Assembly (NCBI GenBank): GCA_036172245.1
Contig: JAYWIR010000088.1
Span: forward strand, 186,001-250,000
Origin: Raillietiella orientalis
Lineage: Eukaryota
Direction: 5' to 3'
DNA: 64,000 bases
Shown here: positions 1-64,000 of the stretch, one piece after another
Layout of the letters: the number at the start of each line of letters is the position of its first letter
How positions within the stretch are numbered: position 1 is the stretch's first letter
Program-made: the position numbers and the translations under genes
Notes under the pieces: generated by a model
What the model was told of the DNA's origin: nothing
The model's database searches: none
What the model saw: the letters and a program-made list of their open reading frames with translations, nothing else

Positions 1-2014
1 ACTTATGACTGATGTCCACAGTGCATTTTCCCTGAAAAATACCACAAATTCACTGACAAACACTGATCAATCATTGACGATCAAATATCTCTCGTCTTGA
101 TTTTATTCTTTTGGAGACTCCCAATTCCCAATCAACCTCATTGCAATAATCAACGGGTCAGCTGCATGATTTCCTGACAAAAAGTTTTATGCATAAGAAT
201 ATTTTCTGAAGCAGTAACGCAACCGTCCTTGTCATAAAGGTGTATTCAATTCGACAATTGATATGAATATGTATCCGAATTCGACCAAAATAAATTAGAA
301 ACGGGTTTTACGTACGAAGCTTGATCGGGTTATCTTCCTCGCAGAAAACCCAAAGGGGAAAAACCCGTCTGAACCCGAGCTTCCGTGGCTACAATTTAAA
401 TTCAGGCAAGAGCAACTCGCTACAAGAACAATCTACTTGGACATTGACAATGCCATCAACTTGTTAAGAACACGTGCACCGCTCTTTCGCAGGGTTCCCC
501 ATTCCTTGCGAACCGCACGCCAGTTTCCGTCAGTCTAATGGTCTTTTTCCGAGATTTCACCAGTTCCATCAACATTGTCCATTCGGAATCGAATCATTGC
601 TTGCTCCAGGTTATTTGGAAGCTATCGGTGATCTCAATGTTTTGAAATGAGATTTCGAAGTTTTAATTTTTTAATCTCGAAAAACCGACTTCGACCTCGA
701 TTAATTGTAAATTTCTAATCCAGGAATTCAAGCTTGTTCATTTATTCATCGAAAGGATGAAAAATTACTCAAGCGTCTATCAAACTTTTAATGGCCACTG
801 CTCCCTTTCTTCGATGATGGCAATCAATATTCACATCATAAAAAACACAGCAGTCGCTTTTTCTTTATCACGTGTTTAGTTGATATATAGAAGCACAACA
901 TGAACCATTTTGCTAACGGTCTTTTCCTCTCTTCCTGTTTTTTGTTGGTAAAATGCCTGTTAGTAATATATGAATTCTGAAGGCACCACTAAAGTACACA
1001 ACTGTCCAGTTTGGTTACTTCAAATAGAACGAAATTGTTCCAACATATATGAAAAATATAGTGCTGTTGGATATAAGGTCAGTAATTCCAGCCATATATT
1101 TTTTAATATTTGCATCTGTTGCTAATTTGTTCAGGTCCATTCATCTGAATTTGTGGAGATTTTCGCTATTGCAGAACGCTATTGCTATGACGTATTTTAT
1201 TTTATTTTACCCCTTTTATTTCTGTTGATCACTGCACTAAATTGAGTCTGATTTGATGCAATGTCATGCGTCATTCCAACACATATTGAAGATACAGCTA
1301 CTTCTTTAATTATTTTGAACTTCTCTAGTTCCTCTTATTTATTTTTCCGATTTTTCCGTCACCTGAATTAGTTCATATAATTGCATTCTACTGTGTTTGT
1401 AAGGAAGGAATAATTATGATCCAAGGTACAATAACAATCATATGCAAGCAGACTTCATTGCTGTTCTCGCATAGACAAGAATACTGTTTTTACAATTTCA
1501 ATTAGATCCTTTTTCTGATAAACGAACTAATTTTATGATAACTTCCGAACGGTAGGGTAATGAGTACGCCCTGTATTTGCAACTGCTTCAGAAATTGATC
1601 TCCAATGCAACTACTCTTTCTTCTTTAGTGAGAAAATGAGCATCTTAGAAGGTTTTTTTCATTCCATTCGAAATTATGAATAATCAATTAATTGATCCAG
1701 TGAATCAGTGTCTACATCACACAAAACCTTTGATAAATTTGAAATAATTAATGCTTTCGAAGAAGAATTGTATGTTGGTAACACGGAAAAAAGAACACTG
1801 CTGGTATCCGGCTGTTGGATTGCGGGCGGCTTGTTGTGCACGTGCCTCGAAAATGTGCGTTTGTCGGAAAGAACGTTCATAGATCCTAGAAAGAAAACTC
1901 ACAAGTAAGTGTTCCCAACATTGGTATCCGGCATTTGGAGATTAAGTGTATTTGCAGGAATTCAGTTTTTTTAAAAGTTTTTTGTTACTTAATGTATGAA
2001 ATCTATTGTTTAGG

Positions 2015-3481
2015 ATGGTGGATGCAAAAAAGTTACCCGCGGTTCCAGAAACCATCCTTAAAAGGAGAAAAAGAACTATAGAGAACAGAAAAAAGAGATT
2101 GATTGCATTAGCCCAGGTATGTTATTAAGGTCCAAAATTTACTATGACAGAGAGGCATACTTGCATGTAGCTTCCGAGCATGCATAGAATACTTTGCGTA
2201 CAGTATTTGGAAAATAATTTTTGTAGTACGGTAAAACATGCATGATCGTATGCGTTACGCGGCGTGTGGCTTGATATGCATTTAAGTTTTTGAAGTTTGT
2301 CCTCAGTTCGTGAAACGTGTTGTGCCGTTTTCCACAAAATTGATCATTTTGATTAATTATTAATGGTGTAACTTTTCTTCAGTCAAGGAAGAAGAGAAAG
2401 TGGAAGAGGCACGAAATCTTTAAGAGAGCCGAACAGTACATAAAAGAATACAGAACTAAAGAAAGAGATTTGATCCGGCTGAAAAGACAGGCCAAGCAGT
2501 GTGGACATTTCTATGTTCCTGATGAACCAAAGCTTGCTTTTGTAATTCGTATTCGTGGGTAAGCTGCAAACCTAAGGATACATAACTTTACCAATGTTAT
2601 TTTCAAGAATTAATGGAGTTCATCCCAAGATAAGAAAGGTGCTTCAGCTGTTCCGTTTGAGACAAATCAATAATGGTGTATTCATGAAACTTAACAAGGT
2701 TTGCTTTGCTTGAGTTTTTTAATGGCCTCTGTTGTTTGGGCAGTGGGTCTCTTCTGAGACTTCACAATAAACAAGAGGCAAAGTTAAATCAGATTTAATC
2801 TCAACAATTCAATATTTGTTGATTCATGCTCTGATGACAATAGGCATCCATCAACATGCTTCGCATAGCAGAACCATACGTGGCCTGGGGTTATCCAAGT
2901 TTAAAAACAGTTAGGCAGCTGGTTTATAAACGTGGTTTCGCCAAGATTAATCACCAGCGAGTTCCGATTCATCGGAATGAAGTAATTGAAAAAAAGTTAG
3001 GTAATCATTTTCTTTGTTATAAGCACAGATTTTATAATTCTAAAACTTTGCAGGAAAATTCAACATTATATGTATTGAAGACTTGATCCATAGCATCTAC
3101 ACTGTGGGAAAGTATTTTCGTTATGCCAATAATTTTCTATGGCCATTCAAGGTGAGTTGGAATGTTTTCTAATTTCCTGACATTTTCCTTGGAGAAGCTG
3201 TTGCTATCTCCTTCCAAAATGTCAGAAAACAATGTCCAAGGTCTATCCTGCGAACTAGTTTTCTTTTTCGTGGTATTAATTGGCACATGTTTTATGCAGT
3301 TTGCATTTTCGGATGTACAGATAACCTCCACACGTTTTTTTTTTTGTAATGTTTTTTTTCCTTTTGTTAGTTAAATACGCCTACTGGTGGATGGAGGAAG
3401 AAAACAAACCATTTTGTAGAAGGAGGAGATTTTGGCAACCGAGAAAATTTCATCAATGAACTCTTGGATCGGATGATTTGA
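2015..3481 (+). CDS. RPL7: 60S ribosomal protein L7 (uL30), 244 aa; coding exons 2015-2116, 2383-2558, 2608-2698, 2844-3000, 3054-3151, 3371-3481
   Basis: Spliced translation [19 protein letters not shown]...[24 protein letters not shown]...LRQINNGVF...[14 protein letters not shown]...[32 protein letters not shown]. All introns are GT-AG and phase-compatible. A probable 5'UTR exon ends at 1904 (GTAAGT at 1905). Confidence 0.97.
2131..2339 (+). ncRNA. Candidate intronic H/ACA-type snoRNA (RPL7 intron 2117-2382)
   Basis: Hairpin TCCAAA..ACT/AGTATTTGGA, then an AAATAA H-box-like motif, a long second hairpin ACGGTAAAACATG/CGTGTTGTGCCGT, and ACA at 2334-2336. No target identified. Confidence 0.4.
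2724..2842 (+). ncRNA. Intronic H/ACA snoRNA predicted to guide LSU rRNA pseudouridylation at GCAUGAA-U-GGAUUAA
   Basis: Two hairpins (GCCTCT..AGAGGC; ATCAGA..TCTGAT) with an A-rich hinge and ACA at 2837-2839. The 3' pocket strands TTAATC and TTCATGC are complementary to conserved LSU GCAUGAA U G GAUUAA, with 14 nt from pocket to ACA. Confidence 0.8.
3175..3335 (+). ncRNA. Candidate intronic H/ACA snoRNA (RPL7 intron 3152-3370)
   Basis: Hairpin CTGACATTTT..AAAATGTCAG with internal loop, followed directly by canonical H box AAAACA (3226-3231) 14 nt from the pocket. Weaker second hairpin; ACA at 3330-3332. Confidence 0.55.
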
Positions 3482-6039
3482 AATGTTATTGATCGCACTC
3501 GAGAAATATCATCAGGTCTAGTTCTGCTTCAGCTTTCTTGTGTTCAGTGATGGAAGACAATATGATACCTCCTTGTCCATTTTTTATGGCATGCAAGTTG
3601 TTTGTTGACCTGGAAATTAAAACAATATTTGATATCAAATTTTCATTCCAATGGGAGATGTTGACTTTGATGTTAACTAGGAGGATTTAACATCAGGCAA
3701 TCAAAACCCATGATTTTGTAGAAATATGGGGATCAGACATCCATGGAAAGTAACAAGGATGCCATTACTTACATTCAGGAAATCCAGAGATCTGGGAAGA
3801 GCAAGTGACCTGCAAAAAAGTCAAAATCATTCTGTTGTGCAAGGGTTCTGAGTTTAGAAATGAAGATGTTTCAGTGGCCCGGGAGAAATTATTCTGAACC
3901 AGCCCATAGTAAGAGTGAAACCAAAAAGGAATTAGATTCTTGATTCAGAGTAGGTAGTTTTTTGTAGTCACTCCTTTTTCCCCCAAATGGATTCTCAATG
4001 TGTTCCAAAGGCAAGTTAGCATTAAACAACAGGAGGGCAGAAGCATTCTTGTCATCATGATTTCAGTTGCTCAAGATTAATTCTCTATTCAAGGAGTGGT
4101 TTACCTTATTCATTTTCGCCTTCTAGTACGCATTCACATTGTTTCTGCTGCTTTCCTTTGCCAGTGATGGCTGTGAAAAAAAATTGATTTACGAGCTCAT
4201 GCAAATGTTTTTGTGCTGACAAGTAGCTCTTCTCATTATTTGAAGAAATAGATGGTATTCCTTCTATTATTATTTGAGTATTCCTGTGTGCCTAATTTTC
4301 CCTTTCTTCCTGCACAAAGGGAGTAGGAATGCAGCATCGTATTAGAAGGTTTATGTTGCTTATTTGGCGGATAAGAGAAAGTTCGAGGTTCCACCAGCTC
4401 GGTTTTACTTCCCGTCTGCAGAAGTTTTGCACCGTTGGTTGTATCGTCAGTTTGCATTGAGGTTTTTGCGTCATCGGATCAAGGCGCCAATCCGTTGCTT
4501 GTGCTCTTTTCGGCGGTGGTGTTGGAGGTCAGTTTTGGAGACCTACGCAAGCGACTTCTGCGCCCCTTCTTAAACGTGATCTACGCATTTGCCTAATTCT
4601 TGCCTGAACGTTGGTTCTGAAGGGTGTCATATTTCATCGCGTGTTGCAGATCTCGTGCGAGTTTCGCGTCCCTGGAGTGAAGAGGGACCGGAGCTCCCAG
4701 CTGGATGTATCCCTCCGTGGACATTCCCTCGTGTGGGCACGGGGATTCGCAAATTGCCAGAGTAGGGAGATGCGTCCTGGCACCCATCCTTGAGCAGGGA
4801 AGCCGCATTCGTCCTGCGTAGTGGTTGCAGTTGTACTTTTGGACGAAGTGTTCTTGCAATCACTTGGGAAATACGCACTTTTTGCAATTTGCAGCGATCG
4901 AAGTAAGGTGAAAGATATGCATGCTGAATGTACGCAAATGTGCCTTTTGGGGGAAGGGCATGGCATGGCCCATCTGGCATCACCCCCATGAGACGTTAGG
5001 AAAACATTCGCCTGCCACTTTCGTCTAATGTCGAACATACTGAAATTCACTCCTCGAGGTCTGCGGGATCGCGGCGACTATCGTAATCGATTGGCGTCAC
5101 CCTATTCAGGTGTTACTTCCATTCGTTTTTCTAAAGAACAGTGTAGGGAGATTCAATCCTGCATTCGGGTATTCAATCCAACGGAACATTTATGACAAAG
5201 TAGGCTGAATGTTGCGCACTCTTTTAGAATCGGTTCCGTCACCGTGCTGTGGTTTTTTTCTTCGTCCATGTTCATCGGAACGCATCACCATGAGGTCAGT
5301 CGGAAATGGATTCGCGCAGTTAAGAAGATATTTCTATCTTGGCTTCGAAGTGGAAGGATCGAAGTCGAAGGGAGGCCCGGAGTGCTCGGTCTCGGCTGAC
5401 GTGCGACGCGCCATCAGCGCTGCCACTCATCGCTGTAAGCGGCGGCGCCTCCAAAGCGTGGACTCGGTGGTGCTGCTGCCAGGAGACGCCCTTTCAATCC
5501 GCAAAGAGCAACGCACGCGTCTCGACGAACCATTCGCTTTCAACGACCTTTTTTTTTGGCCATCGAATTGGAAAGCACCAGGAGAGAATAGCCTGCCAGT
5601 TAGAGCTTGTTGCTCACCCTCTCGGCTGCTGGAGGTGCGCCTCCTGCCGAAGAGAAGAGACCTAAACAGCGGGCGTCCGAATACGCTAGTGAACTCGAAC
5701 AGCGAGTTCTTTCCGAAGCTGTGGAATGGGCGCCTTGGAGGCATGGCCGAATCCTTAGTAAACCCGTAGCGGACTGCGCTGCTCCCGGGCGTTCCATGAA
5801 TGCCAGCCTTTCCTTTGCGTGGACCCGGCTTCGGTTGCGGCTCCAACTGGGTCCCATGCAGCGTTGCTATGGCTTTCGCCGGGGAACGGGTTCCCCGGGA
5901 GCTGCAGAATTCTCGCGGGATCCGTTCTCAGGGAGGATTTAGCGCAGCGCTATGGACTCGCCTCGGCGTGCGCGTTGCACCTCCTTCACGGTGGGCGCTG
6001 GTGCTTCGAAGTCACCCTAGGAAAAAATCCAGCGAGGAA

Positions 6040-6300
6040 GCCATCAAGTCCATCATGACGGACATGGAAACGCAGACAAGGAAATGGTTTTCGTGATATG
6101 AGAAGACATGGAAACGGTCTTTATGGAAATGCCATGAAGTGCAACGGATGTCATCTCGATGCACACACCTTTTTTCTCTTTGAAAACTTGGCACCAATGA
6201 TGCGCAAACTAGCCACATTCTTTTCTGAACCTGGCTATTCGGGGGGTTCATCAAATCATCCAATGGAGACTGACATCACTCTCCAGCAGAGCGTCAAGTG
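6040..6300. repeat. Diverged repeat, inverted homolog of 21030-21290
   Basis: Shared blocks ATGGTTTTCGTGA, CCAATGAT, TTCTTTTCTG, GGCTATTC and TCCAATGGAGACTGAC occur in reverse complement at 21030-21290. Confidence 0.8.
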
Positions 6301-8186
6301 CCTACTTTGACTGGTGAGCAAGCTGTGTGGTACATGGATAAGGAGATGGGATTCAAGGGAATGGCTTGATCCTCACAATTCTCGGGACAAAGGTGACATC
6401 TCTGCAGTGCATAGCAGCTGTTACAAACTCTTGACCTTTTTATATGCATCAGTACAGGATTTCTTCCAAGGAGAGTTACATTAGTCGATAAAGGAATTCA
6501 AAATGCCTCTTAAGCATGAGGAATTGGTGCAATTCATGTCAGGTTCCATCGAATGAGAATTTGAGAGGCTCAGTAGAGAAATCAAGAGCATCTGAACTTG
6601 CATTTTCCCAGAGAAGAGCCTGCTCTTAATGCAGGTGTGTGTTGGTATCTTCAGTGAGAACACAATGTGCACTTTTGAATAAATCGAGTCGGAATAAATA
6701 GATACCTGAGGTAGGAATTCACTTCTGCCCTTCAAAAGCTATTCGGCATTTTTCAAATACGGCAAGCACTGCTAACTCATCAGATGACCTGCGCGTCTGG
6801 GAGGAGCAACCACCTTGGTGAGCTGGCGGAAGTCCGGGCCATGGACTGGGACCAGCTGCCAGCGGCCTTGGAGCTGCTCCAGAGAATGGAGTGGTTTGGT
6901 AGATGCAGCAGTTCTGGAGACAGTTGCGCCAGACCTGTTCCCTCAAGACCTTGTCGGATTTCCGATGGCCCACTCCTGTCCGGCCATTCCCTGGTAGTGC
7001 CGAAACATGGCAGCTGATCCAGGAGGGAGTCGACATGCACGACGCTGCTGACAAGTCGAATCTTCCAGACTCCAGTCTGAAGTCTGCTGGGTGCTCTGTG
7101 CTGCTGGGAAACCTCTGCAAGGGAACCGTGGTCAAGTTCCTGGAATCCTCACCGTGTCACAACAGACGGCAATGCAGGCTATTCCCGTTTTTCTGTCCTA
7201 CTTGTTCACTTCAGCCCATACCTTATTTCCAGCCAAGTCTGCATTCCAGAGTGTGCTGGCAATTCCGTGGTTTCTCGGTTACTTGATCATCCAGCTGGAT
7301 GTTACCGTCTAGGTCACAGGTTTCACCACAAAGCACATCTATTTACTAGTAACACCTAGCAACCTGATTGCAGCACCAAAAAGGTTCCCTGTGTTGCCTC
7401 CAGGCAGCTCCTTAACCGTCCGAGTTCTCTTTTCTTGTCAGGATCGGACTTGAGAAGACGACCCACAAGGCTTGCTTCACCTTTGTGCCCACTACGAGTA
7501 AGCCGTGGGCTCAGAGGTGCTGCAGCACTTCCTGAGCACTGAACACACCACTTGCAGCCACTCTCAACACAATACAACAAAGTGAACATAGCAATGTGCC
7601 CGCAAGATGAAGTATCCTGCGAGATCGCGGGAAAGAAGCATCAACTGGTTGACGCATGCACCACCTCCGTCCTTCCCAAAGGGATTCTTCGCCAGACGGG
7701 GCTCCTGGAGGAATGTCCAGGACATTGCTCCTGGAGGGATAGAAATTTCCGCAGTGCTTGTGCGCAGATGCAGGCTTCTCCTGAAGTGAAGGGACTCGGC
7801 ATTGCAGTTGCTGCAATGGGGCGGTCTCGTGCAAGGCAAGAGTCCACCGCCGGACGAGGGGGAGTGCGGCCTCAGGTTGTGCCGGGTGCGGGGAACGGGA
7901 AACCTTCCCACACCTGTTGTTGGATTGCCCTCCTGAGTGCCTGGCCATGCTTCGCTGCGGTTCTCTCACTCCCTATGGGCAGCCGCAGAGAGCTCTTCCG
8001 GTGACCTCTCCACGCGCGACTCGATGTAGCTTCCGTTGCTGCTTTGCGCTTCCTTCGTGGGATCGTGGCGGCGAGATGCCAACAAAAGAAAGAAGTTGTT
8101 GAGATCCTCCAGAGGATGCTGAGGACGCCAGAAAGAAATGTGTGATCCTTTCCCTTCTCCCTTAACATATTTTTAAGCTGCACTTT

Positions 8187-8204
8187 TGTGTGTGTGTGTG
8201 TGTG
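8187..8204. repeat. (TG)n microsatellite in a retroelement 3'UTR
   Basis: About 9 TG units, seen directly. Confidence 0.9.
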
Positions 8205-8899
8205 TTTTTGTTTTTGTTTACCCTTTCTCGCACTCTTTCCGTGAGGACCTCATCGGGAAGGCTGTTCACGATAAGTAGGGCCCCCGCGACATTTTCCCTT
8301 GCAGTGGTGATGTGAAGCCACTACGAAGAAAGGCATTTTTATATTTCATATGACTGTTTTGTTGTTGATATATTTCTATATTTCTGTAAACGCCCCGGGC
8401 TTGACTAGGTGAAAATTCAGGATGCATGGGGAGCCGCATTTTCCAAGTTCAAGCAATCTTTCCCCGGTGGCATCTGATGGTCCAGGCTTCGACCCATGCT
8501 TCCTCAGTGTAGATGCTCGCGGCTGAGTGGAGCACGTGGAGTCAAGCGCCATTAAGTACCAATTTTCTCCACGAATGACAGGAAATGTCTGACTCCATCT
8601 TACGGAGAGCATCCGGCAGCCTTTCGGGGGGGGCGCCGCACCCCCGTCACGGTTCGGCGAACTGCCCAGCCGGCCTGAGAACACCTCTGCAGTGCGCGGA
8701 GCGTCCCCACAACTGGACTGTCGCTGACTGCGGTCGATAGGTGGAGCCGTCTCTGCCTGTGCGGCACTGCCGCTTAGCCGTGTGAAGATCTGGGGATGTG
8801 ACTTTCTTTCTCTTTGGCCGGATGGCTGCACTGAAGGAGCGGTGCATCTTTTGTCTCTCCATTAACGTGAAGCGTGGCTGCTTGAGGTGATTGACACCT

Positions 8900-10750
8900 G
8901 AGGGAGAGAGAGTAATTAGGATGCTCTCAGAGTGATTCTACGTCCTCTGATCTCCCAAGGATATGGCCTAGAAAGTGCCGTGTAGTACCTAACGAAGTGG
9001 CTCCTCACGGCCCTCGCACACCAAGCCTCAGCGCTGTCTACATCAGACCAAAGACGGAAAAGTTGTCTACAAGGGGAATGACAGCTTTCCTTCCCCACTG
9101 CAGGAGTAGAACGACTGGAAGGCCAGTGGAATGGTAGAGGGTCGCTGTCCCAAGGCCGGACTGATTCGCCAGGCAGGACTCTTGAGCATGCATTCCGAGT
9201 AACTCGTCTTCCCTCTCCTGCAGGTGAGCTTTTCGGTGCTCTCCTCCAGGTGGAAGCACGGTTCGGTATGATTTTCCCACTGGGTTCTACAGCTTAATGA
9301 CGTTTCTCTCTTCAGGGAGTAGTATCTCTTCAAGCTGCACCAAGGGCGGGAGGCAGTCGACCCGCCCCCTCACCTGCAGTGCTCTGCGCGACATTTGGTG
9401 ATGGATGACGGAGAGCTGCTTCATGCAGAGGACACCCCTAGAGAATGGCTGCGACACTCGTTCTCCGCACGTGGTGAACTTTCGCATGCCTCTGTGATCT
9501 CGCGACGCTGCGTTTTGTGCACGGCATCGCAACCCACGCCCCGTGCAGTATCGTCAGCACCAGAAGGAAGCCACACGGATGGTGTTCGCGATTCAGAGGA
9601 CTAAACCGATACGTTCCATCTTATCTTCCAAAAGAAGTCTCTCTGGAGATGGCCTCTATTGCGCACAGATTGCAAACGATGAAGGGCGTTGCGATTAAAT
9701 ATTTCTATTTCCTTCTTCTCTTCCTTTTTCAAATCGAGCTTTCCCTCTGTTCTGTATATCCTTCGATCCCGAACGGTTTTCCCAGATACTTATATGCTTC
9801 TGAGATTGTTATGTTCGGGATGTTACTGCTGCTTACTTCCAGTTTTTCCTCTTAGTCCTCAAGGGGTTCTGCTGGAGAGGAAGAGACCAGCGCATTTCTC
9901 AGGATTAACGGTAAGTCCGGCTCGGCTTGCAAGTTCAGAGCAACACAGTCCCTGCTGTAATCTTCGGAGTTGTCAGACAATAGAACAGGATCATCGGCGT
10001 ATGCTAGGAATGCCTTTTCACCGTAGCTCTCCTGCATTGCTCGAAGGAGTGGCTCCAAGGTAGATAACAGAGCACTCAGCGGAGCATCCTTGTTTCCCTC
10101 CGCGCTGAAGAAAGAAAAAGGTCTGGTTGCCGCTGACTCCAGATGAATGTAGGTTGAACTGTTGGAATGTGGCTCCCGGATCAATGTGAGGAATGGTGAG
10201 CCTACTCCTTCTGCTTCCAGTGTGTTCAGAAGCATGCCACGGCGGATGTTCCCCAAAACGCTTGTTAGATCCAAAAAGACGATGCCGATATCTTTCGCGG
10301 AGCGAAATTGGGGACCAACACATCATCAAAGGGGAGAAAGCCCTTTCGTTGAGGGCAGATAATGTTCTCCGAAATCCATTTCCCAAGTCTGACTGCCAAA
10401 CTTTCTGTGCAAAGTCTATAAGTACTATCTCAAAGAAGGCCATGGTTTTTGGGTAGGTGACAGGTGTCATCCCTGTCGAGCTGATGTCATTATCGGCTTC
10501 TTTTATGAGTTTCGTTGCGGGACGATCCACATGAATCATCCTGCATCGCAGAAGAGCTGCACGAGCTCCTGAGCTTGCGAGATGGCGCTTCATCTGACTC
10601 TCGATCCAGGTAGTTCAGCATTCAGCTTGCGATTTCCTGTCATTTGCGGGTCCTCCAGATGATCTGCAGGCGACCGCTTTCCGATCAGGGGGTTCTCTAA
10701 TGGATTCTGAACACGAAAACGGGACTCCAGGCACTCGATTTCACTGCCAC
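8900..10750 (-). mobile_element. Decayed non-LTR ORF2 (RT core and C-terminal region)
   Basis: ORF 9852..10274 has PLSALL..LEPLLR..LAYADD, followed by YKYLGKPFG. ELLGM..VLLLQWG at ~9050-9220 resembles the C-terminal block of the other copies. Confidence 0.75.
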
Positions 10751-12615
10751 CTGCAGCGATCTTGTTTTCCTTTTTAAAGGCGAAAAGTCGAGCACCTGAC
10801 GTGAATGAGCTTAAAATCCCACTTGGTCCTGGAGCAGCAGTAGCAGCATATCGCTCGGAGGAACGTTCGGTGAGTGTCGGAAGGAGATTTGTTCGAACCA
10901 GGATCCGGGTGTGGGTTGACTCGACTCGTATTGCTACTTGCAGCGGGGAAGGAGATGCGCTGCAGGCGGTCCGAAAGGCGCGCTTTGCTTTCTTGCAAGA
11001 TTCGCGCTCTGGCGCCTCGAAGGCGCTGGATCCGTGATCGGAGCCAAAAGAGTTCTGTGGCGTGCCAGAACGCCAACAAGGGGAATCTCGGAAGGAGAGA
11101 GGCTATAGGATGAGCGAAAGGGTTTCTGCGATGATGTCGCTATCCAGAAGTGTGAGTTTCTGTGATCCCATGACTTCAAGGCGACTTCTGGAAGCAGGAT
11201 GGCTAACACACCGTGCGCAAGACGGGAAGTTCCTCATGAGAGCTCACGGCTTTTCTACTCGATCGATTGGTGATTCTTGGCGCTGCTTGCTTGTGACACT
11301 TCAAGATGTTTTCCCGAAACATCTCCTTGCACTTTGCATCAGACTGAATGCACCCATTTTTTCCGTTTCGTACCAGGATGAACTCCGCCGTACACCAGAT
11401 AAGCAGCAAGCTGTGCCACCACCACCTGCAAGGAATGGAGTTGCCGATGGGGTGTTTCTGGGCCATTGCATTTTACGTTTATTGCCTGAATCTTTCCTGG
11501 ACCGTAGGACAGGGCCAATCCAGGTGAGCTGTCGAGTGGTCCTCTGTGCTTCAACCTTTTTTTCTTCCTACCCTGGAGAGGCTCTTTGTTGATTCTCTTC
11601 CTTCCCAATTGCAGCGAGGTTTCCCTTCAACGCGCTCTAAGTCCTCGAGCGGCTCTGAGGTGGTGCTGAGTGCGGGAATACAAGGAAAACCAAGATTCGG
11701 GTCAGGGGATGCGAGTGAACCTCGGCCGTCGTTCCAGAGTCTGCTCTGGGATTCTCGTAGAGCATCGTGGCGTGCGTGCCCGTAGAGTCCATAGCCGTAG
11801 GCGAACGCTCACGATGTCCTTAAATCCTCTGTGATCCCGATCCGTGCAGGACGGTGCGCTAGTCGGTGCGTCTTGGCGGCCTCGGCTACCCACTCGACTC
11901 CGAACCCTCATCGGTACGTGTCTCTCGTTCCCCGTGCGAGCCACGTAGGAGTGACTCCCCAGCCACGGACACGCTGCCCTGGCTTCATTGCTTCTGCGCT
12001 CCTGCTCCTCCATTCGTCCTTCATCCCTTTCGAATCCAGCTCCACCTGTGCATCCAGGAAGAGCTCCGGGAGAGGAACGGGTCCATTCCTCTCGCGCCTT
12101 GGAGAGATCCCGGAAAGGAACCTTTCCTTCATTCTCTCCGGGGGGACCTTCAAAGGGGATGCTTTACCAATTCTTCTCCGAAGGGAACTCGGAAGGGATC
12201 CACTCCTGAAATTTCTTTCCCGGAAGGAACCCACCCGCAAGGGAACAACTCCCTCTTCCTCCACCTCTGAAGAGACGCTCCCCGAACGGGAAAGCGCGCT
12301 TCTTCGCACTATGCAACCAGTTCCTTGGTTCCCGATGGAGAACCTTTCCCGCCCGAGGTGTGGATAGGCATCCGTTCTTTGATTCCTGGGAGACTCCGGA
12401 GGGTCAACTCCCAAGTTCCGGCCACTCCACGGAGGCATCCGAGGGTTTCCAGCTCCCACCAGTGCCGCGCCCGAATAGGTCAACCAGAGCCATCCTGCGG
12501 AAACCTGAGAGGGCTGGAAACCTCCAGGGAGCACCCTTTCTCGGGGTTCGACCATTTCCCGTGTAGGATTGGAACCCGCGACGCTTGACACCACCACAAG
12601 ACGGCCTCCGGTTCT

Positions 12616-15600
12616 TTGAGTTGGTCCTCCCCTGCTCCCCGCCTGAGAAACTCCGTATCGCTCCCCACGCTCATCAGCGCGCTCTTCGCCCTCAGCTTGC
12701 AATATGGAAACAACGGTGTCGCCGCTGCAGCGGATCACTCGGATCCCAGAAGAGGTGCCGAAGACAAGGCTTGGACGAGGATCTTCGAGACGGAGCAGGA
12801 AGACAGCAGTAAGAAGGTGGGTCGGACGACCCGTCTCCGCCCGCGCGGGCGCCTCCGTCACTCCACATGTCTCTCCAGAGCGCGACGGTTGCCGCCGACA
12901 AAAACCTGGAGGCGAAGGTGGAGGGGGAGCCGAACGGCCTCCCCCTTCTCTCACAACTGAGTGGGTGGGGAGGTAGAGGCTCGCTTCTCAACGCGGCCGA
13001 TAGGCTGCCTTCTTTTCTGATGCGTGGCTGCTTTAAGGGTTTGCGGAAACTCGGTCGTGAGGCCTCCTTGGAGGAGGGGGAGCACTAGTCTCGAGTGTTC
13101 CTTTCTTTGCCGGAGCCTCCGACGGGAGCCGGCCTAGAGGAAGGGACCGAATCGGGAGGTGAACTGAGACCTTGCGTTCGCCCTCCTCTCCCCGTCTTCT
13201 TTGCTCGGGTTCTGAGCCGACTCGCCACCTTTGCCGCCTCCTCTGGTTCCAGCTGTTCGGGATCAAGATCAAGGTCGGGAAGAAGCGAACGTCCCTCAAG
13301 GTCACCTTCGACCCGTTCAGCTCAGAGACGTTTCTTGTATCCCCCCAGTGCGCCTATACCGCCTGCTCTACGGGATTCCCTGGAGGTGAGTGGGAGGAAC
13401 CTGCGCGTGCGCCACTAGCCGGAGGGCGGTTTCAGACAGGTACAGGCAGTGTTCGCGCCTCCGTAGCGACAGGAGCAAGAGAGTGAGAAGCACGCTCACC
13501 AGCGAGCTCTTAGAGAAGGGACACGAAGTGGAAGACCGGATCCAGGTGGGAGAAGCACTTTCGTCCCACCGCGGCAGAGGGAAGGGGGATTCCCTTCCTT
13601 GCTCTTTGCCAACGAGGGAACCGTGGGCAAGACGCTCTCGTTCTCTCCCGAGGATAGGAATCCCCGTCCTGAAACGCGAGGGAGTGCGATGGGCGGCATC
13701 CACTCTCCGTGGGTAGGGATTTCCAAAACCGGGGTCTCCCTCGTGGGGTGCGCGCACCGAATCCCTCGTATTTGGAGCGGCCTCGTCCCTCTGAAAGACG
13801 TCCGCTCTACATGCCGTGGAAGCTGCTGCCGCCCGTCCACTCGGGGCTCCAGAACCCAGGGTTGCCCGGCTGGAACCCGAGCTCGCTTGCGCACAGAGGC
13901 GGACTCTCGAGGTGGGTGACCAGGCGGGGACGGTCTGGTTCTCGAAAAGTCCCGGGGGACCGTTTCCAGGGGTAGGAGCACCGGAGAGGTTCGACGGTGC
14001 CGACACCTGGTAGCCTCTCGGAGTACCTCCAACGCCATCACCCGAGGGTGCGCGCGACCCAGTCAGGGGCACCTCAGTTCATCCTGGAGGGTTCCGGAGG
14101 AAGGAGTCTCCCTCTGACTCCTAGGGGAGGAGAGAAATTCCCTCTCCCTCTGGTTACCCCTGGAGGGAGCCCCGAAAGTGGTTCTCTCTTTGCTTGCTCC
14201 TCCGATGGGTACACTACGAAGGGGCACCTAGATTTTCTGGGGATCAAGCATCTCCAGGGGACGTGATGGAAGGGGAAGCCCCTAGACTCTGTAGTTCCTG
14301 GGAGGACTCTGGAGGGTCCCACCCGGAACCCGGTGGGCCGACAGGCGTCACCCTGAGGCGGGGAAGGGGAGAGGGTGGAATGTAGCCCTCGTTCTCGGTG
14401 CTGACCCTTCGAGGAGGGTTCCCCATGAGATGCGCTCCAGCGTTCAAGTCCTAACAGCGCGGTCGCCTGGGAGTGGAGTCCCGAATTCCCCTGCAGCCCG
14501 AGACTTCCGCCTTCCCTGCGCGGAGCTGCGACCGGCAACGGCGCCTTCGCTTCCCTTTCTACGACTTCGCGGGAGGAAGGGCGGGTCGTCCGTGGACCTG
14601 ACGCGACCTTCCTGGCGCTCCGTTCGAGAAGAGCGGCACCGCCGAATCCAGGTAGCGTCGGGGACGTGTCCGGAAGCTGAGCAGAGACGGCGCCCTCTCC
14701 ACATCCCACATGGCTCCTCCGAAAGCTGCATCTCCAGAGAATCCTTCCCCTCGACCAAAGGGAAGTCTCATCCGGAAGGATCCGCTGAGCCAGGATGCTT
14801 TGCCTTTTCAGATCGGCAGGCTGGCCGGCAAGCTGCGCTTCCTGGAAGTCACCCGGATCCCGTGGAAGGTGTGGCACTGCGGGACTCTGGGATTCGGCCA
14901 GGGGGCGGCAGGACAAATCCTTCCCCTACCGCAGCAGCTTCAGGGAAGGCTCCTCTGGCCAGGATACTCCTTCTTCTTCCCCCGGTACGTCGCTTCCTTC
15001 CGCTGTGCTCTCCTCCCGGCGCGCCGTCGGCAGAGCGGGAGCCCTTATGTCGCCGGGAAGGCGCAGGGAGGAGGGGTTCCGAAAAAAAATTGCCCCAGGA
15101 CGCAAAGAGGGGTGGAAAAAACGACTCTGACCCCACTACTCCTTCCTCGTGTGCCATGCACTGCCCACGCGGACTCCGCACGCCCACGCCAGGAGGGCAC
15201 CAGGCCCATCCCTGTTTCTGAGGCCGCGCGCGCCGCAGGTCGTTGGACACCCGGAGGCGAACGAAGCGATGGAGGTTTCGGCGACCGACAGCTCGCTGCT
15301 TCGACCTCCTGAGGGCCTCCGCTGATGGCGAAGTCCCACGCTCAGAGCGCCCGACCACCCGGATAGAGGTCAACCAGCGTCATCTTGCGGGAGGAACGCT
15401 AACTCTTCTCGTTCCTCCCGCACTCATAGCACACCCGTTTCTCTTCGGCGTCGATTCTTTCCGAGTATTCGAACCCGGGACGCTTGGTGGTGCCACGATT
15501 GGAAACCGTGACCTCCAGTGACCTCCGAAAGCGGACAGAGAAATCGAGGGACCATTGACTCCGGTCAAAGCATCACCTAAACCTCCGTGGCGTCTCTTGC

Positions 15601-16297
15601 AGGAACCCCAACCGCCACGGAAAGCTCCTGCTGGGCAGCACCGATCAGGCGCTGTACGATGGGGAATTCCAGGATTTCAACTTCACAGGAGGGGATGGAT
15701 CGAGTGCTTGGAAATTCCCTCTTAGCAGGTGAAGAACGGGATTCTGACGTCCGTGGTCTTCATGTGTTCGTGCAGCGTGAGGTTTCTCGGTAAAGAGCTT
15801 TGCCCAACAGGCTGCGTAGCAAAGCTCACGGACGTCGAGCACATCTCTGGTCCGCAAGATGGTATCGAGTGGATCACAAAGTCCCTAAACGCTAGCAAAG
15901 ACAAGGATGAAGGAATCCTCTTTCACCAGGTTATCGTCACGTGTCTGAAGCACCGGTGATCGCTTTTTCCAAGGGAGAGTGCACAAACCGTTCCATGGAC
16001 CTGACCTTCGGGATAGGGAGAGTGAAATACAAGATCCCGAAGAAAGTTTACACGGAAACTCTGGGAGGAGGACGCTGCAGGTACTTTCTGGAATCCCAAT
16101 TTGAAGCAGCCGCCGAGCAGCCCACGTGGAGGCTGGGGAAGCATTTCTTCCGCAAAGTCTACACGCGGGTCGACTTCGAGAGGGGGATGTTTGGGTTCGC
16201 CTCCCTCAAACGACGTCCGAGGTCTCCCGCCAGCAAGAGCCATCAGAAGGTGGAAAGCTCTCCTGCTGCAAGAGAAGGAGCTGGATCGCAGCGATGA
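12616..16297 (+). CDS. Pepsin-family (peptidase A1) aspartic-protease-like protein, predicted catalytically dead; exons ?-12816, 13253-13385, 13436-13545, 14812-14984, 15603-15728, 15776-15929, 15974-16297 (start codon unresolved)
   Basis: Pepsin landmarks occur in order: LFGIKIKVG..LKVTFDPFSS..C...AC; GHEVEDRIQIG; CGTLGFG; YSFFFPR; GKLLLGSTDQALYDGEF; WKFPLS; CPTGCVAKLTDVEHISGP; DLTFGIG..Y; WRLGKHFFRKVYTRVDFERGMFGFA. All junctions are GT-AG and phase-compatible, with no stops over 339 codons from 13253. Confidence 0.85.
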
Positions 16298-17899
16298 AGA
16301 AGCACTCCAGCTAAATAACCACCAGTCTCAGGTTCCTGAAATTCATGTTTTTCGCTCTTTCTATTGAAATTATATTGGCAACCACCTATCTAAAACAAAC
16401 ACTTCCTCGGCCCGCGGTAACACGGTTAGGATTGCAATTAGGATCTCATCACCCAGAAGGAAAATTCCTTTCCCAACAGATCCTTTTCCCCCCCTCAATA
16501 GCAGTCTTCTGTAATCACGGTTTCTCCAGGAAAAGAACTCTGTGCAAGGAACCGGATCTTCCAGAGTTCCTCGAGACGGAAGAGGAAACCCAGAGGTTAG
16601 TTCCGTCAGCTCCCCGAAACCAGCGAATGAACGAGATTGCTGCTCCTCGTATCTCCTGCGCGCTCTGGGCGGAAATCATCCGGAGGCTTTCGACGATCTG
16701 GGAGCGGTCCAGAGAACGAGAACATTCTCTCCCTCCTGCCGCTGTTTGATCTGCGACTTTGCTCCTGCTCATGCTGCCTGCAACCTGGAAAGATTCCTTC
16801 TCTCCCTCTCCTCCTTGCTGTAGTTCTCCATCAACGTTGTTGCTGTTGGAGTGCAATGGCTTGCCTCTAATGACTTTACAAATTACAGTATCCTCCGCTT
16901 GCTTCATTTCTGATTACCTAGCGGCCAAGCTCAGCCCCCGAGGTATCTCTCGAAGAAAATTCCGACTTGACGGGTGCGGTAGAGACGCTGAACGTCCCGT
17001 TTTCTCCACGCTCCATGAGAGTTGCCAGAGTAACCCCCTTCGGCAATCTTTGGCGCTTGCAAGCAAATCTCAACCACGGCGATGAGCTGCATTCAGCTGA
17101 CCGATGTCATCATGCGAAGCATTCCAGAACAGAATTGAGCAACTTGTCTAGAAAAAAACAACAACAACTTCGATTGAAATTTATTACCACGGAAACGAGG
17201 AGGGATTCTCCTCAGCCGGTGCATCCCTGTATCACTCGAAAGGGATTCCGGACTCGCACTGGACCTGTGCTGAAAAGCACGAGCGGTTCTTCCGAAGTGG
17301 CCAGCCATTGTTTCGCGTCCCCATTCGGCTGAAAAGAAGGCAGAAGGAGCAGCTTTTCTGCGTCCACCCGAGGCCTCGATCCTCGGTGCCAGAGGAAAAT
17401 CCACGAGGACTCCTCTCGTGGCGGCGGCAGAAGACGCCACAGTTTCAACCATGGAAGTCCTTTGCGTGCGCTCTTGGCTGAACTCTGTGCCGCACGCCTG
17501 CTACCTGCCGCCAACACGGTAAACGGCAGCTCCCTAAAGGAAGCAGTCCCTAAAGGCGCTCGCTAAAGTGCCCGCCCTATCGTCTGCAAGGGGACTTTGT
17601 ATTGACTCGTAGCACACCGATCCCCCACCACCTCGCCACAACTCGAGTATCCGGTCAGACGCGGAGCTTCAAAGTCCGCTGCAGCTTAAGCCTTCTGCCT
17701 TCTTATAGGGTTGCCGCTGACAACGGCATCTTCACTTCCCTCCTTGCGATCTGTGGACACGGATAGAAAGAAAATCAGCCCCGAGTTCGATACAACAATC
17801 CCTGTTTTTGCAGTGGACAGACCATGAAACCGGTCTTATTAGCAGCACCCCAGCCTTTTCAAGACGGCCACCACCTACAGTTCGAATCGCAGTACCCAG

Positions 17900-20330
17900 G
17901 TCTGCAGCAACCTGCGACTTCCTCCGAACGATCGAACAAGGGTCTCAGCATTAGCAATAGCCTGGATGCAACTGGAAGTCGCAAGTTACTGGCTCCTTCG
18001 TGTGGTAAATATTTTCACCTTGCCTACTTGCCTACCGCGTGGTGCAGAAGATTCCATGAATCTTCCTGGAAGGTGAATCAGTTCGTCACACTCTAATCAT
18101 CTCAATCTTCGGAAGCCACGCAATCCGTGGATCACTTTCTTATCAATCCCCACCGCAGTGAAGTGGACGAACGCAGTGCAACAAGACCAAGAGTGTGCTG
18201 CCTCCACAGCCAGGTCGGTCACATCACGTGCGAGCAGCACAGATCTCGGGAGTGGCTTTGAATGCAAGAGAAAAACTCGAACCATCGCAAGGGGCTCACA
18301 GGAGCAGCTGTACAGATTACCCCGAAACCACAACTGGGATCGTTAAGGGAACAGTACTGGAGAAGCCAAAGCTTCTAAAGGTAGCTGGAGTGTGGAAGAA
18401 AATCGGAGCAAGTCAAAAAGCAAGCGGTTTGCATTGTAGCGAGGCCAACTGGTAGGCGTCTTCTTCCAATCAAACAAAGGTTCTGCAGAATGATCAAGAG
18501 CGGGCCACGAAGATTCTGAAGGAAACCTCAGGAGGAAACTACAGGGACCAAGTGCTTAGTGAATTGGAGTACCTGGATGTCGTAAGCCAGCAGCAAGCTG
18601 CTCATGAGCAGGAGAGAAATAGGGACTAGGGTTAGAGCTACGCTCTACTATCTTTGCAAGGAAGAGGGAAGAAGAGCGTGCAGAGGGCTGACCACAAGAA
18701 CAATGCCGGTCGATTAGGCGAACCCGGAAACAAAGTGCTTGGATCACCCATAGCAGCGGGCTTCTCGAGGATCGAGACTACCATTTGAAAGCACCCCACG
18801 TGAACGAAAAGGAACCAACAGCCGTGTGGATCCTCCACACAAAGACAGAATCTCATGTCAATCTACTGGAGTGCCTTAAAAGAGACGGGTCAGGAAACAG
18901 CGATAGAGTGGAGACAGAGCTGGAGCCACAGCCTCTAAAATAAGTCGCCAGCACTGGAGAATCGAGATGCAACTCAGAAGCCTTACTCCTTCATAGAGAG
19001 TTTCCGTCTTCGAGAATCAGGAATCAGAACAATCAGAATCAGGAATCATTCTGGAATGCCAATGGAGGCGACTAATCACCGAAACGGGTGGTGGAATTCA
19101 AGGTAGTCTGCTTCCAGGAATCCAACGAGTTGACCCGGACCATCAAACAGGGGCTGGAGACACGCCCGAAAGCTCCACCACCAGTCAAGGATGTTCCAGG
19201 AAAGTAGTCCTGGAGCTCTGTGACAGATGAAGGCGCACTTCGATTCGAGATGCCCGACAAACACTCACCTGCTGTTGATCCACGTGTGCGAGCCGCATTC
19301 GCATTTTGCTCGACTCGCTAGCCGCGTGGAATCTCCTGGAGAGCAGGATCGTTTCAAAGAACTTTCTGGTCATCCTCCATGTTGATTTTTGTTTGGAATC
19401 CGTCAAACGTGCAAGATGGCGAGCCATTATCGGTTCCTGCAGGCCTCCGCTCAGGAGTTCATGTGATGTTCACTATCAGTCGACGGACTCTGAGAAAGGA
19501 ACTGAAAAAGAACTGAATATCTACCCACTTGACGACTTCCTTTTCTCCGTATATCCAAACTACTGATGGTAGGAATCCTAGGCATTGCCCTCTTTCTTAA
19601 ATTTTAAGGCGTTCAATGGGAGCTTGGGGGAATCTCCTCGATTTCCATCCCTTTGATGTTTTGTCGAAACTGCACCGAGGCAGTTGCGTGTCCCGCTGGT
19701 GACAAGAGATGTGTCCTCAGTAGGTGCTCCACTGTGGCTGCACGTTTCAGGGCTTGCGTCATCATCCTCTTCGTATTTCCTGCCTGTGTACGAGGGGTCC
19801 AAGGTCTTCGGAGCGTCTCCTGGCTCTTCGGATCTCCAGCTCTCGGGAAACCTGCCGAATGGCCAAGGGTATGAGAGATCTGCGCGCCTTTGGCGATCCC
19901 TCTACTGAAGCGGTGCTCCGGCTGCATCAAGAACGCGGAAGGAAGAGACCAAGTACAAGAGGTCAAACCTCCTCCTGAAGAAGGCTGTCACGGGGGACGC
20001 GGGACCCATTTCGAGTCACCCTCCTACCTGGTGCCTAGAAACATCAACGAATAGCTGCGATACTTCAACCATCTCACCTGGACAGAAGGAGTGCTCCAAG
20101 TGAAATCCAAGCACTCGATTGGCGCACTGGAGGAAAGGCTTCACCTGGCTCCGAGGAGACACTTAGTTACGCGAGCCAGAGACTCTTGGGACAAACAACA
20201 GGAAAGCGTGTGGGTGTCCCTGCGGTATTGCGACATCCCAGCTCAAGGGTCACCGACTGGTACGTTGACCACGGGCAAATCAGAACCGGAACCGGAGAAA
20301 TGTGCTCAGTAGGTGAAGACAGTTGAGGAA
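17900..20330 (+). mobile_element. Highly decayed non-LTR ORF2 remnant
   Basis: Degenerate motifs in the expected order: SVDHFLI (~18130, endonuclease-like), GIRQTCKMAS (~19395), YPLDDFLF (~19525, YADD-like), LRVPLV (~19690). Confidence 0.5.
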
Positions 20331-21029
20331 GGTGAGTAATTAAGTGAAGTGAAACGGAGGGGGGATGGAAAGTTGTTTGAGTTCAACAGAGCAGGGGATG
20401 AAAGGGGTCGCTAAAGGTCTGAGTTTCTACGTGCTCTCAGCCTCCTCATGACATGTGCAGACCTCTTGTCTCCACTGAGCCTGTCGCGGAATGCTATCTT
20501 AGTCTGCATCTTGCGAATGAGTGCGATCGGTGGCTTAATTTGCGGTCATTGTGGACTAATAGCCAGGCCGTGACCGCCTTGCACACGTATCGTAGGATGA
20601 AAAGAGGACCAACCGAAGAAACTGGCATCTTTCCACCTGAAAATCCTCATCATGAGAAACAAACAGCATTCATCTGACTCGGAACACCGCGCAGACAACA
20701 GCTGGCGCAGAATTGTATTGAAGATAATCTGGCTCTTCCAGCACCTGTGTTCTCGAAGAAATGAGCCTTCTGGTTCAGCAGAGCAAGCGCTGGCTGCAGA
20801 AAAAACACAAGTGCAAGACCAGAATTGCAAAGGTCATCAGAGGATGGTGAACGAGTTGTGGGCACGTCTGCCAACACGATTGATTTACTCAGCGACGAAG
20901 GATGGAATGCATGACTGGGTCGACCACATCCACCTTAGCGTTGGCATGCGTGAGTGGATCACTCATCGTGGCGAGCCGCGCACGGAGCTGGAGGGACCAT
21001 TCCAGGGTTTCCTTCTCTGCCCCATTCTG

Positions 21030-21290
21030 AAGACTGGCGTCAGTCTCCATTGGACGACTTGACGAATCCGCTCCTCTGGAATAGCCGCATCCAGAAAAGA
21101 ACGTGGCGACTTTTTGGATCATTGGCGCTTTCCAAAGAGGGAAAAGTGCATGCGTCGAGATAGCATCTGCAACACCCACTTGCGCTTCATGGTGTTTCCA
21201 TAAGGTCCGTTTTCATGCGTTCTCTTGTCACGAAAACCATTTTCGTTTCCCCGCATTCCGGCATTCCTGCATTCATGTCCGGCATGATGG
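21030..21290. repeat. Diverged repeat, inverted homolog of 6040-6300
   Basis: Reverse complement aligns by eye with 6040-6300. Confidence 0.8.
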
Positions 21291-24200
21291 AAATCCTCTT
21301 GGGTTCTTCTGTTTTCCCTGCTTTCCTTCCATCTTTTTTTTTCCTACTACGCAAAGTGGCGAAGAACCGCTCGGCCTCATTAAAAAGAGTTCACAAAGCT
21401 CTTTGATACTGCCCACGCCACTCCTGGGTGCGCGTGACTCTTCAAGCAAGGAGGTACTGCACTCTGGAAGGGGACCACCCTATGAAATCAGGAAGGACTC
21501 CGCAGGAAAGAGTCCGTTTTCTAACGCTTGGAGGAAAACCCCGAAGGAAACTCTCGCCTTGGTTGCCACCGGAAGGAATCCGCAGGAGAAGAGCTCCTTG
21601 TTTGCTCCTCTAAGGAAAAACTCTGAAAGGGCCCGTCATTCAGTCGGCATTGGTGTGATTGTGACCAGATTCTGTTGGCAGCTCGTCACGAGCTTTGTGG
21701 AATCAGTAAAAAAAAAAAGAAAAGTGGAGATTTCTCTGTGCTGTTTCGCTGCTCCTCTATCAGGGTAGGCATGCTGTTAATGATCGCTGCACCTTCACCG
21801 AAGTCCTTCTTCTGTTGCTAGCGAAGGATGCAGAGATGTGCAGCTCGAAAGACAGGGTGCGAACATCTGAGGAAGCTGAGTTTGTGAATGGAAGGGAAGG
21901 ACTTTGGCTCATGCGCTCATGTCGCGGGGTTTAGGTGAGTCCCTGTTTACGAGGAGATTCAGCGTGCTCCACGTGTCCTTCGCCGCAACCACCTAGACGG
22001 AGCGCCTCTTCCTGAAACCCATCTTGAAATTCATCGTCATTGTGTCATTCGTTTACATAGCTTCCTCTTTATTACGACGGAGAGGATTTCGATGGCTGTG
22101 AGAAAAAAAAAGAGGGGAGCTGTAGACTGAACGAATGGTTGCTGAGCCTCTGTGTTTCACATATTTTATGCGTGGTGAGGTCGTCCTCGTATTGGAATCT
22201 AGACTTGCAAATTTTGTTTAAATCGCTGACATCTCAAGCAATTTTCTCCATTTGGTTTCCCTATGATGCAATAGGTATCTATGCTTACCACTACAGCCGC
22301 ATTTATCATGTTGTCAATACTTTGTTCCGTGAATAATCAATGAATTTATTACTCATAATTTCATCTAATCAACATGAGCTCCAGCCGTTAATATCAAGTA
22401 CCACTTCGATCATCGTCGAGATCACATCCTATTGCCTAGATGCACCTTCCAGAGCGCCCACTCTGTTTCAAGGATTTGGAAGCGAGCAACGGGCGATTCG
22501 CCCGCAGTGATTATGGCCTAAAACTCGCCATTCTCAAATAATTTGCTGTATAATCTTGGTTCAATGCAAAATTACATTCACATGTTCGAATTGAGCACAT
22601 TGTGGTTTATCACACCGATTCTCATAAATGCACCTTGATCAGGAAAGTGCTTTCAGCAAAATTGTGGAAATAAAGATGAGCAGAGTTCTCTTGGTCCATC
22701 AACTATGGAAGCAGACTTCCATTAATAGTCTTAATTACTGCCGAATCATCAGCATTCCTTTCATACCCTTTGTCTGTACCAGGGCACCTAATTGGGTTTT
22801 GCGAAAATAGCCCGTTTTTCATGGGTTTAGCAAAAGTTTCTAACAGTCATCAATCATGTCCAAAATGAGATCCGGAATTTTATGTAATACAATTTCGATT
22901 TGCATTTTCATACATATCGAGTCATACAAACAGTCTCGAAACTCAAATGGAAAATGCTTGCTTGTCTTTGCTAATTATTCGTAAATCCTAAATTTATCGC
23001 ATATGTTTCCGTCCCATAGTGAACAGCATCATACAGGAATCCGTCCCTTCTGCATGTCTTATTAATAAACTTGCTCCCTTGTAGGCTTTCATAACAAATT
23101 TCAAGCGAATCTAAATTTAGAGAGCAAGCTTCAACGCTTCTATCCTGTGGTAACCCTGGGTTGATTTGCTTTTTATCCTTCTTTAGTCCAGTATCACTAA
23201 ACCTACTACTGCTCCATTTGCTTTCTTATTAATTAATATACGTAAGAATTTAAAAGTGGTCATGCATCTATGGATTTATGATATTATTAAAGAGATGAAT
23301 TTTTACACCATTCTGGCTAATTCTTACCTTCTATGGAATACGTTTATTAATCCTCCAAGTGCTGACAGTGTTCTCAATTCGAAGGATACCTGCATTTTTA
23401 TTTCTGATTATAATCACGAATATTGTGTAAACTGTCAAGCGCAGTGTTAACACGTTTCACCAACAATTAATGAATTAAATGTATTTATGCAATCAAAAGT
23501 TTGAAAAGCTCAGAATATTTTTCCATCATCGGAATATGATACAACTGCTTCCATCGGATAGCTATAGTTATACCTTATTTGCAGTGGTATTTGTTTTACC
23601 ATCCCAAGTGAATTTTATAGTCTGTTTAGTGTTTTGCATCTTCCATTGACATTTTTGGTTTTCAGCGGACTTTTTGCTATCAGGAATTTCGTCCCAAGCT
23701 TCACTCATGTTAAGATTCCGTGTTGATTTGGTTCTCCTTCAGGTCAGGCCATGCTGTGCTGACTTTTACTCGCAGCAGAGAAAACTGGAAAAGAGTTTTC
23801 TTTCCGTGAACCCGAGGTCTTTCGGGTTTCGTTTGCATCGTCTCCATCACTGCTCTGCTTTGCCAGCGGTGAAGCTCAGATCGGTGGGCTGGAGATGACC
23901 AGCGCCTGCAGCTACTGGAGATTCGGGCTTCCTCACAGCGCGGCTGCCTTCGATCTCGCTGCTCACAGAAGCCCAAATGGAACTTTCCAGAATGATTGCC
24001 CGCGTAGAGAGTTCCAGCTTGGCGTACATTTTCCAAGGGTTTGCTTGCCGAAAAAAGAACGTTTTGACTGTTTCCAAAGCATGCGTATTTTTTTTTGGAC
24101 GGAAGATCACCTTTGACAAAGGAAGAGAGGTGCTTCCCTTCAGTACCGCAAAGCGTTCCGTTTCACTTTGTACGCTTTTCCGTTTCCGGTAGGTGCGGGA

Positions 24201-27066
24201 CGTCCAGCGGAGCACCCAGAAAACTCGGGCAGGCAAAGGTCTGTGGACGCGGCCACTGGCCAGTTCCACTCTGCACGGGTGTGAAAGTGCATCTTCATGA
24301 CTCCTGGGCACCGAAACCCTGCGCGGGTGGAAAATTCCGGAGCCTCCCGCGCGGGGCTTCGGATGCTGCTGCCTAGGAAACCGCTCGATTCGCCACCCCT
24401 TTAGATGCAGCCTCTCAGCAGTGCCCGAGGGAAGCGCGGGAAGCCGGAGCTTTCCGAGGTCGTCGGCCTCTTGAGTGCACAGTGAGTCTGTGGAAACAGA
24501 AAAGTGCGTGTGCAAGCTCTCTGCATCCGACCAGTCCGGGAGAAGAACAATATGGTAAGTCTGATTTTGTATGTTTGATAGAAAATGGTCAAATCTGGAA
24601 AGTACTAGTGGACTTTCATTACAGAAATACTTAATGCAAATATGTTGAAAGACGGTAGTGAATAAATGCTTCTCTTATAAATATTTCTAATCATAGTCAT
24701 GTAGCTCATGTCATGTTGTCTAGCAGTAGCGCAAAGTTGTTAAAAATGCCAAGCTGCTTATGTGTAGATTTTGTTATTAAAATTATTTCCATACTACGCT
24801 TATCATACTTGGTGAACTACGTTTCTTATGGTCTTCAGAAATCTAACTGTAAAGATTGCTTCAACTGGTAGAATATGAGATAGTGCTTTTATCCTTGAAT
24901 TATAAACTACAGCTTTCCAAGAATCTCCCCAAGATGCTCACATGGTAATTCAGTTGTAGCTCATATCGCAGATCCTATAGCTGACAATGTTGCGATGTGT
25001 TCCTTTTGATTTCAAAGCAGTTTCATTGTACTCCAAAACTTTTTTTACGTACAACTTTTGAAATACCCATTTCTGTAGAAATCAATGTACTTTGAAATGA
25101 AGTCATGATTAAGAATTGTACACTGTTTCTAAGAGCAGTGCTTCGGTGTTTCACTTTGGAGCCATATTTTAATTTGTGTGTTTATTAGTTTGTATGTTTA
25201 TGAGTTCATGGATCGTTAAAGTATCAGGTAATTGAGTTTGTCTGCAACTGCTGTACCTTGAAACTCAATAACCTGCTCAAGTACTACTGTACTTTTATGA
25301 AGTTTTATAATAAAGGCCTCAGGTGTGTGTAGCTAAAGGCTTTATCCTAGTTTATATTTATCATCATTTGTAGGAGTAGTAATTGTGAATCAATGTCCTC
25401 TATATAGTTTATGATGCTTGAAATTATCATCATATTTGGATACTGATTTTGTGAAGCTTCAGTTAAAATTGCAAACCTATAATTGTTTTTGTTGTTAATG
25501 CAAGAATAACATGAATGCAAATCAGTGCACAACTCAATATAGTGAATGGTAATGGGTGCTGACAACTTTTATTTTTTAAAACATGTGGCATATGGTGGAA
25601 ATTCCATCAAGCCCTGCTGCTACCACTCACTGGTCCATTGAGGCTACTTTGATTGCCGCAAGTAGTAATGGCACATTCTGTGTGGGGCCATTGTTTGTGC
25701 AGTTTCTTGTCAGTATGCTGCAAGTTTTCTAGATTGTGTCAAACAGATTCAGTCATGAGCTGTGTTTTATAGCATGAATCATTTACCAATATGAAGTAGC
25801 AATCTGCATTAGTTCATTTAATACCATTACTTATGTCTCCAACAGACTTCTACCAAATGCGTCACAAGAAATGCGAGTATGGCTTCTGTTTATCCAATTT
25901 GGTTTTTCAGTGTCCTGCTTTCGCCTCTTTCTCAGGGTTCGCACGAGTGGTATTAATTTGTATGTCTCCTAAGACTGATATTGCTCTTTTCTTCCAGTTT
26001 TGTGTAGCTGTTTGGCAGCCTTGCCTCAGTTCATTCCAGCATTGGTTTTAGGAAGCTAGTATCTGGTGTGTCATTGTCCAACAGAAGTAGCCAGTTTAAC
26101 ATATCTCCCTTACATGTTCAAAAGTTAATGCAGCCTCCCCAGATGTTGGAACTCTTTGTATATGAAATGGAATTGTGCACCCATATTGATCCACAAATGT
26201 GTGCTTGCTAGGGTTACTTGATTATTCGAGTGTTATCCTCAAGCAAATACTCATACATGCATTTGTGCACTCTTGCACTCCCATCTATGTGATGCTCTTG
26301 TATGTTGCCAAGATATGCCACACAGCCCCAGAAATGGCATTGAAGTTACTGCCAAAGATGTGCATGGTTGGGAGACCATCCCTGGCTTGTTCCTGTCTAC
26401 TCACAGTGTCAGACTATTCCATGGTCTGTGAGGTCCTCTGTACAGCCTGCAGTATTGTATTTTTGTAGTCACTTCCTTGGTAGTTCTCTACAACTTGGTC
26501 AAGAATTTGCTGACTGTGCACTCACTTTTAGATCCATACTTGATAGTGGGAATCGAATATACCTTCAGAAAATGTGCATCTTTGATGTTGGTTGTCATTT
26601 TTCTTGATTGTTCTCTCCTGGAGATAACATGGCATGATGGCAGTCGTTTCCAAAGCGTTCCAGGCTTTTGTCATACAGAATTCCTTGCTAGTATACTATA
26701 AGAGACACTATATTAAAATCTTGTGTACCACACTCCAGAAAAGCCCACCACACTCTGATGGTTTGTTTTTCACCAAACACTCTTCAATGATTCAGTGCAT
26801 TCCTCCGTGCCTGCGCAAACTGCATCGAGCAAAGTACCTGATTTTCTTTCGGCGTATATCCGGAGAACATTTCAGCTAGAGATGATCGCAAATAACTTGC
26901 AATGTTTGCCTCCGTCATGTGAGCGGATCGAGGTGTAGATTCCTATTTTATTTGCATATTATACACGTTAGAAAACAGTTACTATGGTTCCAGACTACAA
27001 GGCGGAAAATTTGACCTCATTCTTCTTTTCCGTATCATCTGCTTTTTATGTCCACTGCTGCTGTAC

Positions 27067-27985
27067 CTAGAATCGCGAGCTCCTGTAAGTGGAGTAGGGT
27101 CGCAGAGACTGTTGGAGTGGATGTCCAGGTCGATGGTTGTCCATCTGTTTCTGGAAGTCTGGCTCCCAGATGGCGAGAACTATGACATGTGGAGTGTCAT
27201 AGTACTTAATGGAGTCCTGATATTTTGGATCAAATATTATGCCATTTTTTAAGGATTCAATGTATCCGTATTGGGCGAGTTCCTTTGCATCTCTTGTAAG
27301 TGCAGCTGTGTATGTAAATTGCTTTTCTTGGTAGGAAAAGGAATTTTGCGAATGTGGTTTTTCCGTCGTTTCCTTTGGAGTCTTTAACCCAGTAGGTGTT
27401 TCCTGGATGTGGAGGCTTTCTGAGGATGCCAATGATGTCCATCTGCCATTGGTGTAGACGAAGTGATGCCATTGAGTTCGGTGCTGAGTCATTGCGGTAC
27501 ACAGGAAGCACAAGTTAATGTTTTTTCAATAAAACTTGGTGTAACCACACCAAGTTTGATGATGTATTTCTCAGTGTGCCCAGACCGAATAAGTTGGAGT
27601 ATCTAGAGGAAATGAAGTTTGAATGGTGTGGAGGTGTGTACCTTCTTTTCGTAGTTTTCTTCATTTGGGTTGTTATTGAGTGCTCCGAAGGCCCATGGAT
27701 GTTTGTCTTGCTTGGAACAGTAGAGCACGTTTGAGGAAGCGCATCTTTTTGCGTGTTCCAGGTGGCATGTTGTGAGTGGCGGACGTCGTTGTTGGATGAG
27801 AGTCCTACCTCTTTTTCTAGCTGTTACCTTCAGTATCTGAGTGAGAATTTCAGTTAGCAGCCACTCAGCGGTGTGGTATTCCTTGTCAGACTTACTTTGA
27901 CGATGATCGAAAACGCAAAGTTGATTATGTTTCAAGATTATTTTTCCTCTGACAATGGAACACCATGGTTTTCATTCTGCAGTGA
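27067..27985 (-). pseudogene. rep: Endogenous CRESS-DNA virus Rep remnant 1 (HUH endonuclease + SF3 helicase)
   Basis: Frameshifted motifs in order: PWCSI (motif I-like), QGIPHR* (motif II-like), CHLEHAK..NVLYCSKQDKHPWAFG (motif III), YWVKDSKGNDGKTTFAKFL (Walker A), YGYIESLKNGIIFDPKY, TPHVIVLAIWEPDF. Confidence 0.88.
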
Positions 27986-28936
27986 TCTGGCATCTGATCA
28001 CATGCAAGACTGAGCTCCAAACATTGTGATGCTAGGCAGTCAAGTGTAGAGTTTGGTTTGCTGTTTTCCAATGACCACTTAGAGCTTGTCTGGCGAATTA
28101 CCTTCCCAGTACATCAAGTTTTTAAAGCACTGGACAATTTCATGCTTTAAGATTCTAAGGTAATGCGCTCTAGGGCAGATTTGTATAGGATCTTGTATAG
28201 GGCGAACTACGTGATCTGAGCATTCTTCTTTGTCCTTGTCATCTCAAAGTTTTACTAGTTTTACTGTTTATGCCATCCTGAAGATATTCTGGGAACTAGA
28301 TCCACTGATTTATATGATCCTGAGATGCTGGTCTTATGGTCGACGACCGCAACATACTTGTGCTTCGAAATTTTTTGTCTTGCCAGGTACTCTTTGGTAT
28401 AGTTATTGCCTGTGGTGCTACCCTTTGCTGGTCTTGAAGTCATTGTAATCATTTGGATAACACGCTTGCTTACAAGGAAGGACTCTGTTTCTGGGTCTAG
28501 TCAATGCCGAGTGCTCATTTGAGATGGTCAGCTTGCAGGCGCAAGCCAACTTTGCGGGAATCATGTTGAGATTTCTCATGCTTACGTTTGGTTATGTAGT
28601 TGAGTATCAAAATTGTACTTCGGGTAGTGGGAACCCTAGATGGTTACCCCGCTAAATAGTCATGTGTCAGTTAGGGTGGTGTTTCTAAAACGTGGAGTTC
28701 ATCTGCTTGTTTTCATATTGTGCAGAGCATTGAATTTAGGGTTTTGGGTAGTTGGCTAATGTGTAACGACATAGTTGCAAATTCGGTTATTGAGTGGTTC
28801 TTGGAAAAAACGCTGTGCTGCTATGTAATGCATCTTTTATGCATTCTCTTTGTACGTTGCCCTCTGTTGTTATTCCTTGTCTATCGAGGGCTCTGAATGG
28901 CAATCGTCTGTGATAGAACGTTAATCAGTTAGTATT

Positions 28937-29530
28937 TCATCGATGTTCACACTGTATGAGTGGACGTTGTGGTAGACATGCTAGGATGATGAGTTGTGTT
29001 CCACCTGATGTGCTTGCGTTCATCGCAGAAGCATTGTTTGGGCTTTGTGAACACCGTACTGAATGGCCTTGCGTTCCACACTTGTTGCATTTTCCCGGAA
29101 GACACGCCGCCATTCTGTATAATGTACCTGCAGCGCCCGTAGAAGTCGGGAAATTTTTTTTTTTTACTCTGACGCGTTGCAATTGGCGTCTGATTTACCT
29201 GCCAATGTGCTCAGGTACAAAATCGCCTACTTTGTACTGGGGTGCGGGTTTGTGCCCATTTATGACGTTGGTCCGTAACTCCAGTGAGTGGCACCGCTCC
29301 TAATGCTGTCATCACGGTAACGAAGTCGCCGAAACTTTTCGCTGGTCGCGGGAATTGGAAGTGGAGGCAGTCTTGATTTCTGCCACAGAAATGGCGGGCA
29401 CGATGTCTTCAATAACCTCCATGTCAATTGGGGCGTTGCCGTTAAATAAACACGTACAGCACCCACAAGAATCACAACCTTTAAGCGGGGACGGTGAGCG
29501 TAGGAGAAACATGTCCCTCCGTTGAAGTTT
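28937..29530 (-). mobile_element. Retrotransposon 5'UTR and decayed ORF1 remnant
   Basis: GGACATG 5' motif at 29510-29516, MEVIEDIVP start similar to other ORF1s, and a CNKCGTQGH zinc knuckle. Confidence 0.65.
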
Positions 29531-31372
29531 TTTCACCCGGTCACGCCGAGGCGTTTATTGTGTAAACCAGTTCGGAACGCAGTTCCCAACTGAATATAAA
29601 AGAAGTTGAAGGGGATACTCCACCGGCACGGAGGTCGGGACAACCAAAAGTACTGAACGGGGGAGGGCAACGGGCACAACAGAAAAATAAATATGGTGGT
29701 AGCAATCCTCGAGTCCGCTCCTTTTGCACCAGGATTAGCAAGAAAACACATCGGGAAACTTACAGAGTGAACGGGAATAGGGTATGAGAAAAACGAATAA
29801 AAGGAGATACGGGACAAGCGTCACGGTATACGATATTCCTATTTTCAATCCGGCATTAGATGCCGGTAATGTTCAGAACTTGTAAGAGCTGACGGTACCT
29901 TAGAGAATTAATAAAGGCGGCCTCTATCGAAATGACCTCATCGCTGGCTGATGGTGTTGAGCACTTCACAGGCCATACCAATGTCACGGCTGAAACCCAT
30001 GGTTGCGAGGATTGCGCTCATCGAGTCTCCTTCCGGCGCGATGACCAGCCGTGGCACCTCTCCTGCGGTGTCCAGGTGCAGGAGTGCTGCTGCCAGGCTC
30101 CGCCACAGTACCTCGAGGGCACCCCAGTACAAAAGCGGATGTGGGATCCAATCTTCGTTCCCCACCCGGCACAGTCCGAGGATGACATCCCTAAGATAAT
30201 GCCGTTTAGCTGCTCCTTGAGCTGCAATCTCCAGTGGAAGACACGTTGCACGTCTTCTGATGCGTGCAAGCACTGAAGTGTTCACTCCAAGAGGAGAAAC
30301 CACAAGGTCTGCAGGGGTAACACTCAATAGTTCGCTTAATCGAAGGGGTGCTGTAGCCACAGCATGCGGAGTGGCAACATCCACCATCTAGCACGTATTT
30401 CAATGCAAGATAGTTTTTGTTATTCCTGCAATGGTGCAGGAAAACTCACTTCTGCGTTGGGCTACTCTCGTCTTTCTCCCTGAGGCCACACCGCTGCGTG
30501 AAGGGATGTGGCGGCCACAGTGGACCACTTCGCCGTGTCTTGCATCTCCACTTTCTGTGGTCATTGCAGCAGACTCTGAAGGGAGTGACGATCTTCAGTG
30601 CTGATTCCTTAGAATGCAGCTCAAGACTTAGTAGTCTCTTGCCGCCAAGCTTTCAAGTTTATTGGTTTGCAGAAGATACTTAGTTGGCTTTCTACTAGGG
30701 AGGCGACTTGCCTCATGGTGAAGCCGAATCGCCGCATCCTGTTGTGAGTGTCCGGCACCAGCTAGAAGGGTCCTTCGCTCTCGGCGCATCTCCGCAAGAT
30801 GACACGTAGAGGCGCACACTTCGGGGAAGTCTACAGCTTGCCACAGAGTGCCATCACTCGGAACTGCACTTGCTACTCGATTCCGATCCAGCGTCTGGAT
30901 GCCTAAGGCGGCATCTGGTAGCGCTGTCTCCAATTCTTTGAGACATCCTGGACCTCACAGGTACATTTAGAGCGTTCCTCAACTGGCGTTGATCCTGGAG
31001 CTTTGCCTCTCAAGAGGGCAGGCGAATTAGAAACGGAGCGTAGGAGGGACGGAACGAAGGTGTTCCAAACTGCCTCTCGTTCCGGCAGGTTTAACTTGTC
31101 ATGGAAGAACGGACCGGCAGAGAAGTCACCCTTCTGCAGTCTTTGCCCCGCAAGTCGGCGAGTGCTCCCCTGAGGAACTTTCAGCTTTTTTTTTTTTGCC
31201 GGACAAGTAACCGAGTTGCGTTTTCGTGGGTTTTGTGAAAATAAATGCCTTGAGGTAATGCAGTGAATAGCCTCTTGAAGGCAGTCCTACCGGGCTTCGG
31301 CAATACGCAAGATGCACAAAGGAACGCCAAGATGGATGAAATACTTGTCTGTCGCTATTTCCTGGAGGGTGC
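29531..31372 (-). mobile_element. L1/Tx1-like 3' portion (post-RT region, zinc finger, 3'UTR, 3' terminus)
   Basis: FIHLGVPL near 31330; ORF 29938..30387 C-terminal block; AATAAA-hairpin end at 29531-29559. Confidence 0.8.
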
Positions 31373-31374
31373 AG

Positions 31375-32410
31375 TTTTTCACCCGGGTGAGCCGGGGCTT
31401 CTATCATTAAAATTTTTCACAATACAATAAATTTCATAATAAAGTCTTGAGTTTTTCGTTTTTCTGCTTGTTTTTCAGTCGGGACATATCGCCGACTGTC
31501 TTGAGGCACTTGTCCTTACCGACCCGAAGGCCTATAAGGTCGTCCACACTGGCGAAGGAGCGGGAAAAACAAAAATAAAACAAAAAAAAAGAAAACGCCT
31601 GGGGGTAATGTTCTTCGGGAGGGGGAGGAAGGGAAGGGATCACGGCATGCCGTGAGGAGGCCTCTGCATCCGGTCACGGATGCGGACGAGTGCCTGTAAA
31701 TGCTTTCGAAGTCGGCGCCAACGGCAGGCCTTCTCTAAGGAGATGGCTGCCCAGTGGATGGCATTCCGACTGGTATGTCCTCTCCTTGACGCGGTCCACT
31801 TGTCCAGTATTCCGCGTATGCAACAGAGCACTGCTAGACATCCAAAAGCTGGCAAGGCGTCCCGCATCAGGAGTCGAAAGATGTTTTTCGAGTCGCCCCG
31901 CGGAATGTTCAAGATCGACGAGAGTCGGTCCCACATATCACGAAGGGCAACGCACTCTAGGATCAAGTGAGGGAAGGTCTCTCTTTCCTCACAGTCTGTA
32001 CAATTAGCATCCACACTCCCCGATGTCCAGTGAGACAAGCGCGCTCTGCTTAAAAGTCCCCAATGGAGCAGAAGCAACGCCGTCTCCTGCCACTGCAGGG
32101 GAAGGGTGCCGTTGTCCCAAGACGCCGGGGGCCACTTCACCTCCTCCGGAGGTAGTTCGAGCAGCGCGCCCCAGCCTAAAAGTCCATTCGGCGGGACACT
32201 CGGGGTACTAGCGTCCGCTAGTTCCCTGGACGTCCACGCCTTGAATAATTTTTTCCTGCCTCCGATGAGGCAGGACACTTCCCACGATGCCTCCTGCTGG
32301 CTGTCCCGAACTTCCCTGAGGGAGGGCAGCACTGTGGCAAGGGGGGTGAAGGAGGCCCACAGAAGCTTCCGTGGGTTGCGGACGATCTCCTGCAGTGGCT
32401 GACCAGCGTG
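31375..32410 (-). mobile_element. 5'-truncated L1/Tx1-like copy (ORF2 C-terminus and 3' end)
   Basis: ORF 31640..32332 has GLLGWGALL..LLLLHWG..CTDCEERETFPHLILEC. Terminal hairpin CCCGGCTCACCCGGGTGAAAAA. Confidence 0.88.
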
Positions 32411-32806
32411 ACTGCCTCTACGGAGGCAGTTGTACCTCTTTTCGCAGGACTATCAAACTAATGTTTATCTCAAAGGGATGAAGAATAGCAGGGAAAGCGT
32501 CTTGCATAATCCCAGACGCTTCTCATGTTTGGATCTGTTCTCGTCTGAGTTCAACGACTCCATCCAAGCATATTCACCGTGTTTGCCTGGGGCACGTTGT
32601 TCAACTAAGTTGGGACGCAGCGCTTGTGGAAGATCCCAATCTGTTATGTTTGGGTCGTTCGATCTGATCTTCTATAGTGACTAAGAACCTTGAATGCAGC
32701 AAGATCCGGTGACGGGTACGATTCGTAGTGGACATGGTTCGGTGCCCCTTGCACTCCACCATGTGATGTCTCTTGGGGCATTACGGAGTGATTCCACTCA
32801 ACGAGT

Positions 32807-33505
32807 TTGCCACTCTGGTCAATCACATCTCCTAAACCTCATAGGATTGGTTCGTGGATGTTTGGTTATATTGAGGATTATGAATCTGTAAATGAATTGT
32901 TGAAGAGTTTGAATTTGGAACAATACGCGCGTTATTATCGTTACGTGAAGATAAAAGGATGTGCTACGAAGGTGGAGCCATTGTCTCTGGGTTTAACGAT
33001 AGGCAACATGGCGGAAGAGTTTGGAATGAAAGTGTCGTATAGGAATACGATTTTGTATCAGGGCATTGCGCATGGAGAGCATTTTGGAGGGATGGCAGGT
33101 CACCATTACAGTACAGTGGTGAATCGTATTAGTGCTCATGAGAAAACGTCTGGTTGTTTTGCGCGTTAATTTGTGGTGATGGGTGTGCGAGTTTACTCGG
33201 AGGCTTACTTGGTGAAGAAGGTGAATGTGGATGGCGTGGTGTTAGATAGATATTGGAAGTGCCCTTGGATTGATTGTGCACGAGGAAGTGGTTTGGATCC
33301 TGAAACGAATGCAAATGTTGGTTTTTCTTTTATGCATATAATGAAGCATATGTCTGGTGTGGAAATTCCAGATGGATTGGAAGTAGGATGCCAGGGTGGT
33401 GTTTGTCCTAAAAACGGTCAAATGCAGAAGGGTTATCAGATTTATAAAATAACGAGAAAGTATTATGTATTGTTCAAACATCTGAGAGATGTTGGGCTAT
33501 ACTGA
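32807..33505 (+). pseudogene. Endogenous CRESS-DNA virus capsid-like gene (one internal stop at 33167-33169)
   Basis: ORFs 32807..33169 and 33173..33505 are in the same frame. Capsid-like motifs QYARYYRYVKIKGCATKVEP, YWKCPWID and C-terminal YKITRKYYVLFKHLR. Convergent with the adjacent Rep. Confidence 0.7.
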
Positions 33506-34370
33506 ATGTACACATAAATAAAGAGTGAAAATGTTTAATTGGTCTACTTCGTCATATGATGTGGAGAGTGGTGATAAGGTGGAGATGGAGGAAGAAGCAG
33601 GCGAGTCAGGGGCTTCTTCTGGATTAGAACTTGAAGAAGAAGGCCATGGGAGAATGCATATTTCCTCGGAGATCTGCCAGGGAAGTTTTTGCTTTATGTG
33701 TTGAAAGCAATCTTGTGAACGATCCATAGATCAGTAGATAATTTTGCAAAGTCGGGTTGCCAGTCCGCAAAGACGATGATGTGGGGTGGCTGGAAATATT
33801 TTAGACTTCCTTGGTATTTGGAATAAAAAATGATTCCATTTTTTAAAGATTCCATGAAGCTGTATTGCATGTGCCCATGTTATCTTTGGTGAAGTCCACC
33901 ACAATGATGCGTTCTCCGTTGTACAGGTGGGCTGCATTAGCCTTTCTGCAGGAGTGCATGTATATGGCATCTTTTTTTTAAAATAAAAACTTGGCCATCG
34001 TGGTCTTTCCAGTGTTGCCACAGGTATCGTAATACCAGTGGATTTTTCGAGAGCTGGGTGTTCGTCGGATGATGTCCAAGATATCCATCTGCCATTGTTT
34101 TAGTTGAAGGTTTGTTATGGGGTTTGGATGTTGTCTGCTCCTGAAGAGTCGGAAGCATTCTTAAATGAAGTTTATATTTTTGGAGTAAAATTGTGTGTGG
34201 TTTTTCAGGATGTAAAGTTTGTCTGCTCCGTTTTCAATAAGTTCTAGTATCTGGAAGTAGGCGTCCACCGCATATGTAGCTTCCGCTGGTGGTCTTGTTG
34301 ATGCTGGTTGCCTAATGGCATTCTTGGCTGGGAACACCATTTCAAATTTGCTCGCCTGAGCTTCAACCAT
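33497..34370 (-). pseudogene. rep: Endogenous CRESS-DNA virus Rep remnant 2 (SF3 helicase half)
   Basis: RKIHWYYDTCGNTGKTTMAKFLF, IIVVDFTK (Walker B), YSFMESLKNGIIFYSKYQG, PPHIIVFADWQPDFAKLSTDLW; contains stops and frameshifts. Confidence 0.9.
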
Positions 34371-34459
34371 ATATGTTTAAACAAAGTTTAAAAATGGGAA
34401 TCAGCCACCTGTGCAAACAGTTTCTTGCTCCTATTCATGCTCACGCGAGCTCTCCGACA

Positions 34460-35650
34460 AATCAACTACAGGCTGGTCGCTGGGGTTGCGTTTGGTATAA
34501 GGAGTAGCTGGTCGTCCACATTGTCCTCCACGTTCGGTGTGGCTGCATAGGATCTTCGCAGGTAGTCCTGTGCGCTTTAAGTAGGAACTCGAAGAATATG
34601 CTGAAGAGCTGTGGACTTAATAGAACTGTCTGCCTGATAGCCATGAGTATGGGAATACAGTACACGTGGCAGCCGCTTAAAGTAATGCAGGCTAGTGCAT
34701 GGAGCCAGCAGGAGCGCAGGTGGAGTAAGAGTTCCGTTGGGTTACGAAGGCGTTCCAAGAACTCCAAAAGCAGCTGCTGATTGAGGTCGAACGCCTTATG
34801 TAGATCCTACACTTTGATACTACACTTGTGTAGATCGACCGCGACCTCCAAGGCACCCGGCACTCCCTCCTGCCGTCGGCACCTGTTCTTTCCTGCTGCT
34901 GCAACTTTTGCTGCTGCCCGGCTTTGCTGCTCTACGCGCTCCTGCAGCCGCATCCAGGTGTGTTCGAATGGAAAGTTCGCATGCACTGACCGCATGGGGA
35001 CATTGAAAGTCAGGTCAGGTCAAGTGATCTTTTCTAGCTGCACAGCCCATGGCTTGAGAACTTGACGTCCGGGTCCATGAGAGGGATCGGACACCAGTTG
35101 TTTATGTGGCGCAAATGCACCTTCGCTGGGTGGAAGAAGATCGTACTTTCTGCCGTCTGTGGGTTGGCTGTCGTCGTCAGGGTCGATTTTTAACCGGGAG
35201 CACTGGGACGTAGATTGAAATGAATGTAAATTGGAATTTGAAAAAGGTCTTCTCAACATGGTAGGCATGGTGTACCGGACCGCAGCCATTCCGCTGTGAA
35301 TGGACGGAAAATCCTTGAGGGTGCTCTGAAGCCTCCACAGCTCGTGGATCGTGGCAAATTTAGCCTGCTCGTTCCTTATGTCGTAGTCGGAGATTTCCGA
35401 CTTCATGTCGAAAGTCTCCATCACGAAGGAGTCGTACATGGCTGCAGGTAACCTTGCCTCGGATAGACAGTGGGCTGCGCAGCAAGTGGTGCAGAAGATC
35501 CGCGTCCTAGCAGCGCACCTTGAAATAGACCTTGTTCTTAACTGGCATGATGACGAGTTCTTCGTTCCGAATGCCTATGCGGTTTAGTAGATCACTGAAC
35601 TGATCCCGGTCGCTACCGGAAAGAAACTCACCTGGTAACCGAGTGCGCGC
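34460..35650 (-). mobile_element. Decayed RT (34460-34960) and ORF1 (35250-35650) fragments
   Basis: AIRQTVLLSPQLFSIFFE and DLHKAFD (RT). SEISDYDIRNEQAKFATIHELWR..KDFPSIHSG matches ORF1 at 62111. Confidence 0.75.
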
Positions 35651-35727
35651 TTGTAGTCATGGGCTACGTTCTCCCGAAACCCAGCTTTGTCGGGGGGTTC
35701 CCCACTATTAGCTGCTGCTGTGGAAAC

Positions 35728-35855
35728 GTTGCAAAAATTTCGGAGAAATGTTTGCAAAATTTTGCAACATACAAAAGTGAGTGAGTGTAAGTTGCAAAAA
35801 ATTTTTGCAACTTACACTTCCGTCTTCCTCGCCGACGGCGAGGAAGACGGAAGTG
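35728..35855. repeat. Cluster of perfect palindromes
   Basis: TTGCAAAATTTTGCAA (35752-35767); 17-bp arms 35784-35800/35802-35818; 20-bp arms 35815-35834/35836-35855. Confidence 0.95.
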
Positions 35856-35859
35856 AAGG

Positions 35860-37115
35860 TTTTGACTCTGTAACGCCGGGACGTTTATTTCGAGAAACAA
35901 ACTACAAACTTGAAGGGACATGCATCCCTTTGAGACAGAAGAAACTTCTATACAAAAAGTGAAACCGGGAAAACCACCGGCACTCAGGCCGGCTTCAAAA
36001 AAGAATAGAACGGAGGGAAGGGACACGCTAAACAAAAAAAGAAGGGAGGGTGGACACAGGGATCTTTGGTAATGAGCGTTCCTCTTCTACAACTGCCGCT
36101 TGAGGATGGCGATTTTTCTTGGCAGATGAGGCCACCTTGCAGCCCGCCAACCCTCTTAGGTTCTCAAGCTGGCCTTGGGCTATGAAAGCCCGCATTTCTG
36201 TATCCCATATGGTCTTTCGCTGGCCACCACTCCTCAACTGTGAAGTGGGAATGGAGCCTTCCTGTCGCCAGGGACTCTTATTTTGTAAACGCTGACATGT
36301 CTACTTCTCTTCCTCATCGTTGCTTCCATCCTCCCCCGCCAGCGCCTCTTGGTCTCCCGTGGCTGCTTTCTTGCTTCCTTGTCATGCTCGTCGCTTTGCG
36401 AACGGTTCATCTTCCTTGTATGGTGTCTTTTGAAGCAAGCTTTATTGGACAAGTATCGCAGTATTTACTCGTTTGGCATCCCTCATACCTCTACTCTCTT
36501 TTCGAATGGAGATTGATGAATAGTGATGGGGATGGCGAAAAGAAAAGAAAAATACATAATAACATATAGCTTCATAGGATTTGGTTGACATGGAAAGGGA
36601 TGAATGTCTGCTCGAGGTAGTCCTCTGCATCCTTTGCAATTTGCTAGCAAATTCGTCTCTTGTTCTACTATCCAGTTGGAGCCATCTGTTTGTCCTACAT
36701 AAAGACGTGGTGTCTCGGTGAAAAGGAGCGAAGGGAAGGATTTCACTGCTGAAACCGTGGTCAACTTGGCAGTCAGCGGACGCTCCGACCCGAATGTTCC
36801 GCCTAAAGGACTTGTGCGCTGCGGCGAGCTTCTCGGAATCTCTCCAGAGGAGATGAAGTGGCTCCCGGCTTTTTGGGACAGTGGCACCCTCTCGATAAAG
36901 TAGCAAATGTTCTTGGATTGAGTTCTTGATTCTTGGGCTTCCGTCCCGTCTTCTTTGGAGGAGCCTCCGCGGAGGACTCACTTCCGGCATCCGGATCAGG
37001 ATCACCTGCTTCAGGTGCCTAGGCCGCGGCCGGTCTTCTCAAGGCTTTTTGCGCCGGTTTCTCACGGCCGACGAGTTCGGCCGCGAGCTCTTCCGCCGCC
37101 TGTTCGAAGGCAGAA
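35860..37115 (-). mobile_element. Retroelement 3' end (35860-36240) plus rearranged fragments (inverted ORF2 piece 36700-36910; ORF1 C-terminus 36915-37115)
   Basis: AATAAACGTCCCGGCG end at 35860-35889; + strand VPPKGLVRCGELLGISPEEMKW; - strand EELAAELVGREKPAQKALRRP. Confidence 0.8.
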
Positions 37116-37151
37116 GAGTGTACAGTTTAAAGGAACAAGAAATGTGTATTA

Positions 37152-37710
37152 TTAAATATATTCTTTTATTTCATCATTTTGTGCGATAGTAAATTCTGTT
37201 TCCTTTTTAGCGTTGTCATGTATGAAATGTACGATCCATCTGTCACTGCTCGTCTTTTGGTAATTAGGATCCATGTTGGCCATGATGATCATGTGTGGTG
37301 GCTTGAAAAACTTGATGTAGCCTTGGTACTTTGTACAGCATACTATGCCGTTCTTCAATGATTCTATGAGGCTGTAATTGATGTGCTCCTGCACATTTTT
37401 TGTTAGGTCCATTATAATAATTTTTTGCTCATCTAGATGTATGCAGCGTCTGACTTTTTGCAATTTGTCAAGTACATGGCATCATATTCCATAAATATGT
37501 TTTGCCATTGTTGTTTTTCCTGAGTTTCCCTGGTAGTCGTACCAGTGAATGTCTCGTTCGTTGGCTTCGTCCTGAATTATTATGGGTAGTTGCCAATCTT
37601 TCCTTGGATTGGATCAATGTTTTGTGTGGTCAGGCAAATGGAGTCTTGTATAAATTGTTTGTTCTTCGCGTGTATTTCAGGACGATGTTTCGAAATCCAT
37701 TTTTCTTATT
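37152..37710 (-). pseudogene. rep: Endogenous CRESS-DNA virus Rep remnant 3 (SF3 helicase half)
   Basis: RDIHWYDYQGNSGKTTMAK, IIIMDLTK, NYSLIESLKNGIVCCTKYQG, PPHMIIMANMDPNYQKTSSDRW. Confidence 0.9.
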
Positions 37711-38427
37711 CTGCCTTCCAGGGGGCACGTTTTCGTTGGGGGAAGGTATTTCCCGGACTTTCATATCACGCCCTATGCCCTACTCAGCTTACGGCGGGAA
37801 GGGCGGAACCGTCTCCCCGAGGGAGAACTGTGAGCCTTCCCCCATCTTCTCTGTCAGAACCAGCGCCGTTGTTTGCTAGCAGGGATACTTCCCTGTGGAC
37901 CGCTTCGTCATGGCGCGCGGACGTTTGTTCTGGTTCCCGTGTAGAAGGCGCCGCTTCGCCTCAACCTCGACAAAGCGATTCTTTCGCTGTGGGTCTGTGT
38001 ATACCGTTCCCAGCGGCTCTCGCGGCCGCGCGCGTCATCCGACCCGGCAACAGGAACCAACAAGAGCAACCGCGTCGCAGCACGCCAGCATCCCTGCGAC
38101 TTCCCAGTTTATTCCGGTGGCGTGAATTGATTTTGTACTTTCATTTATACAAGAATTGGTCCATGTCACTGGTTTTCACTTTTCGGCTTAGTCTTCGGGC
38201 ATCGTGTCTTAAATTGTATGAGATTTCTCTCGACCATGTTCGCAAGACATCGCGGTAAGTCCAAGTGGGAATCCACAGCTTTTCATCCCAATTTCACTTC
38301 TCACAAATCCTTCGAGAACTTGCACAGCTGACATACCGTTTATTCCGTTCCGCATCTTCTGTCCTCTCATCACGATGCTGACGGTGATGAAGAGGGGGAT
38401 GGTACTGCGCACCATTCGGCTTTATCG

Positions 38428-39230
38428 GTTTGAACCCAGTTGAACCGGGACGTTTATTCGTGAAAACAAACCACAATATTGAAGGGAAATTCATCCCCTC
38501 AAGACACAAGAAACGCCCATGCAAAAAGTTCAGCCTGGAAGGACCACCGGCTCGCAGGCCGGCTTCCAAAAGAAGGGAACGTAGGGAGAGGGGTACAAAA
38601 TAAAACGAAACAGAAAAAAAAAACGGGAGGGTGGGGTCAGGGATCTTTGGCATTAAACGTTCCTCATCTTCGTAGAAGTGCTGTCTGACGTTGGCGACTT
38701 ACCTGGAGACCTTTCTGGGCAGATGAGGCCACCTGACGGCTGCCTTCATAAGGTTCGCGGCTATCCTGGCGGCGTCCATTCGCTGCGAGCTTCCTTGTAG
38801 CTTACGGCGGGCCGTTACTATGGCGCGGATGCAGCAGATTGTTGCGATCACAGCGCCCTTTTCCAGTCCGTCTTCGCTGAAGAAGCGTCGCAGCAGGCCG
38901 ATGGCAGTGTCCTGGGGACGACAAAGTGCCAAAGCAAGTCTTTACAATTCGGCTGTTTTGGGGAACGCCGCTGTTCCCTTCAAACATCCGTACCACGATT
39001 TTTTTTCTTCTTCGTCCGCATACTATCGCAGGTAAGTACGTGCAGTGCGGTTTCCATGAAACCACCGGTCTTGCACATCTCGTCCTGAACGTTGCCTGAC
39101 CAGCGCTTTGATCTCGTGCCGCTCGGCAGTTCCGTGATAAAGCATGAGCAAGTCAATCAGTGTCGGCTGCCAAGTCTCGTCCAGACCGTGGTTCCAACCT
39201 CCATCGGGTTCACCTGGAGACATCCGCAAC
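38428..39230 (-). mobile_element. 5'-truncated L1/Tx1-like copy
   Basis: Terminus AATAAACGTCCCGGTTCAACTGGGTTCAAA; C-terminal LLRRFFSED..ATICCIRAIV; 3'UTR similar to 35860-36070. Confidence 0.85.
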
Positions 39231-40559
39231 GGTCAGCGTCTGCAGAATAAACGTCTTCCTCGTCCCAATTCTCCGCGATAGCTTCTCGAATGTTTACTCT
39301 GGTGATCACACGCCAGCAGATGGATACCTGATGTTTCCAGAGCTCTCTGTACTTGTGCGTAAATCTTCCAACCATTTTTCTTGTGAAGCAAAAGTCTCAT
39401 CTTCTGTTGCAAACTGCTCTCACTCCCTGATGTTCGTCCTTGGCTTCTGGAAAATCCTTGGTTTCTAGAGGGATGCACAGGAAGTGTGGGATGACCATGG
39501 TCACTTCCTCTTTCCAATTCTCTTTACTATTTGGCACGAGTTTGAGTCGGTGTTTTTTCATCGAAAGCAAGCACTTTAGTGTTTGCTTTCTTTTCCAAGT
39601 AGGATCGATGTCTAATTACTGTCCGTGTTTGCCTATTAGAGCATGCATCAGGCCATTCGAGTGGTTTCGCAGCTACCAGGAGCCTCGTGGACACCACTTG
39701 TCCCATTAGTTAAGACCCAGGATTCGTCGCACGTCCTGGAGATCCACGGATCTCCGCAGGGACTTCATACCGGTTCCGCTTTGCTCTCGCCGTTGGTACA
39801 AGAGTTTCAATCTGACCCGCGGCTTCAACTGTTTCCACAATCACTTCCGCTGCACCTGCTCTACTTTTCTTGTCTGTTCGTCCAATTGGCTGAAGTTTGC
39901 CCTCCATTGTAAACAGTTTCGCTGACTTCGCGAATATTGGAGGATTCGACCGCACGGGCGACATTCTCGTACGACCTCAATTTTCCCCGATTGCAGCGTA
40001 TGAGCGACCACTCGATTTCTCGAAGGCGTAGTTCATGTTGCGGCATGTGGGGAGACGCAGCAAAGCGGAGACCGGAAATAACGGAGCACCCTGGCCTGCG
40101 AGCCGGATTTGCGAGATGGCGGGGTTTGTGCGAGGAGGTTGATGCCTGTGGTAGCAGCCGAGGAGCACCGCGTGGGTTCGCTGCGAGCGATGGCGGCTAC
40201 TCTCGACGAGCTGCTGCTCGCTGGCGGCAACCAGGGGCATCCAGGGCGCAGGGGAGAGAACTGCAGGAGACAGCCTTCGCCCACGCTGACTCTGCCGTCG
40301 TCTGTGCCGCCACTGTCGGCTGCCGCCATCTTGCAGCAGCTGTCTTCGTTGGAAACGCTGCTTCCGCATTCTCCGGGTGCAATGTCGGAAGCAGGCGCAT
40401 TCTGCACCGGCGCCGCTACCGCTGCCGCTCTCTGCAGCACCACACCGTGCTCAAAGCCACATGCCACACCCAGTTCGCATCAGGAATGCCTGGCGTCAGA
40501 GACGTTCAGTCGATGGTTGGTCTCCTCCCAGTGAGTTACATTGGCGACAGTTACGATGC

Positions 40560-40681
40560 AGGAACGGGTGTTCGATTTAAACCCGCTTGCGCCGGGACGT
40601 TTATTTTTCCAAATAAACTTGTCTACACTGTGACTGGACCAGTAGTCCAGCTACGTCCTAATAAAGGAACGGGTGTTCGAT
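40560..40681 (-). mobile_element. 88-bp 3'-end-only insertion (40577-40664) flanked by a 17-bp target-site duplication
   Basis: AGGAACGGGTGTTCGAT at 40560-40576 and 40665-40681; the interior carries the family AATAAA-hairpin end. Confidence 0.9.
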
Positions 40682-40999
40682 GACGGGCCGCTCTTCCAAG
40701 CTGTTCCTCCCGTCCTCGCATGGCGCGGGCTCCCATGCGTACATAATGCTGGTGGTCCCTCCGTTGCTGACACGCCATGGTGTACGGACAGATCCTACAT
40801 AGTCTTCGCTACCTGTCGACTACGACGAAGACGCCGCGGCGTCTTCGTCGTGAAGGTTTCTCACCCGTCTCTATGGCGCGCTTGTAGGTGTGCATTGTCG
40901 CGGGAACGCAGCATCTCGCATACTGGTTTCCGCTCCTTCGCCTCCTAAGTGCAAAAGGGTGCACCCGAGCACTTGTTTGCGTGTTCTTAGATGCAAGCA

Positions 41000-43950
41000 T
41001 CCTGAAAACCGCTCATCTTCGCACAAAGAAGAATTTTCTGATGACACTTAGTGCACAGAAGGATCTTATAACGGCGAAATTCTCATACTCGCTTCTCGAG
41101 GAAATGGTTGATGTTTGGTGTGCGTTTGCTCTCTCCGGGCACTCCAGCATAACAAAGATTTCTTGGACTTATCAACAGGTACGAAAAGCACTGGGATCAT
41201 TCCGAGTGCATGGGATTTGTCGACAGGCGGCGGCATCTGGACGAGGATGCCACTCGAGAAGGGGTACAAACCTTCGTGCGTGCGAGATGGAAACTTCGCG
41301 ACAGAACGGAAAACAAAAGGCAAACATGGCATTCTCGAAAAGGTTTATTCGTGTCATGTTATCGCCCCAAGCACTTTGCATCCTGCTTGTTCAGGTGGGA
41401 CTGGAGAGCTGATTGCATGGCTGTCATGCCCGAAGCCTGGCGAGCCACAGTAAAAGAACTCGAAAAGCAGAGACAATTCTACCTCCTACTGCTTATCTTG
41501 GATTCCAATCGGAAAGGAATACGGCCGTGGCTGCTGATGGGACTCGGGCAGGACAAAAATAGATCGTGATGGGTCCAAGTGGGAGTGTCGTCAGGCGCTC
41601 GTGAACGCTGTTGCCCTCAGCGTTCCACCTCGCACCTGTTGGGTGATATGTTTGCACAAATGTGTGCAGTCGCGCTAAGACTCCCATCCAAGAAACAACC
41701 CACGCGACATCCCTGAAAGCAACGCTCAACATTTTCGTTTCCTGTCTGTCCCCAATACTTATTCTGCTTTGGATTCCTCGAGGACGCGACGAGCAAGCAA
41801 CAGCGCCACGTCCATCATACCCTGGAGTTGTTGCAGAATGTGGGCTCAATGCAAATTATACTTTGGACTTGCGCGCCCATCTACTTACCCTGGTCAGCCA
41901 GGCGAGTTCCGCAACGATCTTGCTGACGACGAAAGATGAGTGTAGGTCGAACATGCAGTGTGCCACTCTGCGTCCGTCTCTATAAAGAGATACTCTGAAT
42001 GAACATTGCAAAAATTTTAAACACTGTTTCCCATACCGGAAACCTAAGCTGCAAAGACATGCTTCGCACTTGGTGACTGAAGGAAGCCAAGCAATACGGG
42101 GGGGGGGGACAAAACAACACGAATTTCTTGCTGAAGCTAATTGTTCGAAACGCCCATGCGAATGCGTAATTTGGGCCACTTCTGGGAGGACGGATGTGCA
42201 CCTTCGTGCTTGTCTGGAAGTAGAAGGCAAGCACGTAGGGGAAATTACCGAAGCTCTTGGGCTCTTCCTCTTCAGAGTGGGTCACCGTTGTCGACGCAGC
42301 CTGCCGCCTCAAAGCTGCATTCTCCATTCGTCCTACGATAGATTCCAATGCCGTGAAAATTGCTTTCCAGGTTTTCTCTCTAATGGAAACAATCAACACC
42401 TTCCATGGGTCAGCGGGTTCAAATGAGCGAAATACGGGACATGTGATCGCATCCGTGAGAAATGCCTTGGAGAAAGGGAAAGCAACCGATTTGAGTAACC
42501 TGCGGACTGATGAAACTTTTCCGCACCATCGCACTGCACTCCTTGACTGATGAAGAGCGCATCTGCAGACGGTCCTTCTTTTAGCGGTGCGAGGACGCCT
42601 CAGCCGATGGCTCCATTTCCTCGAGAGAGCGTGATTTCGGGTAAATCGACTGCCACACTCCAAATATCGAGATCGTTATCCGCCCTTACCTGAAATACGG
42701 CTTCTTAGATCTCAGGAAGATCGAGAAATTCCTTTTCCCGCGTTACATAGCTGCTTGGGTTCCCTTTTTGCATTCTGGATGAACCGTCCGGGTTTGTTTG
42801 ATGGTCGCTTCGCCAGGAGAGCATTGCCATATCTTCCAACCTTTTCCTTTGCTTGCAGAATGGAAGGCAAGCCGTGTTTCTATGTGATGCGACTTTCTTG
42901 TTCAAGGCGTTGCTGTACATACCATCTTGATACTCTTTCCTCAGAGCACCGCTGGTTCCTGCAGCTCCTTCCTGTTCACTCGGAACAGTCCTGCTTCTTC
43001 CGTGTTCTGCTTGACCTGAACTTTTGGCTTCTCCATGCCATCCTGCCTGCGTTGCTTCCGACCCTCCTTATGCTGCTCCCTATTGCGTTTCGCAATCTTA
43101 TTGGTTGGTATTCTGCTGCAGTTTAGCATCCATCTTCTCATGATCCCTCCTTGCATATCGGATGGCTTCTTCATCTCTCTTTTTGAATTTACGGCTCTCT
43201 GCCACAGTGAGTATTCTCTTGAACAGCCATGTGCTTTTGCGCGGCTTCCGGGGAGTTTCCCCAAACGACAGCGTGTCCTCGCTTTCGCTGCTGCCTCTGC
43301 GTTTAATTCAACTTGCTATTGTCCATCTGCTAAGTGAACCAATGGAGCCGTTTCGCCTTTGGTTCCATGCTGAAATGATCGCTGCCTGCAGGCGGCCACT
43401 GTACCGTTTTCTTCGGATGTTTTTGACAAGGAACGGTGGCAGCAGACGACTTTCCCAACAGTGACTGCGTATCTTCTGCCCGATTCCTAGCTTTGTGCTT
43501 CAGGGAATGGGTCTCCGCCTTCCTCATACACAGGGGCATTAACCTGGTCGACATGCCAATCGAAGCTGAACACAATTTTCAAATACGTCATCTCAGCCTG
43601 AATGTCATACACAAGTCATAAATTACTGCATCGATCTGCATCGCATGTACTGCACAGTCTCACGAACGTTGCATTCATCTTACCGATGCTCAGCTCTTCT
43701 TGTCGATCAGCTTTTCTGCTTTCGCAAGACAACCGGGTTCTCGAGTTGACAATTCTTCAGGATTATCCCTGAGGCAAGATACACGGGATGTGTTTAAAAT
43801 GGCAAGCGATAAGAATCGGTTTCCGTTTAGCTTGGGAAGCGAATCCGAGGTTGCGGATTTGCAAAGAAGCGAATTGCATCCGGATGATGTTCGCTATCTG
43901 CTACATTGTTCCCAACTCACAAACACCGCCCAAGAATGTGGGCCATCTAT
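41000..43950 (-). mobile_element. Highly decayed non-LTR ORF2 (endonuclease-linker-RT) of a more distant family
   Basis: STRL..GSDHF (endonuclease end, ~43370-43560), DAITCPVFRSFEPADPWK..IFTAL (RT domains 1-2, ~42330-42460), VAHCMFD (~41950). Confidence 0.5.
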
Positions 43951-45830
43951 CCAGCAGCCATACGGTGCTCCGATTTGCGTTTCACCGGCGAGCGAACGGT
44001 AAGCAGCACTGCTGGCTGGAGATCACGGTCGCCACCGTCCTCCCTGGTGCTGCACGAATTCGAGTGCTCGTCTCCGGCTAGCGTCGTTGGACGGTCGGCG
44101 GTGAGCTTTCGGTCCTTCGCGGCGTGCGCTGCGCGCCTCAGGGCCTTAGCCCGGCGCGCTACGGCTTCCGCGCGGGTGATGCGACGTGCGGCATTGATAT
44201 CAGACTCCGTTTCTGAGTCCGATTGAAGCGCCGGCGCTTCGCGACTCTCCTGCCGTGTCGATTCGGAAGTACTCACGGATGGTACCGCGGACACTTCCTT
44301 CTTCGCGGTCAACGGGGCATCGCTCCCGGTGATCGCAAGTTTCTCGCTATGAGCGGTCGCGGCGGTATCTTTTGCAGTAACAGAGGGAACCTTCGCGCGA
44401 GTTTTCTTCAACGCGCTGCTGTTCCGTGCCTTGCAATCGCTCTTGGATGGAGGTAGCGGAGAATTTTTGGGAGACTTTACGTTCCTCCCTTTTTCCAAAA
44501 CCGTCCACACTCCGCCCGTTACCTCGGTGCGTTCGGAGATCTTTGTCAGGAACGCCTCCGGGCTTTCCTCCCCAACCGCCTGGGGCGCCGCTTTCGCTGC
44601 AACCTTAAAAGGCGGCAAAGGCGCAGCCTTTGCGGCAGTGGGGAGATCGCTCCGCGTCTGCCTCGCTGGGGAGGATGCAGCTGGTTGCGGCGTGCTTTCA
44701 AGCAACGCACCGCTGCTTTCGCCGGCTTTTTTCGCCGGACCTCCAGTCGCCTTCGTGAGGTTTCCTACTGAAGCCTCCGAAATGGACAGAGGTTTCAAGG
44801 AGACGGTTACCACGCAATTTCCATTCGCGTGTCCTCCTTTCGCGCTGTCGCACGGTGCGACTGGTTTCACTGACCCCAGTCCGCGAGTAGTATTTCCGCG
44901 CTCAGCTACGGGGTCAGTGACGGTACGCGCGGAGTCCTCTAGTCCTCTTTTAATAGGCTTTCCTGCCGCGCGATTGCCCTTATTTCGTGCCCGGACTCCT
45001 TACAATAGCGGCACTTCCGAAAAGGGCATCCTTTACCCCGATGCCCTTCTTTGCCGCATTGCTGGCACGCTCGAGTTTTGCCAACGAACCACAGATGAAC
45101 GACCGTGCCGTTGACCTGTAGCGTGGCAGGCAGCGTGCGGCGGTTAGGAACGGTAACTCTAACCGCAGGAAATCCTGTGTGGACAGAGGGGAATTTTTTG
45201 TATACACTCCCCTTCCTCCACACCGCATGAACGCTGGCGAAATTCGCCAACGCGTCCAACGACTGTTTGTTGTTGATCTCCGGCTCGACGTCAGAAAGAA
45301 CAACCACAAAAGACTCGTCCATCGCGGAAGGAAAAACTTTTTCCCCGCAAATGGACAAAGGAGTGCGGAGGAGCCGCTGCAAAAGCTCAGCCTGCTTCCA
45401 TCGGAACTTTACATAGCCCAATGCTGGAACAGGCATGAGTGCTATGAGGTCCTCCTCCTGCACTCCCACACGGAAAAGTTCGTCCGCGAACTCTTCTCCA
45501 GCCTTGTCTACCCCACTTACATTGTAGCGAAGAGCAGGTTTGTAGCCCTGGGCTACATATGCCTGCATCTCCGCTTGGTCGGGGAGGCATCCTTGCACGG
45601 TCGCAGATGCAGCCACGTCCGCGAAGCTCCTGACCGGTGTCGCGGGGCTCGCACCGGCTGTCGTCATCGTTGCATCTGGGAGAAGTTCCTGAACCATTGG
45701 TTGTACGACTTCCAGGTTGTCTTGTACACTGCTCATCCTTAGGAGTGTGCAGCGGGACACACAAGCACAACCAAACAGCAGAGCAACGGAGAGACACGAA
45801 TTCACGTCCTACTTGCATGAAGGCGAATGT
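43947..45830 (-). mobile_element. Retrotransposon 5'UTR and ORF1 (RRM-like region, two CCHC-type knuckles, low-complexity tail; ATG ~45736; frameshift near 44950-45000)
   Basis: ORF 44939..45805 RSFADV..GYKPALRY..CQQCGKEGHRGKGCPFRKCRYCKESGH; A/K/P/S-rich ORF 43947..44870; GGACGTG at 45803-45809. Confidence 0.9.
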
Positions 45831-45845
45831 TGAAATTTTTTGAAA

Positions 45846-47490
45846 TTTTTTACCCGGTCACGGCGGGACGTTTATTGATGTAAACGAGCTAGAAACAGTT
45901 GTTTCGAGCCCTCCAGTATGAAGACATGCAGCGGAGATTCACCACTGGCACGCAGGCCGCGAAAACGGAAGAACACGGACGACTGACGGGAGTCCAAAAA
46001 CAATAACAAAACAAAACAAAGAAAAAAATAAAAAAAAAATAAAAAAAAAATTTAAACTGGAGGAGTGGGCCAAGGAACTTTGGGAAACTCAAAGGTTTCA
46101 GTACCAAAACCACTGCGGAGCATAGAGGGAAAAGGATGCGAGAACAAAAAAAATCAATTAAAAATAAAATGAGGGCGGATCACCGGGTTCGTCGTTCTAA
46201 GCCGTTTCTCATCCGGCGATGGATACCGGTTAGCTGCTCCGTTGTGTCTTCCCATAAATGTCGCCACCCAGCTGCCGACCTGATGAAATCTGCTGCCTTC
46301 CTGGTGACACAACATTGCTGTCCAGTGCTCTCCAGCACGTCTCGGACCGTGACGATGGCGCGGATGCAACCAACAGTGGAAATCGTCGCAGCCATCGAAA
46401 GTCGTTGTGGCTGGAAGAACCGTCGCAGCACTTCTCGAGCGGTGTCCCCCGGAAGCGGGAGAGCTGCTGCTAGCCTCCGCCAGAGTTCCTGGAGGGTACC
46501 GCAGTCCATAATAAGGTGCGGGAACGACTCCGTCGCCCTGCACCGGGCATAGTAGGGAGAAGCCACCCCACCGGAAGCTCGGTGGCGCCGCTCGTTGTAG
46601 CGCAAGCCCCAGTGCAAGAAGAGCAAGACGTCTTGCTTCCATGCAAGGGGAAACACCGAACCGTCCAAACACCAAGGAGGGATTGTAAGTTCCTCGGGGG
46701 CAACACCTAGTGCTTCTCCCCACCGAAGTAATCCCTTTAATGTTGCACGCGCACACAGGGGGGAAATCCATTGCTCAGCACACAGTGCGAGCATCCGGAA
46801 CTGCACTTGCGGTCCCATTCTCTCCATCGTAAGGATGCCAAGACCAGCATCCCGACGTGGAGCCGCGAGGTCTTTCAGGCGGATCCTGGATCGCGCCGCA
46901 TCCCTGAGTGCGATCCTTAGCTATCGATTTGACCACTCTCTGGCCGCATAGGGGCTGTCGAAGACAAAAAACAGGGGTCGGAGGAGGGGTGCCACGAAGC
47001 TGTTCTAAATAACCGCCCGTTCCGGCAAGGTAAACTTGCCGTTAATGAACGGGCTGGCGGCCAACTTTGCCCTATGATGGGAGTCCTTCCACGCCTTGGC
47101 CGCGCCGAGATCTACCAGCGGAACTCCAAGGTCCTTGAAATACCCTTCTGTTGGGATCCCCAGGCCGATCCACTCGGACTGCCCCACCCACGACGCGCCC
47201 ACAGGAACGACCACGCTCTTCTTTTTCACGCTCACATGTCCGAGCGTGGGAGTCTCTCGGGCGAGAAGTTCCGCGATTCTCCCGCGCTCATTGCACCCTC
47301 GCTTCCGGAAGCCATCTCCACCCATTCGCCGAGGGGAAGGATGTTCCTTGGCTTTGGGGACTTTCGTCCAGCCTTCTTGCTGGGTGCCGTGGAGATGGAG
47401 GCTGAGCTTCCGGCCTCTACCTCGGGGTGGGAAGTGGCTGACTTCTGAGGGGAAGCCGGACGCCTTACGGCCTTCTTGCCAGCCTTGAAA
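45846..47490 (-). mobile_element. 3' part of an internally deleted copy (ORF1 tail joined to post-RT region, zinc finger, 3' end)
   Basis: KKAVRRPASP (ORF1), then YFKDLGVPL, GLLRWGEAL..ESFPHLIMDC; terminus at 45846-45876. Confidence 0.85.
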
Positions 47491-47493
47491 GTT

Positions 47494-48110
47494 ATCACCC
47501 GGGTACGCCCGGAGCGTTTATTCAAAAACTCTACAAGAAAACGTGGTTTAAGACCCTACTAACGGCCACACAACATTGTACCTGCCGGGACGCCGGGACG
47601 CAGCCTGGCGGGACGATCCGCGGTAGTGGAGAAGGATGGGGAACAAAACAAAAAGAAAAATAAAAGAAATAAAGAAAAACAAAAAGTTTGGAGGGAAGGG
47701 AAGGGATTACGGTCCACTGGGAGGAGGTCCCATCCTTAGCAGGATGCCATCGAGGTCCATCCGGATTTCAACCAGCTGGGGCCATCCTGCAGCTCTTCTC
47801 AAGGAACGAGAAGCATACGGGATGACGTCCCTCTCGTAATGGCCATCTTTTTCGTCACGCATTTCGCTCCAAGCCGCCACGATTCCTCGGATGCAGCATA
47901 GGGCTGCGAGGGTAGCGGCAGGCTCCAGGGCGTCTTGCACGAAGAGTAGCCGAAGAACGTCTCTGGGGTTGCTGCCCACTGAGAGCCCGAGAGTCATCCC
48001 GAACCGTTCCCATAGGGGTTGGAGGGCAGGTGTGAGAAGCCATTCCCGCTCCCCACACCTGGCACACTCAGTCCTCACACTCCCCCGCACCAGGGGAGTG
48101 TAAGGCCTGA
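47494..48110 (-). mobile_element. 3' fragment of an L1/Tx1-like copy
   Basis: CARCGERE..ALCCIRGIV; terminus AATAAACGCTCCGGGCGTACCCGGGTG at 47496-47522. Confidence 0.88.
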
Positions 48111-51100
48111 GTTCCCATAGGCCCCGCTACGGCCAATATTTCATGGGACCTGCCAGGAAGCTGGTTCTGAGGCCAGTTTGTCCTCGGCAGCGGAGGGGAT
48201 AGGGGTAAAACAAAAAGAAAAAATAAAAATAACGAAAAAAAACTATTTGGAGGCCGGGAAGGGATCACAACCCGCTAGTGGAAGAGATTATCCTTTCCAG
48301 GATGCCCTCGAGGTCCCTCGTCATAGCTCCCAGATGGAACCAGTCGATCGCGATTTGCAGGTAGCGACCCGCGTGTACGATGGGGTCCCTGTCGCTGCTT
48401 CCTCTGTTGGCTGCGCTGCAGGCGGCCACAATCCCTCGGAGGCAGCAGAGCGTTGCCAGGGTTAAGGCTGGTGGCAGGGCGTCTCGCACGAAGAGGGGTC
48501 TCACAACGTCTCTGGGGGTACTGCCGACCGGCATAGGGAGGGTCGTAGCATAACGTTCCCACAAGGGCCGGAGGGCAGCGCAGTCCACTAACAGATGGGG
48601 GAGGGATTCCTTCTATCCGCACACTGCACAGTTCTGTCCCACATTCCCCAACGTCCAGTGGTGCGGCGCGCGTTGCAGGGAAGACCAAAGTGCAACAACA
48701 ACAGCGCCGTTTCCTGCACTTGAGGGGGAAGGTGGAAAAGTCTTTGAACAACGGGGGCCATTCTAGGTAATCCGCCGGGATGCGAAGCAGCTCGCCCCAG
48801 CTCTGTATTCCATGCTGGTGAACGTTTGGGGTTGCGGCGTCTGCCAGTTCTCTCATTGTCCACCCGCTTAGATCCTTCTCCTTGCCCACTATCCGGCAGG
48901 AGACTTGCCATCTCGGCTTCCGGCTGTTTTGAAGCGCCCTTTGTAGGAAGGACAGCGCCGTGGCCAGTGGGGTCGTCTCCGCCCAAGTGCTTCTGACGGG
49001 ACACACGATCATGTTCCGCAGCGTGCAGCGGGTGTAGATTCCGGTACGCAGGCCGTTGCAGGATTCTTCACTGATATTGTTTATCTTTGCCCACGTTCCA
49101 ACTGTTTCTTCCAGCCATGCGCTGGAAGGGCTGCAGGCCATCCACCCGTTCTCCTTTGCCAGGGTGGCCATGCGTCCCAGGAGAAGTCCGCATCTTTTTA
49201 TTTTCCGGCCGGGGCACAGAAGAAAAGACGCGAGTCCTTCAGTCCCGGACACACGTCTGGCGAGAAGGCGGGCCGGAACGCACCACGGGGTGTTCCACAT
49301 TTTCGCTGCGATGGCTAGAGTTCGGCATCGCAGCTGGATCTTCAAGCGCTCCAGCGTCAGGAGCCGAAGACCGCCGTGCCGACGTGGAGCGCAGAAATCC
49401 TTCAGAGGAACACGAGGCCTCCCGTTGCCCCAGGGGGCGATGCGGAGAAGATCCTTTGTCCTCTTTATTTCTTTGGGGGCGGGGCAAACAAAAAGCAAGG
49501 GGTGGAGGATGGGGACCGCAAAGAGGTTTCAAAGTGCGGCCCGTTCCGGAAAGTGAAACTTGCCTTCCAGGAACGCGCCGATCGCCGTCAAGACCATTTG
49601 GAGGCAGCTGGATCAAGCTTCCGCAAGGGAGTAGTACCCCAACGGCACACCAAGGTACTCGAAGCACCTCGCCGTCCGGATACCCAGACGGACCCAGTCC
49701 TGCTGCCCAGCCCACGCCGCTCCAACTGGCATCGCCGACGACTTCGCCCTGTTAACCTGAAGTCCGGTCCCACGGCTGAGGAGATCGAAGAAATCTCCGA
49801 CCGCCTTTGCCGGGGTGGACATAGGTAAGAGGAGCAGAAGATCGTCGGCATACGCTGCTACGGCGGGCGTGCCGGGGCACGAGCTCGGCAAGGGGGCCAA
49901 AGTCACCGTGTATGCTCCCAGCACCAACTCAAAGTAGGTGCTGAAGAGCAGGGGACTCAGTCTATCGCCCTGCCGTATGCCCCGCCGCACCGGCACGCCA
50001 TACACAGTTGGTTTACTGAAAGAGATACAGATAATCGCATTCCACCAGCAAGAGCGCAGGTAGGCAATCAAGGAGGGTGGGAAGCCCATGCTTCGAAGAG
50101 CTCTAATAGGAGTTCCTGGTCAACACAGTGGAACGCCTTAAGGAGATCGACTGCGAGCGCTAGGGCCCCCTTCCCCGCTTGGGATTCCCTTCCCTGCCCT
50201 GCTGGCGGCCCCAAAGTGGTGTTGCCGATTTTCTTTCTTTCTTTTCATATCTCTGCAAGTGCACCCATGTGCTTGCGAAGAAGAAGTTGGCATCCATACT
50301 TCGCCCGGGAACAGCATAAGTCTGTTCCGGGCTAATTACGGATTCTGCCACCTGCCCCAGACGCGAAGCCCATAGCCCTGCGATCAACTTGGCGTCCGTA
50401 TTCACGATCGTGATCGGACGCCAGTTCTTTAAATCCCTGAGGTCTCCCCCTTTCGGCAGGAGCCTCACTCTGGCTGACCGAAACGAGGCGGGAACATCGC
50501 CTTCGTCTCGGATCAGCCTGATCAACTTAAGCAGCAGGGGTGCCAGCTCTTCCGCGAAGCTCTGAAAGAACTCCGCGGGCAAGCCGTCTTCCCCTGGAGC
50601 TTTACGCCTCTTGAGCCTTTTGATACCGGCGAGAATTTCGCCGGTGGTAAAAGGCTCATCGAGGCTTAACGACTCCTCCTCCCCTATTGCCGGGGCACCA
50701 TCCGGAAGCAAGCGCCGAGAGGCATCTTGGTCCGGGGGCGCCCTGGCGTAAAGGGAGGAACAAAAAGTTCTCACGAGATGCCGTGCCGAGCCGGGGACGA
50801 ACATTCCCATCCCTGGTCGTCCAGCAATCTGGCCGACCCGGATTGCCAGGCTTGGTGTTCGGCCCCGGCGCGGTACTCGGCGAGGCGACGGACATTAGGG
50901 GTTCTCGTACCGACGGGGCTGTAAATAGGACCGATGGTTGCGAGGGCTCTCGCCAAATTCGGGGAGCAGGCGGTGGAAGGGGAACTGCTCGCAGAACTCC
51001 TGGACCGATTCCTTAAATAGGTCCCAGTGATGAAGATTCCGGAGCGTGACGTCTCAGGAGTTCGCGAAGGTGTTCCTTCGAACCTGAGAGTCGCGTGCAC

Positions 51101-53690
51101 TCCCCTGGCGGATGCCACTCCCTGGATTTCGGTCCCTTGTCGCGAGGCCGCATCTCCAAAATTAGCCGGGAATGCTCCGACAGCGTCGACGCAATGTTGC
51201 CCCGTTTGCCGACCAGTGAACACAGGTCAGTGTCGAGGAAGACGTGGATGATGCTGCGGACCATTCTTCTCTCACCCGCGAACAGGTTGCGCGCACGCAT
51301 GGCGGCGCACAACTCGTTCATCGCGTTCTCTTGTGTTTCAGGCTCACCAGTTTGCAGTCGAAGATTGATATCTCCGGCTATGAACTGAGCCTTTCGTACG
51401 TTCGTGTCCGCCAGACAGTCGCGTTTCATGGATTCAAGCAACCTGGTACGGTTGCTGTGTCCCTTTTGTCGGCATGGGGCGTACACATTCGTGACGATCA
51501 GATCAATTGAGTCGGACCAGCCGAGAATCAGCTGAGCGACCCGACCGACGTAATCGAAGCGCACGCGTTTGACGGCAGCGTCGATGGCTGGCTTGACGAA
51601 GAACGCGACCCCGCAGGTGTTGCGGAGACCGCATTGCCGGTACATCCCCGCGATCGACTTGATCTCCTGGATGTCTGCCGCGGAGATCACGTGGATCTCC
51701 TGCAGCCGGGCAGCTCACGCAGGGTGTCGGCCGTATCTCGCCTGTTACCTTCGTCGCGCAGCCCGTTGACATTCCAACAGGCCGCGCGTATCCGACGGAG
51801 ACAGGCGAGCCCAGGTGTTAATCCTGGGAAAGTGGCTGTGAGGCATCCGTCACCTGCTGGGGCGGGACGCTAGGTGGAGGAAGAGGGTCAGGTGGTGAAG
51901 GCACCTGGTCTGCCTCCATGGGTAACGGCGCGCAGAGCAGGTCAACCACAGGTGGGGTCGCGCCTACCTGTTGGCCCTCCTCCATGGGCGGTGGCTGTTG
52001 ATGGTCGGCGACTGCAGGGGGGACTTCGCCCCCGTGCTTACCCTCCTCCATGGGGGTGGCCTGCTCGACGGCTTCCGAGCGTGGGAATTCCTTCTCCGGG
52101 GTACCCACGCTGGCGACGGCTTCCGTCTTCTCGATGGTGGAGGGGAGGCGCCTCTTGGTCTTCTGGGACTTGCGTTCCGACTTCCTGGGGGTGCCTCCGC
52201 GTAGGAGGATGTACTTTCGGGCTCTAGGTCTAACTCACTTGTGGGGCCTTCTTCGCAGGAGCCGGCCTTCGCAGGGCCTTGCGCGAGGGGTTCTCACGCT
52301 CGGCCAGCGTGACCGCGAGCTCCTCCGCCGCCTGCGCGAACGCGGCGTGCCGGCCTTCGACAGCCGCTATGTCGCGCGGCTCACCCTCTGTGTAAACAGA
52401 GGGTTCGCCTTCGCGTACCTCGGGCGCGGCGGGAACGGCTAGGGGAGGCTCGTCGCCCCGAGTGGCAGCCTCGGGAACGACGATGCGTTCCAGTGCCACC
52501 GTGCACTCGCGGAGAGTTTTCGATCGGTAACCGGGTTTTTTCGGCTTCGCGTTCTTCTCTGCTTTCACGTCTTGCTGGTGGGGAAGATTTGTTTCTTTGG
52601 GGCATTTACAACCTGCCAGCCCTCTTTTCCTTCCACTACTTGGAAAGGCCTATCCTCCGGATGTTGCGCCGGAGGTTGAGGTGCTGGCAGCTTCTGCCGG
52701 CCACTTTCAACTTTAGGTCTTGCGACCTAGTTTGCCTTTTTCACCGGCTCCTTTGTGGCGGCAGGTGGCAACAGGGTGGTACGCTTGGGGCACACGCCCC
52801 GAACGTGGCCCTGCTTCCCGCACAAGTGGCACTGTATATTCGGGTACCTTTTTCGGAGGTGTCCTACTGTATTACAGTATCCGCAGTAGCGGGGTTTCCC
52901 TACGAACCAGAGGTCTACCGGCTTTGGCAGACGTCCAGCTTGTGAGGTAGCGCTCTTCCCTCGTTCGCAGTTACACGTGCGGCGGCCTGCCCCCCGAAAA
53001 GGCTATTGTAGCCGCCGAAGATAGTGGCCTTTGGCAACAGCGTGTGTGCCTCACCGAACTTCTTAAGTTACTTACCAATCGCAGACCGCGTCATGCGGCT
53101 GGTGATGCCAGTAAGATGGACCACTGCGGAGCGGTCCATCGTGACTGGCAGGATCTTGCGCCCATCCATGATCAGCGGGGTGGTGATCAGACTTTGCACC
53201 AAGCTAATGTGCTTACAGACAACCTCGACGCGCTGACCCCCGCTAAGCACGGTGAGGCCGTCAAGATCCTTCTCCAGAGTATTGGCGTTCTGCAGCGCCT
53301 TCGTAAAGGCGCGTGCAGTTCGTAAAGGCCCATCAAAAAGGTTGCCTACCTGATAGACTAAGCTGGGCTTGTACCCAGCTGCCCGGTAGGCAGCCATCTC
53401 GGTCATGGCCTCCGCGCTGGGCGCGGCCACTATGGCGCTCCAGCTCCTTGCCTTGGGCGTCGAGGGCGATTTCGGGGCGGAAGCCCCTGAATCTGTAAGC
53501 TGTAGGGGTTGACAGGCGTCCCCCACACCTACCTCCATCGTGGTGTCCTCAGGCAAGGTTGCCATCGGACATCAACGATGTTCCACATTAAATAACCACT
53601 GATAAACCGCCTTACTTTCGACTCTCTCGGAAGCGAAGGAAAAACACGTCCTTCCCACCTTCCTTGGAAGGGGCCGGGTGCAACTAGGCA
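48110..53690 (-). mobile_element. Near full-length L1/Tx1-like non-LTR retrotransposon (ORF1 ~51800-53565; ORF2 APE-RT-zinc finger ~48265-51770), frameshifted
   Basis: APE: GVAFFV, NVYAP, AGDIN, LSEH. RT: KAPGEDGLPAEFF, WRPITIVNTDAK, EQTYAVPGRS, GIRQGDRLSPLLF, YADD, YLGVPLG. Then GGL and the C-terminal zinc finger. ORF1 has RSWSAIV..GYKPSL and CCHC knuckles. GGACGTG at 53645-53651. Confidence 0.95.
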
Positions 53691-54965
53691 GCGAGCTCCT
53701 CCACCGGTCGCTCGAAGGCTAAGTCATCGTTGATGGCCTCGGGGACGGACGCTGCCACCGTCTCGCTCGCCTCACTGTTGACATTGTCAGCAGAGGATTG
53801 CTCGTAGGTTGCGGCGAGTTCTTTGCAGCGTTCGACAACGTCGGGAACGCGCTCCACGACGACGCTACATTCTTTAATAATCTCGCTACCCTTCTGCTTT
53901 TTCTTGCGTTAAGCGACTTTTTTCTCGAGTTGACGTTCTTTTTCGACTTGCTGCCTCTTGCCACCTGCCACACAGGCTCCTGACCGTTTCCCTCGACCTG
54001 ATCGACGTTGTTCGCTGGGGACTGGGGTGCGGCCTGGGCCTTGGGCTCGGGTGGCAGAGCTTCCGCCACTAGCCTATTTTGAAGTACCTTGGCGCGTTTT
54101 CTCGCGTTCCTTGAGGACACAACGCGCACAGATGCCTGTGGGCACACCTACCGCGTGTGGCCCGTATTCCCGCACTCATTCCACTGCATGTTGGAGCACC
54201 TCTTCTTGAGGTGTCCCGACGTATTACAGAAGTCACGGTATTTGGGCTTCCCCACATACCATAGTTCGACGGTTTCGCCACCGACCACCAGTTTGTGGGG
54301 AGGAGTACAGCCCTCTTGGACGGTCATGCGTGAAGCCGTAAGGCCGCATTGCAGTTCGGTATATTCAGCAAAAAAACCAAGATTGGATCACAATGCATGA
54401 ACCGTCCCGTATCGCTGCAGTGCGGCGCGTAAGGACTCCCGACCCATCCGCGGTCACACCTAACAACTGGACCACCATACTTTGATCCACCGCAATGGGA
54501 AGGAGCCTGCGTGTTCTCATCACCACGGGTGTTTTAAGCAGACGGTGGGCAAGATCTGCCTGGTTGCAGATTACCTCAACGTACTACCCCCTGCTGAGGA
54601 TGGTCATAAAGATCTCTTCTTCCTGCACTTAAGGGCGCGCATCCACTTCGAGAATTGGCGCGCGCTCTCAACAGAATGGAGATGGCCTACCTTGTTGAGT
54701 AATTAGGGGTGATACCCCTTTTCCACCTAAGCAGTCAATTACGCCGCGGCTGCAGGTTTGGGGCTTCCACGACGGCGATCCACTTCCGCGTTGCAGCGGG
54801 GACCGATTTTGTCGTGGCGGATGTCCTCACCTCCATCGCCACTGGTGGTCATGTCATGCATCACTGCCTGATCAACCACCGAACCACAGAAAACTTCGCT
54901 ATAAGGTGAGGGTTGTCAGCACCGAGGAGCAACAAGAAAATGCGTCCATCGCGCAGAAGCAAGGC
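53690..54965 (-). mobile_element. 5'UTR and decayed ORF1 (likely 5' part of the copy continuing at 47490)
   Basis: LWYVGKPKYRDFCNTSGHLKKRC and CRECGNTGHTR knuckles; ends at LAFERPVEELAA. Confidence 0.8.
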
Positions 54966-54971
54966 GTTCCA

Positions 54972-57900
54972 TTTTCACCCGGATTTCGCCGAAGTGTTTA
55001 TTGAGAAATGAACTTTTACAAGGACGTGCAGTGGCTAGACCAATGTTCCAGCCACGCACGAAGTAAAAGCTTGCAGGGTCAAAGGTTGTCAGACTGGTAC
55101 GGAGCAAAACAACAGCAGGGGAAAGGGGAAAAACAAAAAAACTAAACAAAAAAAGTTGGTGGATACGGGAAGGGATCACTGTTGCTGCTGGGGCCGTTGA
55201 ATCCTTTTCAAGATGCCGGCAAGCTTTTGTATTCGCGCATACAGGTGGGATCATCGCGACGCCCTCCCCAGGAATTGGGCGGCGCCCTGGACGAAAACAT
55301 CCTTATTGCGTGGTGCTCCCGTACCTTGCTCCATGGGGCGACGATCCTGCGGATGCAGCACAGGGCTGCTGACGAGGCCGCATGCGGAAGGACGTCCGCA
55401 ACGAAGAAGACTTTCAATGCGTTCCTGGGGTGTCCGCAGGGGATTCCGATGGCTGCCACAAAGCGTAACCAAAGAGGCCGAGGGGCAACACAATCCACTA
55501 AGAGATGAAGGAGGGTTTTCCGTTCCCCACACCTAACACAGTTTGGATCGAGAGCTCCCCAAGTCCAGTAGTGCCGGCGGGAGTTGCAGGGGATTCCCCA
55601 ATGCAGTAACAAAAGAGCCCACTTCTCCCATTTTTAGGGGAGGGTGGAGTGTTCCATAGCACCTGTGGCCACTTCAGATGTTCAATGGGAACATCGAGCA
55701 GCCTGCCACAGCGCAGAAGTCCATTGGGAGGTGTACTCTGGGTCGCAGCGTCTGTTAACTGGCCCTTCTTCCACTCTCCCTACTTCTCCTTTCCCGAAAA
55801 CGTTGCTTTAACCTACCACTTCGCCGAAACATTGCTGTCCTGATCTTCCACATGGGAGGGCAGCACAGCAGCAAGGGGGTCCTTCCTGACCACCCTCGCT
55901 TGTTCGGATCCTCCAGGATCTCTCGGAGCGTAAAACTTCTGTAGCACCCAAACAGGAACCGTAATTGCTGTTGGGCGCATTGCATGCCGCACTGTGCCCA
56001 TGTGTGAACGGTTTCCTGGAACTAGGGCATACGGTTTGCGGGTCGACAGGTGATGCATCCTTGATTTTTCCGTGTCAGCGCAGCCACCCTCCGTAGCTGA
56101 AGTCCACATCTGTTGACACAGCGACGGAGTGCAAGAAAGTACGTGAGTCCCATCTTCCCGATGGCTTCCTTGACGAGGAGACGTGCAGTGACGCACCAGC
56201 AGGTGCATCACAACTCCTTCACAACAGCCAACATCCGAAACTGGAGCTGAAGCTCCAGCCGATCCAACGTCAGGATGCCTAGACCGCCATCCCGACGCAG
56301 AGCGTAGGAGCGCTTCAAGCTGACTCGGGTTCTCCGGTGGCTCCAAAGGGCGATACGGAGGAATATTTTCGTCTGTTTTTTGATCGTCTCTGTAGGGGAT
56401 CAAACAAAAGCCAGGGAACGGAGGATAGGAGTCACGAACTTGTTCCAAACCGCGGCCCATTCCTGCGGGAAAAACCTGCCTCCTCGGAACGGGCCAATCG
56501 CCGTCTACTTTTTGCTGGCAGTCGGACCACGCTTCCGCAGGGGAGTAGTACCCAACGGCACACCAAGGTACTTGATGTACCCGCCCGTGGGGATCCTTAA
56601 ACGGATCCTTTCCGACCGTCCTGCCCGCGAAGTGTCCGTATGTAGCAACGACGACTTCGCTCTGTTTACCAAGGGGCCTGTACCACGGCACAGCAACTCG
56701 AAGAAATCCTTGAGTGCCGATGTCGGGGTGGACCCGGGAAGCAGAAGCAGGTCTTCGGCATAGGCCAACACGGCAGGCGTGCCTGCACAGGAGCTCGGCA
56801 GGGTTGCCAAAGTCTCCCTGTAAGCTCTCAGCACCCACTCAAAGAAGATGCTGAAGAGCAAGGGGCTGAGCCTGTTACCCTGCCGGATGCCGCGACGAAC
56901 CGGCACGCCGTACACGTGTCGGCCGCTGAAATTAATGTTGATGTATGCGAAGCGCTATCAGGAGCGCTGTTAGGCGAGGAAGACGGCCGGAAATGCCAAG
57001 CGTTCCAGGAGCTCCAGGAGGAGCTCCTGGTCGACACAGTCGAAAGCTTTACGCAAATCGACTGGGACCGCAAGGGCTCCGGCCGCCGCATCTCCCCTCA
57101 GGCTTCCCTCCCCCCGGTCAGTAGACAGTCCAGGACTCTTCCGACCTAGCTGAGCCTCGCGTTGTTGCAACTGCCAAAAGGTGCTGGTGGGGAATAGGTT
57201 GGCTTCCATGTTTCGTCCGGGAACAGCGTGTGTCTGTTCCTGACTGACCACGGATTCCGCTACCCGTCCCAGTCGCTTAGCCCAGAGCTTGGCGAGCAAC
57301 TTTGCGTCCGCATTCACTACAGTGATGGTACACCAGTTGCCAACTTTGCGCAAGTCTCCTCCTTAGGAGAGGAGACGTACTCTAGCTGACCGGAACGAGT
57401 TGGGGACATCACCACGTTCACGGATCATCATACATAATTTGAGAACCAGGGGGGTGATCTCTGCCGTAAGCATTGATAAAATTCGGCTTGCTGGCCGTCT
57501 TCATCTGTTGCTCTAGGTTTTAATTTTGCGATGGCGGAGACAATCTCCGCCATCGTGAATTATTGATGTAAGGTGTGACGTTCGTCCTCCCGTAGCGCGG
57601 GCGCACCTTCTGGCAGCAGATGCTGCTGAAGGGAACGCTCTGGATTTTTTCTCGCGTATAGGGAGTGGTAAAAATCTTTCAAAAGGCGGCAAACCTGCGC
57701 TGGAGTTGAGCTCGCCTGGCCTTGTTCTTCCAGTAAGCAGGCAGACTTGTATTGCCAGGCCTGCCTCAGCTCCAGCCTTGTACTCCGCCAGGCGACGGAC
57801 GTCTAGCTTGTTGGTGAAATGACGTTCCCGGAGATAGTTCTTGTCGTTCCTCACGTCTTCGCCATGTTGCCCCGGTAATGGGAATCGCGTGTTCGCCGCC

Positions 57901-59690
57901 TTCCGAGCGTGGAAGTTCCCCATCTTGGGTTGTCCCGTTGTCGTCGACTTCTCCGGCTTCTACTGTTTCTTCCTCTCTAGACGGCGATATGCATTTCCTC
58001 GGTTTCTGGAACTTGCGTCCCGTCTCCCGTGAGGGTGCGTCCGCGGAGGAAGGTGAGCTTCCGTCCTCCCGGTCGGACTAAGCTGGGGAGGCCTTTTTTA
58101 CCGGAGCCGGCCTTCTCACGACCATGCGTGAGGAGTTCTCTCGCTCGGCCAGCGTGTTCGCCAGCTCTTCCGCCGCTTTTACGAATGCGTCATCCTCGCT
58201 GTCGGTGGGCGCGTCGCGCGACTCACATTCTGTTGAAACACAGGGTTCGTGCTCGCGAACGACGCTGGCCCGTATAAACAATTGGAGGGGGATTGTACCC
58301 GGGTGCTGTTTGCAGGCATGTCTAGGCGCTCGAATGCAACTGAGCACTTACGAAGAGTCTCGGTACGCGGCTTTTTCTTTGTGTTTGCGCCGTTCGCGAC
58401 TGTCTCCGTTTTCTTCTCGATTTCCTCCTTTTTATCTTTTTTGGCTTTTACGAGCTGCCATTCCTCTTCTACCTCTATGACTTCGGGGAGCTTGTTCTCC
58501 GATGTCGGACTGAGAAAAAAATTAACCACAGAATTAACATACTCATACCATCAAACATTTCCTACTTTTGAAACCTAGACTACATAATAGGAATCTTTCT
58601 AATTACCCAACTATTTACAGGCATTATCATCTCCATACATTACATCCCCATACCTCAGAAGCCTTTTCATCAATCAAGATAATGTACAACACCAATAACG
58701 GATGATTCGGGCCATTGGGGCGTTAGTTGCTGCACGCGGCTATTTTCCCATTCTCTTTTAGTTTCCCCGCGCGTTCCTCCTGCGCCTTTTTGCCTGCCGG
58801 AGGAATGGGGTTGGGGTGTTTTGGGCACACAAGCTGGACGTGTCCCTTCTCCCCGCGCAGGTGGCACTCGATTTTGGGGCATTCCTTACGGAGATGCCCT
58901 ACTGCATCGCAGTAGCCCCAGTACCCGGGCTTCCCCACGTACCAGAGGTCCACCGACTCGCTGGCGAGCTCAACTTTTTGGGGCAGCGTACTTTCCTCTT
59001 CAACCGTGACAAGCGCCCGGCCATACTTCCGAAGAGGCTTCCATAGCTTTCGAAAATTGTTGGCTTAGGCCACAATTTTCGAGTGCGTCACCGAACTTAG
59101 TAAGTTCGTCTTGACCGAAGAGCGCGTCATGCGGTTTGCAATACCGGTGAGATGGACCACGACGGACCAGTCCATCGACACCGGGAAGATAATACGTCCG
59201 TCCACGATCAAGGGGGTATTGATCAAGCGCTGGGCCCAGCTGAGGACGGATTGGCCATCAGGATCTTCACGTGCATTCATTTTTGGCAACGCTCTCCTGA
59301 AGGAGCGTGCCGCCTTCCCGTCTAACAAGGGACCTACCCTCTATACAAGTGAAGCTTTGTATCCTGATTCCCTGCAAGCGGCTTGCTCAGCCAATGATTC
59401 CGCGCTCAGCGCGTCACCATGGCGCCATGGTCACCATGGCGTCAACATGGCGTCATGGTCACCATGGCGCTCCAGCTCCTTGCCGGTGGCGGGGATGTTC
59501 CAGTGGAGATGCCTCCATCTCTAGGTTGCGCAGGTGGACAATCCTCCCCTACACCTACCTCCATCGCGGTGTTCTGAGGCTTCGCTGCCATTGGATACCG
59601 ACGATGTCCACACAAACACAAACACTAATAAAGCTTCCTGCCTTGCTCGCTAGCTCAGTGCAGGAGAAACACGTCCGCTGAAGCGGCGTG
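54972..59690 (-). mobile_element. Long decayed L1/Tx1-like copy (5'UTR, ORF1 interrupted by a NUMT, endonuclease deleted, RT, zinc finger, 3' end)
   Basis: GGACGTG at 59670-59676, ATG at 59591, CGYC-like and CHLR knuckles, DLRKAFDCV, GIRQGNRLSPLLF, YAED, YLGVPLG, CVRCGERKTLLHLLVDC; terminus at 54972-55002. Confidence 0.9.
58515..58708 (+). pseudogene. cob: NUMT: mitochondrial cytochrome b N-terminal fragment
   Basis: In invertebrate mitochondrial code: LMPSNISYFWNLDYMMGIFLITQLFTGIIISMHYIP / HTSEAFSSIKMMYNTNNGWF (TGA=W twice, one frameshift). This matches the cytb pattern PSNISYWWNFGSLLG..QILTG..MHY..AFSS..N.GW. AT-rich and G-poor relative to flanks. Confidence 0.88.
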
Positions 59691-59696
59691 TAGGTT

Positions 59697-61000
59697 GTCA
59701 CCCGGCTACGCCGGGCCGTTTATTTAAACTTTACAAAAAACGCGGTGTGAAATAAGGGGAGTGTTACCCACCTGCTCCCCCTGCATTGGGGTTGCCAGTT
59801 GTGCGTTGTCGAAGAGAGTGAGTTTCTCACCCTCGATTCTCACGCTGCGGTCTTCCCCTTTGGATTCCGGTTCATCGTTCTCTTGGCTAGACGGGGTGAG
59901 CCTCCAAATATTCGTGGACTTGCGTCCCGTCTTGTTTGGAGGCTCCTCCGCTGAGGAGGACGAACTTCAAGCATCCCGATCGGGGTCACCTGCCTCAGTT
60001 CTCATGGATGCGGGCGGCCTTCTCAATTTCTTTCGTGCCAAGTTCTCACAGCCGACGAGTTCGGCCGAGAGATCTTCCGTCGCCTGTTCTATGGCGGCGT
60101 CCTCGAGGGCGTCGAGCGGCTCCCCCTCTACGCAGACGGTTCGCCTGCGACCGTCACGGCATCGGCGTAGACGAAGGGGGGATCGCTCTTCCGGTGGAGG
60201 CATGGAGTGCCTCCATATGCTTCAAGGCCATCGAGCATCTGCGGAATTTTTCGCGGCGCAGTTTTTTGTGCGGGGCGTTTTTCTACTTTTTCGGATTTCC
60301 TCGGGCCTTCACCAATTGTAACCCTCGCTCTCACCAGCTTTGTCGGTACATTTTTCCGTCGCGGACCGCGTTTGCTTGCTGGGTTGAGGATCCTCATTTT
60401 GTGTCGGCCCTTTTTTCATAAAACTACCAGTACTGGTAGCTTTTGCAGTTTTCTGGCGCATGTATCTTGCGCTTCAGACAGAGCTGCGGGTACCGGGTTT
60501 TCCGTTTGGGGTATGCGCTTCCCATCTGACCTTTTTTCTTACAAACGAAGCATGCGATGTTCGGGCACCGTTTCTTCAGGTGTCGCGGAACATCGCAGTG
60601 CCCGCAGTATATGGGTTTCTCCAAGTACCAGACATCCACGGACTCGTTTTCGAACTGGATCTTGTGGGGAAGCCCTTTATTTTCCGTAAGTGTGATGTTC
60701 GCAGCTGCCAGCCCGCTGAAGAGCCCACCGTACCCTTCAAGAACGTTCGACTTGGCCCATAACGCCGCGTTATGGGCCAAGTCGAACATAACGTGTTCGG
60801 TGCCCAATTCCAGCAATTTCTCATGCACTGCCTTTTTTCCATTGGACAGTTGATGCCCTTTAGGTGCAACAACCTCGATTGATCTTGTGAAGAGAAGACC
60901 TTGAGAACGTTGAGTACGATGGGGATCCTTAACAAACGCCGAGCCAGACTTGCTTCTTTGCAAGTGAGCTCGATGCACTGATCCTCACTCAGCACTTTTT
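59697..61000 (-). mobile_element. ORF1-only derivative with intact family 3' terminus
   Basis: CGHCDVPRHLKKRCPNIACFVCKKKGQMG, EDLSAELVG, PMQGEQVGNTP, then within ~40 nt AATAAACGGCCCGGCGTAGCCGGGTG. Confidence 0.8.
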
Positions 61001-61129
61001 CGAGACGTTAGCCTTATTCTCCGAATTTCCCTCAACTTTTTTTCCCTTCTTGTTGCCGATTTTCCCATTCCCTTTCTTTATACACCGTTGCACATGCAAC
61101 CATGTGCACGCGAAGAAGAGGTTGGCCTC

Positions 61130-61960
61130 CATACTTCACCCGGGAACAGCGCAAGTCTGCGCCGGGCTAAATATGGAATTGGCTACCTGCCCCAAACGCG
61201 AAGCCCACAGCCCGGCAATCAGCTTCGCGTGCGGACGTGTTTTTTAAGCGCTCCTTTGCGCCTGTTGTGAAGCCTTTTTTTTTTTTTTTTTTGAAGCGTT
61301 TTTCGTTAGTCATTGTCTGTGGCGCATCTGCGGTGTCCAATGGCAGGAATGCTTGAGGACAACGTGATGGATAAAGGAGGGGGAGAGGCTTGCTCTCCTC
61401 CCCAACCCATGGAGATGGGGTCGACCGCTTCCACGGAAGAGAGGGCAACCGCCCCCTTGAAAGAGGGGACGAATGCCACTCTGGAAAAGGGCGCAAACGC
61501 CCCCTTGAAGAAAGGGGCAACCGCGTTCGTGGATCCGTCTTCTCCACCCACGAAGACGTGGAGCGCCGTGGTTGCAGCGCCATCTCCTAAATCCATGGCA
61601 GAACAACTTGCCTACCGGGATCAAGGGTATAAGCCGTCCTTGATTTATAAGGTAGGCAATGTATTTGTGTTGAACACCGCTCGTAATTATGAGAGTTACA
61701 GCAGTTACACGTAAAGGAGGAGGACCTGGAAGACCTTACCGTGATGAGCGGGGGTCAGCGGGTGGAGCTGACTTGCAAAGATGCAAGCCAGGCTCAGCGC
61801 CTGCTGAGTGCCCCCCTTATGCTGGAAGAGCGAAAGGTATTCCCTGAAACAGAGGATCGCTCGGTTGTATCATATCTCACCGGTGTAACTTTTCCGTATG
61901 AGCAAAGCTGGAGTGAAGGAAGAGCTGAAAAATACGGTGCTGTTCCAACTATATCACAGC
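61130..61960 (+). mobile_element. 5'UTR and ORF1 N-terminus (ATG 61340), plus strand
   Basis: GGACGTG at 61233-61239; KTWSAVVAAP..GYKPSLIYKVGN; SGGQRVELTCK. Confidence 0.85.
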
Positions 61961-61989
61961 CGCCCTGCGGAGATCCGTTCGATCTCTTG

Positions 61990-64000
61990 CGCTCGTACAG
62001 TGCAGACGTGTTTCCGCGTCTATCCGCGCCAACGATCGGGCAACTTTGTGCCTGCGGTTTTGCTCGCACTTGTGTGTTCCTGTGCAATCTGCCAAGTAGC
62101 ATAGTGCAACATGGCCAGTACACAGGATAGTGTGAAGGAGCAAGCCACTGGATGCACTTCAGCTGCACTTGAAGTGGCCGCATCCTCCGTAATGGTTTCC
62201 TCGCCCCCGGTGCGGAGTTACGCCGCCGTTACCTCCCAAAGACCAGGACCCTGCGATGCGGAGTTCCAGGCATATGTGTCATCAGGATACATGCCTGCAC
62301 TCCGTTATAAGGTCAGTGGGCCACTTAACGAGAGAATCGGTCGTGAGCTCAATGATGAGCTCGTCCGGATAGGCGTTCGCGAGGAGGAACTCCTTGCCAT
62401 AATGCCTGCTGGCAGGATGGAATATACAAAGATTCGGTGCAAGAACGCAGCACTTGTGCAGCGCCTTCTCCGTACGCCGTTGACCATCAATGGCAAGGAA
62501 GTCCTACCTACCGCGATGGACGACTCTTCTGTCGTTCAATTGTGCGAAATCGAACCGGAAATCTCCGACCGCGATGTCGTAACTGTGCTGGCGAAGTTCG
62601 CCACCGTGCACGCTCTGTGGAGAAGGCCAAATCCTATAAAGGATTTCCCCTCTGTCCACATTGGACAAGCCTCCGCGCGGATCGCCGTCGCGAACAGGCG
62701 TGTTGTGCCTGAGCAGCTGCAGGTGAACGGCACGGTCGTTCACCTGTGGTTCATAGGCCAGACTCGCACGTGCGAGCGGTGCGGCAAGGATGGGCACCGA
62801 ATTAAAGAGTGCCCCTCTCCAAGATGCCGCTATTGCAGAGATTCCGGGCACGAAATCAAAAAGTGCCCGGTACTTGCAAGAAAAAGAGCCGCAGCGGAAA
62901 TTCGTCGGGTTCAAGAGACCACTGCACGAAGAGCCGCAGCGGCAAATAAAAAACGTCCGCAAAAACTCACAAAAAACCACGAGCGATCCGTGGATGGAAA
63001 GAAACCATCCCCGCCCGCAACGCCCCGAAAGGGGGAAGACACGGCGGGGAAGCCAATTAAAAAGCGGCGCGAGGGTTTAACGCGTGCCGTGCCCTCCTTC
63101 CCTGCCGAACTCGCAGGCACCTTTTCGAGCCAGGAACAAGGAAATCTCCGTAACACCCTGGAGGGAAAGGTAGGAAAACAGGAAGATCGCAACAATGCGA
63201 AGACTTCTTGCCCCGTTCCGTTGTGCCTGGTTGCAGGAAACAGTTCGAACGTGGGGACAGTTCGGCATGCAACGCTCTTAACAGGAACGAAGGTTCCTGT
63301 CTGGGGGTTACAGAAGTTGCACGCTCCGCGAGATCCTGGAGGATCCAAAGAAGAGAGCGTGGGCAGGAAGAACCCCCCTCGCTGCTGCGCTGCCCTCCCT
63401 GAAGGAAGATCTGGACAGCGATGTTGCGGCGAAGTGGGAGGTTTCAGTTACAATCTCCGGAAAGGAGAAGATAGGAGAGTGGAAGACGGGGCAGCTAACT
63501 GATGCTGGGTCCCCGAGTACGCCTCCCAATGGACTTCTGCGCTGGGGCGCGCTGCTCGATGTTCCCATTGAACATCTGAAGTGGCCTCCGGTGCTCATGA
63601 ACACTTCCGCCCTCCCCTTAAAATGGCAGGAGTCGGCTCTCCTGTTGCAGCACTGGGGACTCCCCTGCAACGCCCGCCGACACCACTGGACCTGGAGAGC
63701 GGTGGACTCCAATTGCGTCAGGTGTGGGGAACGTGAGTCCCTCCCCCACCTGCTAGTGGATTGTGTTGCCCTTCGGCCCCTTTGGTTTCGCCTTGCCGCG
63801 GCCATCGGAATCCCCTGCGGCAACCCCAGGGACGCACTGAAAGCCCTCTTGGTTGCCGACGCCCTTCGGCCAGCGGCCTCGTTAGCAGTTTTGTGCTGCC
63901 TACCCGGGATCGTCACCGCTTGGAGCAAGGCTACGGGAGGAAAACGCGACCAGGGTGCCATCCAGTCAGCCTCCCAGTTCCTGAGGAGCGCGTCCCGATG
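61990..64000 (+). mobile_element. Internally deleted copy: ORF1 (from 62111) joined to ORF2 C-terminal region (~63210 to window end)
   Basis: AGACGTG at 62004-62010; RSYAAV..CERCGKDGHRIKECPSPRCRYCRDSGHEIKKC; downstream GLLRWGALL..LQHWG..CVRCGERESLPHLLVDC; no APE or RT between. Confidence 0.9.

Follow-up and report, generated by a model that had tools for sequence, protein, structure and literature searches.

Between 29.5 and 61.24 kb, the window (the whole 64,000-nucleotide stretch of Raillietiella orientalis DNA that was analysed) carries a head-to-tail array of at least 11 units from a single APE-type LINE clade, with nearly all of its LINE sequence on the minus strand. We consider that the element's own integration machinery probably built this array and that the strand bias is a by-product of it (probability roughly 0.6). 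The sequence-only reading had proposed a strand-biased trap of about 34 kb storing retroelement and viral sequence for small-RNA production; its geometry and its diverged subfamilies stand, and the abutting unit termini described below give a sufficient mechanical cause of the bias.

Results

Extent and content of the array

The array runs from about 29.5 kb to 61.24 kb, a length of about 32 kb, and is supported by the orientation searches, the termini, the endonuclease and the RT. Neither tblastx with the window's own elements nor phmmer on six-frame translations detected LINE homology in 27.0-29.4 kb. The array has about 50-59% GC and its flanks 36-44%. Genes for rRNA or other RNAs are absent, no telomere-type repeat occurs anywhere in the 64-kb window, and no further copies of the array's LINE family were found outside the window. 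The features, from left to right, are as follows.

29503..61236, minus: head-to-tail LINE array of at least 11 units
29415..29516, minus: leftmost unit, 5' terminus with motif GGACATGTTTCTCC at 29503-29516 and ORF1 ATG at 29422; body to the left unrecognisable (no homology in 27.0-29.4 kb)
29529..31374, minus: unit E2, RT end and C-terminal part; 3' terminus (AATAAAC, stem, GGGTGAAAAA) 29529-29559
31375..35859, minus: unit E, 5' palindromic leader, ORF1 35245-35605, RT 34469-35182, ORF2 C-terminal part 31519-32449 (zf-RVT); 3' terminus 31375-31404
32792-33505, plus: Cap candidate, 238-codon frame with one internal stop, convergent with Rep1
33621-34370, minus: Rep1 (P0002), relic of a CRESS-virus Rep helicase domain, single frame with 5 stops
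35860..38427, minus: unit H36, holding Rep2, a LINE piece at 36928-37126, the inverted piece and a LINE 3' UTR; 3' terminus 35860-35889
36703..36906, plus: inverted ORF2 C-terminal fragment, the sole real plus-strand LINE piece in the array
37101-37799, minus: Rep2 (P0003), relic of a CRESS-virus Rep helicase domain with 7 stops
38428..40579, minus: unit H38, ORF2 C-terminal piece 38516-38941; 3' terminus 38434-38458
40580..45845, minus: unit D, 5' motif GGACGTGAATTC at 45798-45809, ORF1 44889-45808; 3' terminus 40580-40605; 4.3 kb of interior with no recognisable content and no LINE homology
45846..47490, minus: unit F1, internally deleted, RT end and C-terminal part 46009-47226; 3' terminus 45846-45876
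47491..54970, minus: composite of unit f4, element A and a second 3' part
within the composite, minus: unit f4, 5' motif 54936-54947, ATG 54836, ORF1 down to about 54136
48131-53665, minus: element A, near-complete, 5' motif 53638-53651 followed by ORF1; ORF2 with endonuclease 51016-51714, RT 49616-50894 and C-terminal ORF 48278-49528
47578-48028, minus: the composite's second 3' part; 3' terminus 47491-47522
54971..59693, minus: unit B, complete 5' terminus 59663-59676, ATG 59564; 3' terminus 54971-55002
about 58536-58664, plus: NUMT inside unit B, N-terminal piece of cytochrome b (PF00033, E 1.8e-5, code 4)
59694..61236, minus: unit G, RT piece 61051-61236, ORF1 piece 60463-60995, piece 59776-60182; 3' terminus 59694-59724
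61233..64000, plus: opposite-orientation array of the same LINE clade, running to the window end
61233-61246, plus: 5' motif of the plus array, followed by ORF1 pieces
62004-62017, plus: possible second 5' motif
62105-63499, plus: 465-aa gag-like ORF
from 63160 and off the window end, plus: ORF2 C-terminal part

The clade has a gag-like ORF1 with a CCHC knuckle and an ORF2 made up of endonuclease, RT and a C-terminal part. Pfam recognised RVT_1 at 49616-50119 on the minus strand (E 3.3e-11) and in three more ORFs, and the RT has 586 relatives in the representative library. Pfam alone returned no endonuclease match; a profile derived from 46 full-length relatives, using their N-termini, placed an apurinic-type endonuclease upstream of the RT, at 51016-51714 on the minus strand (E 9.3e-9). 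Matches to zf-CCHC lie in 62105-63499 (plus) and 58726-59064 (minus), and nucleocapsid knuckles in the PDB also match ORF1. The nearest solved RT was that of Bombyx R2 (E 1.9e-8), with human L1 ORF2p reaching only 0.08-0.19.

LINE sequence lies almost entirely on the minus strand

When the window's own elements were used as tblastx queries, 27001-61000 contained 11,971 bp of LINE homology on the minus strand and 427 bp on the plus strand. The plus signal at 50237-50399 and 57165-57311 (310 of the 427 bp) is an artefact because a plus-oriented query contains a minus-strand piece, so that true plus-strand LINE homology is confined to 36790-36906 (117 bp). We also searched by tblastn with 150 LINE proteins from elsewhere as an outside reference. 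All five intervals detected in 27-61 kb were on the minus strand (30627-31139, 34307-35019, 46678-47199, 48986-50882 and 55902-57787), as was a sixth at 61085-61231, and the intervals outside the region were at 5464-5790 (plus), 63474-63785 (plus) and 9759-10319 (minus). Among six-frame pieces matching LINE ORFs by phmmer in 27001-61240, 61 were minus and two plus; one of the two is the real inverted piece (36703-36900, E 1.7e-11) and the other, at 52951-53322, has an E of 0.006 and overlaps a minus ORF. These three separate annotations agree on the minus orientation and confirm the strand-biased region for 29.5 to 61.24 kb. That some 11 units should share one orientation by chance has a probability (two-sided) of about 0.001, for a region whose limits were picked post hoc.

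The orientation reverses at 61.24 kb, and 61241-64000 holds eight plus and two minus pieces (phmmer). Since a same-sense run in the opposite orientation begins at this point, the bias tracks the array and not the whole locus. Immediately upstream of the 5' motif in the plus unit there is an inverted repeat of 9 nt. Along the minus array, the left units have 44-52% GC with a CpG o/e of 0.72-0.87 and the right units 53-59% GC with a CpG o/e of 0.91-1.07, a rise that fits stepwise growth.

Unit termini abut

All nine LINE 3' termini in the array are on the minus strand. Each consists of a poly(A) signal, a short stem and GGGTGAAAAA. Allowing up to 3 mismatches, the 17-mer AATAAACGTCCCGGCGT had six matches, all minus, against 0.07 expected; the composite 3'-terminus motif had seven, again all minus, and alignments with a script scan added two more degenerate 3' ends at 35.9 and 55.0 kb. 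The 5' terminus is marked by the motif GGACGTGTTTYTCC, with the ORF1 ATG 94-113 nt downstream in four units. Minus-strand copies of this motif at 29516, 53651 and 59676 deviate by 0-1 mismatch, and a plus-strand copy at 61233 by two. Since no 3' end lies upstream of the motif in element A or in the plus-strand unit, the motif is part of the 5' UTR. The 14-mer is unenriched at 3 mismatches (15 matches, 11.6 expected), and weight was placed only on matches with at most 2 mismatches, of which 0.9 are expected per shuffle.

Four strong junctions join a 3' terminus to a 5' terminus across gaps of 12, 17, 23 and 36 nt, and three probable ones, with degenerate 5' motifs, have gaps of 18, 25 and 32 nt. 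By chance about 0.04 such junctions are expected and at least four were seen (P of four or more about 1e-7); the abutting termini are stronger evidence than the same-orientation run. No recognisable 5' terminus follows the 3' termini at 38.4 and 40.6 kb (two of the nine). The 12-36-nt fillers differ in length and sequence between junctions; after the A-run there is only a loose TTCAAC-like word. Neither a target-site duplication nor a common target sequence could be defined at the units.

The units fall in diverged subfamilies, as the sequence-only reading had noticed. Differences by codon position were 0.24/0.15/0.36 and 0.32/0.15/0.40 between the RTs of element A and unit B, and 0.25/0.19/0.46 in ORF1 when unit D is compared with the plus-strand copy. 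By this pattern the subfamilies diverged while active, under purifying selection. Given diverged subfamilies and differing fillers, the junctions arose independently; the third-position excess, the different fillers and the different internal deletions mark the units as separate insertions and not in-place duplications. Unit B lacks about 1.1 kb matching the endonuclease part of element A. In two units, f4 and the first on the plus strand, only a 5' fragment precedes a new 5' terminus; this requires either a nested insertion accompanied by deletion or a template switch at an internal site.

Virus relics and a mitochondrial piece

Both Rep relics are on the minus strand, as had been claimed, and each lies inside a LINE unit in LINE sense; Rep1 and the Cap candidate sit between the RT piece and the ORF2 C-terminal part of unit E. 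Of the 53 Rep loci from IMG/VR, tblastn with Rep1 matched 52 (E 2e-14 at best), and 53 matched Rep2. Aligned with five Reps, Rep2 shows the superfamily-3 motifs Walker A (GNSGKT), Walker B (IIIMD) and motif C (IIMAN); Rep1 retains Walker A and B only. The five relatives of Rep2 share 35-41% identity with it and lie on contigs of 1.8-2.9 kb, three of them with PF02407. Both relics are truncated: PF02407, the HUH nuclease domain, had no match in P0002 or P0003, and the alignment shows at best the domain's tail. Over 77 residues the two are no more than 40% alike, and they represent unrelated relics.

Three exceptions to the minus orientation had been named, and all are present on the plus strand: the inverted LINE piece, the NUMT and the Cap frame. 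The identity of the last as a capsid gene was not confirmed. The frame is AT-rich like Rep1 (41.7% GC), its Pfam match to Circo_capsid is weak (E 0.15), its fold model is unusable (pLDDT 31), and no PDB match or protein relatives were found for it. It is possible that 32792-33505 is a capsid gene.

Discussion

The array can be accounted for if fresh copies landed on resident termini or next to them, through terminus-directed self-insertion or through template jumping by the reverse transcriptase. In the former case the endonuclease or the primer would favour a resident terminus as its site; in the latter the RT, on reaching an RNA's 5' end, would jump to a second RNA and enter it at its 3' end or internally. 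The two Rep relics, the possible Cap and the 130-bp mitochondrial piece would have been acquired during or after growth of the array. This mechanism is close to the oriented self-targeting that the sequence-only reading had offered as its alternative, and which proves the better fit given 3' termini joined to 5' termini with 12-36 nt between them.

Several known non-LTR arrays resemble this one in part. Zepp and ZeppL clusters of green algae, as outlined in PMC3446292, span 1.5-42.3 kb, with Zepp at 61% GC in a genome of 53%. By description, our array is Zepp-like in that a single LINE family clusters over tens of kb, probably through insertion within or next to resident copies, and produces local GC peaks. 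Zepp arrays consist mostly of the 3' ends of 5'-truncated copies, whereas most units here retain a 5' terminus and lie end to end. The R1 array of D. melanogaster is described in bioRxiv 10.1101/158386 as tandems formed by repeated insertion at one site and later interrupted. Such double-insertion tandems share with our array head-to-tail or tail-to-internal junctions and interruption by deletions and other insertions, but identical 33-nt copies of the rDNA target separate R1 units, while the fillers here vary.

A unistrand small-RNA locus would explain the bias differently: a plus-strand precursor would run through the array, and selection would keep antisense insertions as a piRNA-like archive of LINE and virus sequence. 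We regard this as unlikely. The geometry that had been claimed does hold, in that a transcript of the plus strand would read antisense through nearly all LINE and Rep sequence in 29.5-61.2 kb, and two unrelated virus relics are oriented like the LINEs. Same-strand transposon coverage is the search criterion for flam-like loci in the account given by PMC10643416, and one-strand transposon bias over tens of kb is found here; mosquito core piRNA clusters, going by the summary in bioRxiv 10.1101/2022.08.22.504762, are reportedly enriched for antisense viral relics. Our array is like flamenco-like loci and those mosquito clusters in being a long one-strand stretch of transposon- and virus-derived sequence. 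However, selection on orientation does not predict 3' termini adjoining 5' termini within 12-36 nt. The orientation also reverses at 61.24 kb, and the cargo is one LINE clade with two Rep relics and a NUMT, with no LTR/Gypsy mix: a Pfam search covering 450 of the 454 ORFs of at least 70 aa, and six read-through frames at 39-44 kb, found no LTR, integrase or transposase domain. In flam-like loci, as PMC10643416 outlines them, Gypsy-type LTR elements carry the bias, many families (mainly of that type) lie in nested fragments, and there are a defined promoter and one-strand piRNAs; the mixture of families is absent here, where a single LINE clade has abutting termini. AATAAA signals in 27-61.24 kb number 23 on the plus and 17 on the minus strand, so plus-strand signals are not depleted and give no sign of purging, an observation of little force either way. 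The virus relics themselves resemble endogenous circovirus-like CRESS-DNA Reps in being helicase-domain frames with stops that match 52-53 of 53 IMG/VR loci; they differ in being truncated, in having no recognisable HUH domain and in lying inside LINE units in LINE sense.

Very improbable, in our view, is an origin in two chromosome-end retrotransposon arrays fused head to head, or in a (sub)telomeric or centromeric LINE niche. Units would then have been attached successively to a free end, each by its 3' end to the preceding unit's 5' end, as happens at Drosophila telomeres. The telomeric elements there form head-to-tail arrays by consecutive insertion according to bioRxiv 10.1101/158386, and such arrays are also described in PMC5537684 and PMC13534243. 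Like HeT-A/TART/TAHRE, our array is built from several related non-LTR lineages that all point the same way and are linked 3' end to 5' end. Both arrays in the window have their 5' ends towards the flip at 61.24 kb, where the 9-nt inverted repeat lies, and GC and CpG o/e suggest that older units are distant from it. On the other hand, the clade is different, the window lacks telomere-type repeats or any other sign of a chromosome end, and most units have kept the whole 5' terminus and show no eroded ends. Seemingly the youngest, element A is internal, and 5' fragments without 3' parts misfit simple terminal addition.

That a few insertions, sharing an orientation by chance, were merely fragmented into many pieces by later insertions and deletions is scarcely credible. 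The region limits were set exactly at the orientation flip, and some pieces may belong to one copy (for example, f4 and the second 3' part at 47.5-48.0 kb), but nine 3' termini mean nine separate events, abutment of termini is far above chance and the subfamilies differ, which had already disfavoured such a reading.

Equally hard to credit is a long plus-strand host transcription unit, with the LINEs in an intron or a read-through zone, from which sense copies would be purged on account of the poly(A) and splice signals they bring. In its favour, 15911-16294, upstream of the array, may be a plus-strand exon of an aspartyl protease (Pfam Asp at 21.5 bits, cut-off 19.9). The match falls at profile positions 239-314 of 315, the C-terminal end, so that the gene, if real, stops 13 kb before the array. 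No relatives of this exon were found, and no exon-like Pfam match flanks the array or lies inside it. Host-gene orientation filters produce a moderate bias for L1 in mammalian genes, not one of about 99%, and they yield no abutting termini.

Growth of the array through the element's own integration machinery thus remains our preferred explanation. Whether or not small RNAs are also produced from the array, the bias can be explained without them; self-targeting and a role as a small-RNA source are mutually compatible and do not exclude each other.

Strand bias of the LINE sequence

The sequence-only reading had placed almost all recognisable LINE and Rep fragments of a ~34-kb region (27000 to 61000) on the minus strand. 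For the LINE sequence this bias was borne out by three concordant annotations. With outside LINE proteins as tblastn queries, every interval within 27–61 kb was on the minus strand (5/5). The tblastx comparison with the window's own elements covered 11,971 bp on the minus strand vs 427 bp on the plus strand; 310 bp of the latter were artefactual (a minus-strand piece within a plus-oriented query) and only 36790-36906 was genuine. A phmmer search of the LINE ORFs against all six-frame pieces of 27001-61240 gave 61 pieces on the minus strand and 2 on the plus strand. Both Rep relics were also found on the minus strand, as claimed. Among the exceptions that had been named, the inverted LINE piece at 36.7–36.9 kb was recovered, as was the NUMT, an N-terminal fragment of cytochrome b at ~58536-58664 (plus strand; Pfam E 1.8e-5, code 4). 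The limits of the region required correction, since LINE homology was absent from 27.0–29.4 kb; the true limits are ~29.5 and 61.24 kb.

Head-to-tail junctions between LINE units

Alignment of the 3' regions revealed a common 3' UTR, in which a T-rich stretch is followed by AATAAAC, a short stem (CCCGG...CCGGG) and GTGAAAAA. The signature of the family's 3' terminus is AATAAAC, the stem and GGGTGAAAAA. The 17-mer AATAAACGTCCCGGCGT matched six times with ≤3 mismatches, always on the minus strand, vs 0.07 matches expected, and the composite 3' motif matched seven times (7/7 minus strand). Two further degenerate 3' ends, at 35.9 and 55.0 kb, were found by alignment and scan.

LINE 3' termini (position, strand, basis)
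29.54, 31.39, 35.88, 38.44, 40.59, 45.86, 47.51, 55.00 and 59.71 kb, minus strand, nine 3' termini from motif matches, alignment and scan

The sequences that follow the 3' ends were compared by alignment with two 5' regions, those of element A (a near-complete LINE, 48131-53665, minus strand) and of the plus-strand unit, both of which have no 3' end upstream. This alignment gave the 5'-terminal motif GGACGTGTTTYTCC, which occurs with 0–1 mismatch at 29516, 53651 and 59676 (minus strand), with two mismatches at 61233 (plus strand) and in degenerate forms at 54947 and 45809. In four units the ORF1 start ATGGAGGT lies 94–113 nt downstream of the 5' motif. At four junctions (29.5, 59.7, 55.0 and 45.8 kb) the 3' motif is separated from the next 5' motif by only 12, 17, 23 and 36 nt, respectively, and by 18, 25 and 32 nt at three others, whose 5' motifs are weaker (47.5, 31.4 and 35.9 kb). 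No recognisable 5' end follows the 3' ends at 38.4 and 40.6 kb. For nine 3' ends and eight 5' ends spread over 34 kb, chance predicts ~0.04 abutments (P~1e-7 for at least four). The fillers at the junctions differ in sequence, and some are palindromic. Two long inverted repeats lie at 35784-35861, in the filler and the leader that separate a 3' terminus from the unit after it; one has 26-nt arms (92% complementary), the other 17-nt arms (100%). Shorter palindromes were observed at other 5' termini. Element A itself is without the usual 3' terminus (48030-48135). Past its T-rich 3' UTR there are ~150–200 bp of unrelated sequence with hairpin-like repeats, followed by a second LINE 3' part (47578-48028).

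At 61.24 kb the orientation flips. A minus-strand RT piece (61051-61236), 80% identical to element A, directly adjoins the 5' motif (61233) at the start of the plus-strand unit, and from there to the window end 8 plus-strand and 2 minus-strand pieces of the same LINE clade were found. In the plus-strand array, too, a 5' fragment precedes a possible new 5' motif at 62004-62017 (three mismatches). Because copies of this clade are oriented along the plus strand beyond 61.24 kb, the one-way layout is a property of each array, and the right limit first proposed is the meeting point of two arrays. The flip is sharp, and the 61233 motif is closely preceded by a 9-nt inverted repeat (arms at 61196-61204 and 61222-61230).

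Where transposon and virus relics are strongly biased to one strand, a unistrand piRNA cluster is often suspected from the sequence alone. The bias here had been attributed to such a flamenco-like small-RNA locus, with oriented self-targeting as the alternative, and the antisense geometry on which this rested does hold. A small-RNA locus is nevertheless an unlikely cause of the bias: abutting termini are not predicted by selection on orientation, and AATAAA signals number 23 on the plus strand vs 17 on the minus strand. As set out in PMC10643416, flam-like loci were searched for through strand-biased transposon coverage (methods), Gypsy LTR elements account for their bias, and they have a promoter and one-strand piRNAs. 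In this window, by contrast, a single LINE clade carries the bias. Of the earlier interpretation it is the alternative that fits better, and the strand bias is best understood as a side effect of integration head to tail. Such a head-to-tail array can double as a small-RNA source.

The LINE family

When the best ORF2 was read through (P0001, 48278-50119, minus strand, two stops written as X) and compared with 1.84 billion representative proteins, it had 586 relatives at E≤1e-3. The sole close relative among the 586 is P0010 (61% identity). With one relative at 61% among 1.8 billion representative proteins, the LINE family is almost unsampled. The closest solved RT is that of Bombyx R2 (E 1.9e-8), while human L1 ORF2p gave E 0.08–0.19. 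A profile of the N-termini of 46 full-length relatives identified an apurinic-type endonuclease at 51016-51714 (minus strand, E 9.3e-9). Because element A (48.1–53.7 kb) contains ORF1, endonuclease, RT and the C-terminal part, it is an unexceptional APE-type LINE from a clade that is poorly sampled. A related-locus search of metagenome contigs gave no further copies of the family. A degenerate 3'-terminus pattern matched 6 loci, about the chance expectation, and 0/6 had LINE homology.

Remnants of the same clade were observed outside the array at 5209-8099 (plus strand; an RT piece at 5.2–5.8 kb and C-terminal pieces at 7.5–8.1 kb) and possibly derive from one old copy. An RT fragment at 9759-10319 (minus strand) is more distant.

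Separate insertion events

In the RT, element A and unit B (54971..59693, minus strand) differ by 0.24/0.15/0.36 and 0.32/0.15/0.40 at the three codon positions, and ORF1 of unit D (40580..45845, minus strand) differs from the plus-strand copy by 0.25/0.19/0.46. This third-position excess means that the lineages separated while still coding, as subfamilies that were active, rather than through decay of in-place duplicates. That the units arose by tandem duplication in place was rejected because of the third-position excess together with the differing fillers. The C-terminal regions were without a third-position excess (A vs B, 0.30/0.22/0.30; A vs plus-strand copy, 0.39/0.25/0.25). There, unit B and the plus-strand copy differ by 0.20/0.19/0.14 (80% identity), and we read them as two copies of one subfamily decaying neutrally. 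Internal deletions also differ between units. Both GC and CpG o/e climb from the left units to the right units, a trend that weakly favours stepwise growth over a single event.

The interior of unit D (40620-44888, 4.3 kb, from ORF1 to the 3' terminus) had no Pfam family in six read-through frames of 39–44 kb and no similarity elsewhere in the window, and a 350-aa frame in it was without a match in the protein atlas. This interior may represent either foreign sequence that was captured or an ORF2 that was lost.

Domain content and composition of the window

The DNA is eukaryotic and rich in repeats, with GC from 36% to 61%. A Pfam scan of the stop-to-stop ORFs of ≥70 aa covered 450 of 454, all but the last four at 63.1–64.0 kb, and gave few matches overall.

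Pfam matches (coordinates, strand, domain)
9855-10322, minus, RVT_1, weak
31643-32449, minus, zf-RVT
49616-50119, minus, RVT_1 (E 3.3e-11)
50163-50894, minus, RVT_1
52730-53002, minus, C2H2 finger
56508-56954, minus, RVT_1
56973-57362, minus, RVT_1
58726-59064, minus, CCHC knuckle
62105-63499, plus, gag-like ORF of 465 aa with a CCHC knuckle, slightly beyond the right limit first proposed

Integrase, RNase H, transposase and other LTR- or DNA-transposon domains were absent from the 450 scanned ORFs. The window contains no telomere-type repeats, tRNA genes or Rfam families, and no dinoflagellate spliced-leader relic was found in it with a short motif. Its single tandem array is a 28-bp repeat (59411-59469, 2.1 copies, 93% matches) in the ORF1 5' region of unit B. 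An aspartyl-protease-like ORF at 15911-16294 (plus strand), within a 12–17 kb stretch of ~59–61% GC, matches the C-terminal end of Pfam Asp (21.5 bits vs a cut-off of 19.9). No relatives of it were found among longer proteins, and it may represent an exon of the host or have matched by chance. An inverted pair of ~220 bp (6082-6286 / 21027-21242, 72% identity) lies ~15 kb apart. CpG o/e is 0.9–1.07 in the younger LINE units vs 0.66–0.87 in the flanks and older units, and strong CpG decay is hardly apparent across the window.

Viral relics within the LINE units

Beyond LINE sequence the array contains two CRESS-virus Rep relics and the NUMT. P0003 (Rep2, 37101-37799, seven stops) has five relatives of 35–41% identity on contigs of 1.8–2.9 kb, 3/5 of which carry the Pfam Viral_Rep domain. 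It aligned across Walker A, Walker B and motif C and matched 53/53 IMG/VR loci. P0002 (Rep1, 33621-34370, five stops) matched 52/53 of these loci (best E 2e-14). The two relics are only 40% alike over 77 residues and are therefore not copies of one integration. The nuclease domain is absent from both, both are broken by stops, and a Rep search of the PDB gave no match. Each lies inside a LINE unit and in its sense, flanked upstream by 5' parts of the LINE and downstream by 3' parts. Such agreement in two of two cases has a 1-in-4 chance, and it is therefore only a lead towards a possible copying of viral transcripts into the array by the reverse transcriptase.

The Cap that had been named among the exceptions corresponds to a plus-strand frame of 238 codons (32792..33505). 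It converges on Rep1 and is AT-rich like Rep1, and the layout of the two is that of an ambisense circovirus genome. Its identity as a capsid gene was without confirmation from any search, however: Pfam gave E 0.15, the PDB and a word-indexed protein search gave no match, the 53 IMG/VR loci with a Rep yielded a single tblastn HSP (E 0.34), and a single-sequence AlphaFold model had a pLDDT of 31.4. It is retained as a candidate.

Mechanism and significance

Head-to-tail integration could proceed by self-targeting, in which new copies would be set at the termini of resident copies. Alternatively, the reverse transcriptase may, on reaching the 5' end of one template, jump over to another RNA. In vitro, template jumping is known for the R2 reverse transcriptase. 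No target-site duplication was definable at this locus. Described precedents include Zepp and Zepp-like clusters in green algae (PMC8226300; PMC3446292), as well as Drosophila telomeric arrays and the double-insertion tandems of non-LTR elements (bioRxiv 10.1101/158386). The locus is probably a self-targeting head-to-tail LINE array, of an already known type, built by an almost unsampled LINE clade.

The case shows that an equal picture of strand bias can arise from the insertion mode of a LINE, through head-to-tail self-targeting. Because LINE insertion can mimic the bias, junction anatomy should be checked before a small-RNA trap is named. Together, the precise tail-to-head junctions, with their short and variable fillers, and the unrelated Rep relics that two of the LINE units contain offer a usable natural case for both the growth of self-targeting LINE clusters (Zepp-like, telomeric) and the fixation of DNA-virus genes in them. 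It is conceivable, although quite improbable in our view, that a LINE RT that builds arrays by jumping between RNA ends twice copied transcripts of two different CRESS-DNA viruses, plus a mitochondrial RNA, into LINE units. If so, this would be a LINE-driven entry route for DNA-virus genes into genomes, pre-aligned in one sense, and a one-way array with virus genes could later act as an antisense small-RNA template.

Follow-up and report, generated by a model that had tools for sequence, protein, structure and literature searches.

Three divergent Rep pseudogenes of CRESS-DNA virus origin within 11 kb of retroelement-rich Raillietiella orientalis DNA

Three Rep relics among retroelement fragments

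The window analysed here is a stretch of 64,000 nucleotides of DNA from Raillietiella orientalis. On its minus strand, in a part that is filled with retrotransposons, lie three relics of Rep genes, at approximately 27130-27971 (copy 1), 33694-34379 (copy 2) and 37152-37658 (copy 3), arranged head-to-tail in 11 kb. An earlier reading of this DNA, made from the sequence alone, had proposed three Rep relics in one orientation with differing Walker A motifs and a further motif in common. Six-frame translation finds them inside the interval it had named: copy 1 carries KGNDGKTTFAKF and ESLKNGIIFDPKYQDSIKYYDTPHVIV, copy 2 carries CGNTGKTTMAKF and ESLKNGIIFYSKYQGSLKYFQPPHIIV, and copy 3 carries QGNSGKTTMAKH and ESLKNGIVCCTKYQGYIKFFKPPHMII. 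Walker A is present in all three (GNDGKTT in copy 1, GNTGKTT in copy 2 and GNSGKTT in copy 3), as is the motif ESLKNG..KYQ..PH.I. A Walker B-like motif remains in copy 2 (IIVVDF) and copy 3 (IIIMDL), and is deleted from copy 1.

A profile built from 88 database Reps, none of them from the window, matches pieces of all three copies (E 1e-32 to 7e-5) and nothing beyond them in the 64 kb, where the next best match has an E-value of 0.52. In copy 1, the remnant of the N-terminal HUH endonuclease lies at 27645-27971 (profile positions 104-150, E 6.8e-5). This is the only relic with HUH motif III (YCSK); the region that hosts it (..CHLEHAKR..YCSKQDK.., approximately 27645-27776) is unmatched in copies 2 and 3, where the endonuclease part is absent by both tblastn in the window and the database-Rep profile. 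Upstream of motif III, a similarity to motifs I and II is visible by eye only, and the profile is silent there. The first half of the copy 1 helicase, with its Walker A motif, is found in a different frame at 27260-27514 (positions 194-255, E 2.5e-17), and the second half (ESLKNG..KYQ..PHVIV) in a third frame at 27130-27321 (positions 274-324, E 9e-18). The coordinates of the two halves overlap because approximately 14-20 codons, including Walker B, have been deleted. One extra frame change can be seen by eye near 27150 (..SRNRWTTIDL).

The first half of the copy 2 helicase, including Walker A, lies at 33981-34160 (positions 193-243, E 1.5e-20) and its frame may, by eye, run on as the Rep linker to approximately 34379, with in-frame stops. 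The Walker B region (..ERIIVVDFTKD.., 33846-33977; positions 246-283, E 2.7e-7) shares this frame, with an in-frame stop between the two. Beyond a frameshift, the C-terminal piece (33694-33879; positions 280-336, E 6e-25) terminates in a stop codon at the same point as related Reps do. Copy 3 consists of the helicase domain only, with profile matches at 37485-37613 (E 9e-11) and 37155-37481 (E 1.3e-32). It is in a single frame with two in-frame TGA stops, reads IIIMDLTK at its Walker B-like motif, ends in TAA TAA, and forms an AT-rich island of approximately 600 nt (37% GC) with GC-rich flanks on either side. The stops, frameshifts, single deletion and truncation points differ among the three relics, which have no lesion in common. 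All three are pseudogenes, non-functional as proteins.

Retrotransposon pieces had also been described as interleaved with the relics, and these are indeed found between them. A minus-strand fragment at 31643-32449, between copies 1 and 2, is identified by tblastn to other elements of the window as the C-terminal portion of an ORF for reverse transcriptase, and has a weak Pfam zf-RVT match (E 1.2e-4) that falls under the curated cut-off. Another minus-strand fragment, at 34561-35751, contains ORF1 and part of the reverse transcriptase (tblastn E 1e-23 and 4e-14, respectively) and adjoins copy 2 on its upstream side, where the 5′ part of Rep is missing. A plus-strand fragment at 36736-36906 is located between copies 2 and 3. 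Finally, a minus-strand terminal segment at 36929-37111 sits approximately 40 nt past the stop of copy 3; blastn matches it to 59910-60095, 52161-52343 and 58004-58188, and these three other copies end at the equivalent base.

The neighbours that can be recognised encode an RVT_1 reverse transcriptase as well as a zinc-knuckle ORF1 and have the appearance of non-LTR (LINE-like) elements. A word-index protein search with one retroelement ORF had no match. Pfam recognised retroelement domains only, both among the 126 ORFs of at least 70 aa at 22-42 kb and among 70 of the 151 ORFs of at least 105 aa elsewhere. Of the 15 retroelement blocks at 9.8-61.3 kb, 13 have the minus orientation (15,498 versus 216 bases), like all three relics. 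This count was made with 14 ORFs of the window itself as queries, 12 of them minus, so some families may be missed. No Rfam family reaches its gathering score in the window. The sole tandem repeat is a 38-nt array of period 16 at 25169-25206, which is irrelevant to the relics. The observed/expected CpG ratio of the window is 0.88, which argues against a vertebrate host.

Viral origin and nearest relatives

The three stretches are relics of the Rep (HUH endonuclease and SF3 helicase) of CRESS-DNA viruses. When relic pieces are compared with the window by tblastn, the C-terminal piece of copy 2 finds copy 3 (E 6e-20) and the C-terminal piece of copy 1 (E 3e-16), and the N-terminal helicase pieces of copies 2 and 1 find each other (E 2e-19); outside the three relics the best match in the whole window has an E-value of 0.5. 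A profile of the relics retrieves 7613 proteins at E<=1e-3, 4475 of them at E<=1e-10, with the best single-domain matches at approximately 1e-33. Among the best 20 of the 7613, 16 carry Viral_Rep (PF02407), 10 carry RNA_helicase (PF00910) and 18 carry one or both. The best relatives are Rep proteins, and not the non-viral proteins that the sequence-only reading had allowed for as an adverse outcome. The top ESM Atlas clusters are Cressdnaviricota (0.95). Of at least 120 relatives listed for the metagenomic Rep P0104, two bear names, and one of these is 'MAG: replication associated protein [Cressdnaviricota sp.]'.

Structural comparisons point the same way. A profile made from relatives of the relics finds endonuclease domains of solved Reps (6h8o and 2hwt, E 1e-17; 7lar, E 8e-16), and the AlphaFold model of copy 3 (pLDDT 76.7) has SF3/AAA+ proteins as its best folds, among them papillomavirus E1, AAV Rep40, SV40 LTag and RuvB (E 4e-4 to 3e-3, TMq 0.37-0.50). 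Pfam recognised no viral family in the relic fragments, neither copy 3 nor the relic profile found a Rep among solved structures by sequence, the matches being at chance level only, and a word-index protein search with copy 3 had no match.

The nearest viral contigs are 84 IMG/VR loci of 2.0-2.6 kb (median 2179 nt). Rep is accompanied by a second ORF of at least 150 aa in 79 of the 84, 73 of which are ambisense, and a nonanucleotide stem-loop is present in 74, with TAGTATTAC in 62 of those. In the tree, these approximately 2.2-kb viruses, together with the metagenomic Reps P0092, P0104, P0121, P0148 and P0058, form the sister group of the relics. Their helicases are laid out in the same way (WQ.., GNxGK[ST], ..IE.[LI]KNG..S.KY..PH[VI]I.FAN..PD..LS.DRW), yet their identity to the relics is just 38-43%, and no database protein exceeds 43%. 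The relics appear to come from one unclassified CRESS lineage.

A likeness to nanovirus, alphasatellite or smacovirus Reps had been suggested from the motifs. Nanovirus and alphasatellite components are circles of approximately 1 kb with one gene each; the nearest contigs are mostly ambisense Rep and Cap genomes of twice that length with a TAGTATTAC origin. As it stood, this family guess is unsupported. Among solved Reps, 7lar, 5xor and 2hw0 are from Circoviridae, and 6h8o and 2hwt from Nanoviridae. The endonuclease of the relics' relatives matches both families (E 1e-15 to 1e-17). The helicase half finds no sequence match in the circovirus Rep, 7lar aligning only at profile positions 10-138, and the relic profile retrieves no solved Rep.

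The IMG/VR relatives are complete circular genomes with a Cap and a TAGTATTAC stem-loop, neither of which survives in the window. No NANT[AG]TTAC with a stem of at least 4 bp occurs at 24-41 kb, and no capsid family is recognised by Pfam among the 126 ORFs at 22-42 kb. A comparison of 329 window pieces with 101 non-Rep ORFs of the relatives gave no match, and the best match of the window to five Cap-cluster profiles has an E-value of 0.27. Nor was a target-site duplication found at the relics, and because capsid, origin stem-loop and target-site duplication were not found, no junction can be fixed with single-base precision. We set aside a plus-strand frame at 32792-33505 as an unsupported, though still conceivable, Cap candidate. 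It looks capsid-like by eye and abuts the 3′ end of copy 2, the arrangement expected of a Cap in an ambisense genome. However, its Pfam match to Circo_capsid (E 0.15) comes alongside one to SAM_2 (E 0.14), the ESM Atlas returns SAM-domain clusters at a chance-level 0.81, AlphaFold gives no usable model (pLDDT 31) and neither the Cap ORFs of the relatives nor the Cap profiles match. The idea of a LINE-mediated retrocopy of Rep mRNA, raised because copies 2 and 3 are truncated at the 5′ end with intact 3′ ends, was likewise discarded, there being no poly(A) tract after the stop codon of either.

The missing capsid and origin, and the silence of Pfam on the fragments, are what one would expect if the relics were pieces of a host transposon or plasmid-like Rep element, or an artefact of assembly or contamination. 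Independent read support is also minimal: one DNA sequencing run, possibly from the source sample itself, has 6% of the sampled words, and its 151-nt contigs match scattered parts of the window identically (e.g. 27096-27246 and 27948-28098), with none bridging a defined junction. That said, we consider a non-viral source very improbable. The best relatives are Reps on approximately 2-kb Rep and Cap contigs with canonical origins, and the helicase is SF3-type by fold and homologous to viral Rep helicases. The Rep of Helitrons is joined to an SF1 helicase and that of Replitrons comes with no helicase; the relics, whose helicase is SF3/AAA+-like by fold, differ from both. The relics are moreover riddled with stops and lie between host retroelements on one contig, as a contaminating virus would not.

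Divergence among the copies and the number of captures

The three copies are 39-54% identical to one another in amino acids and 50-64% in nucleotides. For example, the first half of the copy 1 helicase shows 49% identity with copy 2 over 67 aa, and for the C-terminal piece of copy 2 the identity is 64% with copy 1 and 53% with copy 3. The sole DNA-level match that blastn finds among them is a 56-nt stretch inside the gene (79% identity, copies 1 and 2), and no flanks can be aligned between relics. Near-identity of the copies, which would have pointed to duplication after integration, was therefore not what we found, and the description of the relics as related yet distinct holds.

In a FastTree analysis of 154 sequences, the relics form their own clade, with an SH-like support of 0.965 and recovery in 60 of 92 bootstrap replicates (65%). 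Within the clade, copies 2 and 3 pair in 41 of the 92 replicates, copies 1 and 2 in 44 and copies 1 and 3 in 6.

Proximity, a common orientation and the 56-nt stretch joining copies 1 and 2 could be taken as signs that a single relic was duplicated locally and then decayed neutrally. However, the differences gather at third codon positions (0.51-0.64, versus 0.14-0.39 at second positions), in alignments that were picked by protein similarity and thus bias the test somewhat toward this result. Furthermore, protein identity of 40-64% at 50-64% nucleotide identity lies above all 2000 neutral simulations in five of six comparisons; copy 3 against the N-terminal piece of copy 1 is the one that does not exceed them. 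The third-position excess, together with the lack of common flanks, leads us to reject neutral decay of a local duplicate, and the separate lesions leave it with hardly any probability.

The codon-position pattern requires selection and is silent on where that selection acted. An old integration could have become a host gene, been duplicated in tandem, stayed under long purifying selection and then lost all of its paralogues; near-adjacent paralogues on one strand typify tandem gene families, and such a history would also produce a single clade. We regard this as unlikely. All three copies are dead, two are without an endonuclease domain and their 5′ ends differ. They lie in a gene-poor field of retroelements with no recognisable host gene among the Pfam-screened ORFs, and there is no trace of introns or of common regulatory flanks.

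Is it possible that one event involved several molecules? A mixed concatemer of related, co-replicating CRESS genomes, or of several Rep-encoding components from a single infection, may have integrated once, in one orientation, with retroelements later spreading the pieces. The closeness and common orientation of the relics, and their single clade, would fit this, as would the 2.8 kb between copies 2 and 3, which are mostly recognisable retroelement sequence. Tandem Rep relics also exist elsewhere, as the database protein P0008 has two tandem Rep helicase domains. But most of the 5.7 kb that separate copies 1 and 2 is without assignment, capsid or intergenic viral sequence was not found between the copies, the relics differ in extent and truncation point, and recombination between co-infecting viruses that are 39-54% identical is an added assumption. 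A single mixed integration is therefore an improbable account too.

The explanation we favour, with a probability of roughly 60%, is that these are three dead EVEs from one CRESS lineage, with two or three related viral genomes captured separately and then trimmed. Each relic derives from the Rep gene of a virus whose nearest sampled kin are the approximately 2.2-kb, mostly ambisense Rep and Cap viruses with a TAGTATTAC origin. The divergence arose for the most part in working protein-coding genes, before or outside decay at the locus. Related but different viral genomes would then have been captured, on two or three occasions, in a gene-poor and retroelement-rich stretch, each relic being inactivated independently, and later retroelement insertions and deletions probably trimmed the relics and pushed them apart. 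We infer both the number of captures, for which separate events are likeliest, and any role of the locus as a preferred sink. The sequence-only reading had spoken of distinct viruses integrating repeatedly. Distinctness stands; the count of three events is less certain, as a single clade also fits two other histories, and since the relics are monophyletic one founder fits as well as three related viruses.

Most CRESS-DNA lineages are known from metagenomes only and have no host. These Rep fossils tie one such lineage to the source organism or its ancestors, and the presence of three divergent members of a clade in one place suggests prolonged or recurrent contact over a single accident.

Comparison with known systems

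The strand common to relics and retroelements raises the idea of a trap locus like those of mosquitoes. In bioRxiv 10.1101/127498, the piRNA clusters of Aedes aegypti are described as EVE-rich, retrotransposon-dense, unidirectional loci. The window resembles these in its mixture of viral and retroelement fragments, which share one orientation across tens of kb, and in having several different viral captures at a locus. It differs in that the Aedes EVEs described there are from RNA viruses and tied to LTR elements, whereas here the virus is an ssDNA virus and the neighbours are LINE-like. By this analogy, the region at 9.8-61 kb might be a one-strand small-RNA (piRNA-cluster-like) trap that repeatedly captured one CRESS lineage, in retroelement orientation, in a non-vertebrate host; we hold this to be a speculative and rather unlikely reading. 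If it were true, the relics would be a heritable record of, and possibly an antisense small-RNA defence against, an ssDNA virus family, giving the lineage a host and showing for the first time a cluster-based memory of CRESS viruses. If the locus is a mere graveyard of repeats, the relics are one more ordinary entry among known viral fossils.

Another parallel is provided by the krikovirus-type EVEs of PMC10193959, a paper that, taken singly, makes Draupnirviridae and the genus Krikovirus a candidate placement for the relics. There, 17 of 36 krikovirus Cap EVEs are paired with a Rep, the copies from A. vulgare form their own clade, and unrelated flanks are taken to indicate separate endogenisations. 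The window relics likewise are Rep-derived fragments with stops and frameshifts and unrelated flanks, in a setting where Rep is commoner than Cap, and they cluster in their host's own clade as the A. vulgare copies do. Unlike the EVEs of that account, they are three divergent copies in 11 kb on one strand, with no Cap partner detected. These are viral fossils of an ordinary, already known kind, in an unusually tidy arrangement.

Rep relics and their lesions

Six-frame translation of the window displays three minus-strand stretches, at about 27130-27971 (copy 1), about 33694-34379 (copy 2) and 37152-37658 (copy 3). They carry the Walker A variants GNDGKTT, GNTGKTT and GNSGKTT, respectively, each followed by ESLKNG..KYQ..PH.I, as the sequence-only reading had described. 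Used as tblastn queries, the relic pieces matched these three places alone across all 64 kb, with mutual E-values of 6e-20 to 4e-8 for most pairs (weakest 0.004) and a best match elsewhere in the window of only E 0.5.

All three copies are pseudogenes, with different lesions in each. Copy 1 is near full length (~840 nt) and spread across at least three frames; Walker B and its neighbours are missing (roughly 14-20 codons), and a further frame change is seen by eye near the 3′ end. Copy 2 lacks the endonuclease domain and has in-frame stops and one frameshift, which precedes the last 61 codons. Copy 3 is a helicase alone, in one frame with two in-frame stops, and forms an AT-rich island of ~600 nt (37% GC) between GC-rich flanks. 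Both internal stops of the copy 3 frame are TGA, too few for any inference on a TGA-reading code in the source virus, and the frame terminates in TAA TAA. When the copies are aligned, no stop or frameshift is common to any two.

The relics are Rep fossils of CRESS-DNA viruses. Pfam did not recognise the relic fragments, and no solved structure was matched in sequence by copy 3 or by a relic profile, built from an alignment (A1) of five pieces. Of the 7613 proteins that this profile matched at E<=1e-3 in an exhaustive HMMER search, 4475 reach E<=1e-10 and 12 reach <=1e-30; most are 270-360 aa long and align over their C-terminal half. Among the 20 best of the 7613, Pfam Viral_Rep is listed in 16 (14 exceed Pfam's own cut-off) and RNA_helicase in 10 (8 exceed it); 18 have at least one of the two, the database proteins P0008 and P0009 having neither. 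A profile of 16 relatives matched the solved Rep endonuclease domains 6h8o and 2hwt (E about 1e-17) and 7lar, 5xor and 2hw0 (E about 1e-15 to 1e-16). The nearest ESM Atlas clusters to copy 3 are labelled Cressdnaviricota (score 0.95; 24 of 30 hits come from that set). An AlphaFold model of copy 3, supplied with 37 relatives, has pLDDT 76.7 and pTM 0.70. Its best folds include RuvB, papillomavirus E1, SaPI primase-helicase, AAV Rep40 and SV40 large T, at modest scores (E 4e-4 to 3e-3, TMq 0.37-0.50), and the predicted structure fits an SF3/AAA+ core.

An independent profile of 88 full-length database Reps, with the window sequence excluded, matched every copy. Copy 3 spans profile positions 205-349 (E 9e-11 and 1.3e-32), copy 2 spans 193-336 in three pieces (1.5e-20, 2.7e-7 and 6e-25) and copy 1 spans 194-255 and 274-324 (2.5e-17 and 9e-18). 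Copy 1 also matches at 104-150 in another frame (E 6.8e-5), where ..CHLEHAKR..YCSKQDK.. aligns with Rep motif III; its motifs I and II are a resemblance by eye alone. The proposal that these are distinct fossils of CRESS Rep genes stands, and a very small share of the probability goes to an artefact or a non-viral origin.

Divergence and the number of captures

The copies are distinct, as had been proposed, with helicase identities of 54% (copies 1-2), 46% (2-3) and 39% (1-3); no database protein exceeds 43% identity to any of them. At the DNA level they match over only 56 nt (79%) within the gene, and their flanks have nothing in common. With the copies aligned by codon, differences amount to 0.51-0.64 at the third position, 0.29-0.51 at the first and 0.14-0.39 at the second. 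When the observed number of nucleotide differences was scattered at random, the observed protein identity was attained in none of 2000 trials for five of six comparisons; it was unremarkable between copy 3 and the N-terminal piece of copy 1 (35 codons). The alignments behind both tests were picked by protein similarity, which biases them to some degree toward constraint. Taken together, the two results argue that most of the divergence arose under protein-level constraint, and against local duplication followed by neutral decay, which we reject but for a slight residue of probability. It is unlikely that a single old integration gave rise to duplicates which stayed under selection for a time before every copy was inactivated.

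A FastTree phylogeny (LG+gamma, 154 sequences, 161 columns) took each copy's frame pieces as aligned to the profile, every break being filled by gaps or X and no sequence being repaired. The copies form a single clade (SH-like support 0.965), which 60 of 92 bootstrap replicates recover; within it the order is split, with 2+3 in 41, 1+2 in 44 and 1+3 in 6.

We favour separate captures of related viruses, at rough odds of 0.6, because the copies are of unequal extent and are truncated at different points, no further viral sequence links them and their flanks are unrelated. The first two points also tell against a mixed concatemer integrated in one event, a history we consider improbable.

Viral relatives and a candidate capsid frame

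The sister group of the relics comprises the database proteins P0092, P0104, P0121, P0148 and P0058. Among the matches listed for P0104, PF02407 is present in 120 of 120, on contigs of about 0.9-3.4 kb, and one is named 'MAG: replication associated protein [Cressdnaviricota sp.]'. In a sample of 84 related IMG/VR contigs (median length 2179 nt), 79 have Rep plus a second ORF of at least 150 aa, 73 of these in ambisense arrangement, and 74 of the 84 have a nonanucleotide within a stem of at least 6 bp (TAGTATTAC in 62). Since most of these contigs combine Rep, a second ORF and a stem-loop in ~2.2 kb, the relics derive from a lineage of CRESS viruses of the ordinary small Rep+Cap type and not from ~1-kb alphasatellite-like molecules; the earlier likeness to an alphasatellite type is not supported.

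The best-scoring database protein, P0008 (354 aa, E 2.9e-60, two matched stretches), falls outside the relics' clade. It has two near-identical Rep helicase domains in tandem and no endonuclease domain, and looks like a gene call spanning tandem Rep relics of another genome.

Beside copy 2, a plus-strand frame of 238 codons with one stop (32792-33505) extends after a frame change to 33704, about 10 nt inside the Rep 3′ end, where a capsid gene is expected in an ambisense CRESS genome. For this frame Pfam gives Circo_capsid E 0.15 versus SAM_2 E 0.14, ESM Atlas a SAM-like score of 0.81 and the model a pLDDT of 31; no match was found among the relatives' Caps. As evidence for a capsid these results are equivocal at best.

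Genomic setting and known systems

The window looks eukaryotic and rich in repeats. Rfam found nothing in it, and a Pfam screen of 126 ORFs of at least 70 aa at 22-42 kb and 70 of the 151 of at least 105 aa elsewhere gave retroelement domains and no other family. Fourteen long retroelement ORFs from the window itself served as tblastn queries for a retroelement map, one with RVT_1 (E 3e-11) and another with a zinc knuckle (E 8e-4, slightly under the Pfam cut-off). Their matches collapse into 19 blocks. At 9.8-61.3 kb, limits set post hoc and with 12 of 14 queries from the minus strand, 13 of 15 blocks (15,498 versus 216 bases) share the minus strand with the relics; at the window ends the blocks are on the plus strand. 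Retroelement sequence starts about 180 nt upstream of copy 2, and a retroelement terminus lies ~40 nt past the copy 3 stop codon.

Four copies of a ~185-nt segment, in one orientation (36929-37111, 52161-52343, 58004-58188 and 59910-60095), all terminate at an equivalent base, the first adjoining Rep copy 3; the segment probably marks the 5′ end of a retroelement family. Copy 3 and neighbouring retroelement pieces are bracketed by a direct repeat of about 260-290 nt (35876-36137 and 38445-38734, 73% identity). Because it overlaps a reverse-transcriptase C-terminal match at 38657-38911, the repeat is probably a pair of retroelement 3′ ends and not LTRs. At 11900-15400 (61% GC), both strands carry long frames of up to 359 codons without a Pfam family; base composition, not the presence of genes, probably accounts for them.

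Across the whole window the CpG observed/expected ratio is 0.88; it is 0.95 in the retroelement-rich part (44000-62000) and about 0.6 both in the relics and in the AT-rich sequence at 22-29 kb. Vertebrate genomes are strongly depleted in CpG; such depletion is absent here, which points to a non-vertebrate host. One lead is that the relics may be EVEs of krikoviruses (Draupnirviridae), a type present in snakes, lizards and turtles and in certain insects (PMC10193959). The inferred host weakens this lead.

Our literature search found no paper with piRNA, endogenous and Cressdnaviricota all in the title or abstract, and for EVEs, piRNA clusters, same orientation and circovirus only mosquito RNA-virus work. 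Since invertebrates are already known to harbour multiple host-specific EVEs from CRESS Rep genes, the present relics belong to a known kind; their clustering on one strand is the sole feature that might lead further. The argument for separate endogenisation is one they share with isopod EVEs, for which the original study relied on it (PMC4231630).

What the first reader, a model, noticed from the sequence alone, without database searches (positions are those of the whole stretch)
29510..59724. Head-to-tail stacking: 3' ends land 17-42 nt from the next copy's 5' motif
At four junctions (29517-29533, 45810-45851, 54948-54975, 59677-59698) one copy's terminal hairpin abuts the 5' end of a different, diverged copy. 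This suggests targeting of the family's own 5' end, repeated use of a regenerated target, or HeT-A-like use of the upstream 3' end as a promoter. Tx1-clade elements are known to be target-specific, but I see no tRNA, snRNA or rDNA target here.
Basis: partly seen in the sequence, partly recalled or inferred. Interest (0 to 1): 0.7.

Follow-up and report, generated by a model that had tools for sequence, protein, structure and literature searches.

The report
LINEs restacking in their duplicated targets
The head-to-tail jumping genes here are repeat insertions into the short target copy left by an earlier insertion, as known for insect R1 elements; the unusual part is that each family's target is a conserved coding motif inside its own relatives' genes.

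Summary
The four junctions are real. Genome-wide, 57 of 1,411 element 3' ends lie 12-42 nt before a 5' motif; a shifted control gives 0. The 5' motif is not the target. Each spacer reads 3-nt tail end + target-site duplication (TSD) + short leader. Each LINE family inserts at its own conserved coding motif in sister families: endonuclease GDFN (sense), RT KAFD or DAKL (antisense), linker GFGEG, ORF1 sites. A later copy re-uses the duplicated site. By eye, 55 of 57 junctions join a tail and head of one target class. Stacks also form on 5'-truncated copies that have no head. Neighbours are no more alike than other copies. TSD re-use is published for R1 and SINEU-3. My searches found no paper on LINEs aiming at relatives' coding motifs, but this scan noted it on other DNA of this genome. 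Open: families A and B stack far more than D, and two families with about 90% identical endonucleases (partial domain) use different sites, which leaves room for RNA read-through guidance. Promoter borrowing is untested.

The parts
29510..29516 (-). Junction 1: 5' motif (GGACATG) of an old GDFN-class copy; only a short ORF1 start survives downstream
   Evidence: ORF1 hit E 1e-4 near 29281-29150
29517..29532 (-). Junction 1 spacer: A-rich tail end + GDFN-type target copy (ACTTCAAC) + short leader
   Evidence: relatives of this tail land on D-F-N codons in L200, L208, L210; L196 shows a like junction
29533..31238 (-). Junction 1 upstream copy: tail hairpin 29533-29559 and ORF2 aa 713-1150, A/E/K lineage
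43980..45809 (-). Junction 2 downstream copy (family A2): head and ORF1
45810..45849 (-). Junction 2 spacer: tail end, a 10-nt local duplication, 15-nt GDFN-type target copy (45822-45836), 12-nt leader
   Evidence: same junction in L212, L213, L214; solo heads and tails on GDFN codons in L215, L229, L230, L220, L222, L224
45850..47235 (-). Junction 2 upstream copy (A2): tail hairpin 45850-45876 and a deleted ORF2 3' part; its 5' side is lost
47483..53670 (-). Full-length F-type copy inserted in sense into ORF1 of the B copy at the PSKAGKK codons; TSD copies 53662-53670 and 47483-47491, head 53645-53651, tail 47495-47522. The fifth tail, not stacked
47238..54947 (-). Junction 3 downstream copy (family B): head 54941-54947 and ORF1, split by the F copy
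54948..54974 (-). Junction 3 spacer: AAA + 14-nt KAFD-antisense target copy (54958-54971) + 10-nt leader
54975..57890 (-). Junction 3 upstream copy (B): tail hairpin 54975-55002 and ORF2 aa 284-1162, joined by an apparent deletion to the ORF1 above it
57877..59676 (-). Junction 4 downstream copy (C-like): head 59670-59676 and ORF1
59677..59697 (-). Junction 4 spacer: CAA + 12-nt target copy + 6-nt leader
   Evidence: the nearest solo head (L231) sits on like codons
59695..59752 (-). Junction 4 upstream copy: 46-nt 5'-truncated stub with hairpin 59698-59724; degenerate TSD-like copy at 59741-59752
   Evidence: inference from one relative and a degenerate match
59763..60995 (-). Host ORF1 of another family, whose C-terminal codons hold the junction-4 target
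61082..61945 (.). D-type head (61231, plus) inserted antisense at the RT DAKL codons of a minus-strand host (ORF2 aa 485-532 at 61225-61082)
62002..63499 (+). K-type head and zinc-knuckle ORF1; upstream flank is the antisense of the endonuclease region after LQEIH

Best explanation
The elements are two-ORF, APE-endonuclease LINEs of the L1/Tx1 group, one lineage split into ten or more families. Each family prefers one site in the conserved coding DNA of sister families. Target-primed reverse transcription starts at a fixed register three bases after CCGGGTGA, with no poly(A), and duplicates about 10-15 nt of the site (9 in full-length A, 24 in one B copy). Either duplicate can be hit again by the same family or by one that shares the site. 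If the downstream copy is full length, the result is tail + NAA + TSD + leader + GGACGTG, which is the 17-42 nt junction. If it is truncated, the result is a headless stack. Shown: TSDs, fixed sites, class-matched junctions, headless stacks, independent copies. Inferred: that the endonuclease reads a short core at the nick, and that something longer (extended endonuclease contacts or pairing of read-through RNA, as proposed for R1) picks the full site. Which duplicate is re-used is not settled.
For: TSD found in 26 of 98 sampled tails against 1 of 98 in a shifted control; 22 with offset up to 3 are 10-15 nt long. Full-length pairs share 9 (A), 14-15 (D) and about 10 (F, K) bases at both ends, and D's copies vary with the host. 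Family A: 51 of 76 tails on GDFN codons, 21 on A heads, 4 elsewhere (by eye; 8 non-A rows of 84 dropped). Family B: about 47 of the first 100 of 130 on KAFD, 18-20 on B heads. Family D: about 52 of the first 100 of 106 on DAKL, 1 on a head. Junction classes: 23 GDFN, 21 KAFD, 11 GFGEG, 2 other of 57 (by eye). Three copies of one host-specific TSD around two truncated B copies in L125; headless stacks also in L010/L011, L238 and the C1 stretch. Neighbours in stacks are 93.4-96.9% alike, inside the family range of 92.9-97.9%. B hosts belong to several families with synonymous differences. Published parallels: PMC2718515, PMC4494074, bioRxiv 10.1101/158386.
Against: Stacking is uneven: A 21 of 72 and B 18 of 65 on-site tails against D 1 of 53 (Fisher p 3e-5 and 8e-5), although D keeps a full 15-nt TSD; plain TSD re-use does not predict this. 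B2 heads carry a subfamily-fixed version of the target that mismatches the 3' copy in the one solo pair examined, so part of the 5' 'TSD' can come from the element. Specificity is loose: 58 of 98 sampled tails have no clade sequence behind them. The paired age test of upstream against downstream copies was inconclusive. At junctions 1-3 the outer TSD copies were not found (nest with deletions), so those junctions are read through relatives.
Confidence: 0.85

Rival explanations
1. Heritable RNA-guided targeting: read-through RNA carries the donor's 3' flank and pairs with the nicked target. A copy lying upstream of a head would then send its progeny to heads, which makes 5'-end targeting real in families A and B. 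This adds to the best explanation rather than replacing it.
For: No poly(A) and a fixed priming register: A at positions 2 and 3 after the hairpin in 93 of 98 tails. C and F endonucleases are 88-91% identical over about 153 aa (81% over 242 aa for the decayed window copy) yet use different sites. The A/B versus D stacking gap. One off-site A copy (L235) has 12 bases like the usual donor flank at its 3' junction that the candidate 5' copy lacks. R1 is proposed to use read-through pairing (PMC2718515 passages).
Against: C and F sites share a short core (C-S-Y-C-S-A-A, read by eye) that one endonuclease could read. Head-stacked A tails are only weakly clustered on the tree (54 of 500 shuffles as low). 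The L235 case has 48 unexplained bases at its 5' end. A scan of 98 tails for carried-over flanks gave no clear case.
Confidence: 0.25
2. The shared GGACGTG 5' motif, or chromatin at the element promoter, is itself the target.
For: 57 junctions against 0 in the control; 10 of 76 head-pattern places have a tail before them (by eye).
Against: The motif is shared across families, yet 55 of 57 junctions pair within a target class. The distance to the motif is fixed per family by TSD plus leader. Headless stacks exist. D heads carry the motif and are almost never hit (1 of 100 listed D tails).
Confidence: 0.05
3. Template jumping during one reverse transcription event joins the 5' end of one RNA to the 3' end of another and gives dimers.
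For: It predicts exact tail-to-head joints within a family, and B2 heads carry target-like bases of their own.
Against: Host-specific TSD variants occur three times around stacked truncated copies (L125) and on both sides of the upstream copy in L238. Partners differ by 3-7%, in line with separate ages.
Confidence: 0.07
4. HeT-A-like arrays: the upstream copy's 3' end serves as promoter, or the arrays are telomeric.
For: Several junctions lie near contig ends or on small contigs.
Against: 45 of 54 A-D heads have no upstream tail. Junctions hold a TSD and no poly(A). No run of four telomere-type repeats in the 972 kb of fetched loci (four repeat types tried on both strands).
Confidence: 0.04
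5. Unequal crossover, segmental duplication or misassembly multiplied one original dimer.
For: The A junction sequence is nearly identical in about 20 places. Five identical off-site D flanks show that some duplication exists in the assembly.
Against: Neighbours are no more alike than background. Junctions occur in at least five lineages with different spacers. Upstream partners range from 46 nt to full length.
Confidence: 0.04

Closest known systems
R1 tandem arrays in Drosophila rDNA (PMC2718515, passages read)
   Same: APE-type LINE, 14-bp TSD, tandem copies separated by one TSD, off-site insertions in the same species, proposed 3' read-through pairing with the target.
   Different: R1 targets 28S rDNA; here the targets are coding motifs of sister LINEs. 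R1 adds at the 5' TSD; the side used here is not settled. The endonuclease here matched L1 structures, and no R1 or TRAS chain was listed.
Target-specific Tx1-clade LINEs: Tx1L in Tx1D, Tx1-Mar in Mariner-N4_AMi, Tx1-8_Crp and Tx1-4_AMi in LTR elements, Tx1-9_AMi in Harbinger; SINEU-3 tandems sandwiching a TSD (PMC4494074, passages and section 15 read)
   Same: L1/Tx1-group LINEs that use other transposons as targets; sequential insertion giving tandems around one TSD.
   Different: The targets listed there are DNA transposons, LTR elements, RNA genes or microsatellites. None is a catalytic-motif codon stretch in the element's own lineage, and none has ten sister families each with a different site.
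Double insertion as a general source of TE tandems (bioRxiv 10.1101/158386, passages read)
   Same: [quoted passage not shown]
   Different: There it follows from ordinary site preference; here the site lies within relatives.
Zepp and ZeppL L1 elements of green algae (as described in PMC8226300, passages read)
   Same: L1-group LINE that inserts into existing copies and builds nests.
   Different: Zepp forms one cluster per chromosome of one family. Here many families hit fixed motifs in other families, in many clusters, with many dispersed off-site copies.
HeT-A/TART telomeric arrays (recalled; search listing only)
   Same: Head-to-tail order.
   Different: They attach to chromosome ends through poly(A) without a TSD (recalled). 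Here a TSD is present, poly(A) is absent and most copies are internal.

Membership tests
L1-group APE LINE | ORF2 with N-terminal APE endonuclease and RT | tested here: met
   Intact relative L095: Exo_endo_phos 15-222 and RVT_1 463-734; endonuclease best matches human L1 EN structures; RT fragments in the window
L1-group APE LINE | ORF1 with CCHC zinc knuckle | tested here: met
   zf-CCHC in L093 ORF1 and at window 62105-63499, there just under the cut-off
L1-group APE LINE | 5' truncation and TSD from target-primed reverse transcription | tested here: met
   26 of 98 tails with a TSD within 1-1.5 kb, control 1 of 98
Tx1 clade | RT groups with reference Tx1 elements | tested here: inconclusive
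   Named near hits are fish, tick and amphibian RTs at 26-40% identity; one low-ranked hit is named Transposon TX1. The 12-row clade is 100/100 but on a long branch, and the tree held no verified Tx1L, Keno or Kibi
Tx1 clade | Target specificity (one target in over 20% of flanks, the criterion of PMC4494074) | tested here: met
   A 51 of 76, B about 47 of 100, D about 52 of 100, E 8 of 25
R1 elements | Insertion in 28S rDNA | tested here: not met
   No Rfam match beyond one chance hit in the window; flanks translate as LINE ORFs
R1 elements | Tandems spaced by one TSD (works-like test) | tested here: met
R1 elements | Addition at the 5' TSD only | tested here: inconclusive
   A: 8 of 12 junctions with the downstream copy more diverged, solo baseline alike; in L125 the upstream copy came second (one case)
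HeT-A/TART arrays | Poly(A) joints without TSD at chromosome ends | tested here: not met
   TSD present, tail ends in NAA; no telomere-type repeat in fetched DNA
HeT-A/TART arrays | Promoter in the upstream copy's 3' end | not testable with these tools
   No RNA holder listed
Zepp-like elements | One cluster per chromosome, centromeric or telomeric | not testable with these tools
   Assembly in 491 contigs; contig C5 alone has several clusters

The most novel reading that the evidence does not exclude
A LINE lineage in which the insertion site is inherited as RNA rather than as protein. Each copy's read-through 3' flank guides priming, so one founder insertion sets up a new family address inside a relative's gene. 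Copies stacked on their own head pass on head-targeting. About ten sister families would have split the lineage's conserved motifs among them this way, with little change in the endonuclease.
Probability: 0.22. Interest if true: 0.85.

Novelty: new variant of a known kind. Interest (0 to 1): 0.5.

Why it matters
The stacking itself is ordinary double insertion. What it exposes is a set of close sister LINEs with different 10-15 nt targets, two of them (C and F) with endonucleases about 90% identical over the part compared. That is a natural series for a standing question: how much of APE-LINE site choice comes from the endonuclease and how much from RNA-DNA pairing. The answer bears on programmable LINE-based insertion. 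Aiming at conserved codons of relatives is also a route to safe harbours and to disabling competitors, a target type that the papers I read do not list.

Tried and rejected
tRNA and Rfam targets: none in the window. Metagenome scan for the tail motif: one hit, L234, with no LINE sequence, taken as chance. Sequencing runs: no RNA holder listed. Laying three contig runs on an A copy showed the element in one run and no tail-to-head joint; contigs collapse repeats, so nothing is concluded. Age test of stack partners: inconclusive for A; the B and C runs were discarded because subfamily mixture and interruptions inflated the distances. Tree test for a head-stacking sublineage of A: weak (54 of 500 shuffles; 2x2 p 0.046 on a sample enriched for junctions; 2 rows dropped as short or not A). 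Search for carried-over donor flanks: of five KAFD-like B junctions with odd downstream DNA, one was a headless stack, one a short insertion in a deleted host, one an on-site insertion with unknown downstream DNA, one a rearrangement and one could not be read. The C/F tail tree used too loose a pattern and was cut; I rely on the compact list. Telomere repeats: none. Host genes in the window gave only an aspartyl protease fragment, so the host group is unknown. Look-alike stretches in other genomes of the scan: none. Paper searches found no report of LINE families targeting relatives' coding motifs. The library lacks most subscription papers and Repbase Reports, and I opened no supplements; those of PMC4494074 list Tx1 targets and may bear on this.

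Full report
Observation. On the minus strand the window has five 3' ends of the form AATAAAC, GC hairpin, CCGGGT(G/A)A, at 29533, 45850, 47495, 54975 and 59698. Four are followed after 16, 40, 27 and 21 nt by GGACRYR and a T-rich leader; an ORF1 follows, clear in three and a weak remnant at junction 1. The window is G000:C88:186001-250000 in a 210-Mb assembly. The exact tail pattern occurs 1,411 times. In 57 cases GGACRYRTT follows within 12-42 nt; the same search at 62-92 nt gives 0. So the adjacency is real and enriched, but it concerns 4% of tails.

The elements. An intact relative has an APE endonuclease plus RT in ORF2 and a zinc-knuckle ORF1; the endonuclease matches L1 structures best. 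Full-length copies are 5.6-5.9 kb. Eleven copies from this genome and one unnamed metagenome protein (P0004, 64% identical to a window RT piece) form one clade with 100/100 support on a long branch. The nearest named proteins are animal RTs at 40% or less. L1/Tx1 group is safe; Tx1 clade proper is not proven. Family letters are mine.

What lies behind the tails. I fetched the first 100 listed tails and analysed 98 distinct ones. Forty have clade sequence directly behind them, at recurring ORF2 positions: about aa 64 antisense (8 of 25 family E tails), aa 573 antisense (KAFD, family B), aa 153 sense (GDFN, A), aa 56-58 and 1070 antisense. One of the 98 is a head junction. Family-wide listings, counted by eye, agree. 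A: 51 of 76 on GDFN codons, 21 on A heads, 4 elsewhere (8 of 84 rows were other families or unclear and were dropped). B: about 47 of the first 100 of 130 on KAFD, 18-20 on B heads, and most of the rest still begin TCG. D: about 52 of the first 100 of 106 on DAKL, 1 on a head. These patterns end in a letter that excludes T, which loses about a quarter of off-site rows, so on-site shares are somewhat overstated. Heads give the mirror image: among 76 distinct places listed, the 54 heads of A-D split into 45 in the family's host motif and 9 behind a tail. B hosts come from several families with synonymous changes, so these are separate events.

What the spacer is. In 26 of 98 tails a duplication of 10 or more bases was found upstream within the fetched 1-1.5 kb, against 1 of 98 in a control; the 22 cleanest are 10-15 nt and start at about base 4 after CCGGGTGA. 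Bases 2 and 3 are A in 93 of 98, and there is no poly(A). Full-length solos share the same frame at both ends: 9 nt for A in 5 of 5, 14-15 of 15 for D in 4 of 4 with host-dependent variants. The spacer is therefore NAA + TSD + a leader of 0-12 nt. By eye, 23 of the 57 junctions are GDFN class, 21 KAFD, 11 GFGEG and 2 other, with tail and head of one class in 55; clustering of 30 fetched junction loci agrees.

The four window junctions. Junction 1: relatives of the tail land on D-F-N codons (L200, L208, L210) and one repeats the junction (L196); the head is old and its family is the least certain. Junction 2: family A2, the same junction in L212-L214, solos on GDFN codons; a 10-nt local duplication explains the long spacer. 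Junction 3: B tail, KAFD copy, B head. Junction 4: the nearest solo head (L231) sits in codons like those just upstream in the window, which makes the upstream partner a 46-nt stub in a host ORF1; the TSD match is degenerate. The fifth tail belongs to a full-length F copy inside ORF1 of the junction-3 B copy, with a TSD at both ends. Deletions have fused several pieces, and the outer TSDs of junctions 1-3 were not found.

Sequential re-use. Stacks form without a head. In L125 a 486-nt B1 piece and a 925-nt B2 piece are flanked and separated by three copies of one host-specific KAFD variant, and the upstream piece's TSD includes one base that follows the older copy, which suggests it came second. 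L010/L011, one pair in the C1 stretch and L238 are like cases. Neighbouring A copies are 93.4-96.9% alike, within the 92.9-97.9% range of all pairs, which argues against local duplication or one-step concatemers. Which TSD copy is used in general could not be told.

Mechanism. Shown: fixed nick register, TSD, family sites, re-use. Inferred: a short core read at the nick, since off-site copies keep it (B: TCG in 15 of 15 sampled tails; E: C-A at bases 5-6 in 22-23 of 25), plus a longer determinant. Three results leave room for read-through RNA as that determinant, as proposed for R1 (PMC2718515) and as an earlier scan note suggested. C and F endonucleases are 88-91% identical over about 153 aa but use a linker site antisense and an ORF1 site sense. 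A and B stack on heads far more than D. One off-site A copy has 12 donor-flank-like bases at its 3' joint. Against: C and F sites share a short core, head-stacked A copies are barely clustered, and no clear flank carry-over was found in 98 tails. In single copies checked, A's own GDFN codons and E's own region differ from their targets, in line with sparing their own ORF2; I did not test this family-wide.

Comparison. Tandems spaced by one TSD are described for R1 (PMC2718515, passages), for SINEU-3 of the Tx1-Mar system (PMC4494074, passages and one section) and in general (bioRxiv 10.1101/158386, passages). Tx1 families that target other transposons are listed in PMC4494074. Zepp nests into itself (PMC8226300, passages). 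PMC7265360 (passages) describes short RNA-target pairing for SART1. Seven searches found no paper on LINE families that aim at conserved codons of their own lineage; Repbase and most subscription papers are outside the library. This scan has noted the motif targeting and the TSD-spaced tandems on other DNA of this genome. I had written down the motif reading before opening those notes; they are not independent support.

Verdict. Observation confirmed; interpretation partly right. The stacking works like R1 tandem formation and is a known process. The target system behind it is a new variant of target-specific L1/Tx1-type LINEs. Interest 0.5.

Noticed in passing
window 47483-53670: Full-length F-type copy inside ORF1 of a B copy, with an internal repeat of the ORF2 C-terminus near 47731-48648.
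   Followed up: partly
full-length copies (window F, one D, one B2): 3 of 8 copies not interrupted at KAFD read KAFH, which removes the TCGA core of family B's target. Could be survivor bias or escape; small sample.
   Followed up: no
Full-length copies of families A-D are almost all on site or stacked, while truncated copies are often off site. Either 5' joining needs target likeness, or full-length off-site copies are purged.
   Followed up: partly
B2 heads, e.g. C5:2440100 region, L034: B2 heads carry a subfamily-fixed version of the KAF target that differs from the 3' copy in the host, so the element seems to bring part of its own landing site.
   Followed up: partly
L131 (C1:11508086): A B2 tail inserted in sense at the TCGA in the D codon just before KAFD, on the strand opposite the usual site.
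   Followed up: no
L053 (C53:299427): Another family's tail is inserted antisense a few bases into an A head that is itself stacked.
   Followed up: no
L235 (C22:3215020): Off-site A copy whose 3' joint holds 12 bases like the usual GDFN flank; a candidate 5' TSD lies 48 unexplained bases from the element.
   Followed up: yes
P0004: Unnamed JGI metagenome protein, 64% identical to a window RT piece, falls inside the clade, so close relatives exist in another sample.
   Followed up: partly
window 5374-15379: A further decayed RT-bearing region (ORF2 hit at 5374-5790, weak RVT_1 at 9852-10322) with GC-rich ORFs up to 15.4 kb; not classified.
   Followed up: no
window 15911-16294: Short eukaryotic aspartyl protease match (Pfam Asp, E 2e-4), possibly a host exon.
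   Followed up: no
C73, C86 (two), C89, C118: Five D tails with an identical off-site flank, which points to segmental duplication or uncollapsed haplotypes in the assembly.
   Followed up: no

What the first reader, a model, noticed from the sequence alone, without database searches (positions are those of the whole stretch)
32700..34400. Near-complete ambisense CRESS virus genome fossil (Cap + Rep)
A ~230-codon capsid-like frame with a single internal stop converges on the Rep remnant, and their ends meet at 33497-33505 as in compact ambisense genomes. Having both opposite-strand genes argues for capture of genomic or replicative DNA rather than retrotransposition of one mRNA (inference).
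Basis: partly seen in the sequence, partly recalled or inferred. Interest (0 to 1): 0.8.

Follow-up and report, generated by a model that had tools for sequence, protein, structure and literature searches.

The report
Decayed CRESS virus fragment in host DNA
This is a dead, partial copy of a small circular DNA virus stuck in a repeat-rich eukaryotic genome: its replication gene is certain, its supposed coat-protein gene is a real old gene but cannot be shown to be a coat protein, and such fossils are already a known kind.

Summary
The + frame 32792-33505 has 237 codons and one TAA (33167-33169). It is far more open than chance allows. The converging minus-strand remnant is a true CRESS-DNA virus Rep. 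A profile built from the window's Rep copies finds 144 proteins at E<=0.01, the best at 1e-31, and 92 of the 120 listed carry Pfam Viral_Rep.

The element is not near-complete. Rep homology covers only profile positions 130-310 of 326, so the HUH endonuclease motifs I-II are missing. No nonanucleotide origin was found. The Cap-like frame has no arginine-rich start. Rep homology ends at TAA 33694-33696. The claimed meeting of ends at 33497-33505 depends on an unsupported 77-codon tail in a third frame.

The capsid identity could not be tested. No homologue was found in any search. Circo_capsid scores only at noise level (E 0.15). The AlphaFold model is unusable (pLDDT 31).

Two further Rep fossils lie on the same strand, at 27148-27773 and 37167-37613. 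They diverged from each other under purifying selection, which points to separate integrations.

Verdict: an ordinary endogenous CRESS element with a probable orphan Cap, a new member of a known kind.

The parts
32792..33505 (+). Cap-like frame, 237 codons. It has one in-frame TAA at 33167-33169 and ends in TGA at 33503-33505. No arginine-rich N-terminal arm, so it is probably 5'-truncated at the left edge of the element.
   Evidence: Searches show an open frame far beyond chance, with codon periodicity. Predicted pI is 9.0. Pfam Circo_capsid is sub-threshold at E 0.14-0.22, 12-13 bits against a cut-off of 36.2, on residues 37-64. No homologue was found.
33506..33693 (.). Probable 3' intergenic region between the two stop codons. 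AATAAA lies at 33517-33522 on the + strand, 12 nt after the Cap-like stop. ATTAAA lies on the minus strand at 33539-33534.
   Evidence: signal scan; sequence.
33497..33730 (-). 77-codon open frame in a third frame that ends in TAG at 33497-33499. It is serine- and acidic-rich, low-complexity sequence, and its status is unsupported.
   Evidence: There is no similarity to the C-terminal tail of copy C (shuffle p 0.96). The Rep profile does not reach it.
33697..33879 (-). Rep copy B, C-terminal helicase piece. It holds the ESLKNG block, motif C (IIVFAD), and STDLW in place of the usual S-DRW. The frame ends in TAA at 33694-33696.
   Evidence: One search matches profile positions 250-310 at E 4.4e-24. 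See also the alignment and the stop listing.
33864..34226 (-). Rep copy B, linker plus the N-terminal half of the S3 helicase, with Walker A (GNTGKT) and Walker B (IIVVDF). It carries two in-frame TAA, at 34161-34163 and 33978-33980. One frameshift at about 33864-33879 leads into the next piece.
   Evidence: One search matches profile positions 130-254 at E 7.6e-29.
34227..34376 (-). Upstream continuation of the same frame, 50 codons, which may be the decayed end of the endonuclease domain. There is no significant match. The right edge of the element lies at about 34376-34400, where GC rises and an A-rich stretch (34377-34397) sits.
   Evidence: MAFFT places it near motif III, not significant; no profile match; GC steps.
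27148..27773 (-). Rep fossil, copy A. It spans the motif III region (YCSK at 27693-27722) through the helicase, split over three frames.
   Evidence: One search gives profile 73-113 at E 6e-4, 164-225 at 4.9e-13 and 244-295 at 1.1e-17.
37167..37613 (-). Rep fossil, copy C. It is helicase only and the best preserved, with GNSGKT, IIIMDL, MIIMAN and SSDRW. It has one in-frame TGA inside the homologous part.
   Evidence: One search matches profile 172-324 at E 6.5e-40. See, and (PF00910 at E 0.19).

Best explanation
Window 32792 to about 34380 is a dead endogenous viral element. It derives from DNA of an unclassified CRESS-DNA virus (phylum Cressdnaviricota) that was captured in a retrotransposon-rich eukaryotic chromosome.

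It keeps the 3' parts of two converging genes. On the minus strand it keeps the linker and superfamily-3 helicase of Rep, broken by two stop codons and one frameshift. On the plus strand it keeps a 237-codon viral frame with one stop, which is most probably the capsid gene of a lineage whose Cap has no sequenced relative.

The missing piece is exactly the origin-side segment of such a genome: the HUH endonuclease start of Rep, the origin stem-loop, and the basic N-terminus of Cap. The most likely route (inferred, not shown) is as follows:
1. Double-stranded replicative-form DNA was linearised at or near the origin, where Rep nicks.
2. Both ends were resected.
3. The fragment was joined into the chromosome by illegitimate end-joining.

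The element now does nothing as a virus. Two more Rep fossils on the same strand within 10.5 kb come from separate integrations of related viruses.
For: Rep identity:
- A profile of the window's own Rep pieces finds 144 proteins at E<=0.01 among 7998 scored, the best at 1e-31.
- Of the 120 listed, 92 carry PF02407 Viral_Rep, 5 carry PF00799, 3 carry only PF00910 and 20 carry no domain.
- The names given by sources are CRESS-DNA Rep, crucivirus Rep and Cressdnaviricota.
- A profile of 16 database Reps hits the six-frame window only at copies A, B and C, with one further hit at 1179-1445 scoring -4.6 bits, E 3.4, which is noise.
- Walker A, Walker B, motif C and the S-DRW block align.

The + frame was coding: 0 of 20000 simulations match it, it is 1 of 24121 low-GC windows, and periodicity gives p 1.4e-4.

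Same insertion:
- GC is 0.415 for the Cap-like frame, 0.424 for the gap and 0.416 for Rep. The flanks are 0.478 and 0.495.
- GC steps occur at about 32800 and about 34400.
- The layout is convergent, with AATAAA 12 nt after the + stop.

Host context:
- LINE relics surround the element: RVT_1, zf-RVT and zf-CCHC.
- A low-depth DNA run of the same coded organism holds 32791-32941 and 32983-33163 without a difference.

Separate integrations: among the copies pS is 0.65-1.03 and pN is 0.20-0.41.

Literature:
- Whole CRESS genomes with Rep and Cap integrated are described in Entamoeba and Giardia (PMC7493932, passages read).
- Cap-derived fossils are rarer than Rep-derived ones, and invertebrate Caps may lack any detectable homology (PMC6069186, passages read).
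Against: No evidence of any kind ties the + frame to a capsid fold:
- PDB sequence search found 0 hits.
- The word-indexed search of 5.8 billion proteins found 0.
- HMMER over 1.84 billion representatives found 0 at E<=0.001.
- IMG/VR and metagenome pattern scans found 0.
- phmmer against 469 and then 1465 ORFs of 80 and then 152 viral contigs with related Reps gave best E 0.46 and 0.88.
- hhalign against 13 non-Rep ORF clusters (presumed capsid clusters) gave a best probability of 1.1%. Reversed and shuffled controls gave 0.3-1.1%.
- Pfam Circo_capsid reaches only 12-13 bits, no better than Lipase and SAM_2 on the same protein.
- The low-confidence model shows helices in the N-terminal half, which carries no weight at pLDDT 31.

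No origin, no target-site duplication of 8 nt or more, and no defined junctions were found, so the integration route is inference.

The pS/pN figures rest on 35-67 codons from local alignments, which favour conserved blocks.
Confidence: 0.65

Rival explanations
1. This is a Rep-only fossil. The + frame is a former gene but not a capsid. It could be another small viral ORF, or an orphan host or transposon gene that the virus fragment landed next to.
For: All homology and fold tests for a capsid came back empty or at noise level. The frame lacks the arginine-rich N-terminus usual in CRESS capsids. Neither of the other two Rep fossils in the window has a similar frame beside it.
Against: Base composition is identical to the Rep part and differs from both flanks. 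The position and orientation are exactly those of Cap in an ambisense genome. The length and pI of 9.0 fit small CRESS capsids. A common transposon protein should have found relatives among 1.84 billion representatives. CRESS Caps are often unalignable even between related Reps (PMC7493932, passages read).
Confidence: 0.22
2. The genes are the same, but the route differs. A read-through viral transcript carrying Cap sense followed by Rep antisense was reverse-transcribed and inserted by LINE machinery, with the usual 5' truncation.
For: The window is full of LINE relics. The Cap-like frame is truncated at its 5' end. The right edge carries an A-rich stretch at 34377-34397.
Against: There is no clean poly(A) tail and no target-site duplication of 8 nt or more. 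There is no polyadenylation signal just upstream of the A-rich stretch (read by eye). The AATAAA at 33517 would normally end the Cap transcript 860 nt earlier. The other two Rep fossils have different truncations and no such tail was looked for.
Confidence: 0.1
3. The region is an assembly artefact or contamination. Reads of a free virus were joined into a host contig.
For: Small circular viruses are common contaminants of animal sequencing libraries (general knowledge, not from a call).
Against: Both genes are broken: Rep has two stops and a frameshift, and the + frame has one stop. The element lacks the origin and both gene starts. Three differently truncated Rep fossils lie among LINE relics in one 64-kb stretch. 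No joints were seen when contigs of a DNA run were laid on it, but that run is shallow.
Confidence: 0.02

Closest known systems
Endogenous CRESS-DNA virus elements with both Rep and Cap, as described for Entamoeba and Giardia genomes (Kinsella et al. 2020, PMC7493932; passages read)
   Same: Chromosomal integration of CRESS virus DNA that carries the Rep gene together with the opposite-strand structural gene. The copies decay after integration. The Cap modules are unalignable between related Reps.
   Different: Those are whole genomes that align to known exogenous viruses. Here about the origin-side third is missing, no exogenous relative of the Cap-like frame is known, and the host is a LINE-rich eukaryote of unknown identity.
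Endogenous circoviral elements (CVe) of animal genomes (Dennis et al. 2018, PMC6069186; passages read)
   Same: Rep-derived fossils in animal genomes, many from uncharacterised invertebrate CRESS lineages. Rep fossils far outnumber Cap fossils.
   Different: The nearest named relatives of this Rep are unclassified CRESS viruses and cruciviruses, not Circoviridae. Walker A reads GNTGKT. The Circo_capsid profile is not met.
Free unclassified CRESS-DNA viruses of about 2-3 kb from environmental viromes (IMG/VR contigs L001-L152; 'uncultured marine virus', crucivirus Reps)
   Same: The Rep helicase is 34-43% identical over 118-141 residues for copy C. Short blocks of copy B are up to 58% identical. 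The motifs are the same.
   Different: Those genomes are circular, intact and carry the HUH domain. None of their 1465 ORFs resembles the Cap-like frame.

Membership tests
Cressdnaviricota Rep (HUH endonuclease + S3 helicase) | Significant sequence similarity to Rep proteins that carry Pfam Viral_Rep (PF02407) | tested here: met
   One search found 144 hits at E<=0.01, the best at 1e-31, and 92 of the 120 listed carry PF02407. One search gave copy B E 7.6e-29 and 4.4e-24 against a profile of 16 Reps.
Cressdnaviricota Rep (HUH endonuclease + S3 helicase) | S3 helicase motifs: Walker A, Walker B and motif C | tested here: met
   The alignment shows GNTGKT, IIVVDF and IIVFAD in copy B. The equivalents are present in copy C. 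Pfam RNA_helicase reaches only E 0.19 for copy C and gives nothing for B.
Cressdnaviricota Rep (HUH endonuclease + S3 helicase) | HUH endonuclease motifs I, II and III | tested here: not met
   The profile match of copy B starts at position 130 of 326. Nothing Rep-like was found upstream of 34376. The remnant is therefore a truncated derivative, not a whole Rep. Copy A keeps only the motif III region (YCSK).
CRESS-DNA virus genome | Origin stem-loop with a conserved nonanucleotide (NANTRTTAC type) | tested here: not met
   One search found one pattern match in 26000-38500, at 30325, with a 1-bp stem and not next to any copy.
Circoviridae | Capsid matching Pfam Circo_capsid (PF02443) at its gathering score | tested here: not met
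   The score is 12.2-12.8 bits against a cut-off of 36.2, E 0.14-0.22, on one short stretch. Two unrelated families score the same.
Circoviridae | Rep grouping with circovirus or cyclovirus Reps in a tree | not tested
   No tree was built, because the Rep pieces lie in different frames and were not joined. Named hits are unclassified CRESS viruses and cruciviruses.
Single jelly-roll capsid protein | Eight-stranded jelly-roll fold | tested here: inconclusive
   AlphaFold2 without an alignment gave mean pLDDT 31.0 and pTM 0.17. No fold search was run on that model. The Atlas feature search found nothing usable for either half.
Single jelly-roll capsid protein | Basic, arginine-rich N-terminal arm | tested here: not met
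   No such stretch occurs in any + frame of 32500-32850. This is consistent with 5' truncation, but it is also what a non-capsid would show.
Endogenous viral element | Viral sequence contiguous with host or repeat sequence and disabled by stops or frameshifts | tested here: met
   Flanking LINE relics were found. Lesions are shown. Composition steps mark the edges.
Endogenous viral element | Germline fixation, shown by an orthologous copy in related species or presence in all individuals | not testable with these tools
   No whole genome is held. One shallow DNA run of the same coded organism holds parts of the element.
piRNA-cluster-resident EVE | Small RNAs of 24-30 nt mapping antisense to the viral genes | not testable with these tools
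   No RNA holder was listed. The only data are that the three fossils share one strand and lie among transposon relics.

The most novel reading that the evidence does not exclude
The 27-38 kb stretch is an insertion trap of the piRNA-cluster type. It has captured at least three independent CRESS-DNA virus integrations in one orientation. Copy B preserves the only trace of a capsid lineage with no sequenced relative, from a virus group that infected this host lineage repeatedly.
Probability: 0.15. Interest if true: 0.55.

Novelty: new member of a known kind. Interest (0 to 1): 0.3.

Why it matters
Rep fossils of CRESS-DNA viruses are common. Fossils that keep the structural gene beside Rep are rarer, and they tie an otherwise hostless virus lineage to a host. 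If the 237-codon frame is a capsid, it documents a Cap lineage with no relative among 1.84 billion representative proteins. It would also give a probe for finding the living virus in this host group. Three separately acquired Rep fossils within 10.5 kb show repeated exposure of the germline to related viruses. They also mark a locus worth testing for small-RNA production. None of this changes current understanding. It adds one case.

Tried and rejected
Searches with the Cap-like frame that found nothing:
- PDB sequences.
- The 5.8-billion word-indexed protein set.
- The 1.84-billion representative set by HMMER.
- IMG/VR and metagenome pattern scans.
- phmmer against ORFs of 80 and then 152 related viral contigs.
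- hhalign against 13 clusters of their non-Rep ORFs, which scored no better than reversed and shuffled controls.
- ESM Atlas on each unbroken half.

Other Cap tests:
- The single-sequence AlphaFold2 model was unusable, so no fold search was run.
- Pfam was run on pieces and on shifted boundaries.

Rep searches:
- Single Rep pieces found nothing in Pfam, the PDB or the word-indexed search. Only the profile of the three copies worked.
- Copy C alone found one weak viral contig.

Context and expression:
- The whole genome is not held.
- Cluster-member names were not obtainable because the database is switched off. I therefore could not learn which long contigs (52 kb, 825 kb) hold the related Reps P0009, P0027, P0029 and P0035.
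- Earlier findings of this scan: nothing.
- Sequencing runs: one DNA holder with a small share, and no RNA holder listed. Laying it showed only short contigs and no joints, and uncovered parts say nothing.

Features considered and dropped:
- A fourth Rep scrap left of the Cap-like frame (32546-32584, minus strand). It is a 12-residue match to the ESLKNG block of copy B, shuffle p 0.006. The Rep profile does not see it and there is no DNA similarity.
- The 77-codon tail as Rep C-terminus.
- Target-site duplications.
- A canonical origin.

Full report
**What is there.**
- The + frame 32792-33505 reads 237 codons with one in-frame TAA (33167-33169) and a terminal TGA (33503-33505).
- On the minus strand a Rep-like reading runs from 34376 downwards. 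One frame runs 34376-33846 and carries TAA at 34161-34163 and 33978-33980.
- A shift at about 33864-33879 leads into a second frame, 33879-33697, which ends in TAA at 33694-33696.
- A third frame, 33730-33497, is open for 77 codons and ends in TAG at 33497-33499.
- The window as a whole is eukaryote-like and full of LINE relics: RVT_1 at 49616-50119 and 50163-50894, zf-RVT at 31643-32449, and zf-CCHC at 62105-63499.
- No whole genome is held for it.

**Is the + frame more than chance?** Yes.
- First-order Markov simulations of the segment gave <=1 stop in a fixed frame in 0 of 20000 runs, and in any of six frames in 0.23% of runs.
- Across the real window, 24121 windows of 237 codons with GC below 0.45 were examined in all six frames. 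Only this one has <=1 stop.
- The other five frames of the segment hold 5 to 18 stops.
- Base use differs by codon position: chi2 27, p 1.4e-4, reached by 3.6% of 609 control windows, many of which are themselves transposon coding relics.
- The frame is therefore a former gene.

**Is the minus-strand remnant a Rep?** Single pieces found nothing in Pfam, the PDB or the word-indexed protein search. A self-comparison of the window then showed two more copies on the same strand, near 27.1-27.8 kb and 37.2-37.6 kb.

A profile of the pieces of all three copies (A1) gave a clear result:
- It found 144 proteins at E<=0.01 among 7998 scored, the best at 1e-31.
- Of the 120 listed, 92 carry Pfam Viral_Rep, 5 carry Gemini_AL1, 3 carry RNA_helicase only, and 20 carry no domain.
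- The few names given by sources are CRESS-DNA Rep, crucivirus Rep and Cressdnaviricota.

In the alignment with 19 of these proteins, copy B shows the L-WQ block, Walker A (GNTGKT), Walker B (IIVVDF), the ESLKNG block, motif C (IIVFAD) and STDLW in place of S-DRW.

A profile of 16 database Reps (326 positions) was run over the six-frame window. It matched as follows:
- Copy A: 27148-27773, profile positions 73-295.
- Copy B: 33697-34226, positions 130-310, E 7.6e-29 and 4.4e-24.
- Copy C: 37167-37613, positions 172-324, E 6.5e-40.
- One noise hit at 1179-1445.

**How complete is the element?** It is not near-complete.
- Copy B lacks profile positions 1-129, which hold HUH motifs I and II and most of the endonuclease. 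The 50 codons upstream of 34226 have no significant match.
- No nonanucleotide with a stem lies anywhere in 26000-38500.
- No arginine-rich stretch precedes the + frame.
- GC steps place the edges near 32800 and 34400.
- The element is therefore about 1.6 kb. The missing part is the origin-side segment with both gene starts.
- The 'meeting ends' at 33497-33505 rest on the 77-codon third frame. That frame is low-complexity, is not reached by the profile, and is unlike the tail of copy C (p 0.96).
- The homologous Rep frame ends 10 residues after STDLW, as several database Reps do after their S-DRW. That leaves a 188-nt gap to the Cap-like stop, with AATAAA at 33517 on the + strand and ATTAAA at 33539-33534 on the minus strand.

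**Is the + frame a capsid?** This could not be shown.

Evidence for it is circumstantial:
- It has the same composition as Rep (0.415 against 0.416) and differs from both flanks.
- It has the position and orientation of Cap in an ambisense genome.
- Its length is plausible and its pI is 9.0.
- A polyadenylation signal lies 12 nt after its stop.
- Circo_capsid is the only virus structural family that Pfam lists, always on residues 37-64 against profile positions 68-92 of 224. The score is only 12-13 bits, level with Lipase and SAM_2.

Evidence against it, or simply missing:
- Every homology search was empty.
- The ORFs of 152 viral contigs with related Reps gave best E 0.88 among 1465 ORFs and 0.46 among 469 ORFs.
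- Profile comparison with 13 clusters of their non-Rep ORFs gave a best probability of 1.1%, the same as shuffled controls.
- The AlphaFold2 model without an alignment has mean pLDDT 31, so no fold search was made.
- The Atlas gave nothing usable.

The literature makes such an orphan Cap unsurprising. Cap modules of related CRESS Reps can be unalignable (PMC7493932, passages read). Invertebrate Cap fossils may escape detection for that reason (PMC6069186, passages read).

**The three Rep fossils.**
- Copies A and B are each other's best matches, at 49% over 67 residues and 64% over 42 residues.
- Copy C is no closer to B (52.5% over 59 residues) than database Reps are (up to 57.7% over 52 residues).
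- Between copies, synonymous differences are saturated (pS 0.65-1.03), while non-synonymous differences are 0.20-0.41 over 35-67 codons.
- Most of their divergence therefore happened under selection, that is in replicating viruses. This argues for separate integrations rather than duplication in place. The caveat is that these are short local alignments.
- No flanking similarity links the copies.
- All three lie on the minus strand within 10.5 kb, among transposon relics.

**Mechanism.** What is shown is a disabled, truncated viral DNA fragment inside host repeats. What is inferred is the route of capture. Because the lost segment is the one that surrounds the origin, a replicative-form molecule opened at or near the origin, resected at both ends and joined in by end-joining fits best. 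A LINE-mediated copy of a read-through transcript is a weaker rival. It is suggested only by an A-rich stretch at 34377-34397 and by the 5' truncation. Against it, there is no clean tail and no duplication of 8 nt or more.

**Comparison and novelty.** Endogenous CRESS and circovirus elements are well known, and whole-genome integrations with Rep and Cap have been described in protists (PMC7493932). This is one more case, from an unclassified CRESS lineage, with a probable orphan Cap. The listing shows that EVEs in piRNA clusters are an established topic in arthropods. I saw only titles and the starts of abstracts. Whether this locus is such a cluster cannot be tested here.

**What stays open.**
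- The fold of the + frame.
- The host's identity and the age of the insertion.
- The junction structure.
- Whether relatives on long contigs in the protein hits (P0009, P0027, P0029, P0035) are fossils in related hosts.

Noticed in passing
window 27148-27773 (-): Second CRESS Rep fossil (copy A). It runs from the motif III region (YCSK at 27693-27722) through the helicase, split over three frames. It is closest to copy B, and no Cap-like frame lies beside it.
   Followed up: partly
window 37167-37613 (-): Third CRESS Rep fossil (copy C). It is helicase only and the best preserved, with one stop inside the homologous part. It is as distant from B as free viral Reps are.
   Followed up: partly
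window 32546-32584 (-): A 12-residue match to the ESLKNG block of copy B lies just left of the Cap-like frame (shuffle p 0.006). The Rep profile does not detect it and there is no DNA similarity. It is probably chance or a very old scrap.
   Followed up: yes
window 34377-34397: An A-rich stretch sits exactly at the right edge of the element. It could be a decayed poly(A) tail or only AT-rich viral sequence.
   Followed up: partly
window 35784-35861: A near-perfect palindrome, seen as inverted self-matches of 35 nt at 97% and 53 nt at 91%. Its nature is unknown.
   Followed up: no
window 31643-32449 (-), 46180-46920 (-), 48275-49528 (-), 49616-50894 (-), 62105-63998 (+): Several decayed non-LTR retrotransposon copies (RVT_1, zf-RVT, and zf-CCHC ORF1-like), mostly on the minus strand. 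The region is a repeat graveyard.
   Followed up: partly
window 1-4000 and 22000-30000: AT-rich blocks (GC 0.36-0.45) stand against a 0.50-0.61 background. Copy A lies in the second block, and the rest was not examined for other viral remains.
   Followed up: no
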